Source: a virus. Taken from it: a stretch of DNA of 64,000 nucleotides. Positions 1-64,000 of this stretch are shown one piece after another. The stretch spans positions 13,901 through 77,900 of IMG/VR virus record IMGVR_UViG_3300035669_000001. One strand, 5' to 3'. Both the position numbers and the translations under genes were made by a program. How positions within the stretch are numbered: position 1 is the stretch's first letter; the number at the start of each line of letters is the position of its first letter. The notes beneath the pieces were generated by a model that saw only the letters and a program-made list of their open reading frames with translations, had not been told where the DNA came from and searched no databases.

Positions 1-2
1 GT

Positions 3-1298
3 GACATCTCCTCCTGGACGCTGAAGGGCAGCCTCAGAGGTCCTCAGGGGGCCACAGGAGCCGCAGGAGCGACCGGGAGCACCGGACCCACTGGTGGTAC
101 TGGCCCTGCTGGTCCAACGGGCTCTACGGGCCCACAGGGCGTCAAGGGCGACCCCGGGAACACCGGTGCCACCGGCCCCCAGGGACCACAGGGTGTGATC
201 GGTCCTGCCGGTCCTCAGGGTGCCGAGGGTCCTGCGGGTCCGACAGGTCCCGCCGGCGGCGGCGGTACCGTCATCGACGCCTACAACGACATCTCGTCCC
301 TTCCTGGCTACCCCACCACCTTCCCGCCAGCCATCGGGGCCACCTCCACAACTGCTGTAGCTGGCAACGACACACGGCTCACCGACCAGAGGGTGCCGAC
401 CGACAACTCGGTCACCAACGCCAAGGTGCCAGTCGGTGCCGCCATCGCGGCCTCCAAGATCGCCGGTCTCGCCACGGTGGCCACCACTGGTGTCTACAGC
501 GACCTCACCAGCAAGCCAGCGCTGGCAACGGTGGCTACCAGCGGGGCCTACAACGACCTCTCCGGTAAGCCAGCGCTCGCTGCTGTCGCTACGTCAGGCT
601 CCTACACCGACCTGACCAATAAGCCGGCCGCTGTCCCCGAGTCCTTGCGGGGCAAGTCCCGGGCCTTCTCGGACCTGCTGGGCTCCAACAGCGGCAACTA
701 CGCCCCGTTCATCTCCGCTGCCATCGCCACCGGGACCCTGGCTGTCGCTGCTGCTCCTGCTGCCAACCACATGGGTGTCATCCGGATCACCAGCTCGACC
801 ACCACCAACTCCGGTGCCCGGATCCAGACCGACGTCAGTGCCATCCTGCTGGACGCAGGCGACTACGCCGAGTTCGTCTTCTCTATCGTCGCCACGGCCC
901 TCACCACGATCCGGTGCGGGTTCCTCGACACCACCAGCGTCACCGACACCACTGACGGTGCCTACCTGGAGATCGTGGGTACGACAGCGTCCTTCAAGAC
1001 CGCGAACAACAACACCAGGTCGACCGCGGGCGCCACTGCCACTGTGGCGGCAGCCACCTGGTACCGGGCCGAGATCGAGATGGTCACTGCTACCGACGTG
1101 AGGTGCCGTCTCTACAACTCCGACACCGGGGCAGTGGTGCTGGCTGAGCAGACGCTGACCACCAACATCCCGGTTGCGGCCGGGCGTGCCACCGGGATGG
1201 GGATCGTCGTCACCAACTCCGGTACCACGGCTATCGACCTGGTGGACGTCGACCTTCTGAACTACGAGCGCAAGGCCGGTCTGGAGCGGGTGCGCTGA
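3..1298 (+). CDS. Collagen-repeat fibre/minor tail protein, 5'-truncated by the window edge
   Basis: Frame is open from nt 3 ([19 protein letters not shown]...). Gly-X-Y repeats, then [17 protein letters not shown] repeats and a beta-rich C-terminal domain. Confidence 0.75.
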
Positions 1299-2860
1299 TG
1301 GCCGGTTGGACAGCTGTCCCGGTCAAGGGGACCTTCGAGAACGCCGAGGGCATGCGCTCCGGCAAGTGGTCGGCAATTCTCGTCCAGAACGTCCTCAACA
1401 GTGACGCGGACGTGGTCCTCACCGCCGGCGAATGGGCCTCCGGGAAGCTCAACGTCACCCCAGGCTCTCCCAGCCTGGAGTTCGACGCACCGGCCCTGGA
1501 CGACCCGGCCAACTTTCCCAACGGCTTCGAGCTGGTCCTCCAGGTCTCCTTCGATAACGGGGGTCTGAGGTACAGGCTGCACCCGAGTGTTGACCTGCTC
1601 CCGGACGGTATCGACCTCTCCACGGTGGTGGTTCCCCAGGATCTTCCTGAGCTCTCTCCGCTGCTGGTGATGGGTGTCCCGAACGGATTGGCCACCCTGG
1701 GCGCTGATGGGCTCATCCCGGCCGACCAGCTGCCAGAAAGCGTTGGCGGCGTTGGCTACTCTGCGTACGACTTGGCTGTCCGGAACGGTTTTGAGGGCAC
1801 GTTGGCGGACTGGTTGATCTCCCTGGTGGGTGACCAGGGGCCACAAGGACCACAGGGGCCTCAGGGGGCTGTTGGTCCTAAGGGAGACGCTGGGAACACC
1901 GGTTCAGTAGGACCACAAGGTGCTCAAGGGACTACCGGAGGTACTGGTCCACAGGGACCGCAGGGCCTCAAGGGAGACGTCGGGGACACCGGTCCAGCAG
2001 GGCCACAGGGCCTTCAAGGGATTACCGGAGGTTCAGGGCTACAAGGCCCCAAGGGTGACAAGGGAGACGTCGGGGACACCGGTCCAGCAGGGCCACAGGG
2101 CTCTCAGGGTACGACCGGAGGCACTGGGCCTCAAGGACCGCAAGGCATCAAAGGTGACAAAGGTGATGTCGGTAATACCGGGTCGCAGGGGATACAAGGA
2201 CTCAAAGGTGACAAGGGTGATACCGGTACAACAGGAGCTACTGGGCCTCAAGGTCCGGTAGGCCCTGAAGGCCCCTCGGGTGCTTCTGGGTCTTCGCCTC
2301 GGCCATTCTCAGCCCAGTCAGACCAGTGGCAGAATCCTGTCAACCTGCAGACTCAGACAACTGGGACCCCAAACCAAGGCACGGTGTACCTGATGCCGTC
2401 CGATATAGGCCCGGTTGCGGCGGTTGTAAAAGGTCTAGGCTCTAACGTGTCCGTGGCGGCGGTGCTTGCCGCCGCCACCATTGTTGTTACGTATGGCATC
2501 TACAAGGACAACGGATCAGGTGGGGCGCCAGACTTTACACAACTGCTGGGCTCAGTCACCGTCGATCCGACCTCCACGGGCATCAAGCTAGGGTTGTTTG
2601 GCTCCCCACTCACTTTGCAGCCGGGACGCTATTGGGTGGCGTCACTGTATGTAGTTACTGGCAGCCCTACTACTGCACCATCCTTTACCTCTATTAGCAT
2701 TGCCAACACCAGCCTAGCGTTACCAGCAGCAACCGCTGTAGGGACAGTCAATAAAGCGTGGTTTATCTCATCACAAACGTCGCTACCGACGACTAACCCA
2801 CAAACGCTGGGCGTCTACGTCAACACTGCTGCACCCATCGTCGCGCTGAGATACAACTAG
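1298..2860 (+). CDS. Collagen-repeat fibre / receptor-binding minor tail protein
   Basis: SAYDLAVRNGFEGTLADWLISL motif followed by about 50 Gly-X-Y triplets and a beta-rich tip domain. TGATG coupling to the upstream gene. Confidence 0.8.
   Translation: MAGWTAVPVKGTFENAEGMRSGKWSAILVQNVLNSDADVVLTAGEWASGKLNVTPGSPSLEFDAPALDDPANFPNGFELVLQVSFDNGGLRYRLHPSVDLLPDGIDLSTVVVPQDLPELSPLLVMGVPNGLATLGADGLIPADQLPESVGGVGYSAYDLAVRNGFEGTLADWLISLVGDQGPQGPQGPQGAVGPKGDAGNTGSVGPQGAQGTTGGTGPQGPQGLKGDVGDTGPAGPQGLQGITGGSGLQGPKGDKGDVGDTGPAGPQGSQGTTGGTGPQGPQGIKGDKGDVGNTGSQGIQGLKGDKGDTGTTGATGPQGPVGPEGPSGASGSSPRPFSAQSDQWQNPVNLQTQTTGTPNQGTVYLMPSDIGPVAAVVKGLGSNVSVAAVLAAATIVVTYGIYKDNGSGGAPDFTQLLGSVTVDPTSTGIKLGLFGSPLTLQPGRYWVASLYVVTGSPTTAPSFTSISIANTSLALPAATAVGTVNKAWFISSQTSLPTTNPQTLGVYVNTAAPIVALRYN
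1971..2101 (+). repeat. 41-bp exact direct repeat within the collagen region (1971-2011 and 2061-2101)
   Basis: AGGGAGACGTCGGGGACACCGGTCCAGCAGGGCCACAGGGC occurs twice, 90 bp apart. Confidence 0.9.
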
Positions 2861-2868
2861 GAGAACTG

Positions 2869-3132
2869 ATGGGCACCAGGCAGACGACGATTACCGAGTT
2901 CCGGGACGGTGTTATGGTCCGAACTGTTCCAGTCACCTACGAGACCACCCCGGAGCAGGACAACGACGAGGCGATACGGGGACAGGCGGCGCAGGCTCTA
3001 GCGACCAACCGGACATTCATCGGTCTCGCATCTCCGACCAACGCGCAGGTAGTCGCGCAGGTCAAAGCGTTGTCACGACAGAACAACGCACTGATTCGGT
3101 TGGCACTCGGGCTTCTCGACGGTACCGACTAA
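2869..3132 (+). CDS. Small protein after the fibre gene (possible fibre chaperone)
   Basis: AGGAG RBS, 87 aa, helical C-terminus. Function inferred from position only. Confidence 0.55.
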   Translation: MGTRQTTITEFRDGVMVRTVPVTYETTPEQDNDEAIRGQAAQALATNRTFIGLASPTNAQVVAQVKALSRQNNALIRLALGLLDGTD

Positions 3133-3160
3133 CACCGTGGTCTGAGGACATACTTGACCT

Positions 3161-4663
3161 GTGACCCGCATCCACCTGGAGCGTCCTCCTCGTAACGACG
3201 AGGAGCTCTACGCACTGGTCAAGACGCTCTGGGGTGTCACCATCCCCCGTCACAAGGTCTGCGTGGAGCACAACGCCCCCTTCGAGGCCTTCAGTGACGC
3301 CTTCTTCGCCAGGCACCCCCAGGGGCTGATCCACGGCTCCCGTGGCCTCTCAGGCAAGAGTGTGCTGATGTCCACTCTGGGACAGACCGTTGCTGCCGTG
3401 CTGGGGGCTGACTGCAACATCCTGGGTGGGTCGCTGTCACAGTCAACAAACGTGATGGAGTCGATGCAGCGCAACTGGGAGTACGAGAACGCCCCCACCT
3501 ACATGCTCTCGGCCAACATGAAGACCGAGCAGAGGCTCACCAACAGGGCCAAGGTGAGGCCTCTCACGGCCTCCCAGAAGACCGTGCGTGGCCCTCACCC
3601 GGCACGTCTGCTGCTGGACGAGATAGACGAGATGGACCCGCTGATCCTCTCCGCTGCCAAGGGCCAGCCGATGCCCCAGAAGAACTGGCTGGGGGTGACT
3701 ATCCCTGCCCAGACCCTGATGGCCTCCACCTGGCAGTACCCGGACAAGACCTTCGCGGCCGAGTACAAGCGGTTCAAGGAGGAGGACATGCCCATCTACA
3801 CCTGGTGCTTCAAGGACTCCGCGAACCCTGTCGACGGCTGGCTCACAAGTGAGATCATCGAGCAGAAGCGCCGTGAGGTCTCCCGCGAGATGTGGCGGGT
3901 GGAGTACGAGCTCGGTGAGCCCTCCATCGGCTCGCGCGCGATCGACACCGAGAGCGTCGAGGCGATGTTCGACGTGGGCGCCCCAACCCCCTTGAAGTGG
4001 ACCCGCGAGCACCAGGAGTACCAGATCCTGCGCTACGCCCCTGATCGCGAGTACGTGGTGAGCGCCGACTGGGCCAAGGAGAACGACTGGACCGTGATCG
4101 GGGTCTGGGACGTCACCCAGACGCCCATCCGGCTGGCCTACTACGTCCGGCTGCAGCGCCGGCCCTACCCCTACATGATCGGCATCTTCAACGTGCTGAT
4201 GCAGCGCTACCACGCCGAGGGCATCCACGACAAGACCGGCCTGGGGGGCGTGGTGGCCGACTACATCGACGGGGACGCCCGGGGCTTCCTGATGACCGGT
4301 GAGAAGCGCGACAACATGCTGAGTGAGTTCGTGGCGGCGGTGGAGGCCAACAAGATCCGGGCCTCCCGCATCGATACCTTCTACACGGCCTGCAAGTACG
4401 TCAGCGTGGACGACCTCTACTCCCGGTCCAAGGAGTTCCACCTCCCCGACGAGGTGTGCTCGGCGGCACTGGCCTGGAAGATGGTCTCCTCGAGGTGGCC
4501 GGCGGTGACCCCCTACGCGGCCCCCAAGAACGACAACAACTGGATGGGCACCGCGGTCGAGACGAACTTCCAGACCGACTACATGGACTCCGCAGGCATC
4601 CGCAGGGAGGGTGAGGTGGCCGAGAAGGAGCCAGAGCTGGGCTTCTCCCTCACCGGGGTCTAG
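3161..4663 (+). CDS. terL: Terminase large subunit
   Basis: Walker A-like GSRGLSGKS, Walker B LLLDE, and RNase H-like nuclease VSADWAKENDWTVIGVWD. Confidence 0.92.
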   Translation: MTRIHLERPPRNDEELYALVKTLWGVTIPRHKVCVEHNAPFEAFSDAFFARHPQGLIHGSRGLSGKSVLMSTLGQTVAAVLGADCNILGGSLSQSTNVMESMQRNWEYENAPTYMLSANMKTEQRLTNRAKVRPLTASQKTVRGPHPARLLLDEIDEMDPLILSAAKGQPMPQKNWLGVTIPAQTLMASTWQYPDKTFAAEYKRFKEEDMPIYTWCFKDSANPVDGWLTSEIIEQKRREVSREMWRVEYELGEPSIGSRAIDTESVEAMFDVGAPTPLKWTREHQEYQILRYAPDREYVVSADWAKENDWTVIGVWDVTQTPIRLAYYVRLQRRPYPYMIGIFNVLMQRYHAEGIHDKTGLGGVVADYIDGDARGFLMTGEKRDNMLSEFVAAVEANKIRASRIDTFYTACKYVSVDDLYSRSKEFHLPDEVCSAALAWKMVSSRWPAVTPYAAPKNDNNWMGTAVETNFQTDYMDSAGIRREGEVAEKEPELGFSLTGV

Positions 4664-4722
4664 TTATCTGATCGTTATACGTCTCCCCTTCCATCCATTA
4701 CACGATCTGCGTAATGTGACGT

Positions 4723-5818
4723 GTGAGGTCAAAAAGAGGAGGCGTGGTGGCGACGAAGATCAAGGACAAGTACGCGACAGCCAGACCCGGCGATGCCGGC
4801 TACCTGGCGATATTCGTCGACACCGCGAAGAAGTTCTGCAACGTCTACGGTCCCTACCCCACCCGGGGAAAGGCTCAGACCCAGATCAACCGGTTCAGAC
4901 GGGACTGGGCCAAGGCGGTCGAGGAATCCGGTGCTGAGCCTCTGGGCCTACAGCATCTGATGTTCGTGCGTCCACTGCTCACCGAGGACATGTTCGGCAT
5001 CATCTCACCGAAGGAGGTCGGAGATGCAGGTCCTGGAGTGCCCTGACTGCCACCTGACGCTGCAGCGGGTCGAGGAGGTCACCGACAAGAACAAGACTGT
5101 CGGCACCACCCAGCTCTCGAAGCACTGCTTCGACTACCACACGCTGCCCCAGATCCACGAGATGCTGAGGTACACCGCGGACCTGGTGGCGCGCAAGCGC
5201 CTGTCGGTCGAGGACGTCAAGGGCGTGTTCGCCCTGAAGTGCCCCGGGTGCGGTAAGTGGGGTCCGCAGGACTCCTACCTGTACCTGAGGATGGGCAACC
5301 GCACCGTGCTGTGCTGCTCGGAGTACTGCCTGACCGTCGTCAAGAAGCGCATGCAGTGAGAGGGCGTCCACCGGCCGACTACGCGGTGACCTACCAGCGC
5401 AGGGCCGACAACCTGCGCGGTGCCTGGCTGGTGGAGATCACCGAGCCGTCCGAGGCCGAGAAGATCGCGCGCAAGATCAGGCGGGACGGTGGCTACGAGG
5501 CCAGGTTCTTCCGCCTTGACCCAGAACTGTCCGTACTAGCAGTGAGGACTGCTGATGTTCCTGAAGTTGACTGATCGAAATGGCGCGGTGGGCTGGTACA
5601 ACCTCAGCTCTGGCTGTGTGTTGCAACTGATCCCGACGAAGTTTCTTCCCGGAAAAGCCTATTGGGAGACCGGAGAGGAAGACGAGTACGTTCTTGGCAC
5701 CTTCATCTGTTGGGCAGTAGGGGTCGATGCGGTTGTCCAGGAGAGTGTTGACGAGATCATGGTCATGCTCAGCCGACCTCAGGCCATGATAAACGAGGGC
5801 AGGATGGCCTCGTGGTGA
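4723..5818 (+). CDS. Four small hypothetical genes (about 4744-5046, 5024-5359 Cys-rich, 5356-5574, 5555-5818)
   Basis: Overlapping start/stop coupling and GC3-rich codons. The 5024 product has CxxC motifs. Confidence 0.6.
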
Positions 5819-6294
5819 CCCTCGTGCTGGAGCCGCTGGTGTACTACACGGATGGCTCCTGCTGGCCCAACCCAGGCCCTGGTGGATGGGCAGTGGTGAA
5901 GGAGGTAGGCGAGGGTGAGTACGAGGCTGTGGGGGTCGGTTCTGCCATCCTCACGACCAACGTGCAGATGGAGGGCCAGGCGCTGATCGAGGCCATGGTC
6001 ATCACCTCGGGCCTGACAGCGGTGATCCACACGGACTCGCTGTTCTGGGTCCAGGCGATGACGGAGTGGGCGTCGGTCTGGGAGCGCAGCGGGTGGAAGA
6101 ACTCCAACCACGAGCAGGTCAAGAACCTGGTGATGGTCAAGCACCTGTGGGGCCTGTACCAGCGGGGCAACGTGGGCCTCAGGTGGGTGAGAGGCCACTC
6201 GGGCTTCGCCGGCAACGAGTACGCCGACCAGGTGGCAGATGCAGCACGCAGGGGCCGAGAGCCCTTCACACGACCAGAGATGAGGACGGCATGA
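5812..6294 (+). CDS. rnhA: Ribonuclease HI
   Basis: YTDGSCWPNPGPGGWA, TNVQME, HTDS, WKNSNHEQVKN and WVRGHSG..GNEYAD give the complete D-E-D-H-D catalytic set. Confidence 0.93.
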   Translation: MVTLVLEPLVYYTDGSCWPNPGPGGWAVVKEVGEGEYEAVGVGSAILTTNVQMEGQALIEAMVITSGLTAVIHTDSLFWVQAMTEWASVWERSGWKNSNHEQVKNLVMVKHLWGLYQRGNVGLRWVRGHSGFAGNEYADQVADAARRGREPFTRPEMRTA

Positions 6295-6886
6295 CGGCAG
6301 TAGTAGCCAAGCGCTGGCTCAGCGACCAGGTACTGGTCGCAAGTATCGAAGGACCCAACAACGTCTACTCCTCGGTAGTCAAACAGATGCTCGACCAGCT
6401 GGACTCCCTGCTCAAGGAGAGGCCACGTCCGGACGACGACCCAAGTCACACGATCGTCTTGGTGCATCCCTACCCGAGTCAGTTCTCCCGAGAGGTAGTG
6501 GTGTTCCGAGGTAACAGGACGGAGGTCATCCGTGAGCTGCAGCATCTTGCCGATGAGCTGAGGTACGAGATCTACCAGGAGGAGAAAGCATGACGATATT
6601 GGGGTCCAGGCAGATCGTTTCCAAGGAGGTGCTGATGAGGGGCTACGCGCCTGCCCAGGTGTGGGAGCAGGCAATCGGCAGGCAGCTGAGGAGCATGGAC
6701 GAGAAGGACAGGGAGCACCCAGGAGAGGTGGGGGACATCACGATCATGCTGATCCACCCCTCGGCGGATGTACCTGATGCTCACGAGGTCAGGATCTTGA
6801 GAGGGGACACCAGGGAGATGATCCATGAGCTCAAGGGCTTCGTGGACGACCTGGAGATGGACGCAATCGTAGGAGCCAAGAAGTGA
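6291..6886 (+). CDS. Tandem paralogous pair of hypothetical proteins (6291-6593, 6590-6886)
   Basis: Both share TIxLxHP...EVxxxRGxxxExIxELxxxxDxL. Confidence 0.7.
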
Positions 6887-9800
6887 GCTATGTCATCGGG
6901 AGGTTCTTCAACGGCCATCCCAACACCGTCTACGCGACCCCGTACCACACCCTGGAGGAGGCCCAGTACAAGCTCTCCCAGATCACCCCGCTGGGTGATG
7001 TGAGGATTTATGAGCTGGTGGAGCCTACCTTGCCTGCTCGTGAGCAGGATCTCGAGGACGAGGACACTACATTGCCTGAGGAGCACTAGGTGAGCGACAG
7101 GTCGTACAACTGGGTCATCGACCAGATGGGTCTGGACCCCCGAGAACCCCAGCCCAAGTACTTCGGGCTGCAGAGCGGGCACGAGTATCACACCATCGAG
7201 ATGGCCTCCCCACTAGGGCTGAAGATCTTCGGCTTCGGGTGGGACGAGGACTTCTGGTTCTACCGCAGAGGCTGGAAGGGGCACTTCGACCGGGTGGCCA
7301 ACGGCTACTGGGAGGACGGCGACCCCAACTGGTCGAGGGTCAGGAAGGAGATGCGGACGGTGAGTGACTGGAACCCCGCTGCTGCCTTCAAGATCCCGGT
7401 GGTGTGGTGAAGTTGTGAGCGTCTATGACCAGATGAGAGGCGAACTGTCAGATGCCCTGTACGGGGTATTTGATACCTCTCCCCAGTCGGTCCTGGTGAT
7501 GGCTGCGTTGCAGGTTCAGGCGATACAGGCAGAGGCCCTGGTGAGTATCGCCGAGACCTTGGCCAAGAGGGAGGAGCGGAAGACAAACCCGAAGCTCCGC
7601 ACCTTCGGGAAGGTGGGAGAGGTGGCCTGGACTCCTGACTTCCCGTCAGGAGTGGTCAAGCTGGCTGACATGGTGGTCCAGACCGAACTGGCTGACGAGA
7701 TCTACGGAGGTGACCCGACGCAGTACCACCGTCCCCAGGATCACAACAAGGGCAAGCGCGGGTACTTCCACATCGGGGACATCCATGAGTGCGACCGCTG
7801 CATCAAGGCAGCTACAGAGTCTCTACCGGAGGAGCAGGACAATGGCTGACCAGGACATCAGGGACACAGCGCCCAACCAGTGCCCGAGCGAGTTCGGGGG
7901 CTACACCGCCAAGGGCAACGGAGAGCCCCACGACCACAGGTGCGCCTGGGACGAGGGTCACCCGGGGCACCACAACTGCTACTGCGACGGTGTGGAGTGG
8001 AGCAACCTGGTCTGGACCCAGACAGGCAAGGTTCCGGTCCAGAGCATCAAGCTGGACGGCAGTGTGGTGACGGCATGATCGAGGAGGGTGAGGTCGTCGT
8101 GGTCTGGTGCTGGCAGTGCAAGCAGGACACCGCCCACGTCGTGGTCAGCAGCGGCGGGGAGATCACCCTGGCAGAGTGCGAGACCTGTGGTGCGGAGGAC
8201 GAGCTGTGAGTATCAGGACTTCGCCGTACTACTGGCTGGAGTGTGATGCACCAGGGTGTGGTGCGAACAGCACTGAGGGTGATGACTACACCGCCTACGG
8301 GACCGAGGAGGGCGCCAAGGAGCAAGCGCAGGACGCAGAGTGGAAGCTCATCGAGGATGGTCGGCACTACTGCTACGAGCACGCCATGTATGTCTGCATG
8401 GAGTGTGGTGCTCTCGACCTGACCGAACTGGCCGGGGAGCGTGACTACCTCTGTGTGTCGTGCTTCTCCAAGACCAGAGAGGTCGAGGAGGTGGCTTCCC
8501 CGTGAACCTCAACCTTCTGAGGCATGAGCACTACGCAGGAGAGCCTGCTGTGAGGAACGGCCGCACAGACCCCGTCCAGTGCTTCAAGTGCAAGCAGGCC
8601 TGGCCCTGTGCCACCCGGCTGCTGCTGGACGAGGTCGACAACCGGGACTACGAGATCAAGAGGTTCAGGGCTCTCCTGGAGGAGGCCGAGGTGGAGCAGG
8701 TGACACCACTGTGAAGACCTACGCCTACGTCACTGTGGAGCCCTCCTATGCCTGGAACGGCAACGTCACGGGCTTCAAGATGACCAAGATCCGCCAGAAC
8801 AAGCCTGCAGATGGACGGATCATCAAGGTCACCATGGAGCTGCCGGACAAGTTCTTCGACCCCGAGAACATCCAGGTGCAGGTCAGCGTTCCCGAGACTC
8901 CAGACCTCCCTGAGCCCAGTGCCACAGGTGAGGAGATGTATCTGACATGAGCGACCCTCCCTACGAGCAGGCTTCGGTCTACTGGGCGGCCTTTCTGGCG
9001 GCCTACAAGAGGGATCAGGTGGCGCTGATGGAGACTGTGCGTGAGCTGGGTGTTACTGACGCCATGGACCTCCAGCACATCTGTGTACGCATCACAGCGG
9101 CCTGTGAGGTCCAGATTCGGCTCAAGGTGAGGGAGGGCGAATGAGGTTCGTGATGCTGTCCCTGGAGATGCCCCTGCTGGACGAGTGGCGCGAGTGGCTC
9201 ACCCAGCACGGGCTGGTGCCAGACGACATTCCCAACGGCTCTGTGCTGTTGTGCGACGACGAGACAAGGACGGTCCAGGTGGAGGTGTACGTGCGGGACG
9301 AGAACGGCTACCTGGTCTCTGACGGCCGTGAGGGGGTCCTCAGTGACCTGAGGACAGTACAGCTGGAAGCGCCGGCGCTGTCCTTCCCCGGGGAGTCGTG
9401 ATGGAGATCGAGGTGCTCGGCTACCAGGAGATCGACTACTGGATAGCCCGCAAGCAGCCCGGCTACAACGTCTGCAACGCCGTGGTCAGGCACCGCCTGG
9501 GGGCCACTGCGCCCTGTGTGCTGGAGAGGGGCCACGAACAGCCCCACGAGGCCATCTTCATCGTGAGGTACGAGGGTGAGGCCAAGGAGAGGCTTGCTGA
9601 GGACGGCTACCCGGAGGAGGAGATGGGCACATGACCATCAACCCCTGGGGCTGGGCTGTGATAGGGCTCAACGTGGTCCTGGTGGTCCTGGTGACGATGG
9701 TGCTGCCCTTCTTCTTCGTCCGGAACGGGAGGCACCAGTGATTACTCCCGAGGGATACCAGATGGGGCCTGTGGTAGGGCACGTCTACTACTTGCGCTGC

Positions 9801-10271
9801 CTGAACTGCGGGATGACCATCGAGGACAACTCCAGCGGCCAGTGGACCTCGGTCCACACTGCCTGGCACGACCGGATGCTCGCCTACATCTCCGACATGC
9901 TCGGCGCCCTCAACACTCTCAAGGGAGACCAACGTGCCTAGTGCCATCACCTACACAGACGCCTTCGAGGTCAACGGCCAGAAGATCAAGACCTGCTCCT
10001 GCGGCGCCCTGGTCTTCGACACCTCCAAGCACACCAGCTGGCACAACGACCAGTTGTCCAAGGGACAGGAGTACCGCAGATGAGTGACCTCACCCTGGCC
10101 CAGGAGAACTCCGTACGCCTGGCTCAGAGGTGCGCCAGGCAGGCTATGTCCATCCAGGCTGTCCAGAGGGTTCACTACTCGTCCTTCACGGACCCGAACG
10201 GGCTCACGCTGTGTCACGAGGACGGACAGAAGTACCCCTGCACGACCATTCGACTGTTGGAGATGGAATGA
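6883..10271 (+). CDS. Array of about 15 small translationally coupled genes, many Cys/His-rich (6883, 7090, 7415, 7842, 8075, 8206, 8502, 8711, 8947, 9141, 9398, 9631, 9738, 9934, 10080)
   Basis: Near-continuous ATGA/GTGA overlaps, SD motifs and CxxC/His motifs. No recognisable function. Confidence 0.65.
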
Positions 10272-11203
10272 GAGCGTCGGTACAGAAGGCCTGGTACCCC
10301 TGGGCGGCAGAACACGAAGGTGTCTGTACCTGGATGTACCCGGATACCCATAGGACCAAGGACGGCAGGTGGGATCCCCTTCCCACCACCGGGATAGGCA
10401 CCCAGTTCGGCGAGGGGCCCGAGACCCAACGCAACGTCAACTCCTTCGGGCTGTCACTGCCCTGGAAGACTGCTACCGGCAACTACGTGCGTGAAAGTGC
10501 GATCGTCAAGGAGTGGGAGAGGCTGAGGGGATTAGGCCTGATCGGAAGCGGTTTCGCTTATGAGTCCAAGGCCAAGCTCTTCCTGGACCAAGATGTGGTG
10601 CAGTGGTGCTTCGAGACCGACACCATCCTCAAGTGGGCCTCTGCTGACAAGACCTTCCCTAACACAGAGACCTGGCCTGCCTCAGCACAGCTGGCCTTCA
10701 TGGACATGCTCTGGTGGATGGGGGCTTCCTTCTTCGAGTCCTGGCCCAAGCTGAGCGCGGCACTGCACAGTGAGGACTTCTTCACCGCGGCCAGGGAGTG
10801 TGTCTCGGTGGCCAAGGCTGACCGGGACTACGAGCACCAGCAGCTGTTCACCAACGCTGGCAAGGTCGTGGCTGCCTACATCGACAAGGAGCACCTCTGG
10901 ATGCCCAAGGACGTCGTGATACCGATCACTCCACTCGGAGCAGAGACCTACCCGGCTCTGGTGGTCATCAAGGCCTCCCAGATAGCCAACACCCCCACCA
11001 AGTTCAACCTCCAGGCCTGGTACGTCCAGCGGATGCTCAAGAGGCTGGGGTTCTACACAGGGGCTGTAGACGGCCTGTGGGGCTCTGTGAGCGCCAAGGC
11101 CATGAACGCCTTCGTGGTTGACGCCAAGCACACTGGCGGGCTCTCAGCGGCCAACCTCAAGCTGCTCAGTGCCAAGTCCCGGTTCTTCCTGGACGTGGTC
11201 TGA
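10268..11203 (+). CDS. Endolysin: T4-lysozyme/GH24-like domain plus C-terminal peptidoglycan-binding domain
   Basis: HEGxxxWMYPD...TTGIG catalytic-type motif and VQRMLKRLGFYTGAVDGLWG PG-binding motif. Start moved to the ATG at 10268 (ATGA overlap). Confidence 0.75.
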   Translation: MRASVQKAWYPWAAEHEGVCTWMYPDTHRTKDGRWDPLPTTGIGTQFGEGPETQRNVNSFGLSLPWKTATGNYVRESAIVKEWERLRGLGLIGSGFAYESKAKLFLDQDVVQWCFETDTILKWASADKTFPNTETWPASAQLAFMDMLWWMGASFFESWPKLSAALHSEDFFTAARECVSVAKADRDYEHQQLFTNAGKVVAAYIDKEHLWMPKDVVIPITPLGAETYPALVVIKASQIANTPTKFNLQAWYVQRMLKRLGFYTGAVDGLWGSVSAKAMNAFVVDAKHTGGLSAANLKLLSAKSRFFLDVV

Positions 11204-11703
11204 TGGACCCGCTGGCCAAGGCCTTCGCCGCGGCACTGGTGGTGACCGCTCCTGGGACGTTCGCCTTCATGGTGAACTGGCTCAGGTCCCACCGGGACAC
11301 CAGGCACAGGAGCAGGAAGTGGAAGAAGGCCCACAGGAAGCGCTGGAAGCGATGAGCTGGCTGCCCACTGTGGCCTTTACAGTGATCGTGGTGGTGATGG
11401 TGATGTTCCTCTGGAGGCACCGTGGCTGACGCACTGGCGTGGTTCCTGGTCTCCATCATGGTCGGCCTCATGGTCGGGGACATGGTGGGTGGTATCTGGT
11501 CGCACTACCTGAAACATCATGGGCATCGGCGCTGACCTCTGGCTGGCCTTCCTCGTGGGATGCTTGTACTGGCCCATGACGGGCCTTCGCATAACCTCAG
11601 AATGGAGCAGGTAATGACTCGGAACGGCTACTACGGCGTTGGTGGAGTGATCGTGGTCGTCATCATCGTGCTGATCTTCCTCAAGGTCTTCCACGTCATC
11701 TGA
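11203..11703 (+). CDS. Chain of five tiny hydrophobic ORFs (11203-11355, 11352-11429, 11422-11535, 11519-11614, 11614-11703)
   Basis: Translated by hand. Each is 25-50 aa with one hydrophobic stretch and overlapping start/stop codons. Confidence 0.6.
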
Positions 11704-11960
11704 TGGACGAGCAGCTCCTCATCAAGGGCCTCGCCTATCTCTCGTGCTCCTCACTGGTCTGTTCTGACCTCGGGATCGGGGACAGGTCCGAGACCTCCCA
11801 GGTTCTCAAGCGCGCCCAGGCCCACATGGAGTCCTGGCCCGAGGACAGGGAGGACGAGGTCACCGACCAGGGTGAGGCCATGATGGCAACGCTCGCCAAC
11901 GACCTGTGGGAGCAGGGCGAGATGATGATCCGGGAGGCCCTGACTCTTGATGCACAGTGA
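11703..11960 (+). CDS. Hypothetical protein
   Basis: Coupled ORF of 85 aa. Confidence 0.55.
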   Translation: MDEQLLIKGLAYLSCSSLVCSDLGIGDRSETSQVLKRAQAHMESWPEDREDEVTDQGEAMMATLANDLWEQGEMMIREALTLDAQ

Positions 11961-11983
11961 TACAAAGACTAGGTTTTGTATCA
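11947..11983 (+). promoter_or_regulatory. SigA-like promoter with overlapping palindromic operator
   Basis: TTGATG(11947)-17 bp-TAGGTT(11970). Inverted repeat TGATACAAA...TTTGTATCA at 11958-11983. ATG at 11983 lies at the predicted +1. Confidence 0.6.
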
Positions 11984-12159
11984 TGGTGAATCAGACTGAA
12001 CGAACCCACCCGGTGATTACTCGGGTCAAGCCCGCAGGACTGGCGAAGATCAACGAGCTTCGAGGTGAGTGGAGCATCAGCGAGTACGTCAGGCAGGCAC
12101 TCGGCCTGGCTGTGAAGCAGGGCCTACGCGGTCCTCGGAAGGTTGACCTGTACCTATGA
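11983..12159 (+). CDS. Ribbon-helix-helix (CopG-like) DNA-binding protein
   Basis: VITRV beta strand, helix, and SISEYVRQAL second helix. Confidence 0.65.
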   Translation: MVNQTERTHPVITRVKPAGLAKINELRGEWSISEYVRQALGLAVKQGLRGPRKVDLYL

Positions 12160-12482
12160 CCACCCCTAGCCAGAACCTGCTGGCCTTCTTCGACTCAAGC
12201 CACTACGTCAACACCCGCCTGCAGCCCCTTGCCAAGATGTGCGAGCAGCTGGCCTGGAACATGGAGGACATCCTCCCGGACGGCCCAGAGAAGACCGCTG
12301 GCCTGAGGAAGCTCCTGGAGGCCAAGGACTGCTTCGTCAGGGCTGCCCTGACGATCTACCCCAACCCGAAGCCGGAGGACACAGATGTCCAGGAGTACGT
12401 CCCGGATACCCGGGAGGTCATCGGATTCAAGATCCCCCTGGCAGACCCCCGTGACGAGGACGTGATCGGGAGGGTGGAGTGA
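12156..12482 (+). CDS. Helical hairpin protein, possibly Acb2/Tad1-like
   Basis: LPDGPEKTAGLRKLLEAKDCFVRA motif. Confidence 0.45.
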   Translation: MTTPSQNLLAFFDSSHYVNTRLQPLAKMCEQLAWNMEDILPDGPEKTAGLRKLLEAKDCFVRAALTIYPNPKPEDTDVQEYVPDTREVIGFKIPLADPRDEDVIGRVE

Positions 12483-12793
12483 TGACCGGTGTGACAGATG
12501 ACCGCAACGACCCGGGCCTTGCCAAGGTCGACCCACAGACTGGACTACAGGAGACCTACCTAGTGCTCTCTGACGAGGAACGTACCAAAGACCTTGTCAG
12601 GCCTGTACGCCGTTCCTACCTGCACCTGAAGTGCGGTGGGGTGACCACGATGGGGCGCAAACTGGCTGAGACCTACGCGAGAGACCCGAAGTTCTACGAC
12701 GGAACCTACTGTGCAACTTGTCGGTACCACTATCCAGTGGGTGAGAACGGTGAGTTCGTCTGGGAGGGAACAGACGAGAAGGTGGGAACCTAA
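12479..12793 (+). CDS. Phage zinc-binding protein of unknown function
   Basis: HxxC...AETYARDPKFY...CxxC motifs. Confidence 0.6.
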   Translation: MMTGVTDDRNDPGLAKVDPQTGLQETYLVLSDEERTKDLVRPVRRSYLHLKCGGVTTMGRKLAETYARDPKFYDGTYCATCRYHYPVGENGEFVWEGTDEKVGT

Positions 12794-13611
12794 CTGAACC
12801 CCTTGGCCTTGGCCCATGTCTCCAGGGCCTTCACAGCCTTCCCGGCCTTGGTGTAGCGGGAGACGATCCCCTTGCGCCAGTCCTGTGTGGAGGCCCACAG
12901 GAGGACGTCAGGGTCGGGCACAGGGGCAGGAGCGGTGACAGGAACGAGCACAGTGGCGTCTCCCTGGCGGTTCAGCAGCATCTCCTTGGTGTCTGCCTCG
13001 CTCATGTAGAAGCGTCCTCTCAGACCCCAGGTCTCCCTCCAGTGGTTGGTGAAGCCCACACGTCCCCTGTTCGGGTCCCACTCGTCCACGCAGAGCTCGT
13101 GGCCACCCCTCTCGATGGAGGTGGGGGTGATCTTCACCAGCCCCTCTGGATCAGGGTCGTCGAAGGTGTCCATCCAGCCCATGCCCATGATGATGCGGTG
13201 CTTCTGGAGGGCTCCCATGAAGTCGTCCCAGGTGAAGATGTGGGAGTAGCCCGACAGCAGCCCCAGCTGCACCGCAGCCTTGCCTCCTGCTAGCCCTGAG
13301 GTGCCGGTGTCGACCTTGCCGATCTTGGTGTCGTACCAGCCGGGAAAGGGGTCGAGCTTGGTCGCCAATGAGTAGCCCGCTACTCCGTACTCGAAGGTGA
13401 AGATCCCGGGTGGAACGGTCATGAAGAAGGGATCCGAGCCCAGCACGTCCAGGATGGAGAAGAACACGCACGCGCCCACGCCGTCCTGGTCCAGGATGCC
13501 GATGTTGGACTCGTGCTTGACAGGGCCGTAGGTGAGCCCTCTAGGCGCTGTGAACGCGTACGCCCTGCTCTTGGGGTCGTGTTCCAGCCTGCGTCCGAGT
13601 GTTCCTGGCAT
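12790..13611 (-). CDS. Papain-like (C1-type) cysteine peptidase
   Basis: DQxxxGAC (Gln/Cys), GGHELC (His) and NHWxxxWGLRG (Asn; a variant of NSW). GGAG RBS. Confidence 0.8.
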   Translation of the reverse strand: MPGTLGRRLEHDPKSRAYAFTAPRGLTYGPVKHESNIGILDQDGVGACVFFSILDVLGSDPFFMTVPPGIFTFEYGVAGYSLATKLDPFPGWYDTKIGKVDTGTSGLAGGKAAVQLGLLSGYSHIFTWDDFMGALQKHRIIMGMGWMDTFDDPDPEGLVKITPTSIERGGHELCVDEWDPNRGRVGFTNHWRETWGLRGRFYMSEADTKEMLLNRQGDATVLVPVTAPAPVPDPDVLLWASTQDWRKGIVSRYTKAGKAVKALETWAKAKGFS

Positions 13612-13912
13612 TTCTCTCCTCAGTGTCTTGGGCCAAGGCCTCTGCGTGGGCCATCACCTGGTCGTAGCCCGACTGGGCCAGTGCGCGGATCTTCATGCCG
13701 TAGTCCCGAGGCTCCCAGGGCTTGCCCTTGAACATCAGCTCCATCAGGAAGTGGATGTCGGAGTGGGCGTTGCAGCAGATCTGGACCTTGTTCGAGGCCA
13801 CGTTCTTGCCCCCGTACCCGAGCGGGAAGACGTGATGGATCTCGTAGGAGACCTTGGACTCGTGGACGTGGCACACGAACCCGGTGTTACTCCTGGCCAC
13901 GGTGGCACTCAC
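13541..13912 (-). CDS. HNH endonuclease
   Basis: EIHHVFPLGYGG..N...CCNAHSDIH. Confidence 0.8.
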   Translation of the reverse strand: MSATVARSNTGFVCHVHESKVSYEIHHVFPLGYGGKNVASNKVQICCNAHSDIHFLMELMFKGKPWEPRDYGMKIRALAQSGYDQVMAHAEALAQDTEERNARNTRTQAGTRPQEQGVRVHSA

Positions 13913-14013
13913 AGACGCAGGGGGCGTGACAGGTCTTGCAGGTCAGCCGGCAGTCGGCGTGGTTGCCGTGGAAGCAGTAGGTCGAGAGGTAGACGTGGTC
14001 CTCCATGGCTTTC
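13887..14013 (-). CDS. Small Cys/His-rich zinc-finger protein
   Basis: CFHGNHADCRLTCKTCHAPCVCECH. Start position uncertain. Confidence 0.5.
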
Positions 14014-14052
14014 ATCCTAAGGTCGCGTGGACCCCGATGAGAGGATTGGCCT

Positions 14053-16050
14053 GTGAGTATCGACCAGTCCAACTACGCCCAGATGGTGGACGTCACCCAG
14101 GAGGGTGAGGTCAAGCAGCTGCCTGTCGGCGGGATGTTCGACGAGATGGGCGGGACCGGGCTCAAGCGCTCTGCGGGGGTCATCGACGAGGAGTTCATGC
14201 CCGCCCTCCGGGGCACCAAGGGCGTCGCGGTCTTCCGGGAGATGTCGCTCAACGACTACACCGTGGGCTCGTTGCTGTTCACGATCGAGATGCTGCTGCG
14301 CCAGATCGACTGGACGGTGACCGGGGACGACACCTCACCGGAGCAGTCAGAGGCTGTGCAGTTCGTGGAGGAGTGCATGGACGACATGTCCCACTCCTGG
14401 AACGACATGATCGCCGAGATCCTCTCGATGCTCACCTACGGGTGGGCCTGGCACGAAATCGTCTACAAGAAGCGGGTAGGGCCCTGGGAGACCGACCCCA
14501 AGAAGCGCTCCAAGTTCACCGATGGCCGGATCGGGTGGCGCAAGATGCCCATCCGGGCCCAGGAGACGCTGTTCCGGTGGATCTTCGACGTCGACGGCGG
14601 CATCAAGGGGCTCGTGCAGATCCCTCCCCCGGACTACACCCAGCGCACCTTGAGCATCGAGAAGGGCCTGCTGTTCCGCACCGGGATCCACAAGGGCAAC
14701 CCCGAGGGCCGGTCAATCCTTCGGAACGCGTACCGCCCGTGGTACTTCAAGAAGCGCCTGGAGGAGTTCGAGGCGATCGGGGTCGAGCGTGATCTTGCGG
14801 GCCTTCCATTCGCCAAGATCCCCAGCCGGCTGATGGACCCGAACGCCTCCCCTGCTGAGAAGCAGATGTACGCAGCGTTCAAGAAGCTCGTGGCCAACGT
14901 CCGGCGGGACGAGCACGAAGGGGTAGTGATTCCCAGCGACGTCGACGCCGAATCCAAGGCCCCCAAGTACGACTTCCAGCTCCTCGCCTCCGGGGGCAGC
15001 CGCACCTTCGACACCAACGCGCTGATCGGCCGCTACGAGCTGGCCATCCTCTCGACCGTTCTGGCCGACTTCCTCAAGCTGGGTCACGAGGGTCAGGGCT
15101 CCTACGCCATGCACGTGGACAAGACCGGCATCTTCCGGGCTGCTCTCAACACCATAGCCACTGCCATCGCCGACGTCTTCAACCGCTACGCGATCCCGAG
15201 GCTGTTCGCGGCCAACTCCTGGAAGCTGGACAAGCTCCCCAAGATCGAGCCCTCCAACGTCGACCCGCCCAACCTGGCCGAGCTGGGCCAGTTCATGACG
15301 TCCATGGCGGGCCTGGGGATGACCTTCTTCCCCGACCCCGACCTCGAGAAGTACCTGCGTGACACCGCGCACCTCCCCGCCCTCTCAGAGGAGCAGGAGG
15401 AGATGCACCGGATGATGAGCGAGCAGGCCAACGCGATGGAGTTCATGGGGGCCAAGCAGAAGGCCGAGATGGTGGGCCAGGGGATGACCCCCGAACAGGC
15501 CCAGATGCAGTCGGAGATGCCCACCCCGGAGATGCAGGCCCAGGATCCCCAGGCCCAGGCGACCAACCAGAAGATGCAGATGGACCAGGCGGCCTCTGAG
15601 CAGAAGATGGCCCAGGAGGCACAGTCCCACTCACTGCAGCAGGCCACCCAGGCCCAGGGGCTGGAGCAGGCCACCAAGGAGACCGACCTCAAGGCCAAGC
15701 AGGGCGAGGCCGAGCTGGCGACCGAGATGAAGCGGATGCAGATGGAGCTCGACGCCATGAAGGCCAAGATGGGCCTGGAGGCAGAGGGTTCCAAGCAGAC
15801 CCTGGACGCCAAGGCCAAGGGCTCCGCGCTCGACCTCAAGGCCAAGGAGGCGAGCACCAAGGCCGACCTGGACGCCAAGAGGCGGGGCAACGTGATCGAC
15901 CTGAAGGCCAAGCAGGCCCAGGCGAAGCTGCGTCCACAGCCGGCCGCAGGAAGGTCCAAGGGACGCGGAAGGGTGAGCAAGAACGGCAATCTCGGGCCTT
16001 CCAACGGCTGGGGCTGGCCGAACGATGACAACCCGTTCCGTAGGTCCTGA
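14053..16050 (+). CDS. Portal protein with Gln/Ala/Met-rich coiled-coil C-terminal extension
   Basis: Mu gp29/DUF935-type portal features (YGWAWHEIVY, GNPEGRSILRNAYRPWYFKK, IGVERDLAGLP) and position before the head genes. Confidence 0.88.
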   Translation: MSIDQSNYAQMVDVTQEGEVKQLPVGGMFDEMGGTGLKRSAGVIDEEFMPALRGTKGVAVFREMSLNDYTVGSLLFTIEMLLRQIDWTVTGDDTSPEQSEAVQFVEECMDDMSHSWNDMIAEILSMLTYGWAWHEIVYKKRVGPWETDPKKRSKFTDGRIGWRKMPIRAQETLFRWIFDVDGGIKGLVQIPPPDYTQRTLSIEKGLLFRTGIHKGNPEGRSILRNAYRPWYFKKRLEEFEAIGVERDLAGLPFAKIPSRLMDPNASPAEKQMYAAFKKLVANVRRDEHEGVVIPSDVDAESKAPKYDFQLLASGGSRTFDTNALIGRYELAILSTVLADFLKLGHEGQGSYAMHVDKTGIFRAALNTIATAIADVFNRYAIPRLFAANSWKLDKLPKIEPSNVDPPNLAELGQFMTSMAGLGMTFFPDPDLEKYLRDTAHLPALSEEQEEMHRMMSEQANAMEFMGAKQKAEMVGQGMTPEQAQMQSEMPTPEMQAQDPQAQATNQKMQMDQAASEQKMAQEAQSHSLQQATQAQGLEQATKETDLKAKQGEAELATEMKRMQMELDAMKAKMGLEAEGSKQTLDAKAKGSALDLKAKEASTKADLDAKRRGNVIDLKAKQAQAKLRPQPAAGRSKGRGRVSKNGNLGPSNGWGWPNDDNPFRRS

Positions 16051-19000
16051 TGCCCTGGGAGCGCACCGGCAGCGGCTACAAGACCGCCAAGGGCGGCTTC
16101 GTCCGTAATCCTGGTCAGTACGAGACCCTTAGGTCCAAGGGGATGTCCAAGAGACGTGCGGCCATGATCTCCAACTCGGTGGGCAAGTCCTACATCGGCG
16201 GCAAGTTCGTCCGGGCGGTGGACCTGACCGCCGAGCAGCGCAAGGTCCTGGGCGCAGGCAAGTACATCCTTTACCGCGGCCGCAACAAGCATGTCAGCAG
16301 AGGTCTTGAGAGGTTCGGACCGAACAACCAATGGAGGCAGTCTCGAGGAGCCAGCGGCAACCGGGGCACCCACCTCAACGAGTACAGGGCAGGGTGGAGC
16401 GCTACCAAGAACGTCGTCGCAGCGCCAGGGAACATGGGTGGTGCTCGCCGGAACAAGCAGGCGTACCGCCGGCTTGAGCAGGTCAACGGGGAGACCAACA
16501 CCGCTGCCTTCACCATCCGTACCGGGTCCAAGAGCACAGGCAAGTCCCACGTCTTCTACAACCGGAAGCGGATGCAGGAGGCCGAGAGTCATAAGCCCGG
16601 CTACCTGGCTGCCGTAGCTCCACACGAGCACGCCCATGCCGCTCCCAAGAGGTCCGGCTACCGGCTCTTCCAGGTCATCCAGGACCCTGCCACGCTGGGA
16701 CGCGAGGAGGCCAGGGCGGACTTCATCGCCTCAGGTGGGAAGCCGGTCAGGGGGCTGAAACGCACGTCCTTCTACGCCCACAACGCCCTGCGGGATCGAC
16801 AGGCGTCCAAGTACAAGTACGTGAAGGACGTCGGGGGCAAGCAGGGCGAGTTCGGTGCGTCCTACATCGCGCACACCCGGATGCTGCACAACAAGATCAG
16901 CAAGCCAAAGAAGGTGTCCAAGGCGTTCGGCGGGGTCAAGCGGGTGGCAGGAGCCTTCGCCAGGAAGCCCACAGCAGAGGCCGCGACCTTCGTGGACAAC
17001 CGGGTGGCTCAGGTTGCTCCCGGGATCACCAGGGCCGCTGCACCGCCGAAGAACGCCACCCAGTCACTGGTCAGCGACACGTTGGCCCACATCAACCGGG
17101 TCAAGGCCAGCCCTCCTGCTGCTGTCCCCTTCGCCCCGCACAAGCCCAAGACCATCGGGTCACTGGGGGCCGAGTGGCATCCCAAGCCACAGGCAGCCGC
17201 TGCGTCCGGGGCTCTCAGCTTCAAGGGCCACAAGGCGCCTCCGCTGACCAAGCCCGCACCAGCGAAGGCAAAGCCTGTTCAGGCACCCCCACCCGCTGCT
17301 CCTCGGCTCTCCCGTGTTGGTGCCCAGCGGAGCAGGTCGGGGTTCCAGGGGTTCACCCGGAGGCCCAGGGTTGTTCCTGCGGCCCCCAGTGCCCCTCCCA
17401 GGGCCGCTCCTGCAGTCACCAGGCCACCTAGTGCCCAGCCGGTGAGCACACCGACCCAGGCTCCGCGTGGCAACGGCCGGCGCAACGCCGGCATTGCAGC
17501 AGCCGGTGCAGGTGCGGTAGGTCTTACCGGAGCAGCGGTCTACTCGAGGAGGAAAAAGGTGGACGGCGTATCAAAGGCGTTCTCCCTACGCGGGGTCGCC
17601 CCGCGCCGGATGGGGGTCAACGTCGGCCAGCATGCCGGTGTGAACACACCACGCAGGGCCGGTGGCTTGTCGAGCATGTTCCAGCGGGGCAGTGCGCCGA
17701 AGCGCGCCATGCAGGCAGGCTCGCGGGAGATGGGTGTCGCTGCCAGCCCTCGTCGGCTGATGGGTCCAGGTGCCGCCCCAGGTGGCGGCATCAACCCCCG
17801 CGGGACTGGACGCCCTGCCAGTGCTGTGGGCCGTCCAGGACTGGCTGCTGCTCCCTCGGTGGCCGCCGGTGGTCCTGCCGCGGCCGCACCCAAGGTGGGA
17901 GGCATCGCCCGTCCGGTCGGTTCCGGCAGCAGGCCGGCGCCGAAGACCGGCGGGATGGCCCGGCCCTACGCCCCGGTGCCCAAGCCTCCGGTGACCACTC
18001 CCAAGCTGCCAGGGGCTGCTGCAGCGCGTCCGTACGCGCCTGTCCCTGTCGCTCCGAGGACCAGCAACCGGAACCGTAACCTTGCCCTGGGAGCAGGCGC
18101 TGTGGGTGCTGGCGGGCTCGGCATGGCCGGTGGTGCTCTCGGGCAGCGCAAGGTCCGCAAGTCCTTCTCGCCCAACCAGGCACGAGACGAAAGGGGCAGG
18201 TTCATGCCCATGGTGCAGATGCTCCAGGTCAACGACTTCGAGCAGACCGAGGACAACGTCGAGAAGAAGTTCGACCGGACCGACAAGATCATCGCCGGAC
18301 TGTCAGCAGTCGGGTTGGCCGGTGCCGGGGCTGCCGCCTACAAGGGCAACAAGGAGGCCAAGCGTCTGGGTGGCACGAAGGGACTCACCACCAAGGAGAA
18401 GATCTTCGGTGTCCGGGGCAAGGTTGCCCAGTGGGCCGGTACCGAGAAGCCCAAAGGTTGGAAGCCCTCGGACCGGGTGCACAAGTCTCTGCGGGTCACA
18501 GGGGCACGTCGGCTCCCGGGGTACAAGCCACATCCTGACGACGTGGAGGAAGCGGTCGCCCTGGCACGCAAGCAGTTCCCCGGTCGCAAGACGACCAAGA
18601 AGGAGGTCCTGGAGGAGCTTCAACCCTCTGGTGGTCTGGGTGGTGTAGCAGGTAGGGGCTTCGGGGCAAGGTCGAACCGCATCTCCAAGGGCTCTCCCGA
18701 CATGGCCGACGTCCACATCGAGGGTGTGCTGCGTCCGGTCGGCAAGATGCGTCGTGCCCGGGTGGAGAAGGGCATGGTCGTGGTGGGCAAGGCCGACGAG
18801 CCCCGCAAGCCCGGCCAGTGGAACGCCAACCAGCGTGCTGGCGCTGCTGGACTGGTGAGCACGTTGGCCGGTGGTGCCATTCCCCTCGGGGTAGGGATCG
18901 GCGCTGGCAGTGCTGCGCGCAAGGGCAAGCGGTTCAAGACCGGCGGCAACGCCTTCGTCCGCACCGGCGCGGAGGGCGGCGTCGGGGGTGCTGTGGGAGC

Positions 19001-19139
19001 AGGTGCGGGTATGTTGACCCGCAACCGTATGGCTACGAAGATCGGCGCAGCTCTCGGTGGAGGTGTCGGGACCGTCCACGGTGCCAATCGGTCGATCGCC
19101 AACTCACGTCGCAAGGGATACCTGAGGAGCGGTTTCTAG
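16050..19139 (+). CDS. 1029-aa modular basic protein; putative protease-processed internal head polyprotein
   Basis: Modules separated by [VI]xK motifs. Contains HEHAH..EE, Gly-zipper segments, RDERGRF and PDMADVHI. Confidence 0.6.
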   Translation: MPWERTGSGYKTAKGGFVRNPGQYETLRSKGMSKRRAAMISNSVGKSYIGGKFVRAVDLTAEQRKVLGAGKYILYRGRNKHVSRGLERFGPNNQWRQSRGASGNRGTHLNEYRAGWSATKNVVAAPGNMGGARRNKQAYRRLEQVNGETNTAAFTIRTGSKSTGKSHVFYNRKRMQEAESHKPGYLAAVAPHEHAHAAPKRSGYRLFQVIQDPATLGREEARADFIASGGKPVRGLKRTSFYAHNALRDRQASKYKYVKDVGGKQGEFGASYIAHTRMLHNKISKPKKVSKAFGGVKRVAGAFARKPTAEAATFVDNRVAQVAPGITRAAAPPKNATQSLVSDTLAHINRVKASPPAAVPFAPHKPKTIGSLGAEWHPKPQAAAASGALSFKGHKAPPLTKPAPAKAKPVQAPPPAAPRLSRVGAQRSRSGFQGFTRRPRVVPAAPSAPPRAAPAVTRPPSAQPVSTPTQAPRGNGRRNAGIAAAGAGAVGLTGAAVYSRRKKVDGVSKAFSLRGVAPRRMGVNVGQHAGVNTPRRAGGLSSMFQRGSAPKRAMQAGSREMGVAASPRRLMGPGAAPGGGINPRGTGRPASAVGRPGLAAAPSVAAGGPAAAAPKVGGIARPVGSGSRPAPKTGGMARPYAPVPKPPVTTPKLPGAAAARPYAPVPVAPRTSNRNRNLALGAGAVGAGGLGMAGGALGQRKVRKSFSPNQARDERGRFMPMVQMLQVNDFEQTEDNVEKKFDRTDKIIAGLSAVGLAGAGAAAYKGNKEAKRLGGTKGLTTKEKIFGVRGKVAQWAGTEKPKGWKPSDRVHKSLRVTGARRLPGYKPHPDDVEEAVALARKQFPGRKTTKKEVLEELQPSGGLGGVAGRGFGARSNRISKGSPDMADVHIEGVLRPVGKMRRARVEKGMVVVGKADEPRKPGQWNANQRAGAAGLVSTLAGGAIPLGVGIGAGSAARKGKRFKTGGNAFVRTGAEGGVGGAVGAGAGMLTRNRMATKIGAALGGGVGTVHGANRSIANSRRKGYLRSGF

Positions 19140-19142
19140 GCC

Positions 19143-21221
19143 ATGACCCAGCCCAAGGTCGTGATCCACGGGAAGTTCGAGGACGGAGACCTCCCCGCCC
19201 AGGGGACGCTGACGTTCTCCGACTTCGCCTTCTCCACCGACACGGTGGAGAACGTCATCCACGTCCCCCACACGGAGAAGGCCTACCTCGACCAGAACGG
19301 TGAGTTCTGGGTGGAGCTGCCCCTGAACGTGGGCATCAACTCCACCCCCACGCCCCGCCGGTACTCCGTGGACATCGCCGTCTCGGGGTTCGCCGACTCC
19401 TGGGAGTTCGTGCTCGACCCGACTTCCCTGCAGGTCGAGCTCTCCTCCCTGATGCCGGTCAACGCCCCGCCGGTGATCCCCTACCAGTACGTCTCCTCGC
19501 TGATGGGCATGACGGGCCCGATCACCTACTCCGACTTCATTGAGCGCGTCCCACAGCTGGCCCCGGACGCCGGCAAGAGCGCCTACGAGCTCTGGGTGGA
19601 CCAGGGCAACACCGGGTCGTTCTCCGACTTCCTGGACGACATCTCAGGCCCTCCTGGGATCATGGGGCCGCGCGGTGCCCAGGGAGACATAGGCACCGAG
19701 GGCCCACGGGGGCTGAGAGGCCCGGCTGGACCCCAGGGCAGGCCCTTCCACCTCGACGCCATCGTGATGACCGAGTCGGCTCTCAGTGGCGGTGGAGGGG
19801 TGCTCACCGACGACGAGCAGACCGTCCTGATGCCCAAGTGGAGCATCGTCGCCGTCTTGGAGAACCAGTCCTTCTACCACTTCGACGGGGTCGAGTGGCG
19901 CAACCTCGGCTCCTACAAGGGCGCGCAGGGGGAGCCGGGCAACACCCCGACCGCGGCCGACCTCGGGCTCGGGACCTTCGTGGGCCTCACCCCGGCCACG
20001 ATGCCCATCCCCGGCTCGGTGCAGATCGCCCTGAACACCCTGGCGGCCAACGTGGGCCAGGTGCAGAGTGTCAACGGCCAGGTCGGTGAGGTGGAGATCG
20101 GCGCGGACGACGTGGGTCTCGGCAACGTCGCCAACCTGGCTCCCTCCCAGATGCCCGTCTCGGCCGACACCCAGGCGGCCCTGAACGCCCTGAGCGTCCT
20201 GCTGGGGGGCAAGGAGCCCCTGCTGCCCTCGGGCGGCACGGTGACCACCTTCCTGCGCGGGGACAAGTCCTGGCGCACCCTGATCCCCGCTGACGTGGGT
20301 CTGGGGCAGGTGCGGAACTTCGCCTCGATGAACGTGCTGGGCTCGGTGAGCCTGGACGCCGTGACCTCCACCGGCACCTACCACCAGCCCTTTGACACGG
20401 TCGCCTCCACCGACCTGGGCTACCCGGTGAACAGGGCGGGCTTCCTGGTGGTGGTGGCCAACAACGACGGCACCAAGATGGTCGCCCAGAGCTACACCAC
20501 CTACGGCTACGCGGGGTCGGAGTCCCGGGTCTATCTGCGCGCGATCTACGCCACCAACTCCTGGGGCCCCTGGCGGCAGGTCTACACCTCATCGGGTGCT
20601 GACCCCTTCACGGCGCAGTCCTACCGGGGCACCTCGGGTGGAGGGGTGTCAGCCTCCGGTGTGGTGCATGCGCGGTCCTTCGTGGCCAGTGCGGGCATCT
20701 CGGCTTTTGACCTGGACTCCGCAGCAGGGGTGACGGTGTCCTACCCGCTGGCCCCGGTGGTCGGCACCCTGCCGGACGCCTTCCCACAGGGGTACTCGGT
20801 CTGGCGCCTGCAGGCCGGTGCAGCCGGCAGCCCCACCGGCTACCCGGTTCTCTCGGGCACACTGGAGAGCTACCGCAACACCTTCTACCCCAGGCAGCGC
20901 CTCACAGCAGTCGACGGCACGGTCTACACCAGGACCTTCTCGGGAACCTGGTCGCCCTGGAAGGTCAGCGACAACCTCCAGTTCCTGGCCGGTCAGGTGG
21001 CCATCCTGCCCTCTGCCATCGACGTCCCCACCTCGGTGGTGGTCAACCTTCCGGCTGGGAGGTTCAGCGTCCCGCCTGTTACCGTCGTCTCGGCCAACTC
21101 CTCGGTGCCCGACCGGATCCACGTCAGCACCCAGCTCGCCACGGTGGACTCCTTCACCGTCACCATGACCCGGTCGTCCGTGGCCAACACCTTCATCAAC
21201 TGGCTGGCCGTAGGAGTCTGA
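19143..21221 (+). CDS. Fibre / receptor-binding protein (short collagen, pyocin-knob-like domains, C-terminal H-lectin/gp53-like domain)
   Basis: Gly-X-Y stretch, VQSVNGQVG and DVGLGNV repeats, YxR...WGPW knob motifs twice, and ends INWLAVG. Confidence 0.75.
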   Translation: MTQPKVVIHGKFEDGDLPAQGTLTFSDFAFSTDTVENVIHVPHTEKAYLDQNGEFWVELPLNVGINSTPTPRRYSVDIAVSGFADSWEFVLDPTSLQVELSSLMPVNAPPVIPYQYVSSLMGMTGPITYSDFIERVPQLAPDAGKSAYELWVDQGNTGSFSDFLDDISGPPGIMGPRGAQGDIGTEGPRGLRGPAGPQGRPFHLDAIVMTESALSGGGGVLTDDEQTVLMPKWSIVAVLENQSFYHFDGVEWRNLGSYKGAQGEPGNTPTAADLGLGTFVGLTPATMPIPGSVQIALNTLAANVGQVQSVNGQVGEVEIGADDVGLGNVANLAPSQMPVSADTQAALNALSVLLGGKEPLLPSGGTVTTFLRGDKSWRTLIPADVGLGQVRNFASMNVLGSVSLDAVTSTGTYHQPFDTVASTDLGYPVNRAGFLVVVANNDGTKMVAQSYTTYGYAGSESRVYLRAIYATNSWGPWRQVYTSSGADPFTAQSYRGTSGGGVSASGVVHARSFVASAGISAFDLDSAAGVTVSYPLAPVVGTLPDAFPQGYSVWRLQAGAAGSPTGYPVLSGTLESYRNTFYPRQRLTAVDGTVYTRTFSGTWSPWKVSDNLQFLAGQVAILPSAIDVPTSVVVNLPAGRFSVPPVTVVSANSSVPDRIHVSTQLATVDSFTVTMTRSSVANTFINWLAVGV

Positions 21222-21222
21222 C

Positions 21223-21765
21223 ATGGGTCGTCTGGTCGAGAGACTGAGATGGCTTGCATCCAAGCCACTGCTGTTCGGGCACTGGATTGTGGAGAAGATC
21301 GACGACTCCAGGATCAAGGCGTGTCCGGTCACCCGGGCCCTGATCCGGCTCATCTCCTCGGCGACCTTCGTCTACGCGATGGCGATCATGGTCGGTGGTG
21401 AGAAGCGCTGGTCCCAGGTCACCTACTCGGTCCTCAACCAGTTTCCTGGTTCTCCGTACAGCTGGGCCTCGATCCTGATGACCACGACGGTGATGGTGAT
21501 GGCCGGGTCGCTGCTGGCCTCGCACGACCACTCCTGGGGCCAGTGGCTGAAAGACGCCGGGTTCTTCCTCGGGTGCCTGTGGTGGATCACCTTCGGGCTC
21601 TGCGTGGCCAGCGCGGTCACCCCCACCAACTCGGTGCCCTTCTCCACTGCGGTATTCCCGTTGCTGCCTATCGTCGTCTACGTCTGTCTGGGCATGGTCG
21701 ACGAGCGCAACTCCTTCGACGACGAGGAGATCTTCGCCAGGCCCTACCACTCACACCCCGCGTAG
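21223..21765 (+). CDS. Four-TM membrane protein (holin-like)
   Basis: Four hydrophobic segments. Confidence 0.6.
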   Translation: MGRLVERLRWLASKPLLFGHWIVEKIDDSRIKACPVTRALIRLISSATFVYAMAIMVGGEKRWSQVTYSVLNQFPGSPYSWASILMTTTVMVMAGSLLASHDHSWGQWLKDAGFFLGCLWWITFGLCVASAVTPTNSVPFSTAVFPLLPIVVYVCLGMVDERNSFDDEEIFARPYHSHPA

Positions 21766-21773
21766 GAGCCGCC

Positions 21774-22235
21774 ATGATCCAGAAACACTCCATCCCCTCG
21801 CCCAACCCTGTCGCGTTCGGGATGAGCGTTCTGCTGATGGTGGCGTTGGTACAGATAGCCAGGGGCCAGGGTGACGTGCCGGTCTCTCTCCAGGAGATGC
21901 CTACCACCGGGATCGTCGCGCTCTACGGGATGGCACTGGGCTGCCTGATGGTCATCGGGGGCAGCGCGTTCCAGGTCCCGTCGCGCTTCCTCTCGCTCCG
22001 CACCAGGATCAACGGCTTCTGGGTGGAGTTCTTCGGCAGTGTGCTGGTCGGCTTCGGTACGGTGGCCTACTGGCTGGCGATCTACCTGGTCAACCCGGTG
22101 CAGGGCACCCTTGCGGGGTTCTCCAGCGCCTGTCTCACACTCATGTTCTGTGGTCGGGGGATCCAGATCATCCGTCTCGTCCTCCGAGTGGGGAGGGAGG
22201 CGGATGCTCTCCGGGCGAAGGAGTCCCTCGAGTGA
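21774..22235 (+). CDS. Four-TM membrane protein (holin-like)
   Basis: AGGAG RBS before ATG 21774 and four hydrophobic segments. Confidence 0.6.
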   Translation: MIQKHSIPSPNPVAFGMSVLLMVALVQIARGQGDVPVSLQEMPTTGIVALYGMALGCLMVIGGSAFQVPSRFLSLRTRINGFWVEFFGSVLVGFGTVAYWLAIYLVNPVQGTLAGFSSACLTLMFCGRGIQIIRLVLRVGREADALRAKESLE

Positions 22236-22639
22236 ACACGCAGCTGGTCTACAACGTGATCCTGGCGGTCGTCGGGACCACGTGGTTCGGCAGTGCCTTG
22301 ATGTTCTTCCTGACCCGGAGGCGCTTCCGCGCCGACGTCCGGAAGGTGGAGGCCACCATCACCACCGACGAGGCCAACACCGCACGGATCATCACCGAGA
22401 CCTCCTCCGGGCTGCTCAAGGACGTCAACGCCCAGTTGGCGGCCCAGGCCAACCGGATCGCCAGCCTGGAGCAGTCCCGGGTCGCCACCATCGCCTTCAT
22501 GCGCCGGCAGGGGATGGCCCTGCGGCAGATGCGGGACATCGTTCTCGTGCTCAACAAGGAGCTCGAGAAGGTCGACGGGAAGTCCCATCCGGTGCCCGAC
22601 ATCGACGAGATCCTCAACACCGACATCACTAGCCTGTGA
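22232..22639 (+). CDS. Single-TM coiled-coil protein (typical lysis-cassette accessory)
   Basis: N-terminal TM segment followed by a heptad coiled coil. Confidence 0.55.
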   Translation: MNTQLVYNVILAVVGTTWFGSALMFFLTRRRFRADVRKVEATITTDEANTARIITETSSGLLKDVNAQLAAQANRIASLEQSRVATIAFMRRQGMALRQMRDIVLVLNKELEKVDGKSHPVPDIDEILNTDITSL

Positions 22640-22654
22640 TGGGAGAATCCTGGT

Positions 22655-25438
22655 ATGGCGTTCAACGAACACTGCGCTCAGCGCGTCTACGACATCGTCT
22701 CCAAGATGGACGACGACGAGGCCCAGATGTTCGGCCTCCTGGTGGCCCACGACGTGTGGTCGCGTGACGTCCGGGCCAACGAGCGGTACCTCCGCCGGCT
22801 GAAGGACTCCTACGATGCCGAGGTCACGGACACGGTTGCCAAGGCCCTCCTCGAGCACCTGGACGAGGGCGGCGACCCTGAGGCTGCTGTGGCGGTCGCA
22901 GCGGCTGTGGCAGTCGCGAAGGACGACGACGACTGGTGGAAGTTCCAGGAGCGCGACAAGCAGGGTCGCTTCGGCCGGATGACCGGTGCCCAGTACCGGG
23001 CCAACCTGAAGGCGATCAAGGCCAGTGCCAAGCTGACCCAGGCTGAGCGCAAGGCGCAGCTGAAGGACGCCAGGTCCGGACGGGCCAACTACCTCAGCGG
23101 CTCGGGGCTCTACGTCGACGTCAAGGGAGGCGGTCAGGGAGTCGTCCGAGGTACCCAGAGGTTCGAGCAGGACTGGAACCGCCCACCGGACGAGGAGTCC
23201 AACGCCACCACCACCTTCAACCGGCTGAAGACCGGCGGCCAGACGGTGCAGGCCATCGGCGCCGCCACGGGCAGCCAGAAGCTAGCCATCGCGGGTGCGG
23301 TGGGCAACTACGCCGGTCAGTTCGGCCCGGAGGCCGAGAAGGTCGTCGGGCCCTCCATCCGGCGGACCGCCTACCGCTACCGGGGGACAGAGCGTCGTCC
23401 CGACGCTGCCTACGTGCAGATCGCCCAGGCCAACCTCAACGAGGTCAAGCGTGAGGGGCAGCCGGTCACTGCGGAGCAGAAAGCCTTCGCGGCCGAGACC
23501 GCGGCGATCCGGTACTTCCTCGGTGACGACCCGACGGCTGGCAAGCGGGGCGGTGGCTCACGCATCCCCAGTGCGAAGCTCTCCGGGCTGCACCGCGCCT
23601 CGGGCCGGATCACCCCCTCCGAGGGCATCATGATCGACGCCAACGGCAACATCGCCCACCAGGCGGTCGGCTACGGCGAGGACCACTACCTGCCCTTCAA
23701 CCTCAAGAACCTCTCCGCGCTCAAGGGCGGCTCCTACATCCGGACGCGCGAGAGCGGCGGTCTGACCACCGAGGACATCTACACCGGTCTGGTGGCCGGT
23801 GCGCGCTCGATGACGGTGGTGAGCAACTCCGGGGTCTTCACAGTGGACTACGCCGACGACCTGCGCGGAGGCAGGCGCTACAACGACAAGGCCCGGCAGA
23901 TGGTCAGCCGCTACGGCCAGACCCTGGACGCGATCCAGTCCGAGAAGGTGGCCAACCCGGAGCGCGGCCTGTCCTCGCGGGAGAGGGCGAAGATCCAGGT
24001 CGAGACCGAGCAGAAGATCAACGAGGACCCGATCCTGCGGTCCTTCCCCGACGACCAGAAGAAGTCCTGGGTCAAGGAGGCGATCCAGCGCGCCGAGTCC
24101 ACCACCCAGCTGTCCGAGGACGAGATCGCCGAGATCGACCGGAAGTCCAAGGAGCAGGGCAAGACCAAGTCCGACCAGGACATCTTGTTCCGTCAGCTGT
24201 ACGACGAGAAGATCGACGCGGTCAGCCGCCGGCACTACCGGTTGGACGGTGAGGGTTACGCCACCTCGATGGAGGCGCTGCGCGAGCAGTTCCCCTACTA
24301 CATCTCCAACATCAGCTACCGCACGGTCAAGAGCAACGACTCGCTGGCTCCCGACAGGTTCAACCGGGCCACCGACAAGGGCTACGTCAAGCCGCGGTTC
24401 AACCGGCCCGAGGGAGCCCAGTCGGGCTACTACGACGACACCATCACCGGCAGGGGCAAGACCAGCGCCGACCGGACGGACTACCAGAACTGGCGGGTCC
24501 GGGCCAAGCGCGGGGGAGATGTTGCGGCTGTTGCGGATGTTGCGGCAACCACGGGTGCCCCCAACAGCATGAAGGCCACCCAGGACAAGTTCGCGGCCGA
24601 GGCCAAGGAGAAGGCCGGCGACCCGTTGATGAACAACGCCATCATCTCCGACGCCGACTCCCTCAAGGCCACCCACGAGGCCTCCCGCGAGGCCAAGGCC
24701 GGTGGCATCGGGATGCAGTACGAGGGTGTGCACGAGTGGTTCAACGCCGACGACTCCGAGCGGCACGCCATCATGGCCGACCCGGCCCGCAGGGCGAAGC
24801 TCAAGGCCGACATCACCAAGGTGAAGCGGGACTACGCCAAGGAGTTCGGTTCCTCCGCGCCGCAGAACATCGAGTTTGCCGAGAAGAAGGCGAAGACCGC
24901 CATGATGAGCGACGAGGTCCTCGCGGCCGAGAAGGCCCCGGACACCCCGCTGCGGATCACCGACGAGCAGTTCGAGCAGGCGGCTCAGACCGACCACATC
25001 CGCAACCTCACCCAGCAGGAGGACCACGACCTGCAGGCGATCAGCCAGGACCTGCGTACCCAGCGCGCCCTCACGGCGAAGGCGGGCAACGACAAGGAGA
25101 CCACGTCGCTCACCCAGCAGATCACCGCGCTGGAGTACGCCCGCGCCCTCAAGGCCCGCACCACCGAGGTGCCGACCGACGTCTACGCCGAGATCGCCCA
25201 GCGCACCAGCCCGACCAAGGGCACGCTCACCCCGGTGCCGAAGGTCTCGTCGAGGGCCACGCTCACGTCCACCCAGGCCACTGAGCAGGTCCGCCGGCTG
25301 CACAACCAGCACCGGCTCGGGCTGATCGACGCCAACGAGTTCGAGCGGAGCGTCAGAGAGGTCATCGAGGACTCCGACATGGACGATAACGAGAAGCAGG
25401 TTGAGTACCGCCGTGCTACCGGGAACATCATGCGGTGA
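22655..25438 (+). CDS. 927-aa putative internal head protein with a degenerate JAB/MPN-like domain
   Basis: N-terminal VxK sites, RDKQGRF, and EGIMIDANG...LKGGSYIRTRESGGLTTEDI. Confidence 0.55.
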   Translation: MAFNEHCAQRVYDIVSKMDDDEAQMFGLLVAHDVWSRDVRANERYLRRLKDSYDAEVTDTVAKALLEHLDEGGDPEAAVAVAAAVAVAKDDDDWWKFQERDKQGRFGRMTGAQYRANLKAIKASAKLTQAERKAQLKDARSGRANYLSGSGLYVDVKGGGQGVVRGTQRFEQDWNRPPDEESNATTTFNRLKTGGQTVQAIGAATGSQKLAIAGAVGNYAGQFGPEAEKVVGPSIRRTAYRYRGTERRPDAAYVQIAQANLNEVKREGQPVTAEQKAFAAETAAIRYFLGDDPTAGKRGGGSRIPSAKLSGLHRASGRITPSEGIMIDANGNIAHQAVGYGEDHYLPFNLKNLSALKGGSYIRTRESGGLTTEDIYTGLVAGARSMTVVSNSGVFTVDYADDLRGGRRYNDKARQMVSRYGQTLDAIQSEKVANPERGLSSRERAKIQVETEQKINEDPILRSFPDDQKKSWVKEAIQRAESTTQLSEDEIAEIDRKSKEQGKTKSDQDILFRQLYDEKIDAVSRRHYRLDGEGYATSMEALREQFPYYISNISYRTVKSNDSLAPDRFNRATDKGYVKPRFNRPEGAQSGYYDDTITGRGKTSADRTDYQNWRVRAKRGGDVAAVADVAATTGAPNSMKATQDKFAAEAKEKAGDPLMNNAIISDADSLKATHEASREAKAGGIGMQYEGVHEWFNADDSERHAIMADPARRAKLKADITKVKRDYAKEFGSSAPQNIEFAEKKAKTAMMSDEVLAAEKAPDTPLRITDEQFEQAAQTDHIRNLTQQEDHDLQAISQDLRTQRALTAKAGNDKETTSLTQQITALEYARALKARTTEVPTDVYAEIAQRTSPTKGTLTPVPKVSSRATLTSTQATEQVRRLHNQHRLGLIDANEFERSVREVIEDSDMDDNEKQVEYRRATGNIMR

Positions 25439-27606
25439 GCGTCCCCGCCTTTGACCAGGAGCCACTGACGCCCCAGGAGGCCTACCAGGTCGACTACGTC
25501 ATCCGAGGGGCACAGGGGGGCTCCACGCTGGCTGTGGCGGCCGCACTGGGCGGGGCCTTCCTGGTGTACCGGGCGTACATGCGGAGACGCCTGCGGGAGC
25601 GCATGGGCTCGCTGGAGGGCACCACGCCCGAGGAGGTGATGCGCGAGACCAACCAGGTGTTCTCCACCTTCATGCCCACCTGGACGGCGATGGCCGCACC
25701 TGCTCTCTTGCAGGGCTACCTGTCCGGGGTGGCCGAGACGGAGTTCGGGCTGGACGAGGCGTTCCTGTCCGAGCTGGCCGATAACTACGCCTACTCCCTC
25801 GGGATGCACATCAACCAGGTCTCCGGCGACGCTCTCGTGCGCGGGTACGCGGCCCAGGTGAACCGGAAGGTCCCGGCCAAGGTCGCCCTGGGCAACGTGA
25901 TCGACGCGGTCGGGGTGACCAACTCCCACATGCGGACTCTGAACGTGATGCTCTCGGGCAAGGAGGACGCCAAGCTCAGCGAGACCCTGATCCCCTCGGT
26001 CAAGAAGGCCAGGGCACAGCGCCAGGTGATGGCCGCCCTCAACCAGCGCGCCGAGGTGATCGGCGACTCGGAGTCCTGGAACGCCAAGCAGCAGGGCAAG
26101 CAGATCGCCTGGTTGTACGCCCAGCGTCAGGGGTTCATCCCCTCCACCGCTACCCGGGAGTGGATCACCGCCGACGACGAGCGGGTCTGCCCGTCCTGCG
26201 GCCCGCTGCACAAGGTGGAGCTGCCGGTCGCCGAGCAGTTCGACATCCCGAACGTCGGCAAGTTCTGGTCCCCGCCCGTGCACCCGAGGTGCCGCTGCGA
26301 CGTGCGTCTCAAGGTCGGCCTGGGGCAGATCATCGCCAACAACGTGGTCTTCGGGCAGTTCGGCCGGCAGTGGCTCAAGCCCGACGACGTCGAGGAGGTC
26401 GGAAAGTCCGACAACCCCCACGACAACGACTGGGACACCCAGCCGAGACAGAAGACCGGCAGGTTCGGCGCGCGTCCTGAGGTTCGTTTCAAGGAGGCTG
26501 ACGTCGACCTCGATGCGGCCATCGCCCAGGCCACCCAGGCGGCGCAGATCGAGGACGCGGTACCCAAGGGTCCGATCCTCGGGCGAACGGTGCTGGGAAA
26601 GCCAGGGGTGATAGGCGAGACGACACTGGGCAAGCCTCCGGTGCTCGGCCAGGTCGTCCTCGGCAAGCCTCCTGTCCTCGGCGGGTCCAAGCTCGAGTCG
26701 CAGGGTCTGCAGGCCCAGCGGATGAAGTCTCACGCCCTGCAGGGCCGCAAGCTGGACAAGAGCAAGCTGGACCATGCCAGGCGGATGGCCCGGGCCGAGA
26801 TGGACGGCCGGATCATGGCACTGCCCGGGGACATCTCGGGCACGGTGGTGGACGACGAGGTCAAGGCACCCGAACCCGACTACTCCGACCTGGTGCCCAC
26901 TCCGGAACCCATGTTCGCCGTTGCCGATCCGCGTTGGGTTATTCGTGGACCAAACACCGACTCGCGTTCAATCAACGCTTCCAACGGTATGTACCGGCTG
27001 GACGGAGCCGAGGTGATAGGCGGGGTGGACAAGCTCCAGGCCAAGATCGAGGAGCTCGAGGCCGAAGCTGACGACGAGTACCTGGAGTACCTCTTTGACA
27101 GTAATGAGGCGAGCTACTTCGACAACGAAACCGGTTGGGAGAGTCCCGTCCCCGAGCACGTCTACGCCGCAGCTATGGAGTGGGTTCGGGCCCAGGAACA
27201 GACAAACATGGCGGTGGCGGACTTCACGGTCGAGCTTGATGCGTACGGGCCGCTGTGGACCAAGGACGGCACGCCGGTGGAGGGAGGGTACAACCATCCT
27301 GACTACGAGGCCCTCTACGAGAACGGGGATATTGAGTTTGACCTGGTTGACAGCCAGTACGTGCAGATCTCTGACATCGCGGACAAACTGAGTCTTTGGG
27401 AGCACGTCAGCGATACTCAGCCCCGGATCATCCAGCTGGACAAGGTCAGGGGCAACGACGTCGACTACGACCCTGACGGTGCTCCTTATGCCCAGGTGAG
27501 CGATAGCTACAAGATGGACGGGATGTCCACGGTCACCATCAACGGGAGGCACTATGTGACCGCCCGACTCGAACCGGCCTGGCTGGACGAAGGCGGGAGA
27601 ATGTAG
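25435..27606 (+). CDS. MuF-like (SPP1 gp7 family) minor head protein with long C-terminal extension
   Basis: REWITADDERVCPSCGPLH...PPVHPRCRC. Confidence 0.85.
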   Translation: MSVPAFDQEPLTPQEAYQVDYVIRGAQGGSTLAVAAALGGAFLVYRAYMRRRLRERMGSLEGTTPEEVMRETNQVFSTFMPTWTAMAAPALLQGYLSGVAETEFGLDEAFLSELADNYAYSLGMHINQVSGDALVRGYAAQVNRKVPAKVALGNVIDAVGVTNSHMRTLNVMLSGKEDAKLSETLIPSVKKARAQRQVMAALNQRAEVIGDSESWNAKQQGKQIAWLYAQRQGFIPSTATREWITADDERVCPSCGPLHKVELPVAEQFDIPNVGKFWSPPVHPRCRCDVRLKVGLGQIIANNVVFGQFGRQWLKPDDVEEVGKSDNPHDNDWDTQPRQKTGRFGARPEVRFKEADVDLDAAIAQATQAAQIEDAVPKGPILGRTVLGKPGVIGETTLGKPPVLGQVVLGKPPVLGGSKLESQGLQAQRMKSHALQGRKLDKSKLDHARRMARAEMDGRIMALPGDISGTVVDDEVKAPEPDYSDLVPTPEPMFAVADPRWVIRGPNTDSRSINASNGMYRLDGAEVIGGVDKLQAKIEELEAEADDEYLEYLFDSNEASYFDNETGWESPVPEHVYAAAMEWVRAQEQTNMAVADFTVELDAYGPLWTKDGTPVEGGYNHPDYEALYENGDIEFDLVDSQYVQISDIADKLSLWEHVSDTQPRIIQLDKVRGNDVDYDPDGAPYAQVSDSYKMDGMSTVTINGRHYVTARLEPAWLDEGGRM

Positions 27607-27608
27607 CC

Positions 27609-28460
27609 ATGGACGTACTGGAGGCTCTGCGCGCGCACGGTGAGGCTGGGGCGGCTGTCGTGGACCTGCTCTACGGCGAGGGTGCGGAGGAGGTTGTCAA
27701 GGCTCTCAGTGAGGACCGCAAGCGGAAGATCGCCACCGCCTCCAACGTGGTCGGGATCGGCGCTGGGCTGGCTGCCATCCCCGGTGCCACCCGCGACTTC
27801 CGGAACGCCGCGAAGACTGCCAGGGGTGCCAGTGACAAACCGGTCGGCGTCCTGAAGCCGGTGGGCAAGATCCGGGGCAACATCCGCGGTGGTCTCAAGG
27901 CCACCAAGAACTTCCTGGGCAAGCCGAAGACCGCGCTGGCACTGGCCGGCGGCGGTCTGGCCCTGCAGGCGGGGAACGTCGGCGGGGACTTCGTGACCAA
28001 CCAGGTCCTCCGCGCCGACCAGAAGAAGTCGGGCGTCTCCAAGGGGCTGACCGACATCGAGTGGACCGGCGAGTTCTCCAAGATGGACACCGACAAGCGC
28101 CAGGTGTTCGGGTGGGCCTCGGTCACCGCGGTCGACGGCGTCCCGGTGACCGACCTCCAGGAGGACGAGATCGACCTCGAGGAGATCGAGAAGGCCGCCT
28201 ACTCCTACGTGGCCAAGTCCCGGGTCGGCGGCAACATGCACAAGAAGACCATCGACGGCTCCCCGGTGCACGTCTCCGACATGATCGAGTCCTTCGTGGT
28301 CACCCCGGAGAAGAAGCAGACGCTGCACCTGGGCAACGACACCCCGGAAGGGTGGTGGGTCGGCTTCCAGGTCAACGACGACGAGACCTGGGACGCGGCC
28401 AAGAACGGCGAGCTGGTGGGCTTCTCGATCCACGGAACGGGAAAGAGGCGTGACGGCTGA
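27609..28460 (+). CDS. XkdF-like prohead (capsid maturation) serine protease with N-terminal extension
   Basis: QVFGWASV..DLQED..EEIEKAAY..NMH..IESF..GWWVG..W...KNGELVGFSIHG. Confidence 0.85.
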   Translation: MDVLEALRAHGEAGAAVVDLLYGEGAEEVVKALSEDRKRKIATASNVVGIGAGLAAIPGATRDFRNAAKTARGASDKPVGVLKPVGKIRGNIRGGLKATKNFLGKPKTALALAGGGLALQAGNVGGDFVTNQVLRADQKKSGVSKGLTDIEWTGEFSKMDTDKRQVFGWASVTAVDGVPVTDLQEDEIDLEEIEKAAYSYVAKSRVGGNMHKKTIDGSPVHVSDMIESFVVTPEKKQTLHLGNDTPEGWWVGFQVNDDETWDAAKNGELVGFSIHGTGKRRDG

Positions 28461-29689
28461 TGCCCATGGTGAAGCTGGTGTTCGTCCCGGAGACGACGAA
28501 CAAGCCGACCAGGCAGTCCCACAACATCGTGGCGCTGCCCAAGATCGAGCCTCTGCAGGGCAAGGGGAAGCCCCAGTTCGGGCGCAACGGCAAGCCGGTC
28601 AGCAACGTCTCCGATGCGCTGTTCGGGCGCGGGGGAGGCGTCCACACCGACGTGATCCGCAAGGCCCTGAGCAGGGAGCAGAAGGTGGGCGTGGGAGCCG
28701 CCGGCGTGGTAGGTGCCGGGCTGGCAGCAGGTTCGGTCGGACGAGCGGTCAGATACGGCGGCCAGGCGCGCAACGCCTTCCGGGTGGCCCAGGGTTTTAG
28801 TCATGGCCCCGCCCACCAGGCCGGGGCCACCCTCAAGCAGTACGGCGCACATCGCAGGAAGATGGCTCTCCGCAACGTGGGTGCGGCGACAGTGGCGGGC
28901 GGGCTCCTGGCTGGCGGTACGGCCGCCACGATGTCCAGTGCCAACGCAGCGAACCAGCGCCGCACCGGTGTGGCCAAGATGAGTGACGCGGAGCTTCGCC
29001 ACCGCAAGCGCGTCCAGGCCGGGATCAGCATCGGCACCTCCACCCTCGGTCTCTCCGCGCTGGGGTCAAAGGCCGGGGCCGGTGTGCTCCGCAAGCTCAA
29101 CAAGGCCCCGGGTGCGGCCCATCGGCTGGACAAGGCAACCACCAACCTGCTCACCAGCGGTGCAGGACTGGGTGGGGTCGGTGGGTTCAACTTCGCCTCG
29201 GTGCAGCGCCAGGAGGCCAGGAAGCGGACGCCGGTGGTAAAGGCTTACGACCCCGAGCGCAACCGGGAACGCAGGGCCAGGCAGGAGGCCAAGGTGGCAG
29301 GAGTCGTCGGAGGTGCAGCGTCCGGCGGTGCGCTAGCGGCTGGAGGTCTCGCAGCACGACGTGGGTTTCAACGCCGGGACGAGACCACCCGGATAGGTAG
29401 TCCGGTGGAGCTCGAACAGGAGGTTCTCCCCGGTGGCGGCAAGACCCGACTGGACCCGAGGGGGCGAGTTCACCACGGGCCTGCTCGGAAGTTCCGGACG
29501 GCGAACTTCGGGGAGAAGATGTCCTCGGCGACCAAGGTCAAAGGGCTCAAGGCCAGCCAGGTGAGGGCGGGCAAGGTCGGTGTCGGACTGGCCGCGCTGG
29601 GCGTCGGCGGGCTGGTTGCGTCGGACCGGATCGCCTCCTACTCCCGGGGGAAGGGGCGGAAGTACTCACCCCGGTTCAAGCGGGACTGA
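28460..29689 (+). CDS. 409-aa cationic Gly-zipper protein; putative polyprotein
   Basis: Three Gly/Ala hydrophobic plus Arg/Lys modules delimited by IRK|A, VAK|M and VVK|A. Confidence 0.55.
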   Translation: MPMVKLVFVPETTNKPTRQSHNIVALPKIEPLQGKGKPQFGRNGKPVSNVSDALFGRGGGVHTDVIRKALSREQKVGVGAAGVVGAGLAAGSVGRAVRYGGQARNAFRVAQGFSHGPAHQAGATLKQYGAHRRKMALRNVGAATVAGGLLAGGTAATMSSANAANQRRTGVAKMSDAELRHRKRVQAGISIGTSTLGLSALGSKAGAGVLRKLNKAPGAAHRLDKATTNLLTSGAGLGGVGGFNFASVQRQEARKRTPVVKAYDPERNRERRARQEAKVAGVVGGAASGGALAAGGLAARRGFQRRDETTRIGSPVELEQEVLPGGGKTRLDPRGRVHHGPARKFRTANFGEKMSSATKVKGLKASQVRAGKVGVGLAALGVGGLVASDRIASYSRGKGRKYSPRFKRD

Positions 29690-29727
29690 ACGGGTTGCAG
29701 GCTAAGACAGAATTGTGGGTGAGGAAC

Positions 29728-30906
29728 ATGCCAAAGCTCAGTGATCTGAACATCGACGAGGTCAGCCTCGTGCGCAAGGGCGCCAACCAACATGCCCGGG
29801 TGGCAATCGCGAAGTCAGCAGGAGGAGAAGTGGACGAGGAGTACTTCGACCAGGAAGGAAACGCGGTCGACGTCGAGGAGCTCGAGCATGGCGACATCGT
29901 CTTCGACTCTGACGGTGAGGCCTACCAGTACGACGAGCCTGGTGACGATGACGACGAGGTCGAGAAGGCCCTGTACGTCGGTGGCCGCGAGGTCACCAGC
30001 CGGGTCGGACGTGCCGCTGGCAAGGCGTACATCGGAGCCGGCCGCAAGGCCAAGTCCGCCAACAAGTTCCGGATCCAGACAGGTGCGATTGCCGGGCAGG
30101 CAGCCCGCAGGGGCGCCAAGCGTGTATCCAGCGCTGCCGGTACGGGTGCCGGGTTCGTCGCCGGCAACGCCAAGCGTGGTGCAGGGGCAGTGGCGGGAGC
30201 CGCACGTAGCACCGGCACGGCAGCCGGGAACGCGGGCAACGCCATGGGCGGGGCGATCCGCGGGGCCGCGGCGCAGACCGAGGGCTTCCTGCGCACCGAG
30301 AACAACGCCTTCAACACCCGCGGCCGGATCGGCGCCCTCGGTGCCGGTGGTGTGCTCGCCGGTGCCGGTGGCGGCTACGCGGCAGGCAGCAACGGCCGGG
30401 TCCGCAAGAGCGCGTCCGACGACCTCCGGGAGGAGCTCTCCAAGGCACTCACCGACGACGACCGGGACGAGGTGATCGCGAAGGCCTTCGGGTACGTCGA
30501 ACAGGCCGAGCAGGTCGCCCAGGAGGCCTGGGAGATCGCCGAGGAGGAGCGGGAGAACCGCCGGGCTGCGGAGTTCTACGAGGTGGCCAAGTCCTACGAC
30601 ATGGTCCCGGTGGATACCGAGGACCTCGCGATCGCCATGATGCACATGGCCGACCTGCTGCCCGAGGAGGACGTGCAGGTCATCGCCAAGGCCCTGGGCT
30701 TTGCGGCCGACGTGGCCGACGAGCTCTACGAGGAGCAGGGCAACGTGGGCGGTGGCGACAACTCCGACGTGATGGAGCAGCTGCAGACGTTCGCGCGCAA
30801 CCGGGTCGCCAAGTCCGGTGAGGGCTCAGCCGAGCAGTACCTGGTCGATGCCCTCAACCATGACCCAGCGGTGTACGACCAGTACCTCGCGGACAACAGC
30901 CGCTGA
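29728..30906 (+). CDS. Scaffolding protein
   Basis: GAGGA RBS; N-terminal DEVSLVRKGAN; acidic helical body with repeated xxK|S/A; C-terminal DPAVYDQY. Lies just before the capsid genes. Confidence 0.75.
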   Translation: MPKLSDLNIDEVSLVRKGANQHARVAIAKSAGGEVDEEYFDQEGNAVDVEELEHGDIVFDSDGEAYQYDEPGDDDDEVEKALYVGGREVTSRVGRAAGKAYIGAGRKAKSANKFRIQTGAIAGQAARRGAKRVSSAAGTGAGFVAGNAKRGAGAVAGAARSTGTAAGNAGNAMGGAIRGAAAQTEGFLRTENNAFNTRGRIGALGAGGVLAGAGGGYAAGSNGRVRKSASDDLREELSKALTDDDRDEVIAKAFGYVEQAEQVAQEAWEIAEEERENRRAAEFYEVAKSYDMVPVDTEDLAIAMMHMADLLPEEDVQVIAKALGFAADVADELYEEQGNVGGGDNSDVMEQLQTFARNRVAKSGEGSAEQYLVDALNHDPAVYDQYLADNSR

Positions 30907-30929
30907 CCGGCGAAGGAGGATAGAACACC

Positions 30930-31349
30930 ATGGCTTACGACGAAGCGTGGCGGGCGGTCACTTTCAACGCTGACTCCTCGCTCGCCGGGTACACGGGTGT
31001 TCCTGGCGTGCCAGGATCAGTTAGCCCGAACTACGGCAAGGCGCTCTACAGGTTTGTGAAGGTCGTGGGCAAGCGCCTGGTGGGTCGAACCACCGGTGTT
31101 GCCGACCGCAACAAGACCGTGGGCATCTGTCAGAGCAAACCACAGGTGACCGGTGAGGCCGCTACCATCGCGATCCGGGGCGAGTCCCTGGTGTTCGCGG
31201 GCGGTGTCATCGCGGCCGGTGACATGGTCACCTCAGACGCCACTGGACGAGCTGTGACCACTGCGGTGGTGGCGGACCATCTTGGCCTCGCTGTCGAAGA
31301 CGCATCCGGAGCCGACGTGCTCACCACCGTGCTGCTTCGGTGCAACTGA
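30930..31349 (+). CDS. Capsid decoration/cement protein (DUF2190-like)
   Basis: AGGVIAAGDMVTSDATGRAV motif; precedes the MCP gene. Confidence 0.75.
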   Translation: MAYDEAWRAVTFNADSSLAGYTGVPGVPGSVSPNYGKALYRFVKVVGKRLVGRTTGVADRNKTVGICQSKPQVTGEAATIAIRGESLVFAGGVIAAGDMVTSDATGRAVTTAVVADHLGLAVEDASGADVLTTVLLRCN

Positions 31350-31362
31350 GAGGAGATGACCA

Positions 31363-32358
31363 ATGCCTCGTCCTGACATGGCAGATGTCCATATCAACAC
31401 CCCGCTGACCAACGTCAGCATCGCCTACATCCAGAACGCCTCCAACTTCATCGCCACCAAGGTCTTTCCCAAGCTCCCGGTGGACAAGAGGTCGGACCTG
31501 TACTGGAAGTACTCCAAGAGCGACTGGCGGCGTACCGACGTCCAGCGTCGTGCTCCCAGCACCGAGTCTCCGGGCACGGGCTGGAACACCTCGATGGACC
31601 AGTACTTCTGCCACGTCTACGCAGTGCACAAGGACATCGACGACCAGCTCCGGGCGAACGCGGACTCGGTCTTCCGGCTGGACAGCGATGCCACTGCCTT
31701 CGTGACGAACCAGATGCTCATCAAGCGCGACCTGGACTGGACCGCCTCGTTCTTCAAGACCGGGGTATGGGGCACGGACAAGGCGCTGCTGGCGACCGAT
31801 GCCAACCCGGAGAACATCCGCTGGGACCGGGCCACCTCGGACCCGATCGGTCTGTTCGGCACGCTGCAGCTCGCCTTCATCCAGCAGACGGGCTTCAAGG
31901 CCAACACCGCCGTGTGCGGTGCCAACGTCCTGAAGGCGCTGAAGAACCACCCGGCCATCATCGACCGGATCAAGTACACCCAGAAGGGCATCGTGACGAC
32001 CGACCTGATCGCCACCCTGCTCGACGTCGACCGGGTGTTCGCGGCCTACGCCACCTACTCCACCGGACCCACCATCCCTGATGCGGTGGCCCAGGACGCA
32101 GCGGCGACCAACACCTTCATCGCGGACCCCAACTCGGTGCTGTTGTGCTACTCCCCGGCCAGCCCGTCTCTGATGAGCCCGGCCGCTGGGTACACCTTCA
32201 CCTGGAAGGGCTACCTCGGAGGGAACGCGCAGGGGATCCGGATGACCCGGTTCCGCATGCCGGCCATCCGGTCGGACCGCATCGAGGCCGAGATGACCTA
32301 CGACATGCACGTGATCTCCCCGGACTGCGGTGTGTTCCTGACGAGTGTTGTCGGCTGA
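31363..32358 (+). CDS. Major capsid protein
   Basis: LTNVSIAY..FIA..VFP..V N-terminal signature of lambda gpE-like MCPs, 331 aa, strong RBS. Confidence 0.9.
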   Translation: MPRPDMADVHINTPLTNVSIAYIQNASNFIATKVFPKLPVDKRSDLYWKYSKSDWRRTDVQRRAPSTESPGTGWNTSMDQYFCHVYAVHKDIDDQLRANADSVFRLDSDATAFVTNQMLIKRDLDWTASFFKTGVWGTDKALLATDANPENIRWDRATSDPIGLFGTLQLAFIQQTGFKANTAVCGANVLKALKNHPAIIDRIKYTQKGIVTTDLIATLLDVDRVFAAYATYSTGPTIPDAVAQDAAATNTFIADPNSVLLCYSPASPSLMSPAAGYTFTWKGYLGGNAQGIRMTRFRMPAIRSDRIEAEMTYDMHVISPDCGVFLTSVVG

Positions 32359-32386
32359 GCCGATACTGGGAAGCAAGACAAGCCTT

Positions 32387-32422
32387 GAGGGCGTTCGGTC
32401 ATACAGGCTGGGCGCCCTCTTG
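32387..32422 (+). terminator. Stem-loop after the MCP gene (terminator or mRNA stabiliser)
   Basis: GAGGGCGTTCGGTC-ATACA-GGCTGGGCGCCCTC pairs fully with G-U pairs on the + strand; short T tail. Confidence 0.55.
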
Positions 32423-32436
32423 CATGAGGAGGACAG

Positions 32437-33153
32437 ATGGCCCTCGGGGACGTCAAGTACATCGTGGCCCGCGGTTTCCAGTCGCACCTGGGCTGGCACG
32501 TGATGGGAGAGCTAGCGCCCAAGGAGGCTGCCGAGTGGCACAACGTCATGTCCATCGTCGCCGCCGGCTACCTCATCCCCTACACCTACGAGACCGGCTA
32601 CGACCGGCTACCGCCCCACGTCTTCTCTGCAGTGGTGACGCTGCAGGAGGCCAAGGGCCTGATCGCGAAGGGAGACGCTCCGATGGCACTGGACTGGGAA
32701 CCGGCCCCTGAGCTGGTCGAGGCACAGCAGGTGATCGAGGCCGAGAAGGCCTCGGCAGAGCGCAACCGGGAGGAGGCCCAGGAGCGCGCGGTCAAGCAGA
32801 TCGCCGAGCTGCGCAACAACGAGGTCGACCCCCGTCCGGTGCTGGTACCGGACAAGACTGTCCTGGTGGACGCCAAGCGGCGCGAGGCCGAGAAGGCCGC
32901 AGGGTCGGACCGCCGCGAGGAGTACGAGGACTGGAACAAGGACCGGCTGGTCGAGGAGATCAACCTCCGCAACGAGGAGGACGACACGACCGACCGGATG
33001 CCGGTGGGCGGCACCAAGGGCGACCTGGTGCAGCGGCTCGTCGAGTACGACCTCACCAGTGCGCGGACGCAGCGCAAGGCCGCTCGGAAGACGTCCGAGC
33101 CGAAGAAGAAGGAGACGGACAGTGACCGAGAAGAAGCAGTCAAAGAAGGCTGA
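32437..33153 (+). CDS. Head-associated protein with C-terminal SAP/HeH-like motif
   Basis: YEDWNKDRLVEEINLR...VGGTKGDLVQRL. Confidence 0.55.
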   Translation: MALGDVKYIVARGFQSHLGWHVMGELAPKEAAEWHNVMSIVAAGYLIPYTYETGYDRLPPHVFSAVVTLQEAKGLIAKGDAPMALDWEPAPELVEAQQVIEAEKASAERNREEAQERAVKQIAELRNNEVDPRPVLVPDKTVLVDAKRREAEKAAGSDRREEYEDWNKDRLVEEINLRNEEDDTTDRMPVGGTKGDLVQRLVEYDLTSARTQRKAARKTSEPKKKETDSDREEAVKEG

Positions 33154-33493
33154 GGACCAGGAGAGCACCGGCCCGGGCACCGAGAGGAACGCCGAGGCCG
33201 AGCGTCGCAGAGACCTGGTCACCGGCGAGGAGGTACCCACCGACGACGTGGTCCTGGAGGAGGTGCCGCCGGAGGAGAACCCGGCCTTCACCGAGTCCAC
33301 CCTGCGCCAGAGCGACGCCGGGATCGTTGACGACGCCGACCGCGAGGCGGCCGAGAACACCGAGGACCCAGGCCCCAACGAGGCCGTGCTGGCCAAGGAG
33401 GAGGCCGACGCCGAGAAGGCCGAGGAGGCCCGCGCGGAAGCCAAGCGGCGCAACGAGGAAGACGACGAGAAGCGGGCCGCAGAGGACTCGTGA
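33122..33493 (+). CDS. Highly acidic hypothetical protein
   Basis: GTG start after AAGGAG; Glu/Asp-rich. Confidence 0.55.
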   Translation: MTEKKQSKKAEDQESTGPGTERNAEAERRRDLVTGEEVPTDDVVLEEVPPEENPAFTESTLRQSDAGIVDDADREAAENTEDPGPNEAVLAKEEADAEKAEEARAEAKRRNEEDDEKRAAEDS

Positions 33494-33499
33494 CTACGG

Positions 33500-33604
33500 A
33501 TGAGCGGGGCTGACATCGCGCTGGTGATCAGCCTCGTCCTCATCGACGTAGTCGTCGTAGGTAGCCTGCTGGTGATCGGTCTGACCCTGAGGAGGAGAAG
33601 GTGA
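33500..33604 (+). CDS. 34-aa single-TM peptide
   Basis: MSGADIALVISLVLIDVVVVGSLLVIGLTLRRRR; GTGA overlap with the next gene. Confidence 0.55.
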   Translation: MSGADIALVISLVLIDVVVVGSLLVIGLTLRRRR

Positions 33605-34068
33605 CGTTCAGCTACCTGGACCCGAGCACCAACTTCCGGGACGGCCTGCGGCTGCTGTGCGGGGACACGACGCCCTCCCAGGTGCTCCTGCAGGACGAGG
33701 AGTACGACTTCGTCCGGGTCCAGTGGCCCGACGAGAGAAGCCCCTACATCCTGGCCTCCTACGCCTGCGAGATGATCGCGGCCAAGTTCGCCCGTGAGAT
33801 CAACATCTCGGCGGACTCCCAGACGGTGGGAGCGGACGTCCTGCAGCAGAAGTACCTCACCCTCGCAGAGCGGCTCCGCACCATCGCAAAGACGGCTCAC
33901 CCAGGCGAGGTCTATGTGGGTGGCATGGACTCCTGGGTGAGCTACGACCCATCGGTGGCGCCGCTAGCCTTCGGCACCCAGATGCACGACAACCCGGCCG
34001 CCGGCCAGCAGGACTACGGCGACAACCGGCAGCTGTTCGGCGACCCGCTGGTGGACTACGGACGATGA
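33601..34068 (+). CDS. Head-to-tail adaptor
   Basis: RLLCGDT...LLQDEE motif and synteny. Confidence 0.75.
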   Translation: MTFSYLDPSTNFRDGLRLLCGDTTPSQVLLQDEEYDFVRVQWPDERSPYILASYACEMIAAKFAREINISADSQTVGADVLQQKYLTLAERLRTIAKTAHPGEVYVGGMDSWVSYDPSVAPLAFGTQMHDNPAAGQQDYGDNRQLFGDPLVDYGR

Positions 34069-34517
34069 CACTCGCAGACGACTCACCGATCTTCATGCGG
34101 GTCTCGCCCTACTCGCAGGCCTACATCCAGAACAAGGCCCAGGAGCTGATGAACTCCCGGGTCAAGATCTTCACCCCGGACCTGGGCGGCGGCACCTACG
34201 ACCCCGTCACCGGCGACGTGACACCCGGGGAGGGGACCTTCAAGTACGAGGGTCCCGCGCGCATCTGGGAGGTCCCCGGTGGCCAGAACATCGTCATCGG
34301 TGAGGAGGAGGTCACGGTCACCCAGACCTACCTCTCCATCCCCTACTGGGTAATGCCGCTGCCGGAGATGGACGACGTCATCGCCGTGCTCGAGTCCGAC
34401 GACCCGGACCTGGTGGGCCGGACGGTCATCATCCAGAACACCATCCGGGGCGGCGGGCTGCGGGCCTCACGGAGGTTCCAGGTCCAGGTCAGCGACTCGA
34501 AGAAGTCAGAGTGGTAG
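34065..34517 (+). CDS. Head-to-tail stopper (DUF6093-like)
   Basis: YDPVTG...YEGPARI...YLSIP and synteny. Confidence 0.7.
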   Translation: MTLADDSPIFMRVSPYSQAYIQNKAQELMNSRVKIFTPDLGGGTYDPVTGDVTPGEGTFKYEGPARIWEVPGGQNIVIGEEEVTVTQTYLSIPYWVMPLPEMDDVIAVLESDDPDLVGRTVIIQNTIRGGGLRASRRFQVQVSDSKKSEW

Positions 34518-34967
34518 ATGAGCTTCGACCTCGACTACTCACAGGTGTCCGACCTGTCCCGCCGGCTGAGGCTGGCGCAGACCCTCGCGCCCAAGCGGAT
34601 GGACATCTGGCTGCACGAGGTGGTCGGCCCCAAGCTCAAGACCGCCATGCAGGACGCGGCCCCGGTGGACACCGGAAACCTCAAGTCCAAGATCATCCTG
34701 ATCACCGAGCCGGGGAAGATCCGGGTGGGCACCCACGGCGTCCCCTACACCAAGTACGTGGTGGAGGGCACCGCCCCGCACGACATCGTCCCCAAGACCT
34801 CCTCGGTGCTGGTGTTCAAGGTGGGCGGGAAGACGGTGTACGCGAAAAAGGTCCGCCACCCAGGCACCAAGCCCAATCCCTTCATGAAGGTCAGCGTCGA
34901 GCGGGTCATCGCGGAGTCCAAGTCCTCCCTGCACGGCATGGTGTTCAGCCTGAGGTCCGGTGGCTAG
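34518..34967 (+). CDS. HK97 gp10-like neck/tail completion protein
   Basis: APVDTGNLK..YVVEGT.PH..VRHPGTKPNPFM. Confidence 0.85.
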   Translation: MSFDLDYSQVSDLSRRLRLAQTLAPKRMDIWLHEVVGPKLKTAMQDAAPVDTGNLKSKIILITEPGKIRVGTHGVPYTKYVVEGTAPHDIVPKTSSVLVFKVGGKTVYAKKVRHPGTKPNPFMKVSVERVIAESKSSLHGMVFSLRSGG

Positions 34968-35421
34968 CGCGCCCGCCCGCGGGGACCTGTCCCGCTGGCT
35001 GAAGAACCTGCTGACCTCCAAAGGGCTGCTGGTGGAGCTGCTCAAGGCCCCCGCTGCCGGAGGCTGGGATAACGACCCGGGACAGCCGTCGAGCAAGTTC
35101 AAGCAGTACGTCACCTTGCTCCCGCTGGACGCCAGCGCCCCCACCGGGTCGATGGAGGACCCCGCGGAGATGTGGGCCTTCCCCTACATCCTGGCCTCGA
35201 CCGGCGTGAACCACGATCAGGTCGAGGGTCAGGCAGACAAGGCCCGTAGGATTGTCAATGAGATCGGGCGTGTGAATGTCACTCTCGGTGGTGAGGTCTG
35301 GCGGGTCTACGACGCGAGGATCAACTCCATCGGTGGGGTGGACATCACCCGGGCGATCGACCCGAATGAGTACACCCAGCGTGACGTGGTCATGGTTCGG
35401 ATCAGTAAGGAGAGACCGTAG
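34960..35421 (+). CDS. Tail terminator
   Basis: Synteny and size. Confidence 0.6.
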   Translation: MASAPARGDLSRWLKNLLTSKGLLVELLKAPAAGGWDNDPGQPSSKFKQYVTLLPLDASAPTGSMEDPAEMWAFPYILASTGVNHDQVEGQADKARRIVNEIGRVNVTLGGEVWRVYDARINSIGGVDITRAIDPNEYTQRDVVMVRISKERP

Positions 35422-35646
35422 ATGCCCAGCAAGAAAGCAGAGGCGCCGGAGCAGAAGCGCTCCGTTGACCGACAGGGCTACGTCACCATCGAGAAGGGTG
35501 GCGTCCAGGCCAAGATCGTCCCGAGCTCCTTCGCGGTGTGGGAGAAGAAGGGCTGGACGGAAGTATCCGGCGAGGCCGACCCGGCGAAGCTCGTCCCGAG
35601 CGACCTGTCGAAGCCTGTCGACGAAGACGAGAGCCAGGAGGGCTGA
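35422..35646 (+). CDS. Small hypothetical virion-region protein
   Basis: AGGAG RBS; 74 aa. Confidence 0.6.
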   Translation: MPSKKAEAPEQKRSVDRQGYVTIEKGGVQAKIVPSSFAVWEKKGWTEVSGEADPAKLVPSDLSKPVDEDESQEG

Positions 35647-35649
35647 TTC

Positions 35650-36129
35650 GTGTCCAAGCTGATTCCGAATGAGAACACCTGGCTCGGGTTCTCGTTGGCA
35701 TGTCTGGACCTGGCCGAGCCACTCCTGTCCGAGGTGACCGGGGCCGTCAACCTGACGAAGCTCCTGATGAGCATCAACGCCTCGACCACCGGCAACACGG
35801 TGCCCACCCCGACCCTGGACACCAAGTTCGAGACCTCCATCCCAGGCACGGTGACCGCCGCCTTCTCGGCGGACTTCTACCGCGACGACGAGAACGACCT
35901 CGCCTGGGAGACCCTCCCCCGCAACACTAAGGGGTTCTTCTTCCTCTGCCGCTTCGGTGGCAGCGGCCCGTTGAACCGCCCCAACACCGGGGACCCGCTG
36001 GAGGTATGGCCGGTCATGGTCACCTCCCGCTCCAACAGCAACAACACCAACAACGCGGTGATGACCTTCACGGCCACCTGCTCCATCCCGGTCGAGCCGG
36101 TAGAGGACGCGGTAGTCGCTGCGGCGTAG
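35650..36129 (+). CDS. Major tail protein
   Basis: Actinophage MTP-type motifs (TPTLDTKFETSIPG, GDPLEVWPV) and synteny. Confidence 0.8.
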   Translation: MSKLIPNENTWLGFSLACLDLAEPLLSEVTGAVNLTKLLMSINASTTGNTVPTPTLDTKFETSIPGTVTAAFSADFYRDDENDLAWETLPRNTKGFFFLCRFGGSGPLNRPNTGDPLEVWPVMVTSRSNSNNTNNAVMTFTATCSIPVEPVEDAVVAAA

Positions 36130-36167
36130 CCTGAGACCAACCTATCCACCCAATAGGAAGGGCTCCT

Positions 36168-36578
36168 GTGCCTGCCTTGAAGCTCCAGTCCGAGGAGAGC
36201 CTGGCCGATGCCGCGGTGTCGGCCAAGGACGCTTTCCTGAAGAAGACCCGCCGGATCGACCGGCCGAAGATCACCCTCGGTGACCAGACCTACACCCTGG
36301 AGATCCACGCGCTCACGAACAAAGAGCTGAACACCCTCATCGACGAGCACCCGGCGCGCAAGAACAACGACGAGGACAAGCCCTACGGCTACAACCGGAC
36401 CACGCTGCCCCCTGCGCTGTTCGCGATGAGCGTCAAGGACCCGCAGATGACCCGCGAGGAGTGGGAGCAGGTCTGGATCTCCCCGGAGTGGTCCCCCGGT
36501 GAGCTGAGCCACCTCCTCGACCTGGTGATGTCCACCTCGACCCGGGGCTTCGACGTCCCTTTTGGCGCGAGAAGCTAA
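36168..36578 (+). CDS. Tail assembly chaperone (gpG-like)
   Basis: Lies between the MTP and tape measure genes and ends at a slippery site. Confidence 0.85.
   Translation: MPALKLQSEESLADAAVSAKDAFLKKTRRIDRPKITLGDQTYTLEIHALTNKELNTLIDEHPARKNNDEDKPYGYNRTTLPPALFAMSVKDPQMTREEWEQVWISPEWSPGELSHLLDLVMSTSTRGFDVPFGARS
36557..36563 (+). other. -1 programmed ribosomal frameshift heptamer C CCT TTT giving a gpGT-like fusion to 36982
   Basis: X XXY YYZ site is in frame with the chaperone. The -1 frame is open (PFWREKLRSDPEFN) and joins ORF 36599-36982. Confidence 0.85.
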
Positions 36579-36938
36579 GGAGCGACCCGGAGTTCAACAT
36601 GGAGATGGCGTGGTGCACCGACAAGGGCATCCCGCACTCGGTGCTGTTGGACTGGGACTCCGAAGACCGGGCCAAGCTCCACGCCTACCTGCTGGAGGAG
36701 TCGCTGCGCTGTGTGATGTGCGGCACCCAGCCCTGGGAGTGGGACCCGGAGCAGGGGGGCTCGCGGAGGGCCTACATCCCGGTCGAGCTGTTCTGTCCCG
36801 GCTGTTATGCCAAGCAGACGACTGCTGACGGCAACGACGCCCCGAAGGGCACCACGATCCAACTGGTTCCCCACTCCGAGACAATAGTGGAGGAGCAGAG
36901 ACAGCGGTACCTCAAGGAGCAACGACGGAAGGCCGAGG

Positions 36939-39900
36939 GTGGACGAGGACTACACAGTAGGCCTGAGAGCCGACACCCGTAGCTACGAGTCGTCCATCAG
37001 TGGTGCTGCCAGCATCACCAACACTCTCACCGCCTCTCTCGTACGGCTCGGTCAGACCCTCGGGTCGGTAGCCCAGCGGGCGGACCGCCGGCTCACCTTG
37101 ATCTCGGCGGCCGAGGCTGCCACCATCGTCGGCGTCACGGTGGCCGCGGCCCGGCTGGACCAGCAGATGTCCCAGCTGCAGGCCCGCCAGGTGATGTTGG
37201 ACCGGGGCACCAACAACTACCTCAAGACGGTCAACCAGCTGCGCACCGGGCTCGGGCTGACCTCGCAGGAGAGCATCGGCCTGGTCACCCAGCTGAACCG
37301 GCTCAACGTGCCCTTCAGCCAGCAGAAGACCTCGATCGAGAGCTACGTCCGGCTGGCCGCTGTCACCGGCGACTCCGTACAGGGGCTGGCCCAGGCCAAC
37401 ACCCAGTTCATGCGGACGATGGGCAACACCCAGCCGGTGGAGCGCTACTCCTCCATGGTGGCCAACCTGTCCGAGAAGTACGGCGCCGGTGCCCAGTCCA
37501 CCCTGGACTTCGCAAACCAGATCGCTCCGCTGTCGAAGGTGATGGGCATGAACGCCCAGGAGATCACCGGGATCTCCGCTGCCTTCTCCAAGGCCGGGCA
37601 GGACGGCTCCGCAGCGGGCAACGTCTACACCAAGATCCTCTCCGACGTGAACCGAGCCATCCAGTACGGCTCCCCGGAGGTGCAGGTCTACTCCGACATG
37701 CTCGGCAAGAGCGTGGAGCAGTTCAAGGCCATGCCCAAGGCCGAGGTCGTCACGGCCATCTTCGAGTCCCTCAACAAGGAGGGCCCGCAGGCCATCAAGA
37801 CCCTGGAGCGCCTCGGCCTGGAGGGGGTGCGCTCCCAGCGGGCCATCACCGCAGTGGTCCAGCAGGGCGGCCTGCGCCAGGGCATCGCCGACGCCAACGC
37901 TGGCTGGAACGACCCGGCCCGCTTCCGGGGTGCCTCCGACCAGGCCCTGAAGGGCATGAACGACCAGCTGGCCCGGGCGGGGGAGACCACCAAGGCTTTC
38001 GCGCAGGGAGTTGGTCAGACCTTCCTGCCGGCCGCCAACTCACTGGCCAAGGGCTTCAACGTCCTGCTCTCCCCGCTGCGGGTGCTGACCGACCTGTTCA
38101 ACTCCGACTCAGGGCTGGCGGGGGCGGTCAAGACACTGCTCGCCTTCGGGGCTGGAGCGGCTGTTCTGGCCCCTCTGATCCCACGGCTGCTGATGGGGCT
38201 GGCCGGAGCCTCCCTGCTGCCCACACTGGCCCGCGGGAGCCTGGGACAGGGCTTCCTGCTCGGCCGCAACCCCAACATGGCCCTGGGTGCCAACCAGCGG
38301 TCGTTCATGGAGGGCGGGGGCACCGCTGGCACCCGCACGCTGTTCCGCGGCGGCATGGCCCTGGGCGGGATGCTCAACGTCGGTGGGCGGCGGGGTGACC
38401 TCTCCCAGCACCGGTTCGTCGACCCGGTCACCGGGCGGGTGCGCGAGCACAGGTCGCTGCCCGGCTACGCGGAGTCGATGGTCCGCCTGGGGCTGATGAC
38501 CGAGGAGGACGCCGCCCGCAGCCTCAACCGCGAGGGCAGGGCACCGTACACCGGCGAGCTGACCGGGAGGGCGGCCAGCCTGGCAGCAGCGGGGCTGCCG
38601 GTCCCGGCGGGCGTGGCCAGGGACATCGAGAACGCCCGGCCGCGGGAGCGGCTCGGCACCCGCACGATCAACCGCGGAATCGGGTTCGCCGGCGACATGT
38701 TCCGGGCCCAGCTGAACCCGTGGACCAAGAGCTACCTGGACAAGTCGATGGAGGGCGGGCCGGACGCCGTCACCCAGGAGTCCCGCTGGCGCGACACCAA
38801 GCCGATCGCGAGCGTGCGGAGGTTCTTCAGCCAGGACGCCCTGGACGAGCAGGTCAAGGCGACCAAGGAGCACGCGGGCAACATCCGGTCCCAGACCAAG
38901 ATGCTCACCGAGATGACGGCCGAGCAGCGCCGGGTCTACCGGGAGTCCCACTCCATCGTGCGGAACTTCGGCAAAGAGCTGCTGATGACCGCTGGGACGG
39001 GCGCCAGGGCCACCGCAGGGCTCGGGTACGGCGCGGCCCGGCTGGGTGCCACCGGGCTGATGAAGGCCGGTGGAGGGCTGCTGAACCTCGCCGGTGGCCC
39101 CGCCGGGGTAGCCCTCGCCGCCGGGCTGGGTGCCTACACCTTGAACAAGGAGAACCGGGCCAGTTGGGAGGAGGGCATCAGGGGACGCGAGGGCGACCAG
39201 TCCGCCGGTGCCGACTACCGCAACGCCCTGGGGCTCGGGGAGAAGTCGCTCAAGAGCTTCGCTGAAGTGGTCAACCAGACCAACGCGGCGCTGAAGACCT
39301 CGGTCTCCTCGGTCGGTGAGGCCATCACGATCTCTGCCGAGGACATCGCCAGGGCGTCCGGGCGGGTCAACCTGATCGTGGACAACAACATCAAGACCAT
39401 GTCCGCGAACCAGGCGAAGATCTACGCCGGGGCCATCCTGCCCACCGCGGACCCGCGCGAGGCCCAGGCCCTCAAGCTCGACCTGATCGCCAGGTACGGC
39501 GGTGCCGAAGCCAAGAACATCCTGTCGGCCGGGATGGAGGGCGGCACCCAGAGCAACGCCTTCGGGATGATCGCCAACCAGCAACAGCAGTCCTGGGTGC
39601 CGAAGTGGCTCGGGACCTGGCAGGGGACGCAGACCCAGGCCACCAAGGACGCCGTGCAGATGGTGGCGGACACCAACAAGACCCAGATCGCGGCAGTGGA
39701 GCAACGCTCGGGTGCCTCGGGGGTGGGACAGCTCCAGCAGTCGAAGATGAACGAGTTCTTCGCAGCGGTGGACGACCGGGGACGCGCCGGCGGCAACGCC
39801 CGCGGCTACAGCCTCGGGGCGATGGGCTCCCAGACGTCCAAGGGCATGTACCAGAGCATGGCCCAGACCCTGGGGCTGGACGTCAACGACAACGCCTCCA

Positions 39901-42900
39901 AGGAGGCCGTGCAGCGGGTGCTGGACCGGCTGCGCAAGTCCGACACGACGGGGATGACCGACCCGCAGCGGCAGGCGCTGATCCAGCGGCTGCAGAACGA
40001 GGAGTTCGCCAACACCAGCATCGGCGCGCGCAGGGCCGAGATGATCGGGATGGGAGGCCAGTTCAGCGGGCTGGGGTACGAGGTCAAGGGGCTCTCGGAG
40101 GAGAAGCCCTTCCTGGCCATCCAGGGGATGGGCCTGGAGAACCTCCGCAAGACCTCGGTCGGGCGGACGGCCACCTCCTTCACCGGAGGGGGCACGGGCA
40201 GCAGCTTCAACGAGGCGCTGGCCAACGAGGGCAACCCGGACATCCAAGCCCACGCGGTGCGCGAGCTGCTGGACCGGACGATGACGGAGAACCAGGGCAA
40301 CTGGGCCTTCATCAACGCCGCGATGGTGGACTTCAAGCAGAACGCCGGCGCTGCCTCCCAGCAGTCCTCCCAGCTCGCGGACGCGCTGATGGCGGCCGGT
40401 GCAGCGGCCCGGCAGTTCTCCAACAACATGGAGGGGCGGAACACCCTGCCCCAGCGCGCCCAGTCGGCACTGACCGACCTGGCGGACGCCCAGAACGCCT
40501 ACCGGACCAACCCCAACGCACCGGGTGCCTACACCCGGGTCGAGGAGACCCGCAAGGGCGTGGAGGCCACCCTGGTCGAGGGCAAGGAGCGGATGGACTC
40601 CCTGGCCACCCAGATCCGCCAGGCCGAGGTGCAGCGCCGCCAGGGGATCGAGGCGATGGACCGCCAGCAGGCCAGGTCGCTGGAGAGCTACTACCGCCAG
40701 GCCGGGAACGCCGAGACCGACTTCGCCCGCTCGCGTGCGCGGAACACCGAGCAGTTCCAGCTCTCTCAGGCACGCGCGCAGGAGGACTTCACCCGGCAGC
40801 GCCGCAGGGGCGAGGCGGACTTCTTCAAGCAGCGCCGCCGCGGCGAGGAGGACTACAACCACCAGGTCGTCACGATGGCCAACGCGGCGGCCAAGAGCGT
40901 CTCCGACGTCTACGCCAGGATCAACGTGTCCAGGACGTGGAGCGCGCCCAACCTGCTGTCGAACATGGCCGACCAGCAGCGCAGGCTGGACGAGCAGCAG
41001 GCCAACCTGGCCCGCGCACGGCGGGCGGGCCTGTCCAACGCGGCCATCCAGCAGCTGGGGCTGAACGAGGCGGCCAACGCCCAGCAGCTCGAGCGGATGG
41101 TGCAGGACATGATCGACGACCCGCGGCTGGCTGCGCAGATGAACGCCGCGGTGAACAAGCGCCGCAAGACCGCCGGTGCCCTGATGAAGGACCCCGCCAA
41201 CGAGCAGTGGACCGAGATGGAGCGCCAGCGCAAGCTCGGCCTGCGTCGGTCCCAGGAGGACTTCAACGAGGCCATGGACCGCCAGGCCGCGGACTTCCGC
41301 AGGTCGGTGTCTCGAGGGCGCAGGGACTTCTCCCGGCAGATGAGCCAGGCTGCCGAGGACTTCTCGATCATGCGGGAGCGCCAGCGCAAGGAGCTGGACA
41401 TCTCCTTCCAGCAGATGCGCACGGACTTCAGGATCCAGCAGCGGATCAGCAAAGAGAACATGAGCACCTTCGCCAAGGACATCTCGCAGTCCTGGGCCGA
41501 CGTCTACAAGGTCATCCACGCCAACACCACCGGTGAGACCCGCAGGCAGTTCGAGGAGATCAACCGGATCTTCGGCATCTACGACAAGGTCACCAAGGAC
41601 CACAACAACACCCTGGTCGCCGACGTCACCGAGCCCTACCGGGCCCTCACCGCGGCCAAGCCGTTCCGGCTGACCAAGGGCGGGCCGCTGATGGCCATGG
41701 GCGGTCCAGAGAGTCCCTCGGACGTCGCACACGCCGCGGCCCTGGGAGGACCCGGTGGAGCCTCCGGGAACCCCGCCCAGGCCGATGGGGACACCTCCAA
41801 GAAGTGGAACCCGCTGGCCACGATGCACGTCAACACCCCCTACGGCAAGCGGGGCGCGTGGGCGGCCGGCTACCACACCGGCACGGACCTGCGGGGAACC
41901 ACCGGGACGCCCATCCACGCCGTCGCCCCCGGCAGGGTGGTGTTCGTCGGCTGGGGAGGGGCCTACGGGAACTTCACCAAGCTCGACCACGGCAAGGACG
42001 GCGCGGGGCGCAACGTGCAGTCCTGGTACGCCCACCAGTCCGCCCAGAACGTCCGCCGCGGCGAGGTCGTGGACGGCGGCGAGCAGATCGGCAAGGTCGG
42101 CTACACCGGTCGCGTCTTCCCCAAGGGGCCCGGAGGCTCCCACCTGCACCTGGAGATCCGGCTCAACGGCCGCGACGTCAACCCGATGTCCTGGCTGCGC
42201 GGGTCCTCGGGGGTGTCGGGTGCCGGTGGCACTGACGTCGGCGACCCCACCCAGATGCCCGACTGGTCGAAGATGAAGGGGGTCAAGGCGCACGCCGACT
42301 GGCTGGACGCCCTGGGCATGTTCGACCAGGGCTGGGCGAGCAAGAAGACCCTCCCGGCACTGCTGTCCGCCAGGTTCGCTGCCGACCTGGAGAAGGCCGG
42401 GCTCACCCCAGGCACCTCCAGCACACCGGGCAACCTCTCCAAGGGGGTCAGCGGGACCAACCAGGAGATCGGCCGGCAGATGATGCTCCGGATGGGCTGG
42501 GCGGCCAACCAGTGGCCCTCCCTGAAGGCGCTGTGGACCGGTGAGTCCAACTGGGACGAGCACGCCTACAACCGCTCCTCCGGGGCCACCGGCATCCCCC
42601 AGGCCCTGCCGGGGTCCAAGATGCGCTCCGCTGGTGCGGACTGGCGCACCAACGCCGCCACCCAGATCGAGTGGGGGCTGGGCTACATCAAGGACCGCTA
42701 CGGCTCGCCCTCCAAGGCCTACTCCACCTGGAACAACCGGCACCCGCACTGGTACGCCCAGGGCACCGAGTCCGCCCAGACCGGCTGGGGCGTGGTCGGC
42801 GAGAATGGTCCCGAGCTGCGCTACTTCAGGGGCGGGGAGCGGGTCCGCAACAACACCCAGCTGATGCAGACGGTGCTGTCCTCCAAGGCGCACGAGGTGG

Positions 42901-43061
42901 TCACCCCGTCCTCGACCGTGACCAACAACAACCGCTACGACCACTCGGTCACCTACACAGGTGAGATCAAGGTGGAGGCCAACGACCCGCTCGACTTCGA
43001 GCGGAAGCTGGAGAACAGGAACCGGCTGCGGAGCCTGACCACGCCGAGGAGGAGCAGATGA
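36939..43061 (+). CDS. Tape measure protein with C-terminal M23 peptidase and lytic transglycosylase domains
   Basis: 2040 aa. M23 motifs HTGTD..YAH..HLHLE; SLT motifs ESNW..A.N.SSGATGIPQ..QIEWGLGYIKDRYG. Confidence 0.95.
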   Translation: MDEDYTVGLRADTRSYESSISGAASITNTLTASLVRLGQTLGSVAQRADRRLTLISAAEAATIVGVTVAAARLDQQMSQLQARQVMLDRGTNNYLKTVNQLRTGLGLTSQESIGLVTQLNRLNVPFSQQKTSIESYVRLAAVTGDSVQGLAQANTQFMRTMGNTQPVERYSSMVANLSEKYGAGAQSTLDFANQIAPLSKVMGMNAQEITGISAAFSKAGQDGSAAGNVYTKILSDVNRAIQYGSPEVQVYSDMLGKSVEQFKAMPKAEVVTAIFESLNKEGPQAIKTLERLGLEGVRSQRAITAVVQQGGLRQGIADANAGWNDPARFRGASDQALKGMNDQLARAGETTKAFAQGVGQTFLPAANSLAKGFNVLLSPLRVLTDLFNSDSGLAGAVKTLLAFGAGAAVLAPLIPRLLMGLAGASLLPTLARGSLGQGFLLGRNPNMALGANQRSFMEGGGTAGTRTLFRGGMALGGMLNVGGRRGDLSQHRFVDPVTGRVREHRSLPGYAESMVRLGLMTEEDAARSLNREGRAPYTGELTGRAASLAAAGLPVPAGVARDIENARPRERLGTRTINRGIGFAGDMFRAQLNPWTKSYLDKSMEGGPDAVTQESRWRDTKPIASVRRFFSQDALDEQVKATKEHAGNIRSQTKMLTEMTAEQRRVYRESHSIVRNFGKELLMTAGTGARATAGLGYGAARLGATGLMKAGGGLLNLAGGPAGVALAAGLGAYTLNKENRASWEEGIRGREGDQSAGADYRNALGLGEKSLKSFAEVVNQTNAALKTSVSSVGEAITISAEDIARASGRVNLIVDNNIKTMSANQAKIYAGAILPTADPREAQALKLDLIARYGGAEAKNILSAGMEGGTQSNAFGMIANQQQQSWVPKWLGTWQGTQTQATKDAVQMVADTNKTQIAAVEQRSGASGVGQLQQSKMNEFFAAVDDRGRAGGNARGYSLGAMGSQTSKGMYQSMAQTLGLDVNDNASKEAVQRVLDRLRKSDTTGMTDPQRQALIQRLQNEEFANTSIGARRAEMIGMGGQFSGLGYEVKGLSEEKPFLAIQGMGLENLRKTSVGRTATSFTGGGTGSSFNEALANEGNPDIQAHAVRELLDRTMTENQGNWAFINAAMVDFKQNAGAASQQSSQLADALMAAGAAARQFSNNMEGRNTLPQRAQSALTDLADAQNAYRTNPNAPGAYTRVEETRKGVEATLVEGKERMDSLATQIRQAEVQRRQGIEAMDRQQARSLESYYRQAGNAETDFARSRARNTEQFQLSQARAQEDFTRQRRRGEADFFKQRRRGEEDYNHQVVTMANAAAKSVSDVYARINVSRTWSAPNLLSNMADQQRRLDEQQANLARARRAGLSNAAIQQLGLNEAANAQQLERMVQDMIDDPRLAAQMNAAVNKRRKTAGALMKDPANEQWTEMERQRKLGLRRSQEDFNEAMDRQAADFRRSVSRGRRDFSRQMSQAAEDFSIMRERQRKELDISFQQMRTDFRIQQRISKENMSTFAKDISQSWADVYKVIHANTTGETRRQFEEINRIFGIYDKVTKDHNNTLVADVTEPYRALTAAKPFRLTKGGPLMAMGGPESPSDVAHAAALGGPGGASGNPAQADGDTSKKWNPLATMHVNTPYGKRGAWAAGYHTGTDLRGTTGTPIHAVAPGRVVFVGWGGAYGNFTKLDHGKDGAGRNVQSWYAHQSAQNVRRGEVVDGGEQIGKVGYTGRVFPKGPGGSHLHLEIRLNGRDVNPMSWLRGSSGVSGAGGTDVGDPTQMPDWSKMKGVKAHADWLDALGMFDQGWASKKTLPALLSARFAADLEKAGLTPGTSSTPGNLSKGVSGTNQEIGRQMMLRMGWAANQWPSLKALWTGESNWDEHAYNRSSGATGIPQALPGSKMRSAGADWRTNAATQIEWGLGYIKDRYGSPSKAYSTWNNRHPHWYAQGTESAQTGWGVVGENGPELRYFRGGERVRNNTQLMQTVLSSKAHEVVTPSSTVTNNNRYDHSVTYTGEIKVEANDPLDFERKLENRNRLRSLTTPRRSR

Positions 43062-43552
43062 GGTACGACTACCAGGGCGGACCGGCCCGCCTCGCCAACG
43101 ACTTCGCGCTGGCCCTGGACGTAGAGGTCTCCTACGCGGGCCTGTGGCACAGCCTCAACGACCACTTCAACTACCGGATGGGCACCGAGGGGTTCGGGGT
43201 CGCCGAGCAGACCAGGCGCCGCAAGAGCGTCTCCAACGACTTCTTCGAGGGCGACTTCGAGGTGCGCTCGGTGCGTGCCAGCGTGAAGCGGACCCTGGAC
43301 GTCTGGGTGTACGGCGCCGACCAGGTAGAGGTCCAGGAGAACATCGCCAGGCTCGTGGACGAGGACAGCGGGTGGTTCTCCCAGGACGCCTACAACGTCC
43401 GGGTGCGCCTGAACGAGTACGCCGAGACCTGGCTCTGCGACTCCGCTGACTACTCGGTGGACGGGTCCCACATCTTCCTGCACAACTGCATGGCCCGGGT
43501 GCGGCTGACCTTCTCGACCGCGCCCAAGGTCTCCAAGGAGATCCTGCTGTGA
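43058..43552 (+). CDS. Minor tail protein (Dit-like position)
   Basis: Immediately follows the tape measure gene. Confidence 0.6.
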   Translation: MRYDYQGGPARLANDFALALDVEVSYAGLWHSLNDHFNYRMGTEGFGVAEQTRRRKSVSNDFFEGDFEVRSVRASVKRTLDVWVYGADQVEVQENIARLVDEDSGWFSQDAYNVRVRLNEYAETWLCDSADYSVDGSHIFLHNCMARVRLTFSTAPKVSKEILL

Positions 43553-43986
43553 GCGCCGGCGGGATCACCCAGGCCGGGATCGGCTACCTGCTGGACCTGC
43601 TCCGCAACGCCGTGGCACCGGCGCCCACCTACTACGTCGCCCTGGTGGCCCAGCTGCCGCCGGGGTTCACCATCGGCGGGGAGGAGCTCGACGAGCCGGA
43701 CTTCGCCGAGTACGCCCGCGCGGAGATAGTCAACGACTCCGCGTCCTGGGAGATCACCGACAATGTGATGTCCAACACCGGCGAGGTCACCTTCCCCACC
43801 GCCGGTGCGGAGTGGGGCCAGGTGAGCTACTGGGCGATCTGCGACCAGCCCCAGTCTCTGGGAGGATCGGTGCTGTGGTGCGGGCAGTTCTCCGAGCCGC
43901 TGTGGGTCGAGGACGGACAGCAGGTCTACCTCAACCCCGGCGAGCTCGGGCTGCCCATCTCGGGCAACCAGTGGCTGATGAGGTAG
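43549..43986 (+). CDS. Minor tail protein
   Basis: YVAL..P..E...YAR..FP...W.I.D motif; paralogous to 46997-47356. Confidence 0.7.
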   Translation: MSAGGITQAGIGYLLDLLRNAVAPAPTYYVALVAQLPPGFTIGGEELDEPDFAEYARAEIVNDSASWEITDNVMSNTGEVTFPTAGAEWGQVSYWAICDQPQSLGGSVLWCGQFSEPLWVEDGQQVYLNPGELGLPISGNQWLMR

Positions 43987-43989
43987 CAG

Positions 43990-44841
43990 ATGAGCGTCAC
44001 CCCGTACGGCTTCGCCTCCGCGCAGGTGCGCTCCTTCGCACCGGTCGAGGACGACGGCGTCATCCCCCAGTCGGTCGTCGCCGTGGCCACCGAGGACTTC
44101 GTGCTGCTGGACGGCCAGCCGGTCGTGCCGGCCGTCTGGGCCGAGGCGGTGGGGGAGGTCACTGCGGAGGGCCTGTACTACGTGGAGCGTCCCTCCATCC
44201 TCGACATCCACTCCGACGCCATGGTGCGCTTCGTGGCGACCGAGGAGACCTTCGACACCGTCTCCTACGTCTGGAGCCCGCTGGCCTCTGAGATGGTCAG
44301 CAGGTACCAGCTGGACGGGTCCCCGCTGAGCGCCCCCGTCCTGGGGGAGAGCCGCTACCAGATCGGCCGGGAGATCTTCACCCCGGGCCACCTGGACTTC
44401 GCCGGGGCGGTGCTGACGAGCGACTTCAACGACGGCTTCGACGACGCCTTCTCCTTCACCATCGCGATGGCCCTCAACCTGTCCGACACCGGCTACAACC
44501 TCGTCACCTTCCTGGACGGCTCCTTCGTCTCGGTGGTCGACGGCGGGCTGCTGGCAGAGGTGGACGGGCACCGCTTCGGCGTCGACATCCCCCAGGGCCC
44601 CGCGGCCGCCACCCCGTTGTATGTCGTGCTGGACGTCACACCCCCCGTAGCGACCCTGATCGGTGCCACCGGCCCGGCCAAGATCTTCCGGGGGTCGTCC
44701 GCGGTGAGCGCGCGGACCACGTCCTTCGTCTTCACCCTGACCGGGGAGATGGAGCTGTTCAGCCTGGACGTCTGGGGCGACGAGAAGCCCGGGGTGGCCG
44801 AGATCGTGGCCCGCTACGCCTCCGTGCTGGGTGCCTCGTGA
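43990..44841 (+). CDS. Minor tail protein
   Basis: Synteny; acidic and beta-rich. Confidence 0.6.
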   Translation: MSVTPYGFASAQVRSFAPVEDDGVIPQSVVAVATEDFVLLDGQPVVPAVWAEAVGEVTAEGLYYVERPSILDIHSDAMVRFVATEETFDTVSYVWSPLASEMVSRYQLDGSPLSAPVLGESRYQIGREIFTPGHLDFAGAVLTSDFNDGFDDAFSFTIAMALNLSDTGYNLVTFLDGSFVSVVDGGLLAEVDGHRFGVDIPQGPAAATPLYVVLDVTPPVATLIGATGPAKIFRGSSAVSARTTSFVFTLTGEMELFSLDVWGDEKPGVAEIVARYASVLGAS

Positions 44842-47000
44842 GGGCACCGGGAGCGACCAAGCACTACGGGGGCAAGGGCTACTTCCGGGTCCGGGTCAAG
44901 CACCCCTCGGGCAGGTGGCGCGACATCACCATGTTCCGGAGCAAGCCGGTCCTGGTGACCTCCTACTCCTCGGCCGACCCCTTCGGGGACACCTCGGCGG
45001 TGCTGACCTTCCCGCAGGTCACCGCCTTCGAGCGGCCGGGCTCGGGCGACCTGTGGTGGCTGGTGCCCTGGGCGGGCGTGGAGATCGTCTGGTACGACCT
45101 GGTGGACGGGGTCTCGATCCCCTCCGACTGGGTCTGGGAGGGCAACATCGTCTCCGAGGAGATCAGCAGCGACTACTCGGTGCAGTGCAAGGGCGCGCTC
45201 TACATGAGCGACAACTTCCAGGCCGCGCCCTTCTACCCCCAGTACCCGGTCCCCTACGAGAAGCTGATCGTGATGGCGCTGGACCCGGTCACCCACCCGT
45301 CGCTTAGGAACAAGCCCTGCAAGGTGGTCTGGCCGGAGGGGTGGAACGTGCGGGTGCCGGCCTTCGACGAGCCCTCCTACCTGTGGTTCCTGCGGCCCTG
45401 GGGCGTCGCCAAGGGCGAGCGCTGGTCGAGCCTGACGACACGCTCCACGGGCTCGTGGGAGCCGGTGCTGACCGGCTTCGTGCAGACCCTGCTGTCGACG
45501 ATGTACACCCCCGAGGGCGACCAGTGGACGCTGCTGAAGGAGCGCGGGAGGGTGCCGGTCCTGCGGGTTCGGAACCCGGTCCGGGCCCCTCAGGCGGACA
45601 CCCTGACGGTCTACCACGGCGCACCCGGGGTGACGGTGAGCCTCAGCCGCGACTTCAACCAGAGCGCGAACGTGATCTACGGGTCCGGAACCGACCTCGC
45701 GGGGAGCACGTTCTCCGGGGCCCAGGTCTCCACGGACGGCGAGAGCACCTACTACGAGCCCTTCGCGGCCCTCCCCCAGGTGCACCCGGCAAGCGGTGCC
45801 AACCCCCGGCTGGTCTCGACCATGACCCGCAAGGAGTCCCGGCTCACCTTCCCCTCCGGGATCGACGAGCTTGCGGCCAGGGACATCTCGACCACCCAGA
45901 TCCGGCGCTTCGCCGACCCGGGCTACACCGGCACGGTGACGCTGGAGAGCGACCCGTTCTCCGATGGCGAGCCCTTCAACCGGATGCTCGTCACCGCCGG
46001 CGTCTCGCTGCTGGTGAAGAACCTGCGGGGCGACGACGTGCTGTTCCACGTCTCGTCGGTGGAGGTGTCCCCGATGGACGGCACGGCCTCCCTCACGGTC
46101 GACACCAAGTTCCGGGACGCCGTCAGCGTGGCCGAGGTGCGCGCGCGTACGCGGGACGCCCTGGACCCCGTCTACGCCCTGCAGGTGGGCAAGGCCTCCA
46201 CCACGGTGCCCGACCTGCTCAAGCCCTGGTCCTACTCCGCTGGGTCGGGTGTGATCCCCTCCGGGTCGAGCCTGGACGCCACCCCGCTGTTCAAACAGAT
46301 GCCGCCGACCACCGCGTTCCCCTGGACGGAGTGGACCCGGAGGTTCCCGCCGAAGAAGTACCCGAAGTACTACGTCAAGGTCTCCCGCAAGGGACCCAAG
46401 GCCTCCGACCGCTGGCAAGACAACGGCTACAAGCCGACCGCCAAGCGCTCGATCGCGGTTCCCGTCAAGGCCTCCCAGACCGGGGAGGTCAGGCTGACCC
46501 AGATCGCGGCCTACGACGCGGACGGCAACCAGGTCAAGGTGCGCTTCCACGTCGGGGTCTACTTCAACTCCGGCGTCACCACCAACGACATGCCGATGAT
46601 TCCCAAGGGGGCCAAGGGCCTCCCCTACGCCGCGTCCGACCGCTACCCGTTCTTCCCCGAGGCCTTCGAGACCCACAAGCCCAACGGGGAGGAGCAGGAC
46701 AACCCGGCTGTGCTGCTGCCCCAGGGGGCCGAGATGGTGGTGGGCTGGGGGAACGTGAACGACCCGGCCGGCTACTCACCCGGTCTGTTCTCCTCCGGTG
46801 GGGCGAAGACCGGCAGGCTGGTCGACGAGACCGGGTGGTCCTTCGACACCTCCGGCTACGGGGACTTCGACAAGTACTCGGTCAAGAACAACGCCAAGAA
46901 CAAGTCGGCCGGAATGCTCTACATGATGGTGTTCTGTGACGATACGGCCGAGGATGTGTACTTCCTGGGCAGACTTTTCAGGAAGGAGCCTGGGACGTGA
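44838..47000 (+). CDS. Minor tail protein (baseplate hub/Tal-like)
   Basis: 720 aa in the tail tip module. Confidence 0.65.
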   Translation: MRAPGATKHYGGKGYFRVRVKHPSGRWRDITMFRSKPVLVTSYSSADPFGDTSAVLTFPQVTAFERPGSGDLWWLVPWAGVEIVWYDLVDGVSIPSDWVWEGNIVSEEISSDYSVQCKGALYMSDNFQAAPFYPQYPVPYEKLIVMALDPVTHPSLRNKPCKVVWPEGWNVRVPAFDEPSYLWFLRPWGVAKGERWSSLTTRSTGSWEPVLTGFVQTLLSTMYTPEGDQWTLLKERGRVPVLRVRNPVRAPQADTLTVYHGAPGVTVSLSRDFNQSANVIYGSGTDLAGSTFSGAQVSTDGESTYYEPFAALPQVHPASGANPRLVSTMTRKESRLTFPSGIDELAARDISTTQIRRFADPGYTGTVTLESDPFSDGEPFNRMLVTAGVSLLVKNLRGDDVLFHVSSVEVSPMDGTASLTVDTKFRDAVSVAEVRARTRDALDPVYALQVGKASTTVPDLLKPWSYSAGSGVIPSGSSLDATPLFKQMPPTTAFPWTEWTRRFPPKKYPKYYVKVSRKGPKASDRWQDNGYKPTAKRSIAVPVKASQTGEVRLTQIAAYDADGNQVKVRFHVGVYFNSGVTTNDMPMIPKGAKGLPYAASDRYPFFPEAFETHKPNGEEQDNPAVLLPQGAEMVVGWGNVNDPAGYSPGLFSSGGAKTGRLVDETGWSFDTSGYGDFDKYSVKNNAKNKSAGMLYMMVFCDDTAEDVYFLGRLFRKEPGT

Positions 47001-47356
47001 GCTTCTCCGACTACCTCGTGGAGAAGTGGCTGGGGGACTTCTCGACCTGTTTCGTGGCGCTGCACTACGACGACCCGAGGACCGCCGGCGCCTACGCCTC
47101 GGAGGTGTGGGGCGGGGCGTACGCGCGCTGCAGGGCCACCTTCTCCCTGCCCGGCAACCGGGTCACCTGGAACTCCACGGTGCTGCACTTCGCCGGTCTC
47201 CCCGGCACCCTCATCACCCACCTGGCGATCTGGGACGTGGAGGTGAACGGGAACTTCATGGCCTCCGGGGTGGTCCCCAACGGCCCCGTCCGGGTCGCTC
47301 CGGGCGGACGGTACGACCTCGGGGTCAACCAGTTCGCGGTCAGCATCCGGTCTTGA
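46997..47356 (+). CDS. Minor tail protein
   Basis: FVALHYDDP..EV.GGAYAR..ITHLAIWD. Confidence 0.7.
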   Translation: MSFSDYLVEKWLGDFSTCFVALHYDDPRTAGAYASEVWGGAYARCRATFSLPGNRVTWNSTVLHFAGLPGTLITHLAIWDVEVNGNFMASGVVPNGPVRVAPGGRYDLGVNQFAVSIRS

Positions 47357-47364
47357 TTCTGGGC

Positions 47365-47404
47365 AAAAAAAAAGGCCAGAGGCCCGCCCCCGAAGGGGCG
47401 GGCC
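47365..47404 (-). terminator. Intrinsic terminator at the convergence of the two arms
   Basis: 10-bp GC stem with UUCG loop on the - strand and a T9 tract 7 nt downstream. Confidence 0.8.
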
Positions 47405-47410
47405 AGAGGC

Positions 47411-48958
47411 TCATTTGTAGGGACCGAACGAGCGGACGCGTGTGGGTTGACCGATGACCCCGTTGTCGTACAGGTCGATGATCTCCCCGCGGATCTTCTT
47501 GTTCGTCTGCTCGGCCACCAGACGTTCCAGGTCGGCCTTCATCTCCGGGGACGAACGGTAGACGATCTGCTGCGGTGGAGGGGGCTCGTACTTGTACTTG
47601 AGCACCTTGACGCACAGATACAACACGCTCCAGGTCAGGTTCACCAGGAACCCTGCAGCACCGACGACCTCGGCAGTGGACATCATCTCCGGGATCATGG
47701 GCGCCTCCGAACATAGAGGACTGTCCCGATGACGTACCCGATGATGCCAGCAGCGGCGACAAGGGAGATGATGAGGAGGACCTGGTTCATGACGCTCATG
47801 GGTGGTCCTGAGGGTGCTTGTGCGCCCACGGGACGATCAGCCAAGTCGTCACGTACTTTCCGGTGGGGAAGGCTTTGTCGCCCGGAACGAACTCGCGGAT
47901 GACGTACTTTTGCATCCCGGTCTTGTGATGACGGATGCCGACCAGTCGTCCCCAACGCTCAGCAGGCTCACACCCGGCCCCGAGGGTCACACCCAGCTCC
48001 ACCTGGTCACCTGACTCTGGGGCGACATCGCGCCCGCAGATGCAGACAGTCATGGTTGGCTCCTCGGCTTTCGGTAGGGCGATTTAAGCCAGCTTGGTTG
48101 GGGGTCACCGCGGTAGACCCCAGTTGCTTCCGAGAGACCGACCGTGTGTCCCTCACGCCATGCCTCGTAGCGCAGCCTTCGGAACTTACGGTCTTGGAGG
48201 AGGATGACTGCTGTCGCAAGGACTACGACCAGGAGAACGATGAAGCCTGCGAGGACGTAAGCAGCCCACGTGGTCATTCCTGGCCCTTCGCGATCTCGTC
48301 GGATGAGGGTAACGTTTGCCGATCCCTGACCTTGACAGTGATCTGAAACATGTCGTCTGGGTCGATGCTCCACCGGCACTCGATGATCTCGCCCACGGCC
48401 GTCCCGTAGGCCGTACGCCAGATCAGTTGATCTCCCACCCGAACACCAGGCGAAGACCAACAGAAGCCACGCAAGAGGCCGTCCTGGCCTTGCTTAATGC
48501 TGAGGTCGTGACCCCAGTATTTGCGGGTGTAGTCGACAGTTCTCGTCATGCCGTCCCCCCCGACCTTACGGTGCTCGGCCATGATCGCGGCCGGGTCGAG
48601 CGGCTCAGAGGTAGACATACTCCACCCCGATGCCGCTGACCTTGTTCCCGTCCTTGTCGATCTCCGTTCCGGTGACGGAGATCCTTCGTCCTGAGGCGGG
48701 GTGGCGGTGCCAGCCCTTGGGCTCTCCCTCCCCGTCCCAGGCCTCGAGCGCGGCATGAGCAGCCTCGGTGGAGTGGTAGCACCAGCGGTCGGTGAAGCTG
48801 TAGTCGTCCCCGATGTCCCCGGTGATGATCGCCGCCGTGAACAGCATCGGCGACACCAGGGCGTACCTGTCACCGGGGAGGATCTTGGGTCCCTCGTAGT
48901 GGCACTTCTCGGCGAAGTCGGTGAGCCACTCCTCGGGGGTGGTTGTCAGTTCGGTCAT
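47411..48958 (-). CDS. Six small leftward genes (47411-47698, 47695-47799, 47796-48053, 48050-48277, 48274-48618, 48605-48958), three with TM segments
   Basis: Coupled overlaps and hydrophobic segments. Confidence 0.6.
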
Positions 48959-50313
48959 GTCTGTCCTAGCTCGGCCTCCTCGGCCGTGGTCAGGGGCTCG
49001 TGCCCGGCGTTTTTCGCTTTGGCGACGTCGAAGGTGATCCGGGTGGAGAAGCGCATCCGCTGTCCCCACCACCTGTTCATCTCGGCGACGTCTTCCTTGG
49101 AGGAGACCGTCCTGATGATGGTCTCGTTTCCTCGGTGGACGGCGTTGCCGGAAAGGTTGTGCGAGCCCTGGTAGATGCTCGCACGTCCCTTCCCGTACAA
49201 CGTCCCGTCGACCCAGAAGGTCTTGTCGTGAAGGTAGATCCCCAACCTCGGGTCCTTAGGCGTCCAGTGACCGTCCCAGGTCGGTAGACGGGCCGCGGTG
49301 ACCAGGTAGCGCACGATCCGCGGAGAAGTGTCCCCCGCGTTGTTGACCGCTACTTGGACGATGCAGCCGGCATCCCTAAGAGCTTTCAGCTGGACCGCTA
49401 CGGCCTTGCGCGCATCACTCCAGAAGAAGACCGCGACCCGGATGAGAGTACGTCCCCCGACGCCGTATCCGGGCTTGGCCTTGCAGCTGACATGTTTCAG
49501 AGCGTTGACCCATGGGTCCGGCTTCCCCGAGGTTGGGAAGTACTGCATCTGCAGGTTGCCGCACGAGACACCAGGGAAGTTGCGTCTCGTCCTGTCAGCC
49601 TGCAGAGCTTTGTGGAAGGCCACCAGCGAGCGGTACATGCACTCACCTGCGAACACCTGGGTGGAGTTCCAGGAACCGGCGTTGGTGCTGCCGGTGAAGT
49701 GCTGGGTACCGACTGCGCCCACCATGCGGTAGTAGCCACCGCCCGGCTTGGCGACGCTGGAGGCCGTCCAGATCTTGGCGTGCATCACCCCCGATGAGTC
49801 GGAGGTGAAGCAGGAGCCCTCGCAGACCCGCACGTAGGACTTCGCACGGGTGTTGGTGCCGAGGGTCTTGATGAGGGCATTGATCTTCCCGCTCGGCGGG
49901 ATACGCCTCTGCATCACCCCCTGGACGTGGACCCCGCGGCGGTAGGTCCGCTGCAGGGCGGCCAGGACATCCTGGTCGGCCCCGACGTAGGCGGACGACG
50001 GCTTGGCGGGGTCCCTGCCCAGGTCCAGGTTGGGGATGACGAACCGGAAGACCGACCCCCGAGGCATCGCGTCGAGGACCCCGATGGTCGTCCGGATGTA
50101 GACGTACTGCTGGGCCAGCGAGCCGCCGGCCCCCTTGGGGGTGTTGGTCATCAGACCGAACTTCACCCTGTAAGGCGCTGGAAGCCTCTTAGAGGCCTCG
50201 GCCTGCGTTCTGGGGTGTACCACTGGGGTGGCCTCTGAAAGCCTCAGAGGGCCCAACGTCAGCCCGGAGAGCAGGACTGTGGCGATCACGAGGTACAGCT
50301 GGAACCGCTTCAT
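48955..50313 (-). CDS. Secreted phospholipase D-superfamily protein
   Basis: Signal peptide MKRFQLYLVIATVLLSG. Two HKD-type motifs: MHAKIWTAS (degenerate) and LHDKTFWVD..GSHN. Confidence 0.8.
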   Translation of the reverse strand: MKRFQLYLVIATVLLSGLTLGPLRLSEATPVVHPRTQAEASKRLPAPYRVKFGLMTNTPKGAGGSLAQQYVYIRTTIGVLDAMPRGSVFRFVIPNLDLGRDPAKPSSAYVGADQDVLAALQRTYRRGVHVQGVMQRRIPPSGKINALIKTLGTNTRAKSYVRVCEGSCFTSDSSGVMHAKIWTASSVAKPGGGYYRMVGAVGTQHFTGSTNAGSWNSTQVFAGECMYRSLVAFHKALQADRTRRNFPGVSCGNLQMQYFPTSGKPDPWVNALKHVSCKAKPGYGVGGRTLIRVAVFFWSDARKAVAVQLKALRDAGCIVQVAVNNAGDTSPRIVRYLVTAARLPTWDGHWTPKDPRLGIYLHDKTFWVDGTLYGKGRASIYQGSHNLSGNAVHRGNETIIRTVSSKEDVAEMNRWWGQRMRFSTRITFDVAKAKNAGHEPLTTAEEAELGQT

Positions 50314-50361
50314 CTTGGATCCTTAGGTTGGAGTGGTCCCCCGAGGTTGCACAGCGTAGGG

Positions 50362-53300
50362 CTACGACGCCAGCCGCTCCTGGATGGCCTTCTCCTCCTT
50401 GAGCCGCCTCAGACAGACCTTGCAGTCGACCGAGGCCGGGTCGAAGGTGGAGACCTGGTCCAGCTCCAGACCGCACAGCGACAGGTGGTACGGCTCGAAC
50501 CTGCCCTTGGTGCGCAGCTCGCCGGCGTGCTTCTTGCCTCCGCGGGAGAGCAGGAACCTGGTCTCAGGCATCGACCACCTCGTTGAAGGTGACGATGTTC
50601 ACCGATGCTGCCGTCCGGAACAGGTCGGTCCTGAGCGTGTACGCCGCGTTCAGTGCGTCTTCCCTGGTGAGCCCCTTGACTTCGGTGCGGATGGTGAAGG
50701 TTTCTTGGCCGAGGACGACGTTCCAGTTCACGGTCCAGGACTTCTTCACCCGCTCCAGCCCGAGCGTCGCCAGGAAATCGTCCACCTGGGAGCACCAGCC
50801 CCGGGTCTTGGCCTCCTCGGAGATCCGCTTGACCACCAGGGCCTTGAAGGACTCCAGAGTCTCGGGCTCGGCAACCTTCATCGTCTCGCTAACTGGCTCA
50901 GAGAGATGAGAGAGCAGGCGCCCCAGCTCGGGCCGGCTGACAGCCCTGAACCGGCGGACCTGGCTGGGAGTGGCTTCAACCCCGTAGGTGTCACGAAGGA
51001 ACCTCTGGGTCTCTTCGTCGTTGGTGGTCCACGCGTTCCACGCATTCTGCAGCTCGAACTCGTCGACGGCTCGTACGTGCGTGCCGTGCTTCCACGAGGT
51101 GAAGTTCACGTCCATCTGAGCGGCCGTCGTGGTCTGCGGTGCGACCTCGTCCTCGATCCCCTCGCCCGTGTCATCCTCCTCGTCGTCTTCCTCGTCATCG
51201 TCATCGTCGAGGTCGTCCTCGTCGAAGTCCTCCAACGGCTCATGGAAGCTCAGGATGTGGCGTACCTGGGCACGGGAGAGGTCGTAGAGGATGTTGACCA
51301 GGTCGTCGGAGACCCGAAGACCGTAGCGCCGGAGGACGTAGTCCTGGAGGTAGTGCCGACTTTGCCCGTAGAGGTCCTCGACCTCGATATCCAGGCGACG
51401 GTCGTCACCCCTGGGGCCGGCGTAGGTCTGCTCCTGCTCGGCGTAGAACATCTCGCGGGTGTAGACGGGTGTTTCTTCTGCTGTGAGGGTCATGTTCTTC
51501 TCTCTGTGGTGTGTGGTGTGACGACGAAGGGCCCCTCCTGGTGGAGGGGCCCTCGTGGGTGAGCTAGAGCTCGCGGTTGATGATCTTGCCGATCTGGGTG
51601 AAGGTCATGCCGTAGTTGTCGTTCATCTCGGCCAGCGTGACCAGGATGTAGTCCGGGGCGTCCACGCCTCCGTTCGCGGTCTTGAAGGTGGCCTTCTTGC
51701 CGCGGCTGTTCCGCTTCCTCCAGTTCTCCCGCTGTTCCTCGGTGAGGTCGGACCAGTAGACCTTGACGATCGGGTTGTTTTCGGTCAGCCCGGCGTACTC
51801 ACAGACCTCGAGCGGGAGGTACTGGGACTCCCTGATCTCCCCGTACTCGACGTCGTCGAGTTGCTCGACGACCTCCGGGTAGTCCTCGTTGGGCACCCAG
51901 GTGGTCCGGCGCTCGACGACGCCTTCCTGGGCCAGCCGGAAGGCCAGCACTCCCATGCAGCACTTCCGGCCGTTCGCGTTCTCGAGGTGCTCCTTGCCCT
52001 GCTCGTGCTTGGGCAGCTCCTCCAGCCAGATGGCCTTGACCTCTGGGTTCATCCTGTGGACGGGTGGGTCCATCACTTCGGTTGTCATATCTCTCCTTGG
52101 ATCATCTGGAGCATGTAGGTGAACAGCCACTCCGGGATGGCTGTGTAGAAGGTCGAGAGGTGGCCGTCCCCGAACTCACCTCTCGGCTCCCAGGTCGACC
52201 ACCACTGCCCGAAGTAGTAGCCGTCGTCGATGCGCTCGGAGTAACGGGCACGCTCGGCTTCGGGATCCCACTGTTCGCCGATCTCCAGGTGGCTTCGCTC
52301 CAACTGGATGTACTCGTCCAGTGAGTAGGTCTTGCCGATGATGACCACCAGCTCCCCGCCCTGGATCACAGGACGGAGAACGTAGGAGCCGGGCTTGATG
52401 GCGCGCTGGTGGTCGGTGATCCTGGCCTTGGCCGCCGCGTTGGCGGCCTGCATGTACTCGAACATCTCCTCGGGTGACTCGAAGGCCATCACCCCGCTGC
52501 CCAGGTCCTCAGGCACTATCGAGGGCCCTTTCCAGTTCTTCCACACTCTGAAGCTTGGCTATGTGGGCCCCGATGTGCCCTGCCTTACGAAGACAGCGTC
52601 CGTACGGGCCGGACTCCTCGCACTGGGGCTCTCCGGTCTCTGCCCTTTCGGCAATAGCCTTGTTCAGCATCGCTTCCTCATCGGCCCCCTCAAGGGATGC
52701 GGCGATCCGTTCCAGGATCTTGTTCTGCGTTCGGAACAGCTCCGTGAGGATGTTCATCCCCCGGCCTACTCTTTCGTCGTCCATCGTCAGTCTCCTTACG
52801 TGGGTGGTTCCCAGACGCGTAGTCCAGGTCACAGGTCACACACCTGTGCCGGGCGTCAGGGACGTACGGGTGTGTTCTCATGGGTGCTCTCCCGCACCGT
52901 GGTGATGTCGAAGTTCTCGACCTCGACGACGTAGTGCGCGCCGCGGGTCAGGTCTGACCCCTCGGCGATGTCGGTCTCGTCGAGCTTCGACCAGGACTCC
53001 AGCCGGTAGAGGGTGAAGGTCCCGGTCCGGACGAAGACCTCCATCTCCGTGTCGGTGATCTTGGGGAGCTTGTCCATCTCGAAGAAGAAGACCTCCCTGG
53101 ACGGTCTGTGCAGAGCCATCAGGAACCTCTCCGGAGGAGGCCAGGGGGCTCCCTCGGCGTAGAGCATGTCGGGGAGCCCGTCGAAACGGATGATCTGAGG
53201 GTTGGATGTCATGTCACTCCTGGATGGTGAGTTGGACCTGGTGCAGCCTGCCCTCGTCAGCCAGCTTCTCGACGGTCTCCCTGCTGACGGTGTCGTGGCC

Positions 53301-54650
53301 GTGGAAGCCGTTGCCCTGTCGCCGCAGGACCCTCCACTTCGTGCTGCGGGTGATGGGGTTCAGGTAGGACCACCCGGGAACCCCGTCCAGCTTGACGGCG
53401 ACGATCTCGGCCGTCTCCCAGTACTGGGACGCGGCCTTGTGCTCGGTGATCTCCACCTTGATGTCGTTCCGCTCCAAAGCCCAACCGGCCACCTCCGGGC
53501 CGTTCGGGCCGTCCTCGACGAATCCAGCGACGATGAAGGGTTTTCTACCCTCACGGGTGATCTCGGCGGTGACGCTGTCACCGACGTTGATCTTGGTAGC
53601 TGTCATCTGTTCACGCTCCTTTGTGCGTGGTAGGGGAATGACGACGTCGATGCCGAGGGCGTGGGTGCGGCCGAGGGCAAGGTCTAGCGTGCTCAGACGG
53701 TCGAATGCCAGGTAGGTCTTCACCCGCCGCTCGAAGCCGAACCAGTCAGACCGCGGTGTCGGGGTGGACACCGCGGTGGGGGTTCTTGTGAGCGCCGTGG
53801 ATCAGGCAGCAGAAGTCCGACTCGCAGATGGGACATCCCGGTACCCCCGAGACGGTCTTGTACTCCACGGCCGGAGGAAGGCTGGCCGGTCTACCGACCT
53901 GCTCAGCCTCCATATCCTCATTATCGGCATGGTGGCCGTCCCAGTGCTCCTGAGCATCGGAGACGATCCACCACTGTGTGTGGCACTCGGTGCAGACGGA
54001 GAAGGTGCAGCTCGCGCTGCAGTTGCAGCGCTTGATCCCCGGCGAGTGCAGGTTGCCCAGGTCGACCCCGCCAAGGCAGAAGTCCTGGTCGGCGACGTCG
54101 CAGTCGGAGCAGCAGAGCAGGGCGTCGTGTGAGCTGGCGTAGATCGACCCGCACCCGGCCGGACACCGCCACATCTCGACCGGAGGTGTCTCGTTGATGT
54201 CGATCTGGGTGCTGCAGGCGAGACAGCTGAAGCTCTTGACGATCTGCACCTCCCTCGCCTTGGCCCAGTAGGACAGGTCCCAGGAGGAACCATCTCCCGC
54301 GTCCGGTCGGAAGGGCCCCTCCTCCCGGACGAACTCGACCAGCGCCTCGGTGTCGTAGTGCTCCGAGAGGCTGTCGAGATCGATGTCGTCACCGACGTAG
54401 TGGTACCGCTCGCAGTCCGGGCACTCCACCACCATCTCGATCTCGAGGACGACCCGCCCAAGCTCGCGGGTTTCCTCCAGGGTGTTCATCACACCTCCTG
54501 GTACCGCTTGAGGATGTTCTGGGCGAAGGTACGGAGGCTGCCCTGGAAGGCGCGCTCAAGATCCGAGCGGCCTTCGGCGAACAGGATACGCAGGGCCACG
54601 ACCACCACCGGGATGGCTCGTGAAGCGACACGCAGCATGAAACTCTTCAT
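50362..54650 (-). CDS. Leftward hypothetical genes (50362-50571, 50564-51493, 51564-52088, 52085-52489, 52509-52784, 52856-53212, 53214-53606, 53746-54492 Cys-rich, 54489-54650)
   Basis: SD motifs, codon bias and coupling. No recognised function. Confidence 0.6.
51529..51552. terminator. Intergenic GC hairpin
   Basis: GGGCCCCTCC-TGGT-GGAGGGGCCC; no long U tract. Confidence 0.5.
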
Positions 54651-54685
54651 TGGATGTTCCTGTCTGGGACGCCGTAAAGCCCGGT

Positions 54686-54709
54686 CAGGGGCCTCCGTAG
54701 AGGCCCCTG
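54686..54709. terminator. Intergenic GC hairpin downstream of the AAA ATPase
   Basis: CAGGGGCCTC-CGTA-GAGGCCCCTG. Confidence 0.5.
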
Positions 54710-54737
54710 CCGAGTCGTGTCCCCATTGGGGGTGGGC

Positions 54738-56348
54738 TTAGCTCCTGCCGTTGTGCAGCGCCGTGTAGACGGACTGCATGGTGGCCGGGTCGTGCTTGAT
54801 CCGGTTCATGACCTCCACCAGCCCCAGCAGGACGTGATCGGGCTTGGCCGCGTTCTTCTCGGCGACCATCCTGGTGTGGACCTCGTTCTGGGCCTTGAGC
54901 GAGAGCGCGGCCCCCACCAGCGCCTCGGTCGTGAGCAGCCCGTCGTCGCCACGCTGGATGGCGATGTCCTCGGCCTCGTCGAAGGTCGACCGGATGAAGG
55001 ACGGGGTGTAGTCCTTCACGACCTCCCAGACCCGGTCGAAGTCGACGTCCGGGGCCAGCCGCCCGTGGAGCGCCAGGTGCAGCATGCGCTCGATGGAGCT
55101 CCGGTCCAGCATGCCGATCTCGATGATGGCGGTTATCCGCCCGGGGCGGGTCACCGTCGCGTCGACCTGCTCGAGGTAGTTGGTCGTCATCAGGGCCGAC
55201 ACCCCGGTGTCCTTGTCCAGCCCGTCCAGCAGGTTGGTGAACCGGGAGAGGTCGTTGGGGTTCATCGGGAAGAAGCGGTTGATGTCCTCTGTCAGGATGA
55301 GCGACCTCTTGTAGAGCTTCGCCAGGGCGAAGACCTTCTCGAACTCGGTGATCGACGCCCCGGCGGTCGGGGTGTACTCGATCACCGTCATGCCGTACTC
55401 CTTGGCCAGCACGGCCGTGGAGATGAGGGCCTGGGACTTCCCGGTGCCCAGCGGCCCGTAGCAGATCACCCGGAACTCCGTGCGCTTGTTGCGGGCCCGG
55501 AGACGCTCTGTCCCGGTGATCTTCCCACGCACGGCGTTCTCGAACTGGATGTCGGTCTCCTCGGAGTAGACGATGGTCGGGTCGACCTCGCGCCACTGGT
55601 GCTCCAGCTCACCCGTCGAGGGGTTGAACTGGAGGATCTGCCCCCGGTAGATGGAGGCGGCGTCCACCGCGGCCTGGATGGCCTGGAAGAGCCCGGTGCA
55701 GGCGTTCTTGTAGAGCTTCTTGCAGTGAATCACCATTCGGAAGCGCTCCAGGCCGTCGTCCCCCTCGTACTTGGACGGGTCGATGGTGGCGTTCTCCATC
55801 GGGGCCAGCTGGAACTCAGAGATCGGGACCGTCTCGATGATGTCGACGATCGTCGTACGGCCATCGGGGCCGGTCCTCTTCTCCTTGCCGATCACCACTG
55901 GCCACTCAGCCGGTGAGGAGGTCCCGAACAGGGTGTAGCGGGTCACTCCCATCCCACCGGCGCCGTAGAAGGCCCGCAGCACCCGGTTGAGGGCCACCAC
56001 GCCGTCGTTGAAGGCGAAGTCGAAGACCTTGGGGAAGTCGGTGACGACCTGCTCGGCCTCCTCCTCCTGCTGAGCGATCAGGGCGACCCTGGCGAGCTTC
56101 ATGCCCTCGGGGACGCTGATCTTGTTGGCCGGCTCGGCGTGGCGCATGATCGCCGAGTCCGACTGGATGGTCAGACCGGCGTAGTTGGCCATCCGCTCCG
56201 CGAAGTCCCGGGTGACGTCGCGCTTCTCCTGGTTCTCGGCACGCTTGTTCTCGATCCTGTCCGCCATCTCCAGCACGTCGTTCTCGGTGAGGCTGGGGGG
56301 CAGGTCCATGCCCGGCATGCCGAACATCTCTGCTAATGGGTTGCTCAT
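54738..56348 (-). CDS. AAA+ ATPase
   Basis: Walker A GPLGTGKS, Walker B LILTED, sensor TTN and arginine finger RPGR. Confidence 0.88.
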   Translation of the reverse strand: MSNPLAEMFGMPGMDLPPSLTENDVLEMADRIENKRAENQEKRDVTRDFAERMANYAGLTIQSDSAIMRHAEPANKISVPEGMKLARVALIAQQEEEAEQVVTDFPKVFDFAFNDGVVALNRVLRAFYGAGGMGVTRYTLFGTSSPAEWPVVIGKEKRTGPDGRTTIVDIIETVPISEFQLAPMENATIDPSKYEGDDGLERFRMVIHCKKLYKNACTGLFQAIQAAVDAASIYRGQILQFNPSTGELEHQWREVDPTIVYSEETDIQFENAVRGKITGTERLRARNKRTEFRVICYGPLGTGKSQALISTAVLAKEYGMTVIEYTPTAGASITEFEKVFALAKLYKRSLILTEDINRFFPMNPNDLSRFTNLLDGLDKDTGVSALMTTNYLEQVDATVTRPGRITAIIEIGMLDRSSIERMLHLALHGRLAPDVDFDRVWEVVKDYTPSFIRSTFDEAEDIAIQRGDDGLLTTEALVGAALSLKAQNEVHTRMVAEKNAAKPDHVLLGLVEVMNRIKHDPATMQSVYTALHNGRS

Positions 56349-58902
56349 GGTTGGGGGTTTCCTTCCGGAAAGATCTCACGTTGCATGTGGGTGATCGTCG
56401 TGGATGCGGGCGGGTTGTCGTCCCAGCACCACGAGAGCCGGCTCCGAATGCGGAGGCCGGCTCTGTGGGAGGTGGGGGTAAGGACCAGCGACCTCCGGTA
56501 GAGGACGCGGTCTTGGGTGTGGTCGCAGCAGAAGGCGACTCCGTCGACGGAGGCGCCCGCGGGGCTGGAGAAAAGGTCCTGCTGGACCGCCGAGCTGAGC
56601 AGGGCGGTCCAGCCGAAGTACTCTCCCGCGCCGTCGTAGGACAAGACCTCTCCGGTCTCGACGACGACGATGTCGGTCCACCCGCGGGTGGCGACGAACA
56701 TCAGGGCAGGGGCCGGGTCACTGAGCTTGGCGGTAGCCAGGTCCCCCTGCCCGACCAGGTGGGAGAAGTCGTCCACGTTGAAGACGACCCTCCCGTACTT
56801 GTCCATGTCGATGCGCTGGACGTTGAACTTCATGACGTTCATGCCACGAACTCCAGCTGTTCTGGTGGCACGTCCGGGTCGGACCCGTTGGCGATGGTCC
56901 GGGTCAGGATCCCCCTCTCGTCGTAGATGCCGATCGAGGTCACCAGGGACAACGACGCGCAAGCGCGGCCGACGTTCTCCTTGGCGTACCTGAGCTGCTT
57001 GGTCATCTCCGGGGGGTTCCCCTCCAGCTCTACCCGGACGAAGAACACCTCGTTGACGGCTGCCATGACCCTCCTATCCCTTTCCGACGACGTTGGTGGG
57101 GGATGCGGCGCGGTCCCACGCCCGGGTGATCGCCTTCCACTGGCGGTCGGTCAGGTTGAGGTTGCGGGCCAGCCAGGGGCGCAGCACCTTGTTGCGCACG
57201 GTCACGGTCTCCTCGGCACTGAACGCCTCGCGGATGGTGTTGTAGAGCGCGAAGCCCGTGTCGTAGGGGTCGTTCAGGTCGACGTGGTCGATGCCGACCT
57301 TCTCGTCCAGCAGCCTGGAGTAGATGTCCTCGACGGAGTCCGCACGGATCTCGTGCGCCACCGCCTGGGACTTCAGGCGCTCCAGCACGTCGCCCAGGTA
57401 GGACTGGGCGGGCGTCTCGACCTCGGTGTTGTACCAGGTGCGGACCCGCAGGAGCTTCAACATGGCCTTCTCGTAGCGACGCTCCCTGCGGTGGTAGGTC
57501 TTGCAGATCTTGACCTCACCCGGGTAGTCCTTGCCGAACGCGGCGGCAACCACCGGGTCGGTGTGGTGCAGGTTGTCGTGCAGCCGGTGGGTCTCGGACA
57601 CCTCGAAGAACTTCTTCGCGGTGTGCTTGGCCCGCTGGTAGCGCCACAGGTGGACCGGCGGGGTGATGAGCAGCCGGTAGGTGCGGGCCTCCTCCTTGAT
57701 CCCCTGGCCGGCTGTGACCAGGTTGCGCTTGACACGTCCCCGCACGGTCGTGAGGGGCCGCTCGTCGGCCAGGAAGCCGACGACGTCGGTGTCGCGGTGC
57801 AGACGCTCCGCGGTCTTCTGCAGGGTGTAGTCCCGGCTCTGTACCGAGGCGACCCGCAGTCCTGCGACCATCAACATGCCACCCGCGGTCTGCAGGGTGA
57901 CGGGATGGGTGGCCACCTTGACGGTGACCGGGATGACCCGGGCAGCCAAGGGGGCAAGCCTTGATGCCGCGGCAATGGCGGCGGTGACGATGGCAATCAT
58001 CGTTCTCGTTCTCTCTTTCGTCGTGTGTGTTGGTGGTGTTTCAGGAGTCTTCTGAGTGGTCTGGCTCTACCCAGTCGTTGTGGTCCCAGAAGTGGGCTCC
58101 TGTTCTTGCGATGGAGATCCGGTTCACCTCGGCGGTGGGATCCTTCCCGGCCAGTGAGTCGGCCAGGCGGTGTTCCGGGTCCTCGTCGGTGACCCGGGGT
58201 GCTGCGTCGATGATCCCGGCGTCGACGACACCGAGGACCTCCCACAGCGTCAGGTTCTCCTGCGACCTGTCGACCGCCTTGTGGACCCGGCTGGCGAACG
58301 CCGGCCGGAACCTCACTGAGGCGTCGTTGATCTTCTCCACGACCTGCATCACAGAGTCGTGGCGTTCCTGGGTGAGCCCCCACTCCTTGAGGTGGTAGGA
58401 GAGGTGGGCCAGCAGCTGCCTGATGCGGAAGAACTCGATCTTCCCGAACAGGATGGCAATCTCGATCTCGCCGTTGACGTCTGTCTCCCAGGGCTCCGGA
58501 GGTGCCGAGGCGTGCTCGACCAGAGCGGTGAACTGGTCGTCCAGGTCCTCGATCTTGACGCCCTCCGGGGCCCGGCCGATCTTGAGGCTCGTGGCTATCT
58601 CGGCCCCGGTCCGGTCCACCAGGACAGCGTGTACGTGGTCCGGTGGTTTCACATGCTCCTCGTGCTTCTCGGCCACCTTCATCAAGAAGTCCACCAGCTC
58701 CGAGAACACCTCGCGCAGCCTCTTGGGGTCCAGCAGCTCCTCCTCCGTGAACTCCTCCTCCTCAGCCATTACGTCTGCCCGACTTCATCTGGAAGCGAAG
58801 CTCTGAGATGGCAGTTGGAATGAAGAACATAATCACGGCAACTACGAGAGCACCGGTGACCCATCTACCGTCGATGAAGGACAGCAGGTCCAGTACTTCC
58901 AT
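56345..58902 (-). CDS. Leftward hypothetical genes (56345-56842, 56839-57066, 57074-58000, 58041-58769, 58762-58902)
   Basis: Coupling, RBS and codon bias. Confidence 0.6.
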
Positions 58903-58920
58903 TCTCGTTCTCCTTAGAAC

Positions 58921-58956
58921 ACAAAAAAAGCCCATCTCCAGGTTGGAAATGGGCAT
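58921..58956 (-). terminator. Intrinsic terminator
   Basis: GCCCATTTCCA-ACC-TGGAGATGGGC followed by a T tract on the - strand. Confidence 0.75.
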
Positions 58957-58975
58957 GCGAAACACGCAGGGTCCT

Positions 58976-58984
58976 ATGATATCA
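58976..58984 (-). promoter_or_regulatory. Possible extended -10 promoter (TGaTATCAT)
   Basis: Lies in an AT-rich intergenic patch, 12 nt upstream of the 14-bp repeat. Confidence 0.4.
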
Positions 58985-59061
58985 ACTTTTGCTGGGAATT
59001 GATATTTTCCTTACATTCACCTCTGGTACCAGAGTGGCATCACTGATGCCTCCGGTATGAC

Positions 59062-61786
59062 CTAGGTGTAACCCACCTGGAACAGTGACCGATATATCAA
59101 CCAGATCACTGTCCCTGGTACGGAGGATCTGAGGGGAAGGACTCGGGCTCTCGGCTCAGTCGACCCCCCCCTAACCCCCCCATCTGACCGGGAAGGGCTC
59201 TCGGTGTCAACCCCTGGGTCAGAATCGTTATCAGGATGTAACTTCCGGACCTCCTCGATGACCCTCCGGGCACTGGCGATGAAGGCCATGTCCTCCTTAG
59301 AGAGGTTGAACCTCCCAGAGACATCACCCCAGTCCCGGTCGTTGATCTTCCCCATCACCCAGGCGTTAGCCAGTAGGGCACTCAAGGGAGCCCTAGGGCC
59401 CAGGAAGGGCGAACCGTCCTTCTCCAGCAGAGCCAGAGCCAACGCGAACACGTCGCTGTACTCGCTGTTGAACAACGTTCTCCCCAGTTTGGGGAGGTAC
59501 AGCCTGTACTTCGGTCCCTTCGGGGTATCGATCACCGTGAGGTGAATCTCTCCCTGGGTTCTCAAGATCACGGCTACCGACTTGGCAATGACCTGGATCA
59601 GGCCTTTACCCATCTCCAGCATCAGTTCCTCTGTCGACTTCATCATCTTCTAGCTCCTTCCGTGCTTCGTTGATGGTTGCCTGGGCTTGCTGGTAGCCCA
59701 CATAGACGGCGTAGCCCAGGTACACCACCGCCAGGACGACGAGGGCGATACCTAGCGTGAAGAAGTGCTCGCCCATCCAGGTCACAGCCGGTCGGCTGTC
59801 CCCAGCAGGTCTACGGCCGACTTGGTCACAGCCTCGATCTTGTCCAGGAGGGACAAGGTGTTGTTGGCCCTGACCCTCTCTGCGAGGATGCCGAGATGGA
59901 GGGAGGAGAAGCCCTCCATCACCTCGGCGTTGTCCCACATCAGCTCCGAGAAGTCCAGCTCGGTCTCCTTCTCGTCCATCGTCGCCAGGAAGCTGTGGGC
60001 GTCTTCGCGGTACCGGTCGACGTGGAAGAGGACCTCGTTGGCGAACTGGAGGTTCTCCTCGTAGTCGGTGCCGGCGGCGATGTGAGAGAGGCTGGAGGTC
60101 GAGGCCCGGATGAACAGCAGGAAGTACGGAGACTTCTCCACGTCCATCGCCTTGTTGACCAGGTCCAGCCAGCGCTCCATCAGCTGGACCGTGTAGACCT
60201 TCAGCGACGGCTCACCAGGGGTGACCTGGACCGTCGTGATGACCTGGTGGATCGCTGCCTGCTCCTCCTCCAGCGACTTCACCGGCGCTATCAGGAAGGT
60301 GTCACGCATGCAGAGCCCTGCGACCATGATTCTGGCCCAGGTCAGTGCCTTGTCCCGGTCACCGTCGATGAGGTTTCCCAGGTCGTCGTCTGATATCTCC
60401 ATCTCACACCCCGTTCTCGGTGATGGCCTTTCCGATGAGCATCTCTACCAGGCCTCTTGCTGAGACCCAGTCGTCCAGGGAGATGTCGGTGGCGTCGTGG
60501 GCCTCGAGGAGGTCCGCGGCGGTGTTGTAGGTGGTCTGGATGACTCCCGGAGTCATCCCGCCTGCGGTGTCCCGCAGGTAGGCGACGTCATGGGAGTGGT
60601 CGGTCCAGCCGTTGTTCGGTCTCTGGAACCGTTGCAGTGGTTGCAGTGGTTGCAGTGGTTGCACAGGAGTGGCACGACCATCCTGCAGCTTCCGGTAACC
60701 GCGAAGCATCTCCTGCATGGACTCCACGGAGTCCGTCTGCCATCCCACCAGGGCACAGCACACCTCGGCCACCACGCGGTCGTACTGGGGGGTATCGCCT
60801 CTTTCGGAGAGCAGCCTGGAAGCAGTGTCGAGGAGCTCCACGAAAGACATCTCGATGTCGGCCATCAGACGAACACCGAGGTGAAGGCGGTGGCCATCAG
60901 CATGACGATGCCGCACCAGGCGATCGTCGCGGCCAGGTGGTACAGGAAGGTGACCGTCGTGGCAAGTGCGGCAACGGCGGTCAGCGGGCTGACCAGGGCG
61001 GCAACGACAAGACCGCCCACCCCGACGTACGCGGCCACCTTGGCCAGTCCCGTCAGTGTGGGCGGTGTGATGATGTCGCGGGGTTCCATCGAGCCGTAGC
61101 CGGCGACGAAGACCCTGCGGGTCCGGATGAGCCCGAGGCGCGTGGCGATCCTGCGGGTGAACTTCTTGAAGCGTGCGAACATGTCTGTTCTCTTTCTCTC
61201 TGTCATGTGTGTGTGGTTGGCCGGCCGAACGACCGGCTTCGTGCTGGTTCTCAGGTGCGGTTGGCGCGGTCCTGAGCAAGGCTCTTCGCGATCGCGAGAA
61301 CCCCGACTGCTGTCACCGCGAGCAGGAGCGGGATGGGGGTGCCGTTGAGGAAGCCCCAGACCCCTACTGCGCAGACGATGAGGATGACGGCGAAGTAGCC
61401 GATCACCTTGAGTGCGATGAGCCCACCCTCGAGCTGGTTGCTCATGCGTACACCCGGGACTTCCGCATGACGCGCCCGAAGGAGTCGACCTCCCAGTCGG
61501 CCAGCGTGTTGGCGTCAGCGAAGCTGGTGCCGAAGTATTCACCGTTCAGCCAGGCCTCGGAGGCCTTGCGGAGCTTGAGCTTCTCGGCGAACTCGGTCGG
61601 GTTGATCATCGCGTCGAGGAAGACGCGGTTGTCGTCGAGGTTGGTCTGGCGGACTGACTCCTCGTGTACTGCCTTGATCTCGGTCTCGCGCTGTGCATAG
61701 GCGGCCTCGCTCAAGGCGACCATGCCGTTCCAGATGGCCTTTCCGACCCGCGCGAAGAACCTGCCGACGATCTTGACGAACTTCAT
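59062..61786 (-). CDS. Leftward hypothetical genes (59062-59646, 59606-59776 TM, 59782-60402, 60404-60865, 60865-61182 TM, 61251-61445 TM, 61442-61786)
   Basis: RBS, coupling and codon bias. Confidence 0.6.
60631..60663. repeat. 9-bp tandem repeat (GTTGCAGTG x3.7) encoding QPL repeats
   Basis: Directly visible in the sequence. Confidence 0.85.
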
Positions 61787-61814
61787 GGTGATACTCCTTC
61801 TGCCCGTAGGCAAC

Positions 61815-61845
61815 AAAAAAGGCCCACGTCGGTCGACGTGAGCCT
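61815..61845 (-). terminator. Intrinsic terminator
   Basis: AGGCTCACGTCG..CGACGTGGGCCT followed by TTTTT on the - strand. Confidence 0.75.
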
Positions 61846-61928
61846 GATGGATCTTGCACCGCTGTCTGGTGTTTGGGACTTGAACCCCGCTGCCCCTAGG
61901 GCAGGTGTGACACTTCACCTCTTGCGAT
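61846..61928 (-). ncRNA. Leader or small RNA with a tRNA T-arm-like element
   Basis: GGGTTCAAGTCCC T-arm plus CTGCCC-TAG-GGGCAG and AGGTG..CACCT hairpins, between a promoter and a terminator. Confidence 0.4.
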
Positions 61929-61934
61929 ACCTCA

Positions 61935-61963
61935 ATTATGACGTATTACGTCACAAATTGCAA
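61935..61963 (-). promoter_or_regulatory. SigA-like leftward promoter with palindromic operator in the spacer
   Basis: TTGCAA-17 bp-CATAAT; inverted repeat TGACGTA-T-TACGTCA at 61939-61953. Confidence 0.65.
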
Positions 61964-62040
61964 GTGCTGGGAGCAGGTTCCCGAGGGCAGTGCCTCATGG
62001 TGGGTTCCTTGGAGGGAAGGCCTCATTTGACTCCCAGCAC
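61964..62040 (-). ncRNA. Structured RNA domain with two internal repeat hairpins
   Basis: 10-bp terminal inverted repeat enclosing two ATGAGGC-N-CCCTC-N-GGAACC units. Strand inferred from the promoter. Confidence 0.45.
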
Positions 62041-62128
62041 GGAGGGTCAGGCAGGAGTCGAACCTGCATTGGGATGTCTCCCACCCGGAAGTCGATCCGG
62101 TACGTTTACCGTTTCGCCACTGACCCTC
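62041..62128 (-). tRNA. Class II tRNA-like gene with non-canonical anticodon loop (Ser-CGA/Leu-like; possibly a pseudo-tRNA)
   Basis: Acceptor GGGTCAG/CTGACCC, D-arm GGCGAAACGGTAAACG, stem CCGGA/TCCGG with 6-nt loop TCGACT, long variable arm TGGGA-GACA-TCCCA, perfect T-arm GCAGGTTCGACTCCTGC. No encoded CCA. Confidence 0.7.
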
Positions 62129-62199
62129 GGACCCTCCCACGTGCTGGCGGGGAGGGGCCTATCGCCTGTTTTTGGGCATGCGAAACTGGCGATGTCTCT

Positions 62200-62228
62200 A
62201 TTGTCCCATTTTTGACGCGAGAAGTCAA
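62200..62228 (-). promoter_or_regulatory. SigA-like leftward promoter
   Basis: TTGACT-17 bp-GACAAT, overlapped by a TTGAC-N7-GTCAA inverted repeat at the divergence point. Confidence 0.6.
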
Positions 62229-62231
62229 CAA

Positions 62232-62594
62232 ATGAAGGTGTATCGGAGCCACTTCGCGAGCAAGGTCCACTTCGACCCCGTATGCCCCTCCTGGAAGGCC
62301 TCCACGGCCTCCCACCCGCTCGAGGAGTGGGACCTGGCCGATCTCAAGGCCGTGAAGTTCTGCCTCGTCTGCACCCCGCCTGAGCTGCACCAGAGGCCTC
62401 GTACGCACCACGTTCAGTGCGTCGAGTGCAACTACCGCCGGCCGATGCCCTGTGAGCACAACGGTGGCGTCGCGGTGGTCAACGTGGACGACATGGTGCA
62501 CTACGGTCGTCCCGAGCGTCGGGTCAACATCCGCTGGCGCTGGCCCGAGAACGTCCAGGGGGCCCCTCTTGCGGACCCCGGGCTTCTGGTCTAG
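62232..62594 (+). CDS. Cys/His-rich zinc-binding protein
   Basis: HxxxxC..CxxC and H..CxxC..CxH motifs. Confidence 0.6.
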   Translation: MKVYRSHFASKVHFDPVCPSWKASTASHPLEEWDLADLKAVKFCLVCTPPELHQRPRTHHVQCVECNYRRPMPCEHNGGVAVVNVDDMVHYGRPERRVNIRWRWPENVQGAPLADPGLLV

Positions 62595-62630
62595 CGTCCG
62601 TTCTACGTCTACTTGCTCTGGGGAGGGCAC

Positions 62631-63869
62631 ATGCCACGGTCGACCGCTGAGTCGATGCTCATCTCATCCTTGATCAACACCCATGACCCCGACGCCGGTC
62701 GCGCGTACGGGATCAACCCCGAGCACATGCTCGGCTTCCGTGACGAGTACGAGTGGCTGCTGGACTTCGCCAAGAAGTTCGGCTACACGCCCTCGGTGGA
62801 GAAGATGATGCTGGTCTTCCCCGAGTTCCCGTACTCCGACGAGGAGGACGACCCGCGCTGGTCGGCCTCGGAGATCCACGAGAAGTACGCCAACCGGACG
62901 CTGATGAAGAAGGTGATGAAGGCCGGGACCTTGCTGGAGCACGGTGAGACCAGACAGGCCTACGCCGAGTTTGAGGGCGTCCGCTACGCAGAGGTGGCCG
63001 AGAAGCCAGCCAACCTGCTGGTCGACCCAGGCTTCATGGAGGACTACGCCTCCACCACCGAGGAGCGCATCTCACTCCCCTGGTCCACCCCCCAAGGCGT
63101 CACGGGCGGGATAGGGCCGGGGGAGCTTTGGTATCTGCTGGCCCGCCAGAGCCACGGCAAGAGCGCACTGCTCTGCGAACTGGCCGTGAACGCGGCCTGC
63201 CAGGGCAAGAGCGTCCTGTTCTACGCGCTGGAGATGACCAAGAGGCAGCTGCAGGTCCGCACCCACGCGATCATGGGCCACCGGCTGGGCTATGAGGGCA
63301 TCGACGCCCACGCCATGCTGCACCGGAACTGGGACCCTAAGGCCTACCGCGCCCTGCTGGGCGACATCGAGGACAACGTCCCGGGCCAGATCAACATCCA
63401 CGACCTGACGATGGGCTTCGTGAAGCCCTCCACCGTGATGGCCCGCGCGGGGGACTACGACCTGGTCATCATCGACCACTCGGGGCTGATGCACACCGAC
63501 TCCGGCGGCCGGTCCATGGACGACTGGCGCAACGCGGCGATCATCTCCAACTCGCTCAAGGAGGTCGTCGGCGCCAGGCTCGCGCGCATCGTCGCCTCGG
63601 TCCAGATCAACCGGGACGGGGACACTCTGGGGTGGAGGCCACCGAAGCTCAAGTTCGCGGCCCAGACCGACTCGGTGGGCCAGGATGCCGACGTGGCCTT
63701 CACGATGAAGCGCTACGGCAAGAACGCCGCGGTCACCTCGGTCGAGAAGAACCGCCACGGGGACTCCGGGAAGCTGTTCTGGACCAACTACCTGGCCAAC
63801 GTCGGGAACTACGCTGAGATCACCCGCGACGTCGCGGACCAGGCCAAGGACGACGAGGACGATGAGTAG
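62631..63869 (+). CDS. dnaB: DnaB-like replicative helicase
   Basis: ARQSHGKS Walker A, ALEM, IIDH, QINR, QDAD and EKNRHG motifs. Confidence 0.93.
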   Translation: MPRSTAESMLISSLINTHDPDAGRAYGINPEHMLGFRDEYEWLLDFAKKFGYTPSVEKMMLVFPEFPYSDEEDDPRWSASEIHEKYANRTLMKKVMKAGTLLEHGETRQAYAEFEGVRYAEVAEKPANLLVDPGFMEDYASTTEERISLPWSTPQGVTGGIGPGELWYLLARQSHGKSALLCELAVNAACQGKSVLFYALEMTKRQLQVRTHAIMGHRLGYEGIDAHAMLHRNWDPKAYRALLGDIEDNVPGQINIHDLTMGFVKPSTVMARAGDYDLVIIDHSGLMHTDSGGRSMDDWRNAAIISNSLKEVVGARLARIVASVQINRDGDTLGWRPPKLKFAAQTDSVGQDADVAFTMKRYGKNAAVTSVEKNRHGDSGKLFWTNYLANVGNYAEITRDVADQAKDDEDDE

Positions 63870-64000
63870 GTTCACCCCCTTCACGGCCCGATTCGACGGC
63901 CACTGCGTGGAGTGCGGGGACGCCATCCTGGCGGGGGACCGGGTCGGCTACGACGAGTACGACGACCTGATCCACGAGGACTGCTACGGCGGTGAGCCCC
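63862..64000 (+). CDS. Zinc-finger protein, 3'-truncated
   Basis: MSRFTPFTARFDGHCVECGDAI...HEDC. Confidence 0.55.
   Translation, partial: MSRFTPFTARFDGHCVECGDAILAGDRVGYDEYDDLIHEDCYGGEP

Follow-up and report, generated by a model that had tools for sequence, protein, structure and literature searches.

The T4 protease gp21 cuts at I/L-x-E, and the final cut made by the HK97 protease in gp5 falls at Lys103|Ser104 (Phe-Asn-Lys103|Ser104; here and below, the bar marks a cut or a predicted cut). Proteases of the phiKZ gp175 and SPN3US gp245 type, which belong to T=27 myovirus heads, cut after Glu (S/A/G-x-E). In giant phages, a short consensus directs the processing of numerous head and ejection proteins, and proteins packed with the DNA lose propeptides (PMC10052503, PMC7411985). 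Effector modules occur on MuF-domain and portal-linked head proteins, and their release has been proposed to depend on assemblin-like peptidases that are embedded or C-terminal (PMC5512222). The group of XkdF-type proteases comprises 7028 cluster representatives at E<=0.001, and our literature search found no cleavage specificity reported for them. The CBASS-protease preprint deals with T4 gp21 only.

The window analysed here is a stretch of 64,000 nucleotides from an uncultured soil phage (IMG/VR record IMGVR_UViG_3300035669_000001, positions 13,901 to 77,900). All features described are on the plus strand and are numbered from the first letter of the window. In this phage, and in the same pattern in hundreds of relatives, a short motif (Val/Ile/Leu, any residue, Lys, small residue) sits in the scaffold, at the borders of the protease and at the joints within extra head proteins. 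The Lys in [Val/Ile/Leu]-x-Lys|[Ser/Ala/Gly/Asn, sometimes Met/Thr/Asp] is probably the residue behind which the XkdF-type protease cuts, thereby releasing modules. The initial annotation had described the head module as an apparent polyprotein system, but the interval concerned carries nine separate genes, three of which (gp19143, gp21223 and gp22232) have no sites. A strict viral polyprotein was rejected because no single ORF holds the products, and only gp28460, gp16050, the protease and the scaffold resemble multi-module precursors.

All 26 sites that had been listed are present in the sequence. They comprise K31 and K145 of the protease, K68, K173 and K261 of gp28460, K324 of the MuF protein, K17, K63 and K89 of gp22655, K643 of the portal, and K46, K291, K509, K704, K739, K812, K880 and K914 of gp16050. 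The remaining eight are K40, K91, K238, K250, K263, K299, K332 and K373 of the scaffold (403-aa numbering). K739 of gp16050 is a VEK|K sequence that falls outside the P1' set of the initial annotation. Our scan added VRK|G at K28 of the scaffold, as well as K195 and K203 within the catalytic domain of the protease.

The catalytic domain (28044..28460) is an XkdF-type prohead serine protease domain, which matches Pfam Peptidase_S78_2 (PF14550) over residues 155-280 with 69.2 bits against a cut-off of 24, and with 71.1 bits in a search of the phage's own genome. H211 and S273 (in FSIHG) are invariant in alignments of 36 and 23 sequences and are likely to form the catalytic pair, and their spacing suggests that they are the counterparts of T4 gp21 H85 and S140. 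The ORF stops 10 residues past S273. A model of residues 145-283 (block-mean pLDDT 70-91) has an assemblin/T4 gp21-like fold, aligning best with the T4 gp21 protease (5jbl_A) at Z 8.9 and rmsd 2.6 over 114 residues, whereas the next, unrelated match has Z 4.9. Foldseek alone gave a weak result (E 0.19), and a sequence search of the PDB with the protease returned nothing meaningful.

Upstream of this domain lies an N-terminal extension (residues 1-145, 27609..28043) with an acidic leader to VVK|A31 (net charge -5) and then a basic cassette to VSK|G145 (+15) that holds one Gly/Ala hydrophobic segment. The segments of the AlphaFold model with pLDDT below 50 are exactly residues 32-61 and 78-145, such that low confidence begins directly after K31 and stops at K145. 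In each of 167 distinct homologues, the first Lys met on going upstream from the catalytic domain was selected, a choice made by position and without reference to the motif. At this boundary Lys, P3 is V in 52%, L in 14% and I in 14% (80% together), and P1' is S in 49%, A in 17% and N in 10% (76% together). For the 3689 other Lys residues in the same extensions, V at P3 accounts for 9% and S at P1' for under 6%. The signal emerges only when Lys is selected by position. Pooling every Lys in the extensions and gp28460-like proteins of relatives gave no P3 preference, so the motif belongs to only some of these Lys residues.

In relatives, protease and cargo can be fused within a single ORF. Each of the 25 protease homologues with at least 30 residues past FSIHG has the motif 7-16 residues after FSIHG, at the cargo joint, and two of these fusions (P0332 and P0335) join a gp28460-type module to the protease across a motif site.

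The scaffold begins with a 29-residue N-terminal tag from the ATG at 29728 (29728..29814), with the pattern L.IDEVSLV..GANQH..V.IAK|S. Its D, E, S, V and N residues are invariant in an alignment of homologues. The tag has no match in Pfam and is predicted to be disordered if folded alone. An EVSLV..K| tag also heads the LysM protein of a Streptomyces levis prophage and other proteins encoded directly after XkdF proteases. A complex prediction that combined the protease domain (residues 146-283) with scaffold residues 1-85 scored 0.39, compared with 0.30 for the control, a result that is neutral as to whether the tag binds the protease.

Next is a small beta domain with an acidic tail that ends in VEK|A (29815..29967), whose counterpart in relatives ends with [VI]GK|[ASGN]. 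This segment, with a net charge of -21, abuts at VEK|A a basic Gly/Ala/Arg cassette of 147 residues and +20 that extends to VRK|S (29968..30408), past which the protein is acidic again. Net charge therefore switches at the sites in the scaffold and the protease, where their placement at compositional boundaries, as originally described, is real. Long forms of the scaffold contain the cassette and short forms lack it, with break points exactly at the two sites. Across homologues, a basic cassette of 100-150 residues is gained or lost between '..VGK|' and '..xK|S..ELSK|A'. The expectation that modules come and go exactly between sites thus holds for the scaffold cassette and for the protease-cargo fusions.

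The helical core (30409..30906) carries the sites LSK|A, IAK|A, VAK|S, IAK|A and VAK|S. Seven of the eight listed scaffold sites are kept in 28 homologues of 31-44% identity (BLASTP), one of them with the motif retained and its position moved by one residue. The exception is K332, which is mid-helix and not conserved. In the predicted structure (392-aa numbering), K239, K288 and K362 are the final residues of helices, K252 and K321 (the latter corresponding to K332 in 403-aa numbering) are mid-helix, and three sites are in disordered parts.

The major capsid protein (331 aa, 31363..32358) belongs to the lambda-E-like fold family (phrog_1005, 1.6e-82), and a sequence search of the PDB returned only 3bjq, without capsid context. 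An HK97-type capsid with a delta domain was rejected for this system, since the capsid protein begins directly with its N-arm in the window and in 78 relatives and the scaffold is a separate gene. The N-arm (nt 31366-31395) is the template of a copy in gp16050. There, a 19-residue peptide extends from ISK|G (K880) to VGK|M (K899) (18690..18746), and its first 10 residues, GSPDMADVHI, copy the Met-less capsid N-terminus, PRPDMADVHI, in equal register. A recent DNA duplication is ruled out because four of the eight identical codons differ silently. Similar copies recur in relatives. Lys is at -3 from the Pro of the copy in 7 of 11 pattern matches in the loci (binomial p=7e-7), and in protease extensions Lys at -3 and V/I/L/F at -5 are each found in 60 of 62 cases. 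A cut after the Lys would give an N-terminal register equal to that of the Met-less capsid protein, and a free N-terminus is the simplest reason for so exact a register.

The gp22655 protein (927 aa, 22655..25438) is a conserved head protein, encoded behind the portal in relatives. Its homologues occur at 35 loci, where the N-terminal regions have 3-8 sites, and family-wide there are 115 sites versus 54.8 expected. Its K17 is conserved as [LI]V[MS]K|MDD. The MuF-type head protein (723 aa, 25435..27606) has several phrog head-morphogenesis matches, and Pfam Phage_Mu_F scores 28.0 bits, which is below the cut-off of 29.6. Its VGK|S324 site is directly after the MuF domain, in a position kept in 21 homologues, and is followed by the GRF part of a composite element. 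This element, which consists of a hydrophobic-x-K| site and, 8-18 residues further on, RDxxGRF or HPRxxxGRF, occurs in 21 MuF homologues, nine gp22655-like proteins and two protease homologues. In the window it is present in gp16050 (VRK|S...RDERGRF, 18153..18203), gp22655 (nt 22913-22972) and the MuF protein (nt 26398-26466). The proposal that gp22655 and the MuF protein are strings of cassettes did not survive, as their sites are confined to short linker regions. Pfam has no match for the remainder of gp22655 or the C-terminal part of the MuF protein. The site proposed in the tail of the Mu-type portal protein (665 aa, 14053..16050; Pfam Portal_Mu 1.5e-31, phrog_113), VSK|N at K643 (nt 15979-15981), is missing from the C-terminal tails of 12 relatives.

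To compare the family, we collected the head modules of scaffold homologues from IMG/VR loci, reaching at most 10 kb upstream. The scaffold itself gave no match in tblastn searches of cultured phages or in a single-sequence scan of viral contigs, whereas an alignment-based scan of viral contigs found 126. The motif is enriched 12.8x in the scaffold, 3.2x in the protease, 2.5x in the portal and 2.1x in gp22655, and is depleted in the capsid protein (0.61x, 22 sites versus 36 expected), the cement protein (0.25x) and gp33601 (0.16x). Enrichment is weak in the MuF protein (1.5x) and in gp28460-like proteins (1.28x, z 1.8). All these family statistics count related sequences, which inflates the z-scores.

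One alternative is that the motif is structural and uncut, a recurrent helix cap or part of an amphipathic helix in acidic, helical scaffolds and linkers that is kept for folding or shell binding. Several sites are indeed in or at the ends of predicted helices, and enrichment peaks in a single conserved protein of helical structure, whose sites recur through homology alone. Moreover, the protease-domain sites IEK|A and VAK|S (K195 and K203) are conserved and buried in a helix of the folded domain. However, a structural habit does not account well for the same motif in disordered linkers of unrelated proteins, on both sides of the protease domain and at cargo joints, or for its depletion in capsid and cement proteins. 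Nor does it predict that the motif bounds indel cassettes and precedes the copy of the capsid N-terminus in exact register. We consider this explanation unlikely.

The gp28460 protein (409 aa, 28460..29689) is net basic and is composed of a leader (residues 1-68) and three modules that start after IRK|A68, VAK|M173 and VVK|A261, with four Gly/Ala hydrophobic segments. Relatives match it mainly at residues 174-261, which is a single module, and many relatives start with that module. Cases of K|M, such as VAK|M174 of gp28460, could be start-codon leftovers from gene fusion. The gp16050 protein (1029 aa, 16050..19139) is a basic mosaic with nine strict motif sites that is found only in the studied phage; a search of 5.8 billion proteins yielded no homologue of similar length, only the self match. 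It contains a DUF7218 domain (residues 18-47) that ends at VGK|S46, and four Gly/Ala hydrophobic segments. Pfam has no match in gp28460 or in the C-terminal part of gp16050.

Another enzyme might cut these sites, either a host trypsin-like protease or a possible zincin domain of gp16050, which has a HEHAH sequence (HExxH) at residues 192-196. Language-model searches pointed weakly to LPD23 and Peptidase_M78 clusters, with scores (0.81-0.82) that fall short of the 0.9 mark, and in polyvalent phage proteins no domain is commoner than the zincin peptidases (PMC5512222). However, gp16050 has no Pfam peptidase and is confined to this phage, whereas the motif is family-wide. The motif always accompanies the XkdF protease, including in minimal systems that lack the zincin, and it is found on both sides of the XkdF domain itself. 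Cleavage by a different enzyme is thus very unlikely.

The motif is short and was defined by the earlier reader after viewing the sequence. We shuffled residues within each protein to keep composition constant. The scaffold has 8 sites versus 0.65 expected (p<5e-4), gp16050 has 9 versus 2.7 (p=0.0015) and the protease has 4 versus 1.0 (p=0.013). The genes from portal to scaffold together have 31 versus 10.1, compared with 22 versus 16.4 in the remainder of the window. The tape measure protein has none (2.2 expected) and the capsid protein has one (0.46 expected), and two non-head ORFs (10130-11203 and 59782-60402) also reach p<=0.012. A second definition, [VIL]xK[SAN], was derived from other genomes only. 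By this definition, six internal head proteins carry 25 sites versus 8.8 expected (p<5e-4), an approximately 3-fold excess. Counts are 1 versus 1.5 in the portal, 1 versus 1.9 in the shell and other head proteins, and 25 versus 18.8 (p=0.11) in the remainder of the window. When every Lys in the four internal proteins of the window is considered, V at P3 is the one preference to emerge (22 versus 11.8). Thus, one short consensus recurs in the scaffold and head-internal proteins and not in the capsid protein, cement protein, gp33601 or tape measure protein. The comparison that the initial annotation had proposed came out as it expected, with internal head proteins enriched and capsid, cement, tail and early proteins not.

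Two distant cultured relatives show similar features. The scaffold of Roseobacter phage CRP-6 (gp54) has 6 sites versus 0.85 expected (p<3e-4). The Streptomyces levis prophage, which is from strain JCM 6924, has a scaffold with more than ten hydrophobic-x-K sites when marked with a looser pattern, and its ADP-ribosyltransferase domain lies between two K|..RDxRGRW elements. An artefact of chance or composition, in which a degenerate motif was picked by eye from high-GC phage proteins rich in Lys, Ala, Val and Ser, might be read into the modest excess in the rest of the window and the two non-head ORFs, but it is already disfavoured and most improbable given the composition-keeping shuffles for the scaffold and the internal set, the replication in CRP-6 and the sharp difference between boundary Lys and other Lys residues.

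Processing by the XkdF-type protease gains further support from the boundary-Lys logo, the N-arm register and the distant cultured relatives. The computational tests that had been suggested (enrichment, site conservation, and gain or loss of modules between sites) all favour a cut after Lys that frees modules, while the portal-tail site, K332, K195 and K203 do not conform. From these patterns we infer the cutting itself, the enzyme responsible and possible roles for the released pieces. The protease, with its assemblin/T4-gp21-like fold, would be built into the procapsid and cut after the motif Lys, freeing its catalytic domain from its own N-terminal extension and, in relatives, also from C-terminal cargo. 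The scaffold might be divided at some 6-9 conserved sites, no piece being longer than about 50 residues, and the pieces could then leave the shell, much as T4 gp22 and the HK97 delta domain do. Basic cassettes with Gly/Ala hydrophobic segments would be excised, whether carried in the protease and scaffold or encoded by their own genes (gp28460, gp16050). In gp22655 and the MuF protein, the N-terminal carrier part may be split from a C-terminal part that starts with the RDxxGRF element. Finally, one of the cuts, which would fall in gp16050 here but within the protease extension in relatives, would expose an N-terminus that copies the mature capsid N-terminus.

More tentatively, the Lys code could be part of a programmable cargo-loading system shared by the very large group of phages that have XkdF-type proteases, in which the EVSLV tag, the RDxxGRF element and the N-arm copy load basic peptides and enzymes into the head. 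We regard this as possible but doubtful. Because the protease ORF stops so soon after its catalytic Ser, an EVSLV..K| tag carried by the protein encoded next may dock with the protease fold or complete it; among 377 retrieved proteins, no single chain combines the protease domain with the EVSLV tag. The K|..RDxxGRF element would head cargo modules, and the N-arm copy, a true N-terminus only after the cut, could then occupy a capsid N-arm binding site. Membrane-active Gly/Ala-rich basic peptides, an ADP-ribosyltransferase and a LysM protein might be loaded, anchored or released in the head by such means. Domain searches found no known effector domains in the window proteins.

If the proposed cleavage rule works, annotators could work out which mature products to expect from thousands of phage head genes that lack characterisation and recognise neighbouring genes for capsid cargo, along with the borders between carrier and cargo. 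The N-arm copy in register provides a concrete hypothesis for fragments that are held in, or compete within, the shell. Basic Gly/Ala-rich cassettes inside obligatory procapsid proteins are probably peptides delivered by the virion, a class about which little is known. The idea can be tested directly in two cultured systems, Roseobacter phage CRP-6 and the Streptomyces levis JCM 6924 prophage.

The closest systems share parts of this arrangement. HK97 gp4 (MEROPS S78) and the delta domain of gp5 likewise involve hydrophobic-x-Lys|Ser, degradation of the scaffold moiety to small pieces and a related Pfam name, whereas the studied phage has a scaffold protein of its own and a capsid protein without a delta domain. 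To our knowledge, HK97 has no cargo cassettes. Many head proteins of giant phages (phiKZ gp175, SPN3US gp245) are likewise processed at a short consensus, but the present case is a 78-kb siphovirus-type genome with a Lys code. The polyvalent and MuF-fused effectors described by Iyer, Burroughs, Anand, de Souza and Aravind in 2017 (PMC5512222) share modular MuF head proteins with this family, as the ADP-ribosyltransferase of the Streptomyces levis relative illustrates. That study names no cleavage motif, and most modules here are small, basic, Gly/Ala-rich cassettes that belong to no known family and are distributed over several genes. T4 (gp21, gp22, IPI-III/Alt and its capsid-targeting sequences) has the same protease fold and a hydrophobic-x-charged code repeated in the scaffold core and at the starts of internal proteins. 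Its extra proteins enter the head and are trimmed there, and its protease trims itself, events that are predicted for the studied phage. However, P1 is Lys here and Glu in T4, the Pfam family is S78_2 rather than that of T4 gp21, the capsid protein appears to be uncut, and cargo cassettes are embedded in the protease and scaffold. The tags also differ, consisting here of the EVSLV-type N-terminal tag, the RDxxGRF element and the copy of the capsid N-arm. Lys-coded processing would be a new form of T4/HK97-style head processing.

The short motif [VI]-x-K|[SAGM], in which the bar marks the proposed cut point, recurs through the head-gene region, and every site listed in the initial annotation is present in the sequence. 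That annotation proposed that an XkdF-type protease cuts after the Lys; its observation is confirmed and its interpretation is supported in part. Judging from sequence comparison, the motif most likely marks where the XkdF-type head protease cuts.

The window (bases 13901-77900) comes from a 77.9-kb IMG/VR virus record with an estimated completeness of 97%, and the window's G+C content is ~65%. Its head module begins with a Mu-type portal (14053-16050), followed by gp16050 (1029 aa; genes are named by start coordinate), gp19143 (692 aa, collagen- and tail-fibre-like), gp21223 (a membrane protein with four hydrophobic segments), gp22232 (the ORF before gp22655), gp22655 (927 aa), a MuF-type protein (25435-27606), the XkdF-type protease (27609-28460), gp28460 (409 aa), the scaffold (29695/29728-30906), a Phage_cement_2 cement protein (30930-31349) and a lambda-E-like major capsid protein (31363-32358). 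The common order in 80 related IMG/VR loci is portal, gp22655-like gene, MuF, protease, a variable gene coding for 130-860 aa, scaffold, cement and capsid, whereas the window has extra genes, gp16050 to gp22232, between the portal and gp22655. The part at 19143-22639, where relatives carry no genes, codes for the collagen-repeat tail-fibre-like protein, the four-segment membrane protein and a 135-aa ORF. A second collagen-repeat protein (520 aa) is encoded at 1298-2860. The large terminase gene (3161-4663) lies 9 kb upstream of the head module, separated from the portal by many small genes, as is also the case in Arthrobacter phages Laroye and Kovu.

Motif counts were compared with those expected from residue shuffling within each protein. 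Shuffling predicts 0.65 sites for the scaffold, which has 8 (p<5e-4); gp16050 has 9 against 2.7 (p=0.0015), and the protease has 4 against 1.0. Pooled, the portal-to-scaffold genes hold 31 sites versus 10.1 expected, and the remainder of the window 22 versus 16.4. The tape measure protein has none (2.2 expected), nor were sites found in gp19143, gp21223 or gp22232; gp19143 contains only 10 Lys in its 692 aa. Because testing on the data that suggested the motif was to be avoided, the motif was re-derived from other genomes as [VIL]xK[SAN] and then applied to the window. The anticipated enrichment of head proteins over other window genes is seen in six internal head proteins (25 sites versus 8.8 expected, p<5e-4), compared with 25 versus 18.8 in all other window genes (p=0.11), 1 versus 1.5 in the portal, and 1 versus 1.9 in the shell and other head proteins. 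The compositional boundaries that had been noted at the sites are confirmed as charge switches. All family-wide statistics include related sequences in their counts.

The protease is a member of a large family, with 7028 cluster representatives at E<=0.001 in an exhaustive profile search. Residues 146-283 are predicted to fold with block-mean pLDDT values of 70-91, and comparison with known structures ranks the prohead protease of T4, gp21, first (5jbl_A; Z 8.9, rmsd 2.6, 114 residues), with unrelated folds at or below Z 4.9. Residues H211 and S273, the latter the putative catalytic Ser in the stretch FSIHG, are invariant, as are the acidic residues D182, D186, E194, E227 and D257. For 167 distinct homologues, the Lys closest upstream of the catalytic-domain anchor was picked without use of the motif. 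Its P3 position is V in 52%, L in 14%, I in 14%, Y in 6% and F in 5%, its P1' position is S in 49%, A in 17% and N in 10%, and P2 is free, whereas the 3689 remaining Lys of the same extensions have V at P3 in 9% and S at P1' in <6%. On the other side, the motif lies 7-16 residues past FSIHG in 25/25 homologues with at least 30 residues after this stretch. The motif therefore occurs on both flanks of the catalytic domain, which matches the prediction of self-release. In the model of the window protease, pLDDT is <50 at residues 32-61 and 78-145, regions that start directly after K31 and end at K145. Two other sites, IEK|A195 and VAK|S203, fall on a helix inside the modeled catalytic domain, and their role is probably structural.

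Homologues of the scaffold number at least 157. Among 28 full-length ones found by BLASTP (31-44% identity), 7 of the 8 listed sites are kept, the exception being K332 (403-aa numbering); in five sequences, the motif of the 'AK|SY' site is preserved one residue away. Two scaffold sites are predicted to lie mid-helix. Scaffolds come in a short form (~270 aa) and a long form (350-420 aa), set apart by a basic Gly/Ala/Arg cassette that measures 100-150 aa. The cassette enters exactly after the '..VGK|' with which the acidic N-domain ends and ahead of '..xK|S..ELSK|A'. Modules are indeed gained or lost at the sites. The N-terminus is a 29-residue tag, L.IDEVSLV..GANQH..V.IAK|S (29728-29814), in which D, E, S, V and N never vary; the tag is predicted to be disordered when folded alone.

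A further line of evidence comes from copies of the capsid N-terminal arm. The capsid protein begins M-PRPDMADVHI (31366-31395), and gp16050 carries ISK|GSPDMADVHI (18690-18746), with VGK|M 19 residues on and silent differences in 4/8 identical codons. In relatives the capsid N-terminus is M-PNPTQSDLHV, and the form seen in their protease extensions is 'hydrophobic-x-K|xxP..[SA]D[LV]H[VI]'. Apart from the capsid proteins themselves, the loci contain 11 matches to the arm pattern, 7 of them with Lys at -3 from Pro (binomial p=7e-7). Copies are present in the protease N-extension of 62/170 homologues (cases lie in relatives L030, L037, L053, L057, L064, L080, L081 and L082, and among proteins P0244-P0356), with Lys at -3 in 60/62 and V/I/L/F at -5 in 60/62. 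In the capsid protein itself nothing comes before this peptide, so a putative cut site best explains why hydrophobic-x-Lys is conserved ahead of the copies. Cutting there would create a new N-terminus in register with that of the Met-less capsid protein; removal of the initiator Met by methionine aminopeptidase is expected with Pro at position 2. The window protease retains the site VVK|A31 and has lost the copy, which is located in gp16050.

A second portable element consists of hydrophobic-x-K| followed 8-18 residues on by RDxxGRF or HPRxxxGRF. It lies directly after the MuF domain in 21 homologues and close to the N-terminal end in 9 gp22655-like proteins, and further head proteins among the many relatives also carry it. 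Within the window, it is present in gp16050, gp22655 and the MuF-type protein (18153-18203, 22913-22972 and 26398-26466). A Streptomyces variant reads RDxRGRW. In addition, an octapeptide of the type SAFGVVHK or SAWGVISK is conserved between two motif sites in MuF and gp28460-like ORFs (L009, L021, L023, L024, L025 and L069); it may be released as an 8-residue peptide if cut, or may reflect a longer recognition sequence.

Homologues of gp28460 align mainly to residues 174-261, exactly one inter-site module, and many gp28460-like proteins of relatives start with it. In two relatives, this module follows the C-terminus of the protease in one fused protein, with 'PIAK|S' or 'AFAK|A' at the joint. 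Enrichment in gp28460-like proteins is just 1.28-fold family-wide with related sequences counted, and the Met of 'VAK|M174' could be a start codon left by gene fusion. The site listed in the portal tail is absent from relatives. No homologue of similar length was found for gp16050, and outside support there is thus confined to K704 and K880, beside portable elements. Residues 192-196 of gp16050 (16623-16637) read HEHAH (HExxH), within the 245-residue segment from VGK|S46 to VSK|A291. Language-model neighbours include LPD23 and Peptidase_M78 clusters, with scores under the trust mark, and it is possibly a candidate zincin peptidase module. Because gp16050 is unique, this zincin is ruled out as an explanation of the family-wide motif. 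Another recurrent feature of the protease extension, gp28460 and gp16050 is a set of Gly/Ala-rich hydrophobic segments with Arg/Lys on their flanks (27729-27779, 28685-28735, 28877-28927, 29294-29344, 29567-29617 and four in gp16050). With Kyte-Doolittle values of 1.4-1.8 over 17 residues, they look like transmembrane or glycine-zipper helices within very basic cassettes.

The pattern also appears in distant systems, some of them cultured. The protease of Roseobacter phage CRP-6, gp55, stops 9 residues past FSIGG, and a tag of the scaffold kind, closing in hydrophobic-x-K, opens the product of the following gene, gp54, which has 6 strict sites versus 0.85 expected (p<3e-4). Rhizobium phage RHph_Y1_11 has a weaker form. 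A Streptomyces levis JCM 6924 prophage encodes, in order, a 677-aa protein, an XkdF protease, a LysM protein, an acidic scaffold, a cement protein and a capsid protein. In the 677-aa protein (L089:2750-4783), two 'K|R..NPNQPRDxRGRW' elements flank an ADP-ribosyltransferase domain (Pfam ADPrib_exo_Tox, 22.9 bits, slightly below the cut-off), and this protein is likely a virion-delivered enzyme between putative cut sites. The LysM protein carries the tag at its start in place of the scaffold, which has >10 hydrophobic-x-K sites in a looser marking pattern. A Hyphomicrobiales contig encodes a minimal protease ('VLK|T', then the domain) and next a tagged protein. The motif therefore accompanies the XkdF protease in different phyla, and the tag is a portable element. 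Its consensus on proteins encoded after XkdF proteases is L.IDE[VI]SLV..[GP]AN....V.I.K| (the window, L084 = CRP-6 gp54, L085, L088 and L089:5968-6720), and the protease ORF always ends ~10 residues past the FSIHG serine where a tagged protein comes next. No single chain with both protease domain and tag was found among 377 retrieved proteins. Possible roles for the tag are docking, or supplying a strand to complete the fold of the protease.

The final cut in HK97 reportedly falls at Lys103|Ser104 of gp5, and the window system would work alike in its predicted Lys|Ser cut. The HK97 scaffold domain comprises 102 residues (PMC12749128). T4 gp21 is known to cut gp22, IPs and Alt at I/L-x-E, and the window system resembles this arrangement, with cutting predicted from sequence. 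It also fits the proposed idea that MuF-linked virion cargo is freed by assemblin-like peptidases (PMC5512222). The window system differs by its putative Lys code for a protease family without published specificity, by cassettes embedded in protease and scaffold, and by three portable peptides.

Follow-up and report, generated by a model that had tools for sequence, protein, structure and literature searches.

The window analyzed here is a 64,000-nucleotide stretch of DNA from an uncultured, high-GC phage, and the features listed with coordinates below lie on its + strand. gp16050 (positions 16050..19139) is a 1029-residue head-internal protein that consists of a DUF7218 N-terminus, a HExxH domain (approximately residues 47-229), Pro/Ala-rich and Gly/Ala-rich low-complexity segments, and a C-terminal Gly-rich module. 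DUF7218 is its only Pfam match (residues 18-47, PF23855), and a megablast search with gp16050 against cultured phages returned no match. Residues 1-42 and 47-229 match two distinct ORFs in one relative (G001) and residues 911-1028 correspond to a small ORF of its own in another (L008). By these matches, gp16050 appears to be a fused set of modules that related phages encode separately. An XkdF-like (Peptidase_S78_2) prohead protease is encoded at 27609..28460 (PF14550, E = 4e-19, 69 bits). gp16050 does not match PF14550, so the protein that carries the peptide described below is not an XkdF-like protease in the window.

The major capsid protein (MCP) gene (31363..32358) encodes 331 residues and was assigned by matches to phrog_1005 (E = 1.6e-82, spanning residues 5-330), PF03864 (Phage_cap_E; 26.4 bits relative to a cut-off of 22.9), and PDB 3bjq (E = 3e-11). 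An AF2 model of the MCP has a core of helix and sheet with the spine helix at residues 106-130; residues 1-105 have pLDDT values below 50, and the model therefore says nothing about where the N-terminus is located. The protein begins M-P-R-P-D-M-A-D-V-H-I-N-T-P, and its N-terminal motif, Met1 to Asn12 (MPRPDMADVHIN; 31363..31398), is a variant of a consensus, MP[NS]P[TSA]Q[SA]DLH[VI]N.PLTN, that is common to 80 related loci and in which Pro4, Asp8, His10, and Asn12 are invariant (41 sequences). The scaffold contains a C-terminal motif, N-H-D-P-A-V-Y-D-Q-Y-L... (30856..30903), corresponding to the family consensus F..NP.AYD.YL; Pro156 and Tyr159 are invariant, and Phe152, Asn155, Asp160, and Tyr162 are at least 90% conserved.

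A first-pass annotation of the window had pointed out an exact copy of the MCP N-terminus inside the 1029-residue protein, and this is borne out: gp16050 residues Pro883-Ile890 (18696-18719) are identical at 8/8 positions to MCP residues 4-11 (31372-31395). We refer to the surrounding ten residues, Gly881 to Ile890 (GSPDMADVHI; 18690..18719), as the tag; its context is ...NRISK880↓GSPDMADVHI-EG, where the arrow marks the predicted cut discussed below. PDMADVHI is the sole 8-mer common to different proteins of the + strand proteome (∼19.8 k amino acids), and shuffled proteomes contained 0.14-0.27 shared 8-mers. The number of occurrences of PDMADVHI expected elsewhere from residue frequencies is 4e-7, rising to 1.2e-5 for any 8-mer out of MCP residues 1-20 and 8e-4 for any MCP 8-mer. 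Nor does any other site in the window score as high against the MCP core as the tag (z = 8.9). The similarity of the tag to the MCP N-terminus of its own phage is thus far above chance. Compared with the family consensus, the window MCP carries the substitutions T5D, Q6M, S7A, L9V, and V11I, and at all five positions it has the residue found in the tag.

The tag directly follows Ile878-Ser879-Lys880 (18681..18689), which conforms to a [V/I]-x-K triplet that recurs in front of such peptides and is predicted to be cleaved by the prohead protease. All 28 tags tabulated from related phages have Lys at -1, Val or Ile at -3, and Pro at +3, and the window site (I-S-K880↓G-S-P883) has the same pattern. 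The residue equivalent to Lys880 is at least 90% conserved in the protease alignment. We infer cleavage after the triplet from its recurrence and conservation; literature searches returned no cleavage data for XkdF-type proteases. The predicted cut would give the tag the same N-terminal register as the mature MCP, and the first-pass proposals of a cut site before the peptide and of an equivalent distance from the N-terminus both gain support from the 28 tags. Internal translation initiation in place of cleavage was rejected as a general rule since the +1 residue varies: Met is the commonest (14/28), and Ala, Ser, Gly, and Ile also occur. On its C-terminal side the tag is followed by a spacer and basic tail, E891...RPVGK899↓MRRARVEK907↓ (18720..18770), ending at the next predicted cut sites (VGKM at 897 and VEKG at 905); basic clusters are also present after the tag in carriers from relatives.

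The first-pass annotation had suggested looking for the peptide in homologues and asking whether it tracks their own MCPs. When the best-scoring site per locus was taken, ∼30 related metagenomic phage lineages were found to have their best match to their own MCP N-terminus directly after [V/I]-x-K. Most often the peptide is carried by the XkdF-like prohead protease, in its disordered N-terminal extension: in ∼25 loci the protease-extension peptide following [V/I]-x-K is the locus-wide best match to the MCP core of the same phage (z = 5.5-7.3), with 4-6 of the 8 core residues identical. Twelve further database proteases, 11 of which are listed with PF14550, contain K↓[GSA][ESND]P[DGS]x[SAV]D[VLTS][HN][VA]. 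Many protease tags comprise the first 8 residues only (NPTQSDL), the H-V having been lost; patterns that require D-x-H-[VI] miss most tags (...SDLAT), which are detected by scoring against the MCP core of each phage. The window tag itself matches the family motif K↓x-[SGNE]-P-[DTS]-x-[SA]-D-[VL]-H-[VAI]. In an AF2 model of one tag-bearing protease precursor (L045), residues 43-115 have pLDDT < 50 and form a disordered linker that contains the tag and joins an N-terminal three-helix bundle to the protease domain; the context of the tag is accordingly predicted to be disordered in this precursor.

On the MCP tree (31 rows), protease-borne tags occur in all clades except that of the window, a distribution explained by a single change. 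Proteases of the window's clade retain the K site and have lost the tag; in the window this site is Val29-Val30-Lys31 (27693..27701), and it is followed by ALSEDRKRK where proteases of other clades have the tag. Other head proteins carry the tag in this clade: in three relatives (G003, L116, and G005) it lies near their C-terminal ends, and in the window it lies in the C-terminal part of the HExxH-module protein gp16050, a pattern that argues for a portable module. Judged by this distribution, the prohead protease extension is the normal home of the tag, and its presence on another head protein in the window is a derived state. The tag is dispensable: three lineages (G001, G002, and G026) have none in their fully scanned portal-to-MCP regions. 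No clear tag was found in the cultured relatives by MCP, KPP23, Kovu, and ValentiniPuff; in the latter two the XkdF-like domain comes after a long, unrelated N-terminal region. A MuF-like protein of Kovu contains a weak look-alike, DPDAIDSIL. Scanning with the protease alignment yielded two short loci only from metagenomes and no match from genome contigs, and literature searches turned up no description of the tag motif.

Over the 24 bases that encode the shared octapeptide, the tag and MCP genes are the same at 20 positions and differ at four third positions (CCC/CCT, GCC/GCA, GAC/GAT, and CAC/CAT). The first-pass annotation had read these silent differences as a sign of protein-level selection. 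That conclusion stands, but not for the reason given, because the GC3 of the window MCP is 0.50 in codons 2-13 and 0.93 in the rest of the gene, and the four differing MCP codons all end in A or T. Codon selection near the MCP start could thus yield the silent differences quickly, and they do not date a duplication. The support comes instead from the family-wide codon test, where codons at identical residues were identical in 69 of 137 cases relative to 76 expected and no signal of gene conversion was evident. By this test the tag is conserved at the level of protein and not of DNA, in agreement with the view of the peptide as a genuine mimic of the MCP N-terminus. Tags also match the MCP of their own phage slightly better than those of other phages (5.39 versus 4.86 over 9 positions, p = 0.00025; p = 0.004 with the window removed), with shuffle p-values that are optimistic because the lineages are related. 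The comparison was made without the database proteases P0010-P0020, which narrowed its reach. We take the co-variation between tag and MCP to be modest.

The same data address whether the identity in the window is a functionless relic, tolerated and not selected, that was left by a short duplication or gene conversion involving the tag and the 5′ end of the MCP gene. The 20/24 identical bases would be expected from such an event, and with the AT-ending bias at the MCP start accounting for all four differences, a fairly recent 24-base conversion is possible in the window. However, the DNA flanking the octapeptide in the two genes has no similarity, the motif, K site, and register have been kept in ∼30 lineages, where shared codons are not in excess, and the MCP is viable with the residues of the tag at five otherwise conserved positions. 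The last point implies that, even after a conversion, tag and MCP N-terminus are functionally interchangeable. We regard a relic as very unlikely.

The explanation we favor, to which we would assign an even chance, is that the tag is a docking or targeting address that uses the capsid binding site of the MCP N-terminus, a function that we infer from the mimicry. The prohead protease would cut after Lys880 and expose x-x-P-x-x-A-D-V-H in the register of the mature MCP; MCPs beginning MPNP should lose their Met and those beginning MNP should keep it, which would put Pro at position 3 either way. The tag would then occupy a site in the procapsid interior that normally holds an MCP N-terminus. Candidates for this site are the conserved scaffold C-terminus (as in P22 and 80alpha), a pocket on the inner surface of a neighboring MCP, and vacant pockets around the portal. 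Once docked, the tag would address the attached basic peptide or cargo to the head or retain it there. Since its N-terminus would become free only when the protease is active, after assembly, retention fits better than recruitment. The close spacing of the next predicted cut sites means that the docked product may be just a basic peptide of 19-27 residues. If all predicted sites are cut, the tag would be left on this peptide and the 1029-residue protein could not be anchored; polyprotein anchoring would require an uncleaved or partly cleaved precursor. Alternatively, the tag may already be active in the uncleaved precursor.

Known contacts of coat protein N-termini make such a site plausible. 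The C-terminal helix-turn-helix of the P22 scaffold gp8 binds the N-arm of coat gp5 (D14/E15/E18; PMC9965877), the scaffold C-terminus of 80alpha (helix-and-hook) binds the coat N-arm (PMC5644958), and MCP N-terminal residues 2-14 of JBD30 are repositioned beside the portal (PMC11445458). As in P22 and 80alpha, scaffold and MCP are separate proteins in the tag family, where the C-terminus of the former and the N-terminus of the latter are strongly conserved; the contact is seen in those phages, whereas in the tag family it is a candidate. The scaffold C-terminal motif may by analogy be considered a candidate receptor for both the MCP N-terminus and the tag. A complex prediction combining MCP residues 14-331, the C-terminal 168 residues of the scaffold, and gp16050 residues 881-930 gave a score of 0.00 in a run that had no controls, and bears on binding in neither direction. 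Literature searches found no cargo protein that imitates a coat N-arm to use the scaffold contact.

The ancestral and by far commonest carrier of the tag is the protease, in which it is located at the first cut site past the N-terminal helical bundle, and the product bearing it would be a small basic peptide. Both features are also compatible with the tag being a ligand of the protease. An exosite on the protease domain would bind the MCP N-terminus for procapsid docking or assembly sensing, and a tag within the protease's own extension would be an intramolecular pseudo-ligand, acting as an autoinhibitor or as a cleaved activating peptide similar to pVIc; the tag-bearing proteins of the window's clade would be brought to the protease to serve as its substrates or cofactors. 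There are precedents in HK97, where the MCP delta domain recruits the protease, and in adenovirus, where the pVIc peptide activates it. The likeness is that a protease is packaged or activated through contact with a short capsid segment or a precursor-derived peptide; the sequences, folds, and topology differ, and neither peptide copies a capsid protein N-terminus. The AF2 precursor model leaves the tag region disordered and undocked on the protease domain, which counts weakly against the proposal, and the proteases of the window's clade manage without a tag, as do some phages that have none at all. We therefore view a protease ligand as improbable, while giving it more weight than the relic.

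Less probable still, and in our judgment rather unlikely, is a shared processing signal, whereby a phage or host protease or a modifying enzyme would act on the motif in the MCP and in other head proteins. The MCP contains a second QSDL after a conserved V-x-K at residues 40-46, and the motif always adjoins a predicted cleavage site. However, other predicted [V/I]-x-K sites have no motif, so it is not a general prime-side preference of the protease. Carriers have the conserved Lys upstream of the motif and the MCP has nothing upstream, indicating that the common feature is a new N-terminus and not a cut within or after the motif. The distance from MCP residue 1 to the spine helix, ∼105 residues, is near that in mature HK97 gp5, where ∼96 residues precede the helix. 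The precedent is 80alpha, in which the capsid protein, scaffold, and ribosomal protein L27 have a common N-terminal motif that is cut by the host protease Prp (PMC5744158). In both cases a short sequence tied to proteolysis occurs in the MCP as well as in a second head protein of the same phage, and recurs on non-homologous proteins of related phages. In 80alpha, however, a leader of 13-14 residues mimicking a ribosomal protein is removed at F↓A by a host enzyme, whereas the tag would be retained or exposed, presumably by the phage's XkdF-like protease, and mimics the MCP itself. The motif is internal in its carriers, with Lys upstream, no F↓A-type site after it, and no visible likeness to L27.

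A broader possibility, which we put forward as tentative, is that maturation would unmask a portable code of ∼10 residues copied from the MCP N-terminus. In the course of evolution this code would have changed places among head proteins, the protease included, and the MCP N-terminus of the window would have been drawn to identity with it. Such a code would let any head-internal protein or peptide occupy MCP N-terminus sites, such as the scaffold C-terminus or N-arm pockets, for instance those left vacant around the portal. The capsid targeting sequence (CTS) of T4 (IPI-III and Alt) offers a close comparison; this peptide of ∼10 residues addresses cargo into the procapsid by binding the scaffolding core and is cut at LxE↓. 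Like the CTS, the tag is a short motif next to a prohead-protease site and is portable across unrelated head-internal proteins. The CTS is located at the extreme N-terminus, is detached by cleavage at its C-terminal end, and has no resemblance to the MCP. The tag, in contrast, is a copy of the MCP N-terminus, is internal (beginning at residue 881/1029 in gp16050 and 40-130 residues into protease carriers), and has its predicted cut on the N-terminal side, so that the product would keep it.

To our knowledge, the control over how many copies of head proteins besides coat and scaffold are packaged is understood for few model phages, such as T4 with its CTS and P22 with its scaffold-dependent ejection proteins. 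If correct, the tag would represent a distinct way of packaging, and a very economical one: the maturation protease would uncover an imitation of the coat N-terminus, and a capsid that already has a site for the MCP N-terminus would need no dedicated receptor. It would also point to the binding partner of the extreme MCP N-terminus, which is strongly conserved in this family, account for the parallel change of a nearly invariant capsid segment and a distant gene in the window phage, and supply a short encapsidation tag of natural origin with which HK97-fold nanocages could be loaded with cargo.

GVHTD, which precedes IRK in gp28460, had also been put forward at first pass as a weaker copy of the tag. 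It lies on the wrong side of the K site, before it, and does not have the xxPxx[SA]D[LV]H pattern, and we rejected it. GVHTD appears to belong to another motif, F-G-x-(D/H)-H-G...V-x-K, that can be seen by eye in relatives.

The 1029-aa head-internal protein gp16050 (16050-19139) contains ...NRISK880 followed directly by GSPDMADVHIEG, and its residues P883-I890 (18696-18719) repeat the peptide at the start of the major capsid protein (MCP, 31363-32358), MPRPDMADVHINTP; the first-pass annotation's description of this identity holds as given. Four third-codon positions distinguish the two 24-base stretches, which are flanked by unrelated DNA. No 8-mer other than PDMADVHI is common to different proteins of the window's plus-strand proteome, and, from residue frequencies, 1.2e-5 exact 8-mers from the first 20 MCP residues would be expected elsewhere in the window. 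The match is not due to chance.

All related MCPs begin with a strongly conserved segment, MP[NS]P[TSA]Q[SA]DLH[VI]N.PLTNVS, in which P4, D8, H10, and N12 are invariant (41 sequences). When each position of each related phage locus was scored against that phage's own MCP core, about 25 loci gave their highest score (z = 5.5-7.3) in the prohead protease, at a peptide of its N-terminal extension that immediately follows a [V/I]-x-K triplet and has 4-6 of 8 core residues identical to the phage's own MCP. Twelve further database proteases carry K followed by [GSA][ESND]P[DGS]x[SAV]D[VLTS][HN][VA], then WRNGRGHTKGRGRR. The window's ISK-GSPDMADVHI is a typical example of this motif, hereafter the tag. 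All 28 tabulated tags have K at -1, V or I at -3, and Pro at +3, and a basic cluster always lies C-terminal of the tag.

Recurrence of the triplet, already observed in the first-pass annotation, and conservation (at least 90% for the lysine before the tag in the protease alignment; K15, K28, and K138 invariant in the scaffold alignment) suggest cleavage after [V/I]-x-K. Family MCPs start MPNP... or MNP..., and because methionine aminopeptidase usually removes Met before Pro and retains it before Asn, the conserved Pro should be the third residue of the mature protein in both forms. The predicted cut after K produces the same register in every tag, which supports the earlier proposal that cleavage would place the peptide about as far from an N-terminus as in the MCP. 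Met is the commonest residue at +1 (14/28), and Pro is absent from that position, which fits a requirement for cleavage of the K bond. Further sites are predicted in gp16050 at K899 and K907, and if these are also cut the product bearing the tag would be a basic peptide, 19-27 aa long. As a rival to mimicry, the tag could be a shared processing signal like that of 80alpha (PMC5744158). GVHTD in gp28460, previously suggested to be a weaker copy, instead seems to belong to a separate motif, F-G-x-(D/H)-H-G...V-x-K, which by eye recurs immediately upstream of predicted cut sites (window 28610-28663, ...ALFGRGGGVHTDVIRK; also in related loci at L008:6017-6688 and L076:686-1036). At MCP residues 40-47 (31480-31503), a conserved V-x-K precedes (Q/R)-S-D-L-Y-W, so that QSDL of the N-terminal motif is repeated directly after a cut-site-like triplet.

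Modest co-variation of the tag with the MCP N-terminus was found among the relatives. Tags match their own MCP core at 5.39 of 9 positions versus 4.86 in shuffled pairings (p = 0.00025, or p = 0.004 leaving the window out), p-values that are optimistic because the lineages are related. Where Ser or Ala precedes the invariant Asp, the pairings are S/S in 16 cases, A/A in 6, S/A in 5, and A/S in 1. The strongest individual example is the window: its MCP departs from an otherwise almost invariant segment by T5D, Q6M, S7A, L9V, and V11I, all five being the residue of the tag, and the tag itself belongs to the common PD.ADVH class. An alternative explanation, for the window only, is a short conversion that was tolerated; whichever of selection and conversion was at work, the tag sequence is evidently able to act as an MCP N-terminus.

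The four silent differences had been taken as evidence of protein-level selection rather than recent duplication. In each the MCP has the A/T-ending codon, and GC3 is 0.50 in codons 2-13 of the window MCP versus 0.93 over the rest of the gene (family means, 0.71 at the MCP start versus 0.87). The MCP start (31363-31401) looks to be under strong start-proximal selection for A/T-ending codons, which accounts for the four differences; they are therefore no proof of an old event. The protein-level conclusion nevertheless stands, since across 25 phages the same codon is used at 69 of 137 identical tag/MCP residues, versus 76 expected from codon usage. Likeness is kept at the protein level, not through DNA exchange.

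In the MCP tree, every clade but one has the tag in the protease (31 rows, one change), and the exception (11 rows, support 89/86) includes the window, which is thus a derived case. Proteases of this clade still have the helical N-terminus, as well as the K site, followed by ALSEDRKRK or similar, and the tag carriers are other head proteins: gp16050 in the window, a homologue of gp16050 residues 47-229 in loci G003 and L116 (35-38 residues before the end), and an unrelated 347-aa protein in G005 (35 residues before the end). No tag was found in G001, G002, or G026, whose portal-to-MCP regions were fully scanned. Comparison of window 16050-19139 with L082:6495-7073, L082:2757-4280, and L008:6017-6688 suggests that gp16050 is a gene fusion; its counterparts in relatives are three separate genes, encoding a DUF7218 protein, an HExxH protein ending in the tag and basic tail, and a Gly/Ala-rich small protein, to whose C-terminus residues 911-1028 are ~40% identical. 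The varied carriers, the three lineages without a tag, and this fusion-like structure indicate that the tag is portable and dispensable. The HExxH domain (16188-16739, residues 47-230; L082:3003-3482, L084:5041-5643, L098:2453-2806) has a conserved H-E-x-A-H...K-R-S-x-Y-R...E-E-x-R-A-[DE] pattern, metalloprotease-like by motif, and had no match in Pfam or PHROGs; it lies in a head-internal protein whose gene adjoins the portal gene.

In the AF2 model of the tag-bearing L045 protease precursor (248 aa), residues 1-40 form a three-helix bundle (pLDDT 84-91), residues 43-115, containing the K site and tag, are disordered, and the protease domain follows. Short linear motifs that bind in trans typically lie in such disordered stretches. 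The bundle (~40 aa; L045:6485-7228 and the aligned protease N-termini) ends just before the first K site and is a probable pro-domain. The tag might alternatively be a regulatory ligand of the protease, as a pseudo-substrate or activating peptide.

The pattern is well supported, and its best-supported reading is a putative docking by mimicry. Cleavage by the maturation protease would turn the tag into a true N-terminus, and tag and MCP N-terminus would share one binding site inside the procapsid. Candidate receptors are an MCP pocket, the prohead protease itself, and the scaffold's conserved C-terminus, F..NP.AYD.YL, the last being suggested by P22 and 80alpha, whose scaffolds bind the coat N-arm through their C-termini (PMC9965877, PMC5644958). 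In the window scaffold (30856-30903), Leu stands where at least 90% of sequences have Phe, and Asn-Pro is replaced by Asp-Pro, departures that may be linked to its unusual MCP N-terminus. Relevant to an MCP pocket, MCP N-terminal residues 2-14 of JBD30 follow a different course beside the portal (PMC11445458). In our AF2 model of the MCP encoded at 31363-32358, residues 1-105 are unreliable. Two points limit the first proposal, anchoring of the polyprotein: the predicted K899/K907 cuts would leave the tag on the small basic peptide, and its N-terminus would be free only once the protease is active. The tag may therefore serve to retain that product, or may act while the precursor is still uncleaved. 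Capsid targeting peptides are known from T4 (CTS) and shared N-terminal leaders from 80alpha, and contacts between scaffold and N-arm are known as well, but our literature searches turned up no description of a peptide that mimics the N-terminus of the MCP itself, becomes exposed through cleavage on its N-terminal side, and shifts between the protease and other proteins of the head.

The window makes up most of a 77.9-kb IMG/VR viral contig (G+C 65%). Its head module encodes a Mu-type portal (14053-16050), gp16050, a collagen-like/tail-fibre-like protein (19143-21221), a 927-aa protein (22655-25438), a MuF-like protein (25435-27606), an XkdF-like prohead protease (27609-28460, PF14550), gp28460 (28460-29689), an acidic scaffold (29695-30906), a cement/decoration protein (30930-31349), and the MCP (phrog_1005, Phage_cap_E). 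The closest cultured phage by MCP is only 43% identical, and no clear tag was found among the cultured relatives checked. In Arthrobacter phage Kovu (L106:706-1881) and Microbacterium phage ValentiniPuff (L107:721-1911), the XkdF-like domain occupies the C-terminal portion of a ~390 aa protein, annotated 'RNA ligase' in Kovu. The Kovu MuF-like protein (L099:13294) contains DPDAIDSIL, similar to the Kovu MCP start MPEHIDSLL; with the second-best score of its locus and no preceding K, it may be a distant tag analogue or chance. IMG/VR holds 133 relatives, all metagenomic contigs, with MCP identity up to 75%, and 80 were kept (59 to 75%). Two of the contigs (L021/L026, 105,652 bases; L022/L024, 135,953 bases) carry the same head module twice, ~68 kb apart, and are probably concatemer assemblies of a ~68 kb genome.

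Follow-up and report, generated by a model that had tools for sequence, protein, structure and literature searches.

The window analysed here is a 64,000-nucleotide stretch of DNA (positions 13,901 to 77,900 of the IMG/VR record IMGVR_UViG_3300035669_000001) from an uncultivated siphophage of ~78 kb. Its head-assembly cassette comprises the portal, large unknown proteins, MuF, an XkdF protease, a basic protein of net charge +50, a scaffold, a cement protein and the major capsid protein (MCP). The genes from protease to MCP lie on the plus strand. The prohead protease, identified by Pfam and an AF2 model, has 283 aa and consists of a leader, a basic N-terminal region and the XkdF domain (27609..28460). 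The interval between protease and scaffold is occupied by a stand-alone basic protein of 409 aa, recognized by its Gly/Ala-rich composition and net charge of +50 and called g409 here (28460..29689). It is followed by the scaffold ORF of 403 aa (29695-30906), which was recognized from net charge and gene position, by the head decoration or cement protein (30930..31349; Pfam Phage_cement_2, E 8e-7) and by the lambda gpE-like MCP (31363..32358; phrog_1005, E 1.6e-82; Pfam Phage_cap_E). The tape measure protein has 2040 aa. Because GC3 was highest in the annotated frame throughout all segments (0.76-0.97), each gene was taken as one reading frame.

The gene order protease, (basic protein), scaffold, cement and MCP was kept in more than 70 loci, and the cassette of protease, one or more very basic proteins, scaffold and MCP was present in 35 of 40 related metagenomic loci. 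Basic ORFs amounting to 132-1400 aa in total were located in the protease-scaffold gap in 35 of 40 loci, and in some loci the basic part was joined in frame to the C-terminus of the protease or to the scaffold. The scaffold family comprised 976 clusters at 50% identity (E<=1e-10). Comparisons of the protease and scaffold with cultured phages, at both the DNA and the protein level, gave no match except two to the XkdF domain. Scans of IMG/VR with a single scaffold or protease sequence gave no matches, which were obtained with an alignment-based scan instead, and the scan of genome contigs returned solely MAG-binned contigs of many phyla, so that no reliable host could be assigned. The phage lineage is common in soil and wholly uncultivated.

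The basic N-terminal extension of the protease

The protease begins with a conserved acidic leader of 31 aa (27609..27701; family consensus DLLYGDGAxE[VI]xK↓A, where the arrow marks the putative cut) that ends in VVK (aa 29-31; 27693-27701). Across 118 homologues, L21 and G23 of the leader are invariant, V or I occupies P3 in 95%, and Ala occupies P1' in 58%. The adjoining basic block (aa 32-145; 27702..28043) ends in VSK (aa 143-145; 28035-28043), and a residue-level check reproduced exactly the coordinates and the VVK and VSK boundaries that the initial annotation had given. It has a net charge of +15 and 32% Gly+Ala, includes two conserved Gly/Ala hydrophobic segments and has pLDDT <50 in the AF2 model. 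The XkdF domain (28044..28457), delimited by Pfam, the AF2 model and the alignment, matches Peptidase_S78_2 (PF14550) at 69.2 bits (cutoff 24) over aa 155-280, and the invariant S204, H211, S228 and H275 in the protease alignment are candidate catalytic Ser/His residues. T4 gp21 (5jbl_A) was the top VIA-align match of the model, with 111 aa aligned, rmsd 4.1 and Z 6.1, a score below 8 and hence not decisive; the second match scored 4.8, and the pLDDT of the XkdF domain is only ~80. PDB sequence searches with the protease alignment and with the scaffold alignment gave no match. A modelled complex of the XkdF domain with the N-terminal 75 aa of the scaffold scored 0.28 against a mark of 0.32, which speaks neither for nor against binding.

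The block had initially been regarded as cargo embedded within the protease, a reading from which the alignments depart. Judged from them, the block is part of a conserved N-terminal extension, made up of the 31-aa leader and the basic region, and no internal insert. It is missing from the XkdF proteins of distant prophages, which have 125-160 aa. Since the N-terminal region is kept in every close homologue and carries invariant positions (G49, A52, G53, L119 and G126), a cargo insert would be a weaker reading for the protease, and a targeting or zymogen prodomain appears at least as likely.

Conserved V-x-K motifs bound a basic insert in the scaffold

The gene is assigned as a scaffolding protein by its position and by its acidic, helical properties, on which the assignment rests because no named scaffold family was matched in Pfam or PHROG; Foldseek with the scaffold model likewise gave no match at E<=0.001. 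The true start is probably ATG 29728, which gives a 392-aa form, as indicated by the SD-like GGTGAGGAA upstream of this codon and by the N-termini of homologues. The N part (29728..29967) contains a SLVxxGANQHA motif, a small beta-hairpin domain and an acidic tract, shows pLDDT ~85 over aa 36-72 (392-aa numbering), and ends at the left site, VEK (aa 89-91 in 403-aa numbering; 29959-29967). Then follows a Gly/Ala/Arg-rich insert of 147 aa (aa 92-238; 29968..30408) that ends at the right site, VRK (aa 236-238 in 403-aa numbering; 30400-30408). The insert has 48% Gly+Ala, a GC2 of 0.69 and a net charge of +20 within a protein of net charge -26, and its pLDDT is <50 between flanks that are confidently folded domains. 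With 80 aa on one side and 165 aa on the other, this block is internal. Counted per 20 aa, the charge jumps at the left edge (-8/-6 before it, +6 after it) and falls at the right one (+3 before it, -6 after it). Residue by residue, these data confirmed the initial placement of the block exactly between VEK and VRK, with an abrupt charge switch at both edges. The C-terminal domain (30409..30906) is acidic and all helical (pLDDT ~90), and carries [VIL]xK↓[SA] at K239, K252, K288, K321 and K362 (392-aa numbering), motifs that are conserved in 87-119 of 120 homologues.

To examine the boundaries, we compared 120 scaffold homologues, and the insert boundaries matched the V-x-K sites: the variable region is exactly bounded by V-G-K on the left and V-x-K on the right. 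Homologues that lack the insert have one site, EPELVGK↓SFADEVREEL, and in those that bear it a basic stretch of 15-175 aa, rich in Gly, Ala and Arg, stands between VGK↓ and VxK↓SF. The left site fits [VILMF]xK in 120/120 homologues, with Val at P3 in 90% and Gly at P2 in 82%. Insert lengths form a graded series of 0, ~20, ~70 and 100-175 aa. Homologues P0002 and P0014, for example, are 65-68% identical in the flanks and have 131 aa and 15 aa, respectively, between the two sites. The long insert is missing in 68 of the 120 homologues; the net charge of the inserts ranges from +5 to +21, and the flanks are acidic with or without an insert. On a tree of the 120 scaffolds at least 17 switches between presence and absence of a long insert are required (shuffled mean 39), and the hinge is therefore regarded as a recurrent docking point. 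In relatives, basic modules were also found fused to the C-terminus of the protease, to the N-terminus of the scaffold (460 aa) and, as inserts of 345-460 aa, at the hinge. No longer, fused form of the scaffold came out of a dedicated search, a negative of little weight, and one 833-aa fusion was found among the family homologues. Scaffold insert length was weakly and inversely related to the stand-alone basic coding space between protease and scaffold (rho -0.29, p 0.07), a weak compensation.

Four boundary logos, each built from ~120 homologues, agree in having V or I at P3 in 75-95%, K at P1 and S or A at P1'. For the motif [VI]xK[SAG], shuffled sequences predict 0.61 copies in the scaffold, 0.9 in the protease and 2.0 in the 2040-aa tape measure, where 8, 4 and 0 copies, respectively, are present; the six head ORFs (16050-19139 and 22655-30906) together hold 26 motifs, with ~7.6 expected. 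Family-wide, the scaffold C-domain contains 575 motifs (32.8 expected). The interiors of 52 scaffold inserts contain 4 motifs where 7.9 are expected, a mild depletion only; protease N-blocks show no depletion (90 versus 85), and the stand-alone basic proteins contain more than expected (131 versus 72). [quoted passage not shown] The motifs at K252 and K321 of the scaffold lie inside predicted helices, where conserved [VIL]xK[SA] motifs could be structural and not cut sites.

Pairwise BLAST between the basic blocks of the window found no significant similarity, composition alone being common to them, and a single cargo family is not supported by the sequences. An HMM of the protease leader and first Gly/Ala segment left g409 unmatched and weakly matched basic proteins of other loci (best E 0.007/0.001). 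A likeness seen by eye between aa 52-100 of g409 and aa 17-66 of the protease was not significant (E 22). No Pfam or PHROG match was found for g409, and the ESM Atlas returned solely unnamed viral clusters for it, with scores <=0.85. The blocks had initially been called Gly-zippers, a label that is weak for the scaffold insert. Hydrophobic segments with small-xxx-small periodicity are present in the protease block and g409 (Kyte-Doolittle 1.3-1.7), but the scaffold insert has no 17-aa stretch at or above 1.2 and no Pfam match. At E 5, Pfam Gly-zipper families matched neither the scaffold insert nor the protease block nor g409 of the window, and the insert of homologue P0042 reached 17.8 bits with Gly-zipper_YMGG, below the cutoff of 28.9. 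For the scaffold block, "Gly/Ala/Arg-rich basic" is the better description.

Putative excision and competing explanations

We propose, with a probability of about one half, that the basic blocks are polycationic passengers that ride in the prohead core and are cut out by the protease. Motif conservation and enrichment make cleavage at [VI]xK likely, and the XkdF protease would most likely cut after Lys in [V/I]-x-K when S or A follows. The acidic helical scaffold, with a motif every 12-40 residues, would be reduced to small acidic peptides that exit the procapsid. At the hinge, where minimal homologues have the single site VGK↓SF, this phage has acquired a cassette that consists of the disordered polycationic block of 147 aa and a closing VRK, and cuts at both ends would yield one large basic polypeptide per scaffold copy. 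We infer, a little less firmly than the cleavage itself, that the blocks are probably released as discrete large fragments. Arranged as leader-VVK↓basic region-VSK↓catalytic domain, the protease could also release its own block. The passengers would be covalently joined to proteins obliged to enter the procapsid and would therefore be loaded with them, and for the stand-alone basic proteins loading is probably aided by attraction to the oppositely charged scaffold. The initial proposal that cargo hitchhikes on obligatory head proteins thus keeps its ground for the scaffold, where the boundaries match and basic fusions recur in relatives, and loses some of it for the protease block. That the released pieces stay with the DNA as counter-ions or ejected proteins is speculative and somewhat less likely than not. 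A broader version, which we consider rather unlikely, makes the scaffold a stoichiometric delivery vehicle across a large phage lineage: cassettes placed exactly at the hinge cut, or attached to the protease or to further head proteins, would be excised by XkdF and held by the DNA, and hundreds of copies of a protamine-like or membrane-active peptide would be delivered along with the genome. If true, nature would here have arrived at what P22 scaffold-cargo fusions were engineered to do, and siphophages would have internal proteins of a new class.

The most serious competitor, which we nevertheless hold to be doubtful, is that the blocks serve assembly only, as electrostatic glue or as a targeting or zymogen prodomain that binds the acidic scaffold, recruits the protease, perhaps keeps it inactive, and is then excised and expelled or degraded with the core. 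This would fit the strong acidity that every scaffold homologue, with or without insert, shows to the left and right of the hinge, and the presence of the protease N-region, with its invariant residues, in all close homologues. Precedents are the C-terminal propeptide of SPN3US gp245, thought to target the protease into the core (PMC7411985), and the fragments of T4 core proteins, which mostly leave the head (PMC9958956). An assembly-critical element, however, would hardly be expected to be dispensable and extremely variable in length, as the scaffold insert is, with no long one in 68/120 homologues. Released polycationic pieces of 100-150 aa would also be the least likely to exit a shell that is filling with DNA, unlike the acidic parts, which would be cut every 12-40 aa.

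Two further explanations were considered. Membrane-active ejection peptides, that is, freed basic peptides that leave the head with the DNA, enter the host membrane and aid genome entry or depolarize the cell, are improbable here. Ejection proteins are known in phage heads (PMC7697877, PMC7290940). The protease N-block, g409 and a 1029-aa ORF do have segments with Kyte-Doolittle values of 1.2-1.8, small-xxx-small periodicity and Arg/Lys flanks, and the sub-threshold Gly-zipper_YMGG match of one homologue's insert points the same way, but the scaffold insert of the window has neither a segment reaching 1.2 nor a Gly-zipper match at E 5, and all loops are strongly basic, unlike those of polytopic membrane proteins. 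Membrane passage in siphophages is usually the task of the tape measure protein, and the 2040-aa one is present in this phage. Least probable of all is tolerated low-complexity drift, in which the hinge would be a permissive linker where, in a genome of high GC, Gly/Ala/Arg sequence grows and shrinks without selection and V-x-K would be structural. The blocks have no detectable mutual homology and no Pfam family, are predicted to be disordered and are rich in residues whose codons are favoured by high GC, and some V-x-K motifs fall within helices. A neutral linker, on the other hand, would not be expected to retain V-x-K↓S on either side in almost all homologues, nor to be uniformly cationic within an acidic protein; no DNA tandem repeats were found beneath the blocks, and like sequence is kept as separate genes in 35/40 loci.

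Relation to processed head cores of other viruses

The proposed passengers of the prohead core can be set beside several known systems. The prohead proteases of T4, phiKZ and SPN3US process core and internal proteins by cutting after Glu in a short x-X-E motif, which is S/A/G-X-E in phiKZ and A-X-E in SPN3US (PMC5694885, PMC7411985, PMC9958956). The T4 protease reduces the scaffold to small peptides and trims internal proteins that are retained in the head and later ejected (PMC9958956, PMC7411985). The T4 core (gp21; gp22, gp67 and gp68; IPI-III and Alt with their capsid targeting sequences, CTS) resembles the present one in the apparent fold class of the protease (best match 5jbl), in the short motif, putative here, and in the abundance of its internal proteins. 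The two differ at P1, which is Glu in T4 and Lys here, and by sequence the proteases belong to the gp21 family and to XkdF/S78_2, respectively. In T4 a short N-terminal CTS is removed, whereas the present passenger lies inside the scaffold between two sites or at the N-terminus of the protease; the internal scaffold block is thus no T4-type CTS. On the protease there is an N-terminal leader, 31 aa long and closed by VVK. The MCP here, unlike that of T4, is lambda-E-like without an obvious propeptide, and the present system is known from sequence alone. With phiKZ and SPN3US it would share the cutting of many head proteins at one motif, long propeptides that may target the core and a protease that removes its own extension (PMC5694885, PMC7411985). 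Besides the A/S/G-X-E motif, the difference is that those phages discard the propeptide and keep the folded protein, whereas the present phage would keep a disordered basic block and discard the folded scaffold that carried it.

In herpesvirus UL26/UL26.5, lambda C/Nu3 and P2 gpO, scaffold sequence brings a covalently linked passenger into the procapsid, and cuts on either side set it free. The present block is likewise covalently joined to a scaffold and bounded by putative release sites, but the passenger in those systems is the protease itself, and here it is a non-enzymatic polycationic block with the protease in a separate gene. The MuF-fused polymorphic toxins of temperate phages also place a variable passenger on an obligatory head protein and are thereby packaged (PMC5576092). 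Those passengers are C-terminal folded toxin domains of low copy number, in contrast to the internal, low-complexity block with putative cut sites at its flanks. Engineered P22 scaffold-cargo fusions do by design what the present scaffold appears to do naturally (PMC9962691), but are artificial and have no release sites.

The present system is a new variation on T4-like processed head cores and suggests, as far as sequence can tell, a natural way to load extra peptides into a virus shell. If true, [VI]xK would be the first substrate motif for the widespread, uncharacterised class of XkdF prohead proteases, and cargo would be loaded naturally by insertion into the scaffold, at about scaffold copy number and without a dedicated targeting peptide. 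Such an excisable-cassette design could be copied directly in capsid nanotechnology. The findings point to heads rich in polycationic protein in a phage lineage that is common in soil, and bear on how the charge of DNA is managed in the capsid and on what siphophages inject besides DNA.

Basic blocks in the prohead protease and the scaffold

The source virus record is 77.9 kb long with an estimated completeness of 97%; the window covers 64 kb of it and has a GC content of about 65%. The head module lies on the + strand and contains, in order, a Mu-type portal (14053-16050), a 1029-aa unknown protein (16050-19139), a collagen/fibre-like protein (19143-21221), a 927-aa unknown protein (22655-25438), a MuF-like protein (25435-27606), the XkdF protease (27609-28460), a 409-aa protein with a net charge of +50 (g409; 28460-29689), a scaffold-like protein (29695-30906, with a likely start at ATG 29728 and the SD-like GGTGAGGAA upstream), a cement protein (30930-31349) and a lambda-E-like major capsid protein (MCP; 31363-32358). 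The 1029-aa ORF was rejected as the portal, Portal_Mu being located at 14053-16050. Its sole domain match was DUF7218, at the N-terminus, and its C-terminal half contains four Gly/Ala hydrophobic segments; it too is a candidate for a processed internal protein. The place of the 692-aa collagen-repeat, tail-fibre-like protein in the head module, with the 1029-aa protein before it and the 927-aa protein after it, is unusual for a fibre gene, and it could be a head fibre.

The initial annotation had placed a basic Gly-zipper block inside both the protease and the scaffold, each bounded by VxK tripeptides, and these coordinates and edges proved exact. In the protease, VVK (aa 29-31) precedes a block of net charge +15 (aa 32-145; 27702-28043) that ends with VSK (aa 143-145). 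In the scaffold, numbered over 403 aa from the ORF start, VEK (aa 89-91) precedes a block of net charge +20 and 48% Gly+Ala (aa 92-238; 29968-30408) that ends with VRK (aa 236-238). The abrupt charge switch was also borne out, as the flanking 20-aa windows carry -8/-6 and -6. GC3 was highest in the annotated frame in every segment, including both blocks, which indicates that protease and scaffold are each one continuous reading frame. No DNA tandem repeats were found beneath the blocks, and the short repeats present were the motif codons themselves, such as GTGGCCAAGTCC for VAKS, which occurs three times.

The Gly-zipper label was only partly appropriate: Gly/Ala hydrophobic segments (Kyte-Doolittle 1.3-1.7) were present in the protease block and in g409, whereas the scaffold insert had none at or above 1.2. 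Pfam Gly-zipper models did not match the blocks of the window, which in their Gly/Ala/Arg composition resemble, at least as closely, a disordered region that binds nucleic acid and forms condensates. The blocks are alike in composition, and homology between them was not demonstrable. By eye, aa 52-100 of g409 (DALFGRGGGVHTDVIRK, then, after the putative cut, ALSREQKVGVGAAGVVGAG; 28592-28774) resembles the protease leader and first Gly/Ala segment (DLLYGEGAEEVVK, then ALSEDRKRKIATASNVVGIGAG; 27636-27818); this likeness was not statistically significant (BLAST E 22). The protease stop (28458-28460) and the g409 ATG (28460-28462) overlap by one base, which suggests translational coupling, and the equivalents of the two genes form one ORF in several relatives.

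Variable inserts at the scaffold hinge

A word-indexed search retrieved 157 scaffold relatives, the best 120 of which were analysed; an exhaustive profile search retrieved 3119 representatives (50% identity) at E<=1e-3, including 976 at E<=1e-10. The scaffolds share a constant N part of ~80-95 aa, consisting of a SLVxxGANQHA motif, a small beta domain and an acidic tract, and a constant helical C domain of ~160-165 aa, and the region between them is highly variable in length. With the putative cut after Lys marked by an arrow, minimal homologues read ...EREPELVGK↓SFADEVREEL..., short-insert scaffolds ...VGK↓(15-28 aa)PVRK↓SF..., and long-insert scaffolds ...VGK↓(60-175 aa of basic Gly/Ala/Arg-rich sequence)VxK↓SF.... 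Comparison with insert-less homologues thus agreed with the proposed boundaries: the variable region falls between the left VGK and the right VxK, and a single VGK↓SF remains when it is absent. The left site was present in 120/120 scaffolds (P3 Val 90%, P2 Gly 82%), and 102/120 had, as the right site, a [VILMFA]xK no more than 8 residues from where the C domain starts (P3 Val 75%, P1' Ser 79%); the pattern recurred in another 131 representatives, taken as an independent set. Scaffold homologues P0002 and P0014 are 65-68% identical in both flanks and differ by 131 aa versus 15 aa, with the difference lying exactly between the two sites. A FastTree phylogeny of the 120 scaffolds, built from the flanks alone, gave a rough estimate of at least 17 changes of the long-insert state, compared with an average of 39 after shuffling. 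In the interiors of 52 inserts Gly and Ala each made up 22% and Arg 11%, and the mean charge was +11; in the AF2 model of the scaffold the beta domain and helical C domain were confident and the insert had pLDDT <50. The N-terminal motif (LSDLNIDEVSLVRKGANQHARVAIAK; 29728-29840) in homologues weakly matches the C-terminal end of Pfam Peptidase_S78 (positions 128-160/165; E 0.0025-0.037, below cutoff) and also PHROG 'head maturation protease' families. It may be what remains of a fusion between protease and scaffold, or it may tether the protease.

An alignment-based IMG/VR scan gave 80 loci, throughout which the order protease, basic protein(s), scaffold, cement, MCP was kept. In 35 of the 40 non-redundant loci the protease-scaffold interval contained a strongly basic ORF of at least 80 aa or a basic protease C-terminal extension, with 132-1400 aa of basic material and net charges of +20 to +122. 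In five loci (L031, L041, L049, L060 and L066) basic material extends the protease in frame at its C-terminus; in L043 and L078 the separate basic gene is absent and the scaffold hinge carries 345-460 aa. In the metagenomic protein P0365 (833 aa), an insert-bearing scaffold is preceded by a 460-aa basic block, fused to its N-terminus via ...GVSK↓RVRAL..., which makes a third mode of attachment of such material to the scaffold. None of the cultured phages compared had this protease or this scaffold; those with a related MCP (~42% identity; Pseudomonas RSP/KPP23, Arthrobacter Kovu and Microbacterium ValentiniPuff) share the N-terminal motif of the scaffold and have neither a basic insert nor a basic gene. 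Two contigs (135,953 and 105,652 bases) carry the head cassette twice, 67.4-68.5 kb apart (L053/L059 and L055/L062), and are probably concatemer assemblies of ~67-68-kb genomes.

The protease extension and the proposed processing

In all 120 close protease homologues a conserved leader of ~31 aa (DLLYGDGAxE[VI]xK↓A) is followed by 105-266 aa of basic sequence (net +10 to +39), then by a [VIL]xK↓[S/D/A/N] site and the XkdF domain. This basic sequence is more than low complexity, with G49, A52, G53, L119 and G126 invariant in a 26-sequence alignment. Distant XkdF proteins from prophage-like contigs of Firmicutes and other MAGs are mostly domain-only (125-160 aa), with a scaffold-family gene directly next, and their starts align 4-13 residues past VSK↓G of the window protein. 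Because they begin just after this site, the protease block is an added N-terminal extension ending at a conserved V-x-K, not the insert first described. The AF2 model gave pLDDT <50 for aa 1-147 and ~80 for the XkdF domain. Among its fold matches only gp21, the prohead protease of T4, reached Z >=5 (Z 6.1, 111 residues).

Against expectations from residue shuffles of the window proteins, [VI]xK[SAG] occurred 8 times in the scaffold (0.61 expected), 4 in the protease (0.9), 8 in the 1029-aa protein (2.6) and 0 in the 2040-aa tape measure (2.0). Scaffold C domains across homologues contained 575 motifs versus 32.8 expected, about one per 35 aa, and K239, K252 and K362 (392-aa numbering from ATG 29728) were kept in 118-119 of 120; some conserved motifs sit in predicted helices and may be structural. 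The 52 insert interiors (4792 aa in total) held 4 motifs versus 7.9 expected. Stand-alone basic proteins were modestly enriched, not depleted (131 versus 72; median fragment 126 aa).

As the simplest account, we infer that the XkdF protease recognises and cuts [V/I]-x-K followed by S/A. The acidic scaffold would then be chopped into small pieces and the basic blocks, which are bounded by sites and have few in between, would be excised as large units. Being part of, or electrostatically attracted to, obligatory procapsid proteins, these blocks would enter the procapsid. The architecture, the boundary match, the conserved and enriched motif, and the fact that basic modules recur and are mobile are all observed, and the earlier proposal of embedded cargo is supported in part; for the protease block, a prodomain with a targeting or zymogen function is no less plausible than cargo. 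That the blocks stay in the virion and act after delivery is speculative.

T4 gp21 recognises a short motif, with cleavage after its Glu; it breaks down gp22, gp67 and gp68 and trims internal proteins that stay in the head and are ejected (PMC9958956, PMC7411985, PMC5694885). The proposed processing of a scaffold together with internal passengers resembles this core, and passenger loading by fusion resembles MuF toxins (PMC5576092) and engineered P22 scaffold fusions (PMC9962691). Judged from sequence, the system would belong with protease-processed prohead cores with internal proteins, distinguished by a putative Lys-specific motif for an XkdF-type enzyme and by cassettes inserted exactly at a putative scaffold cleavage site.
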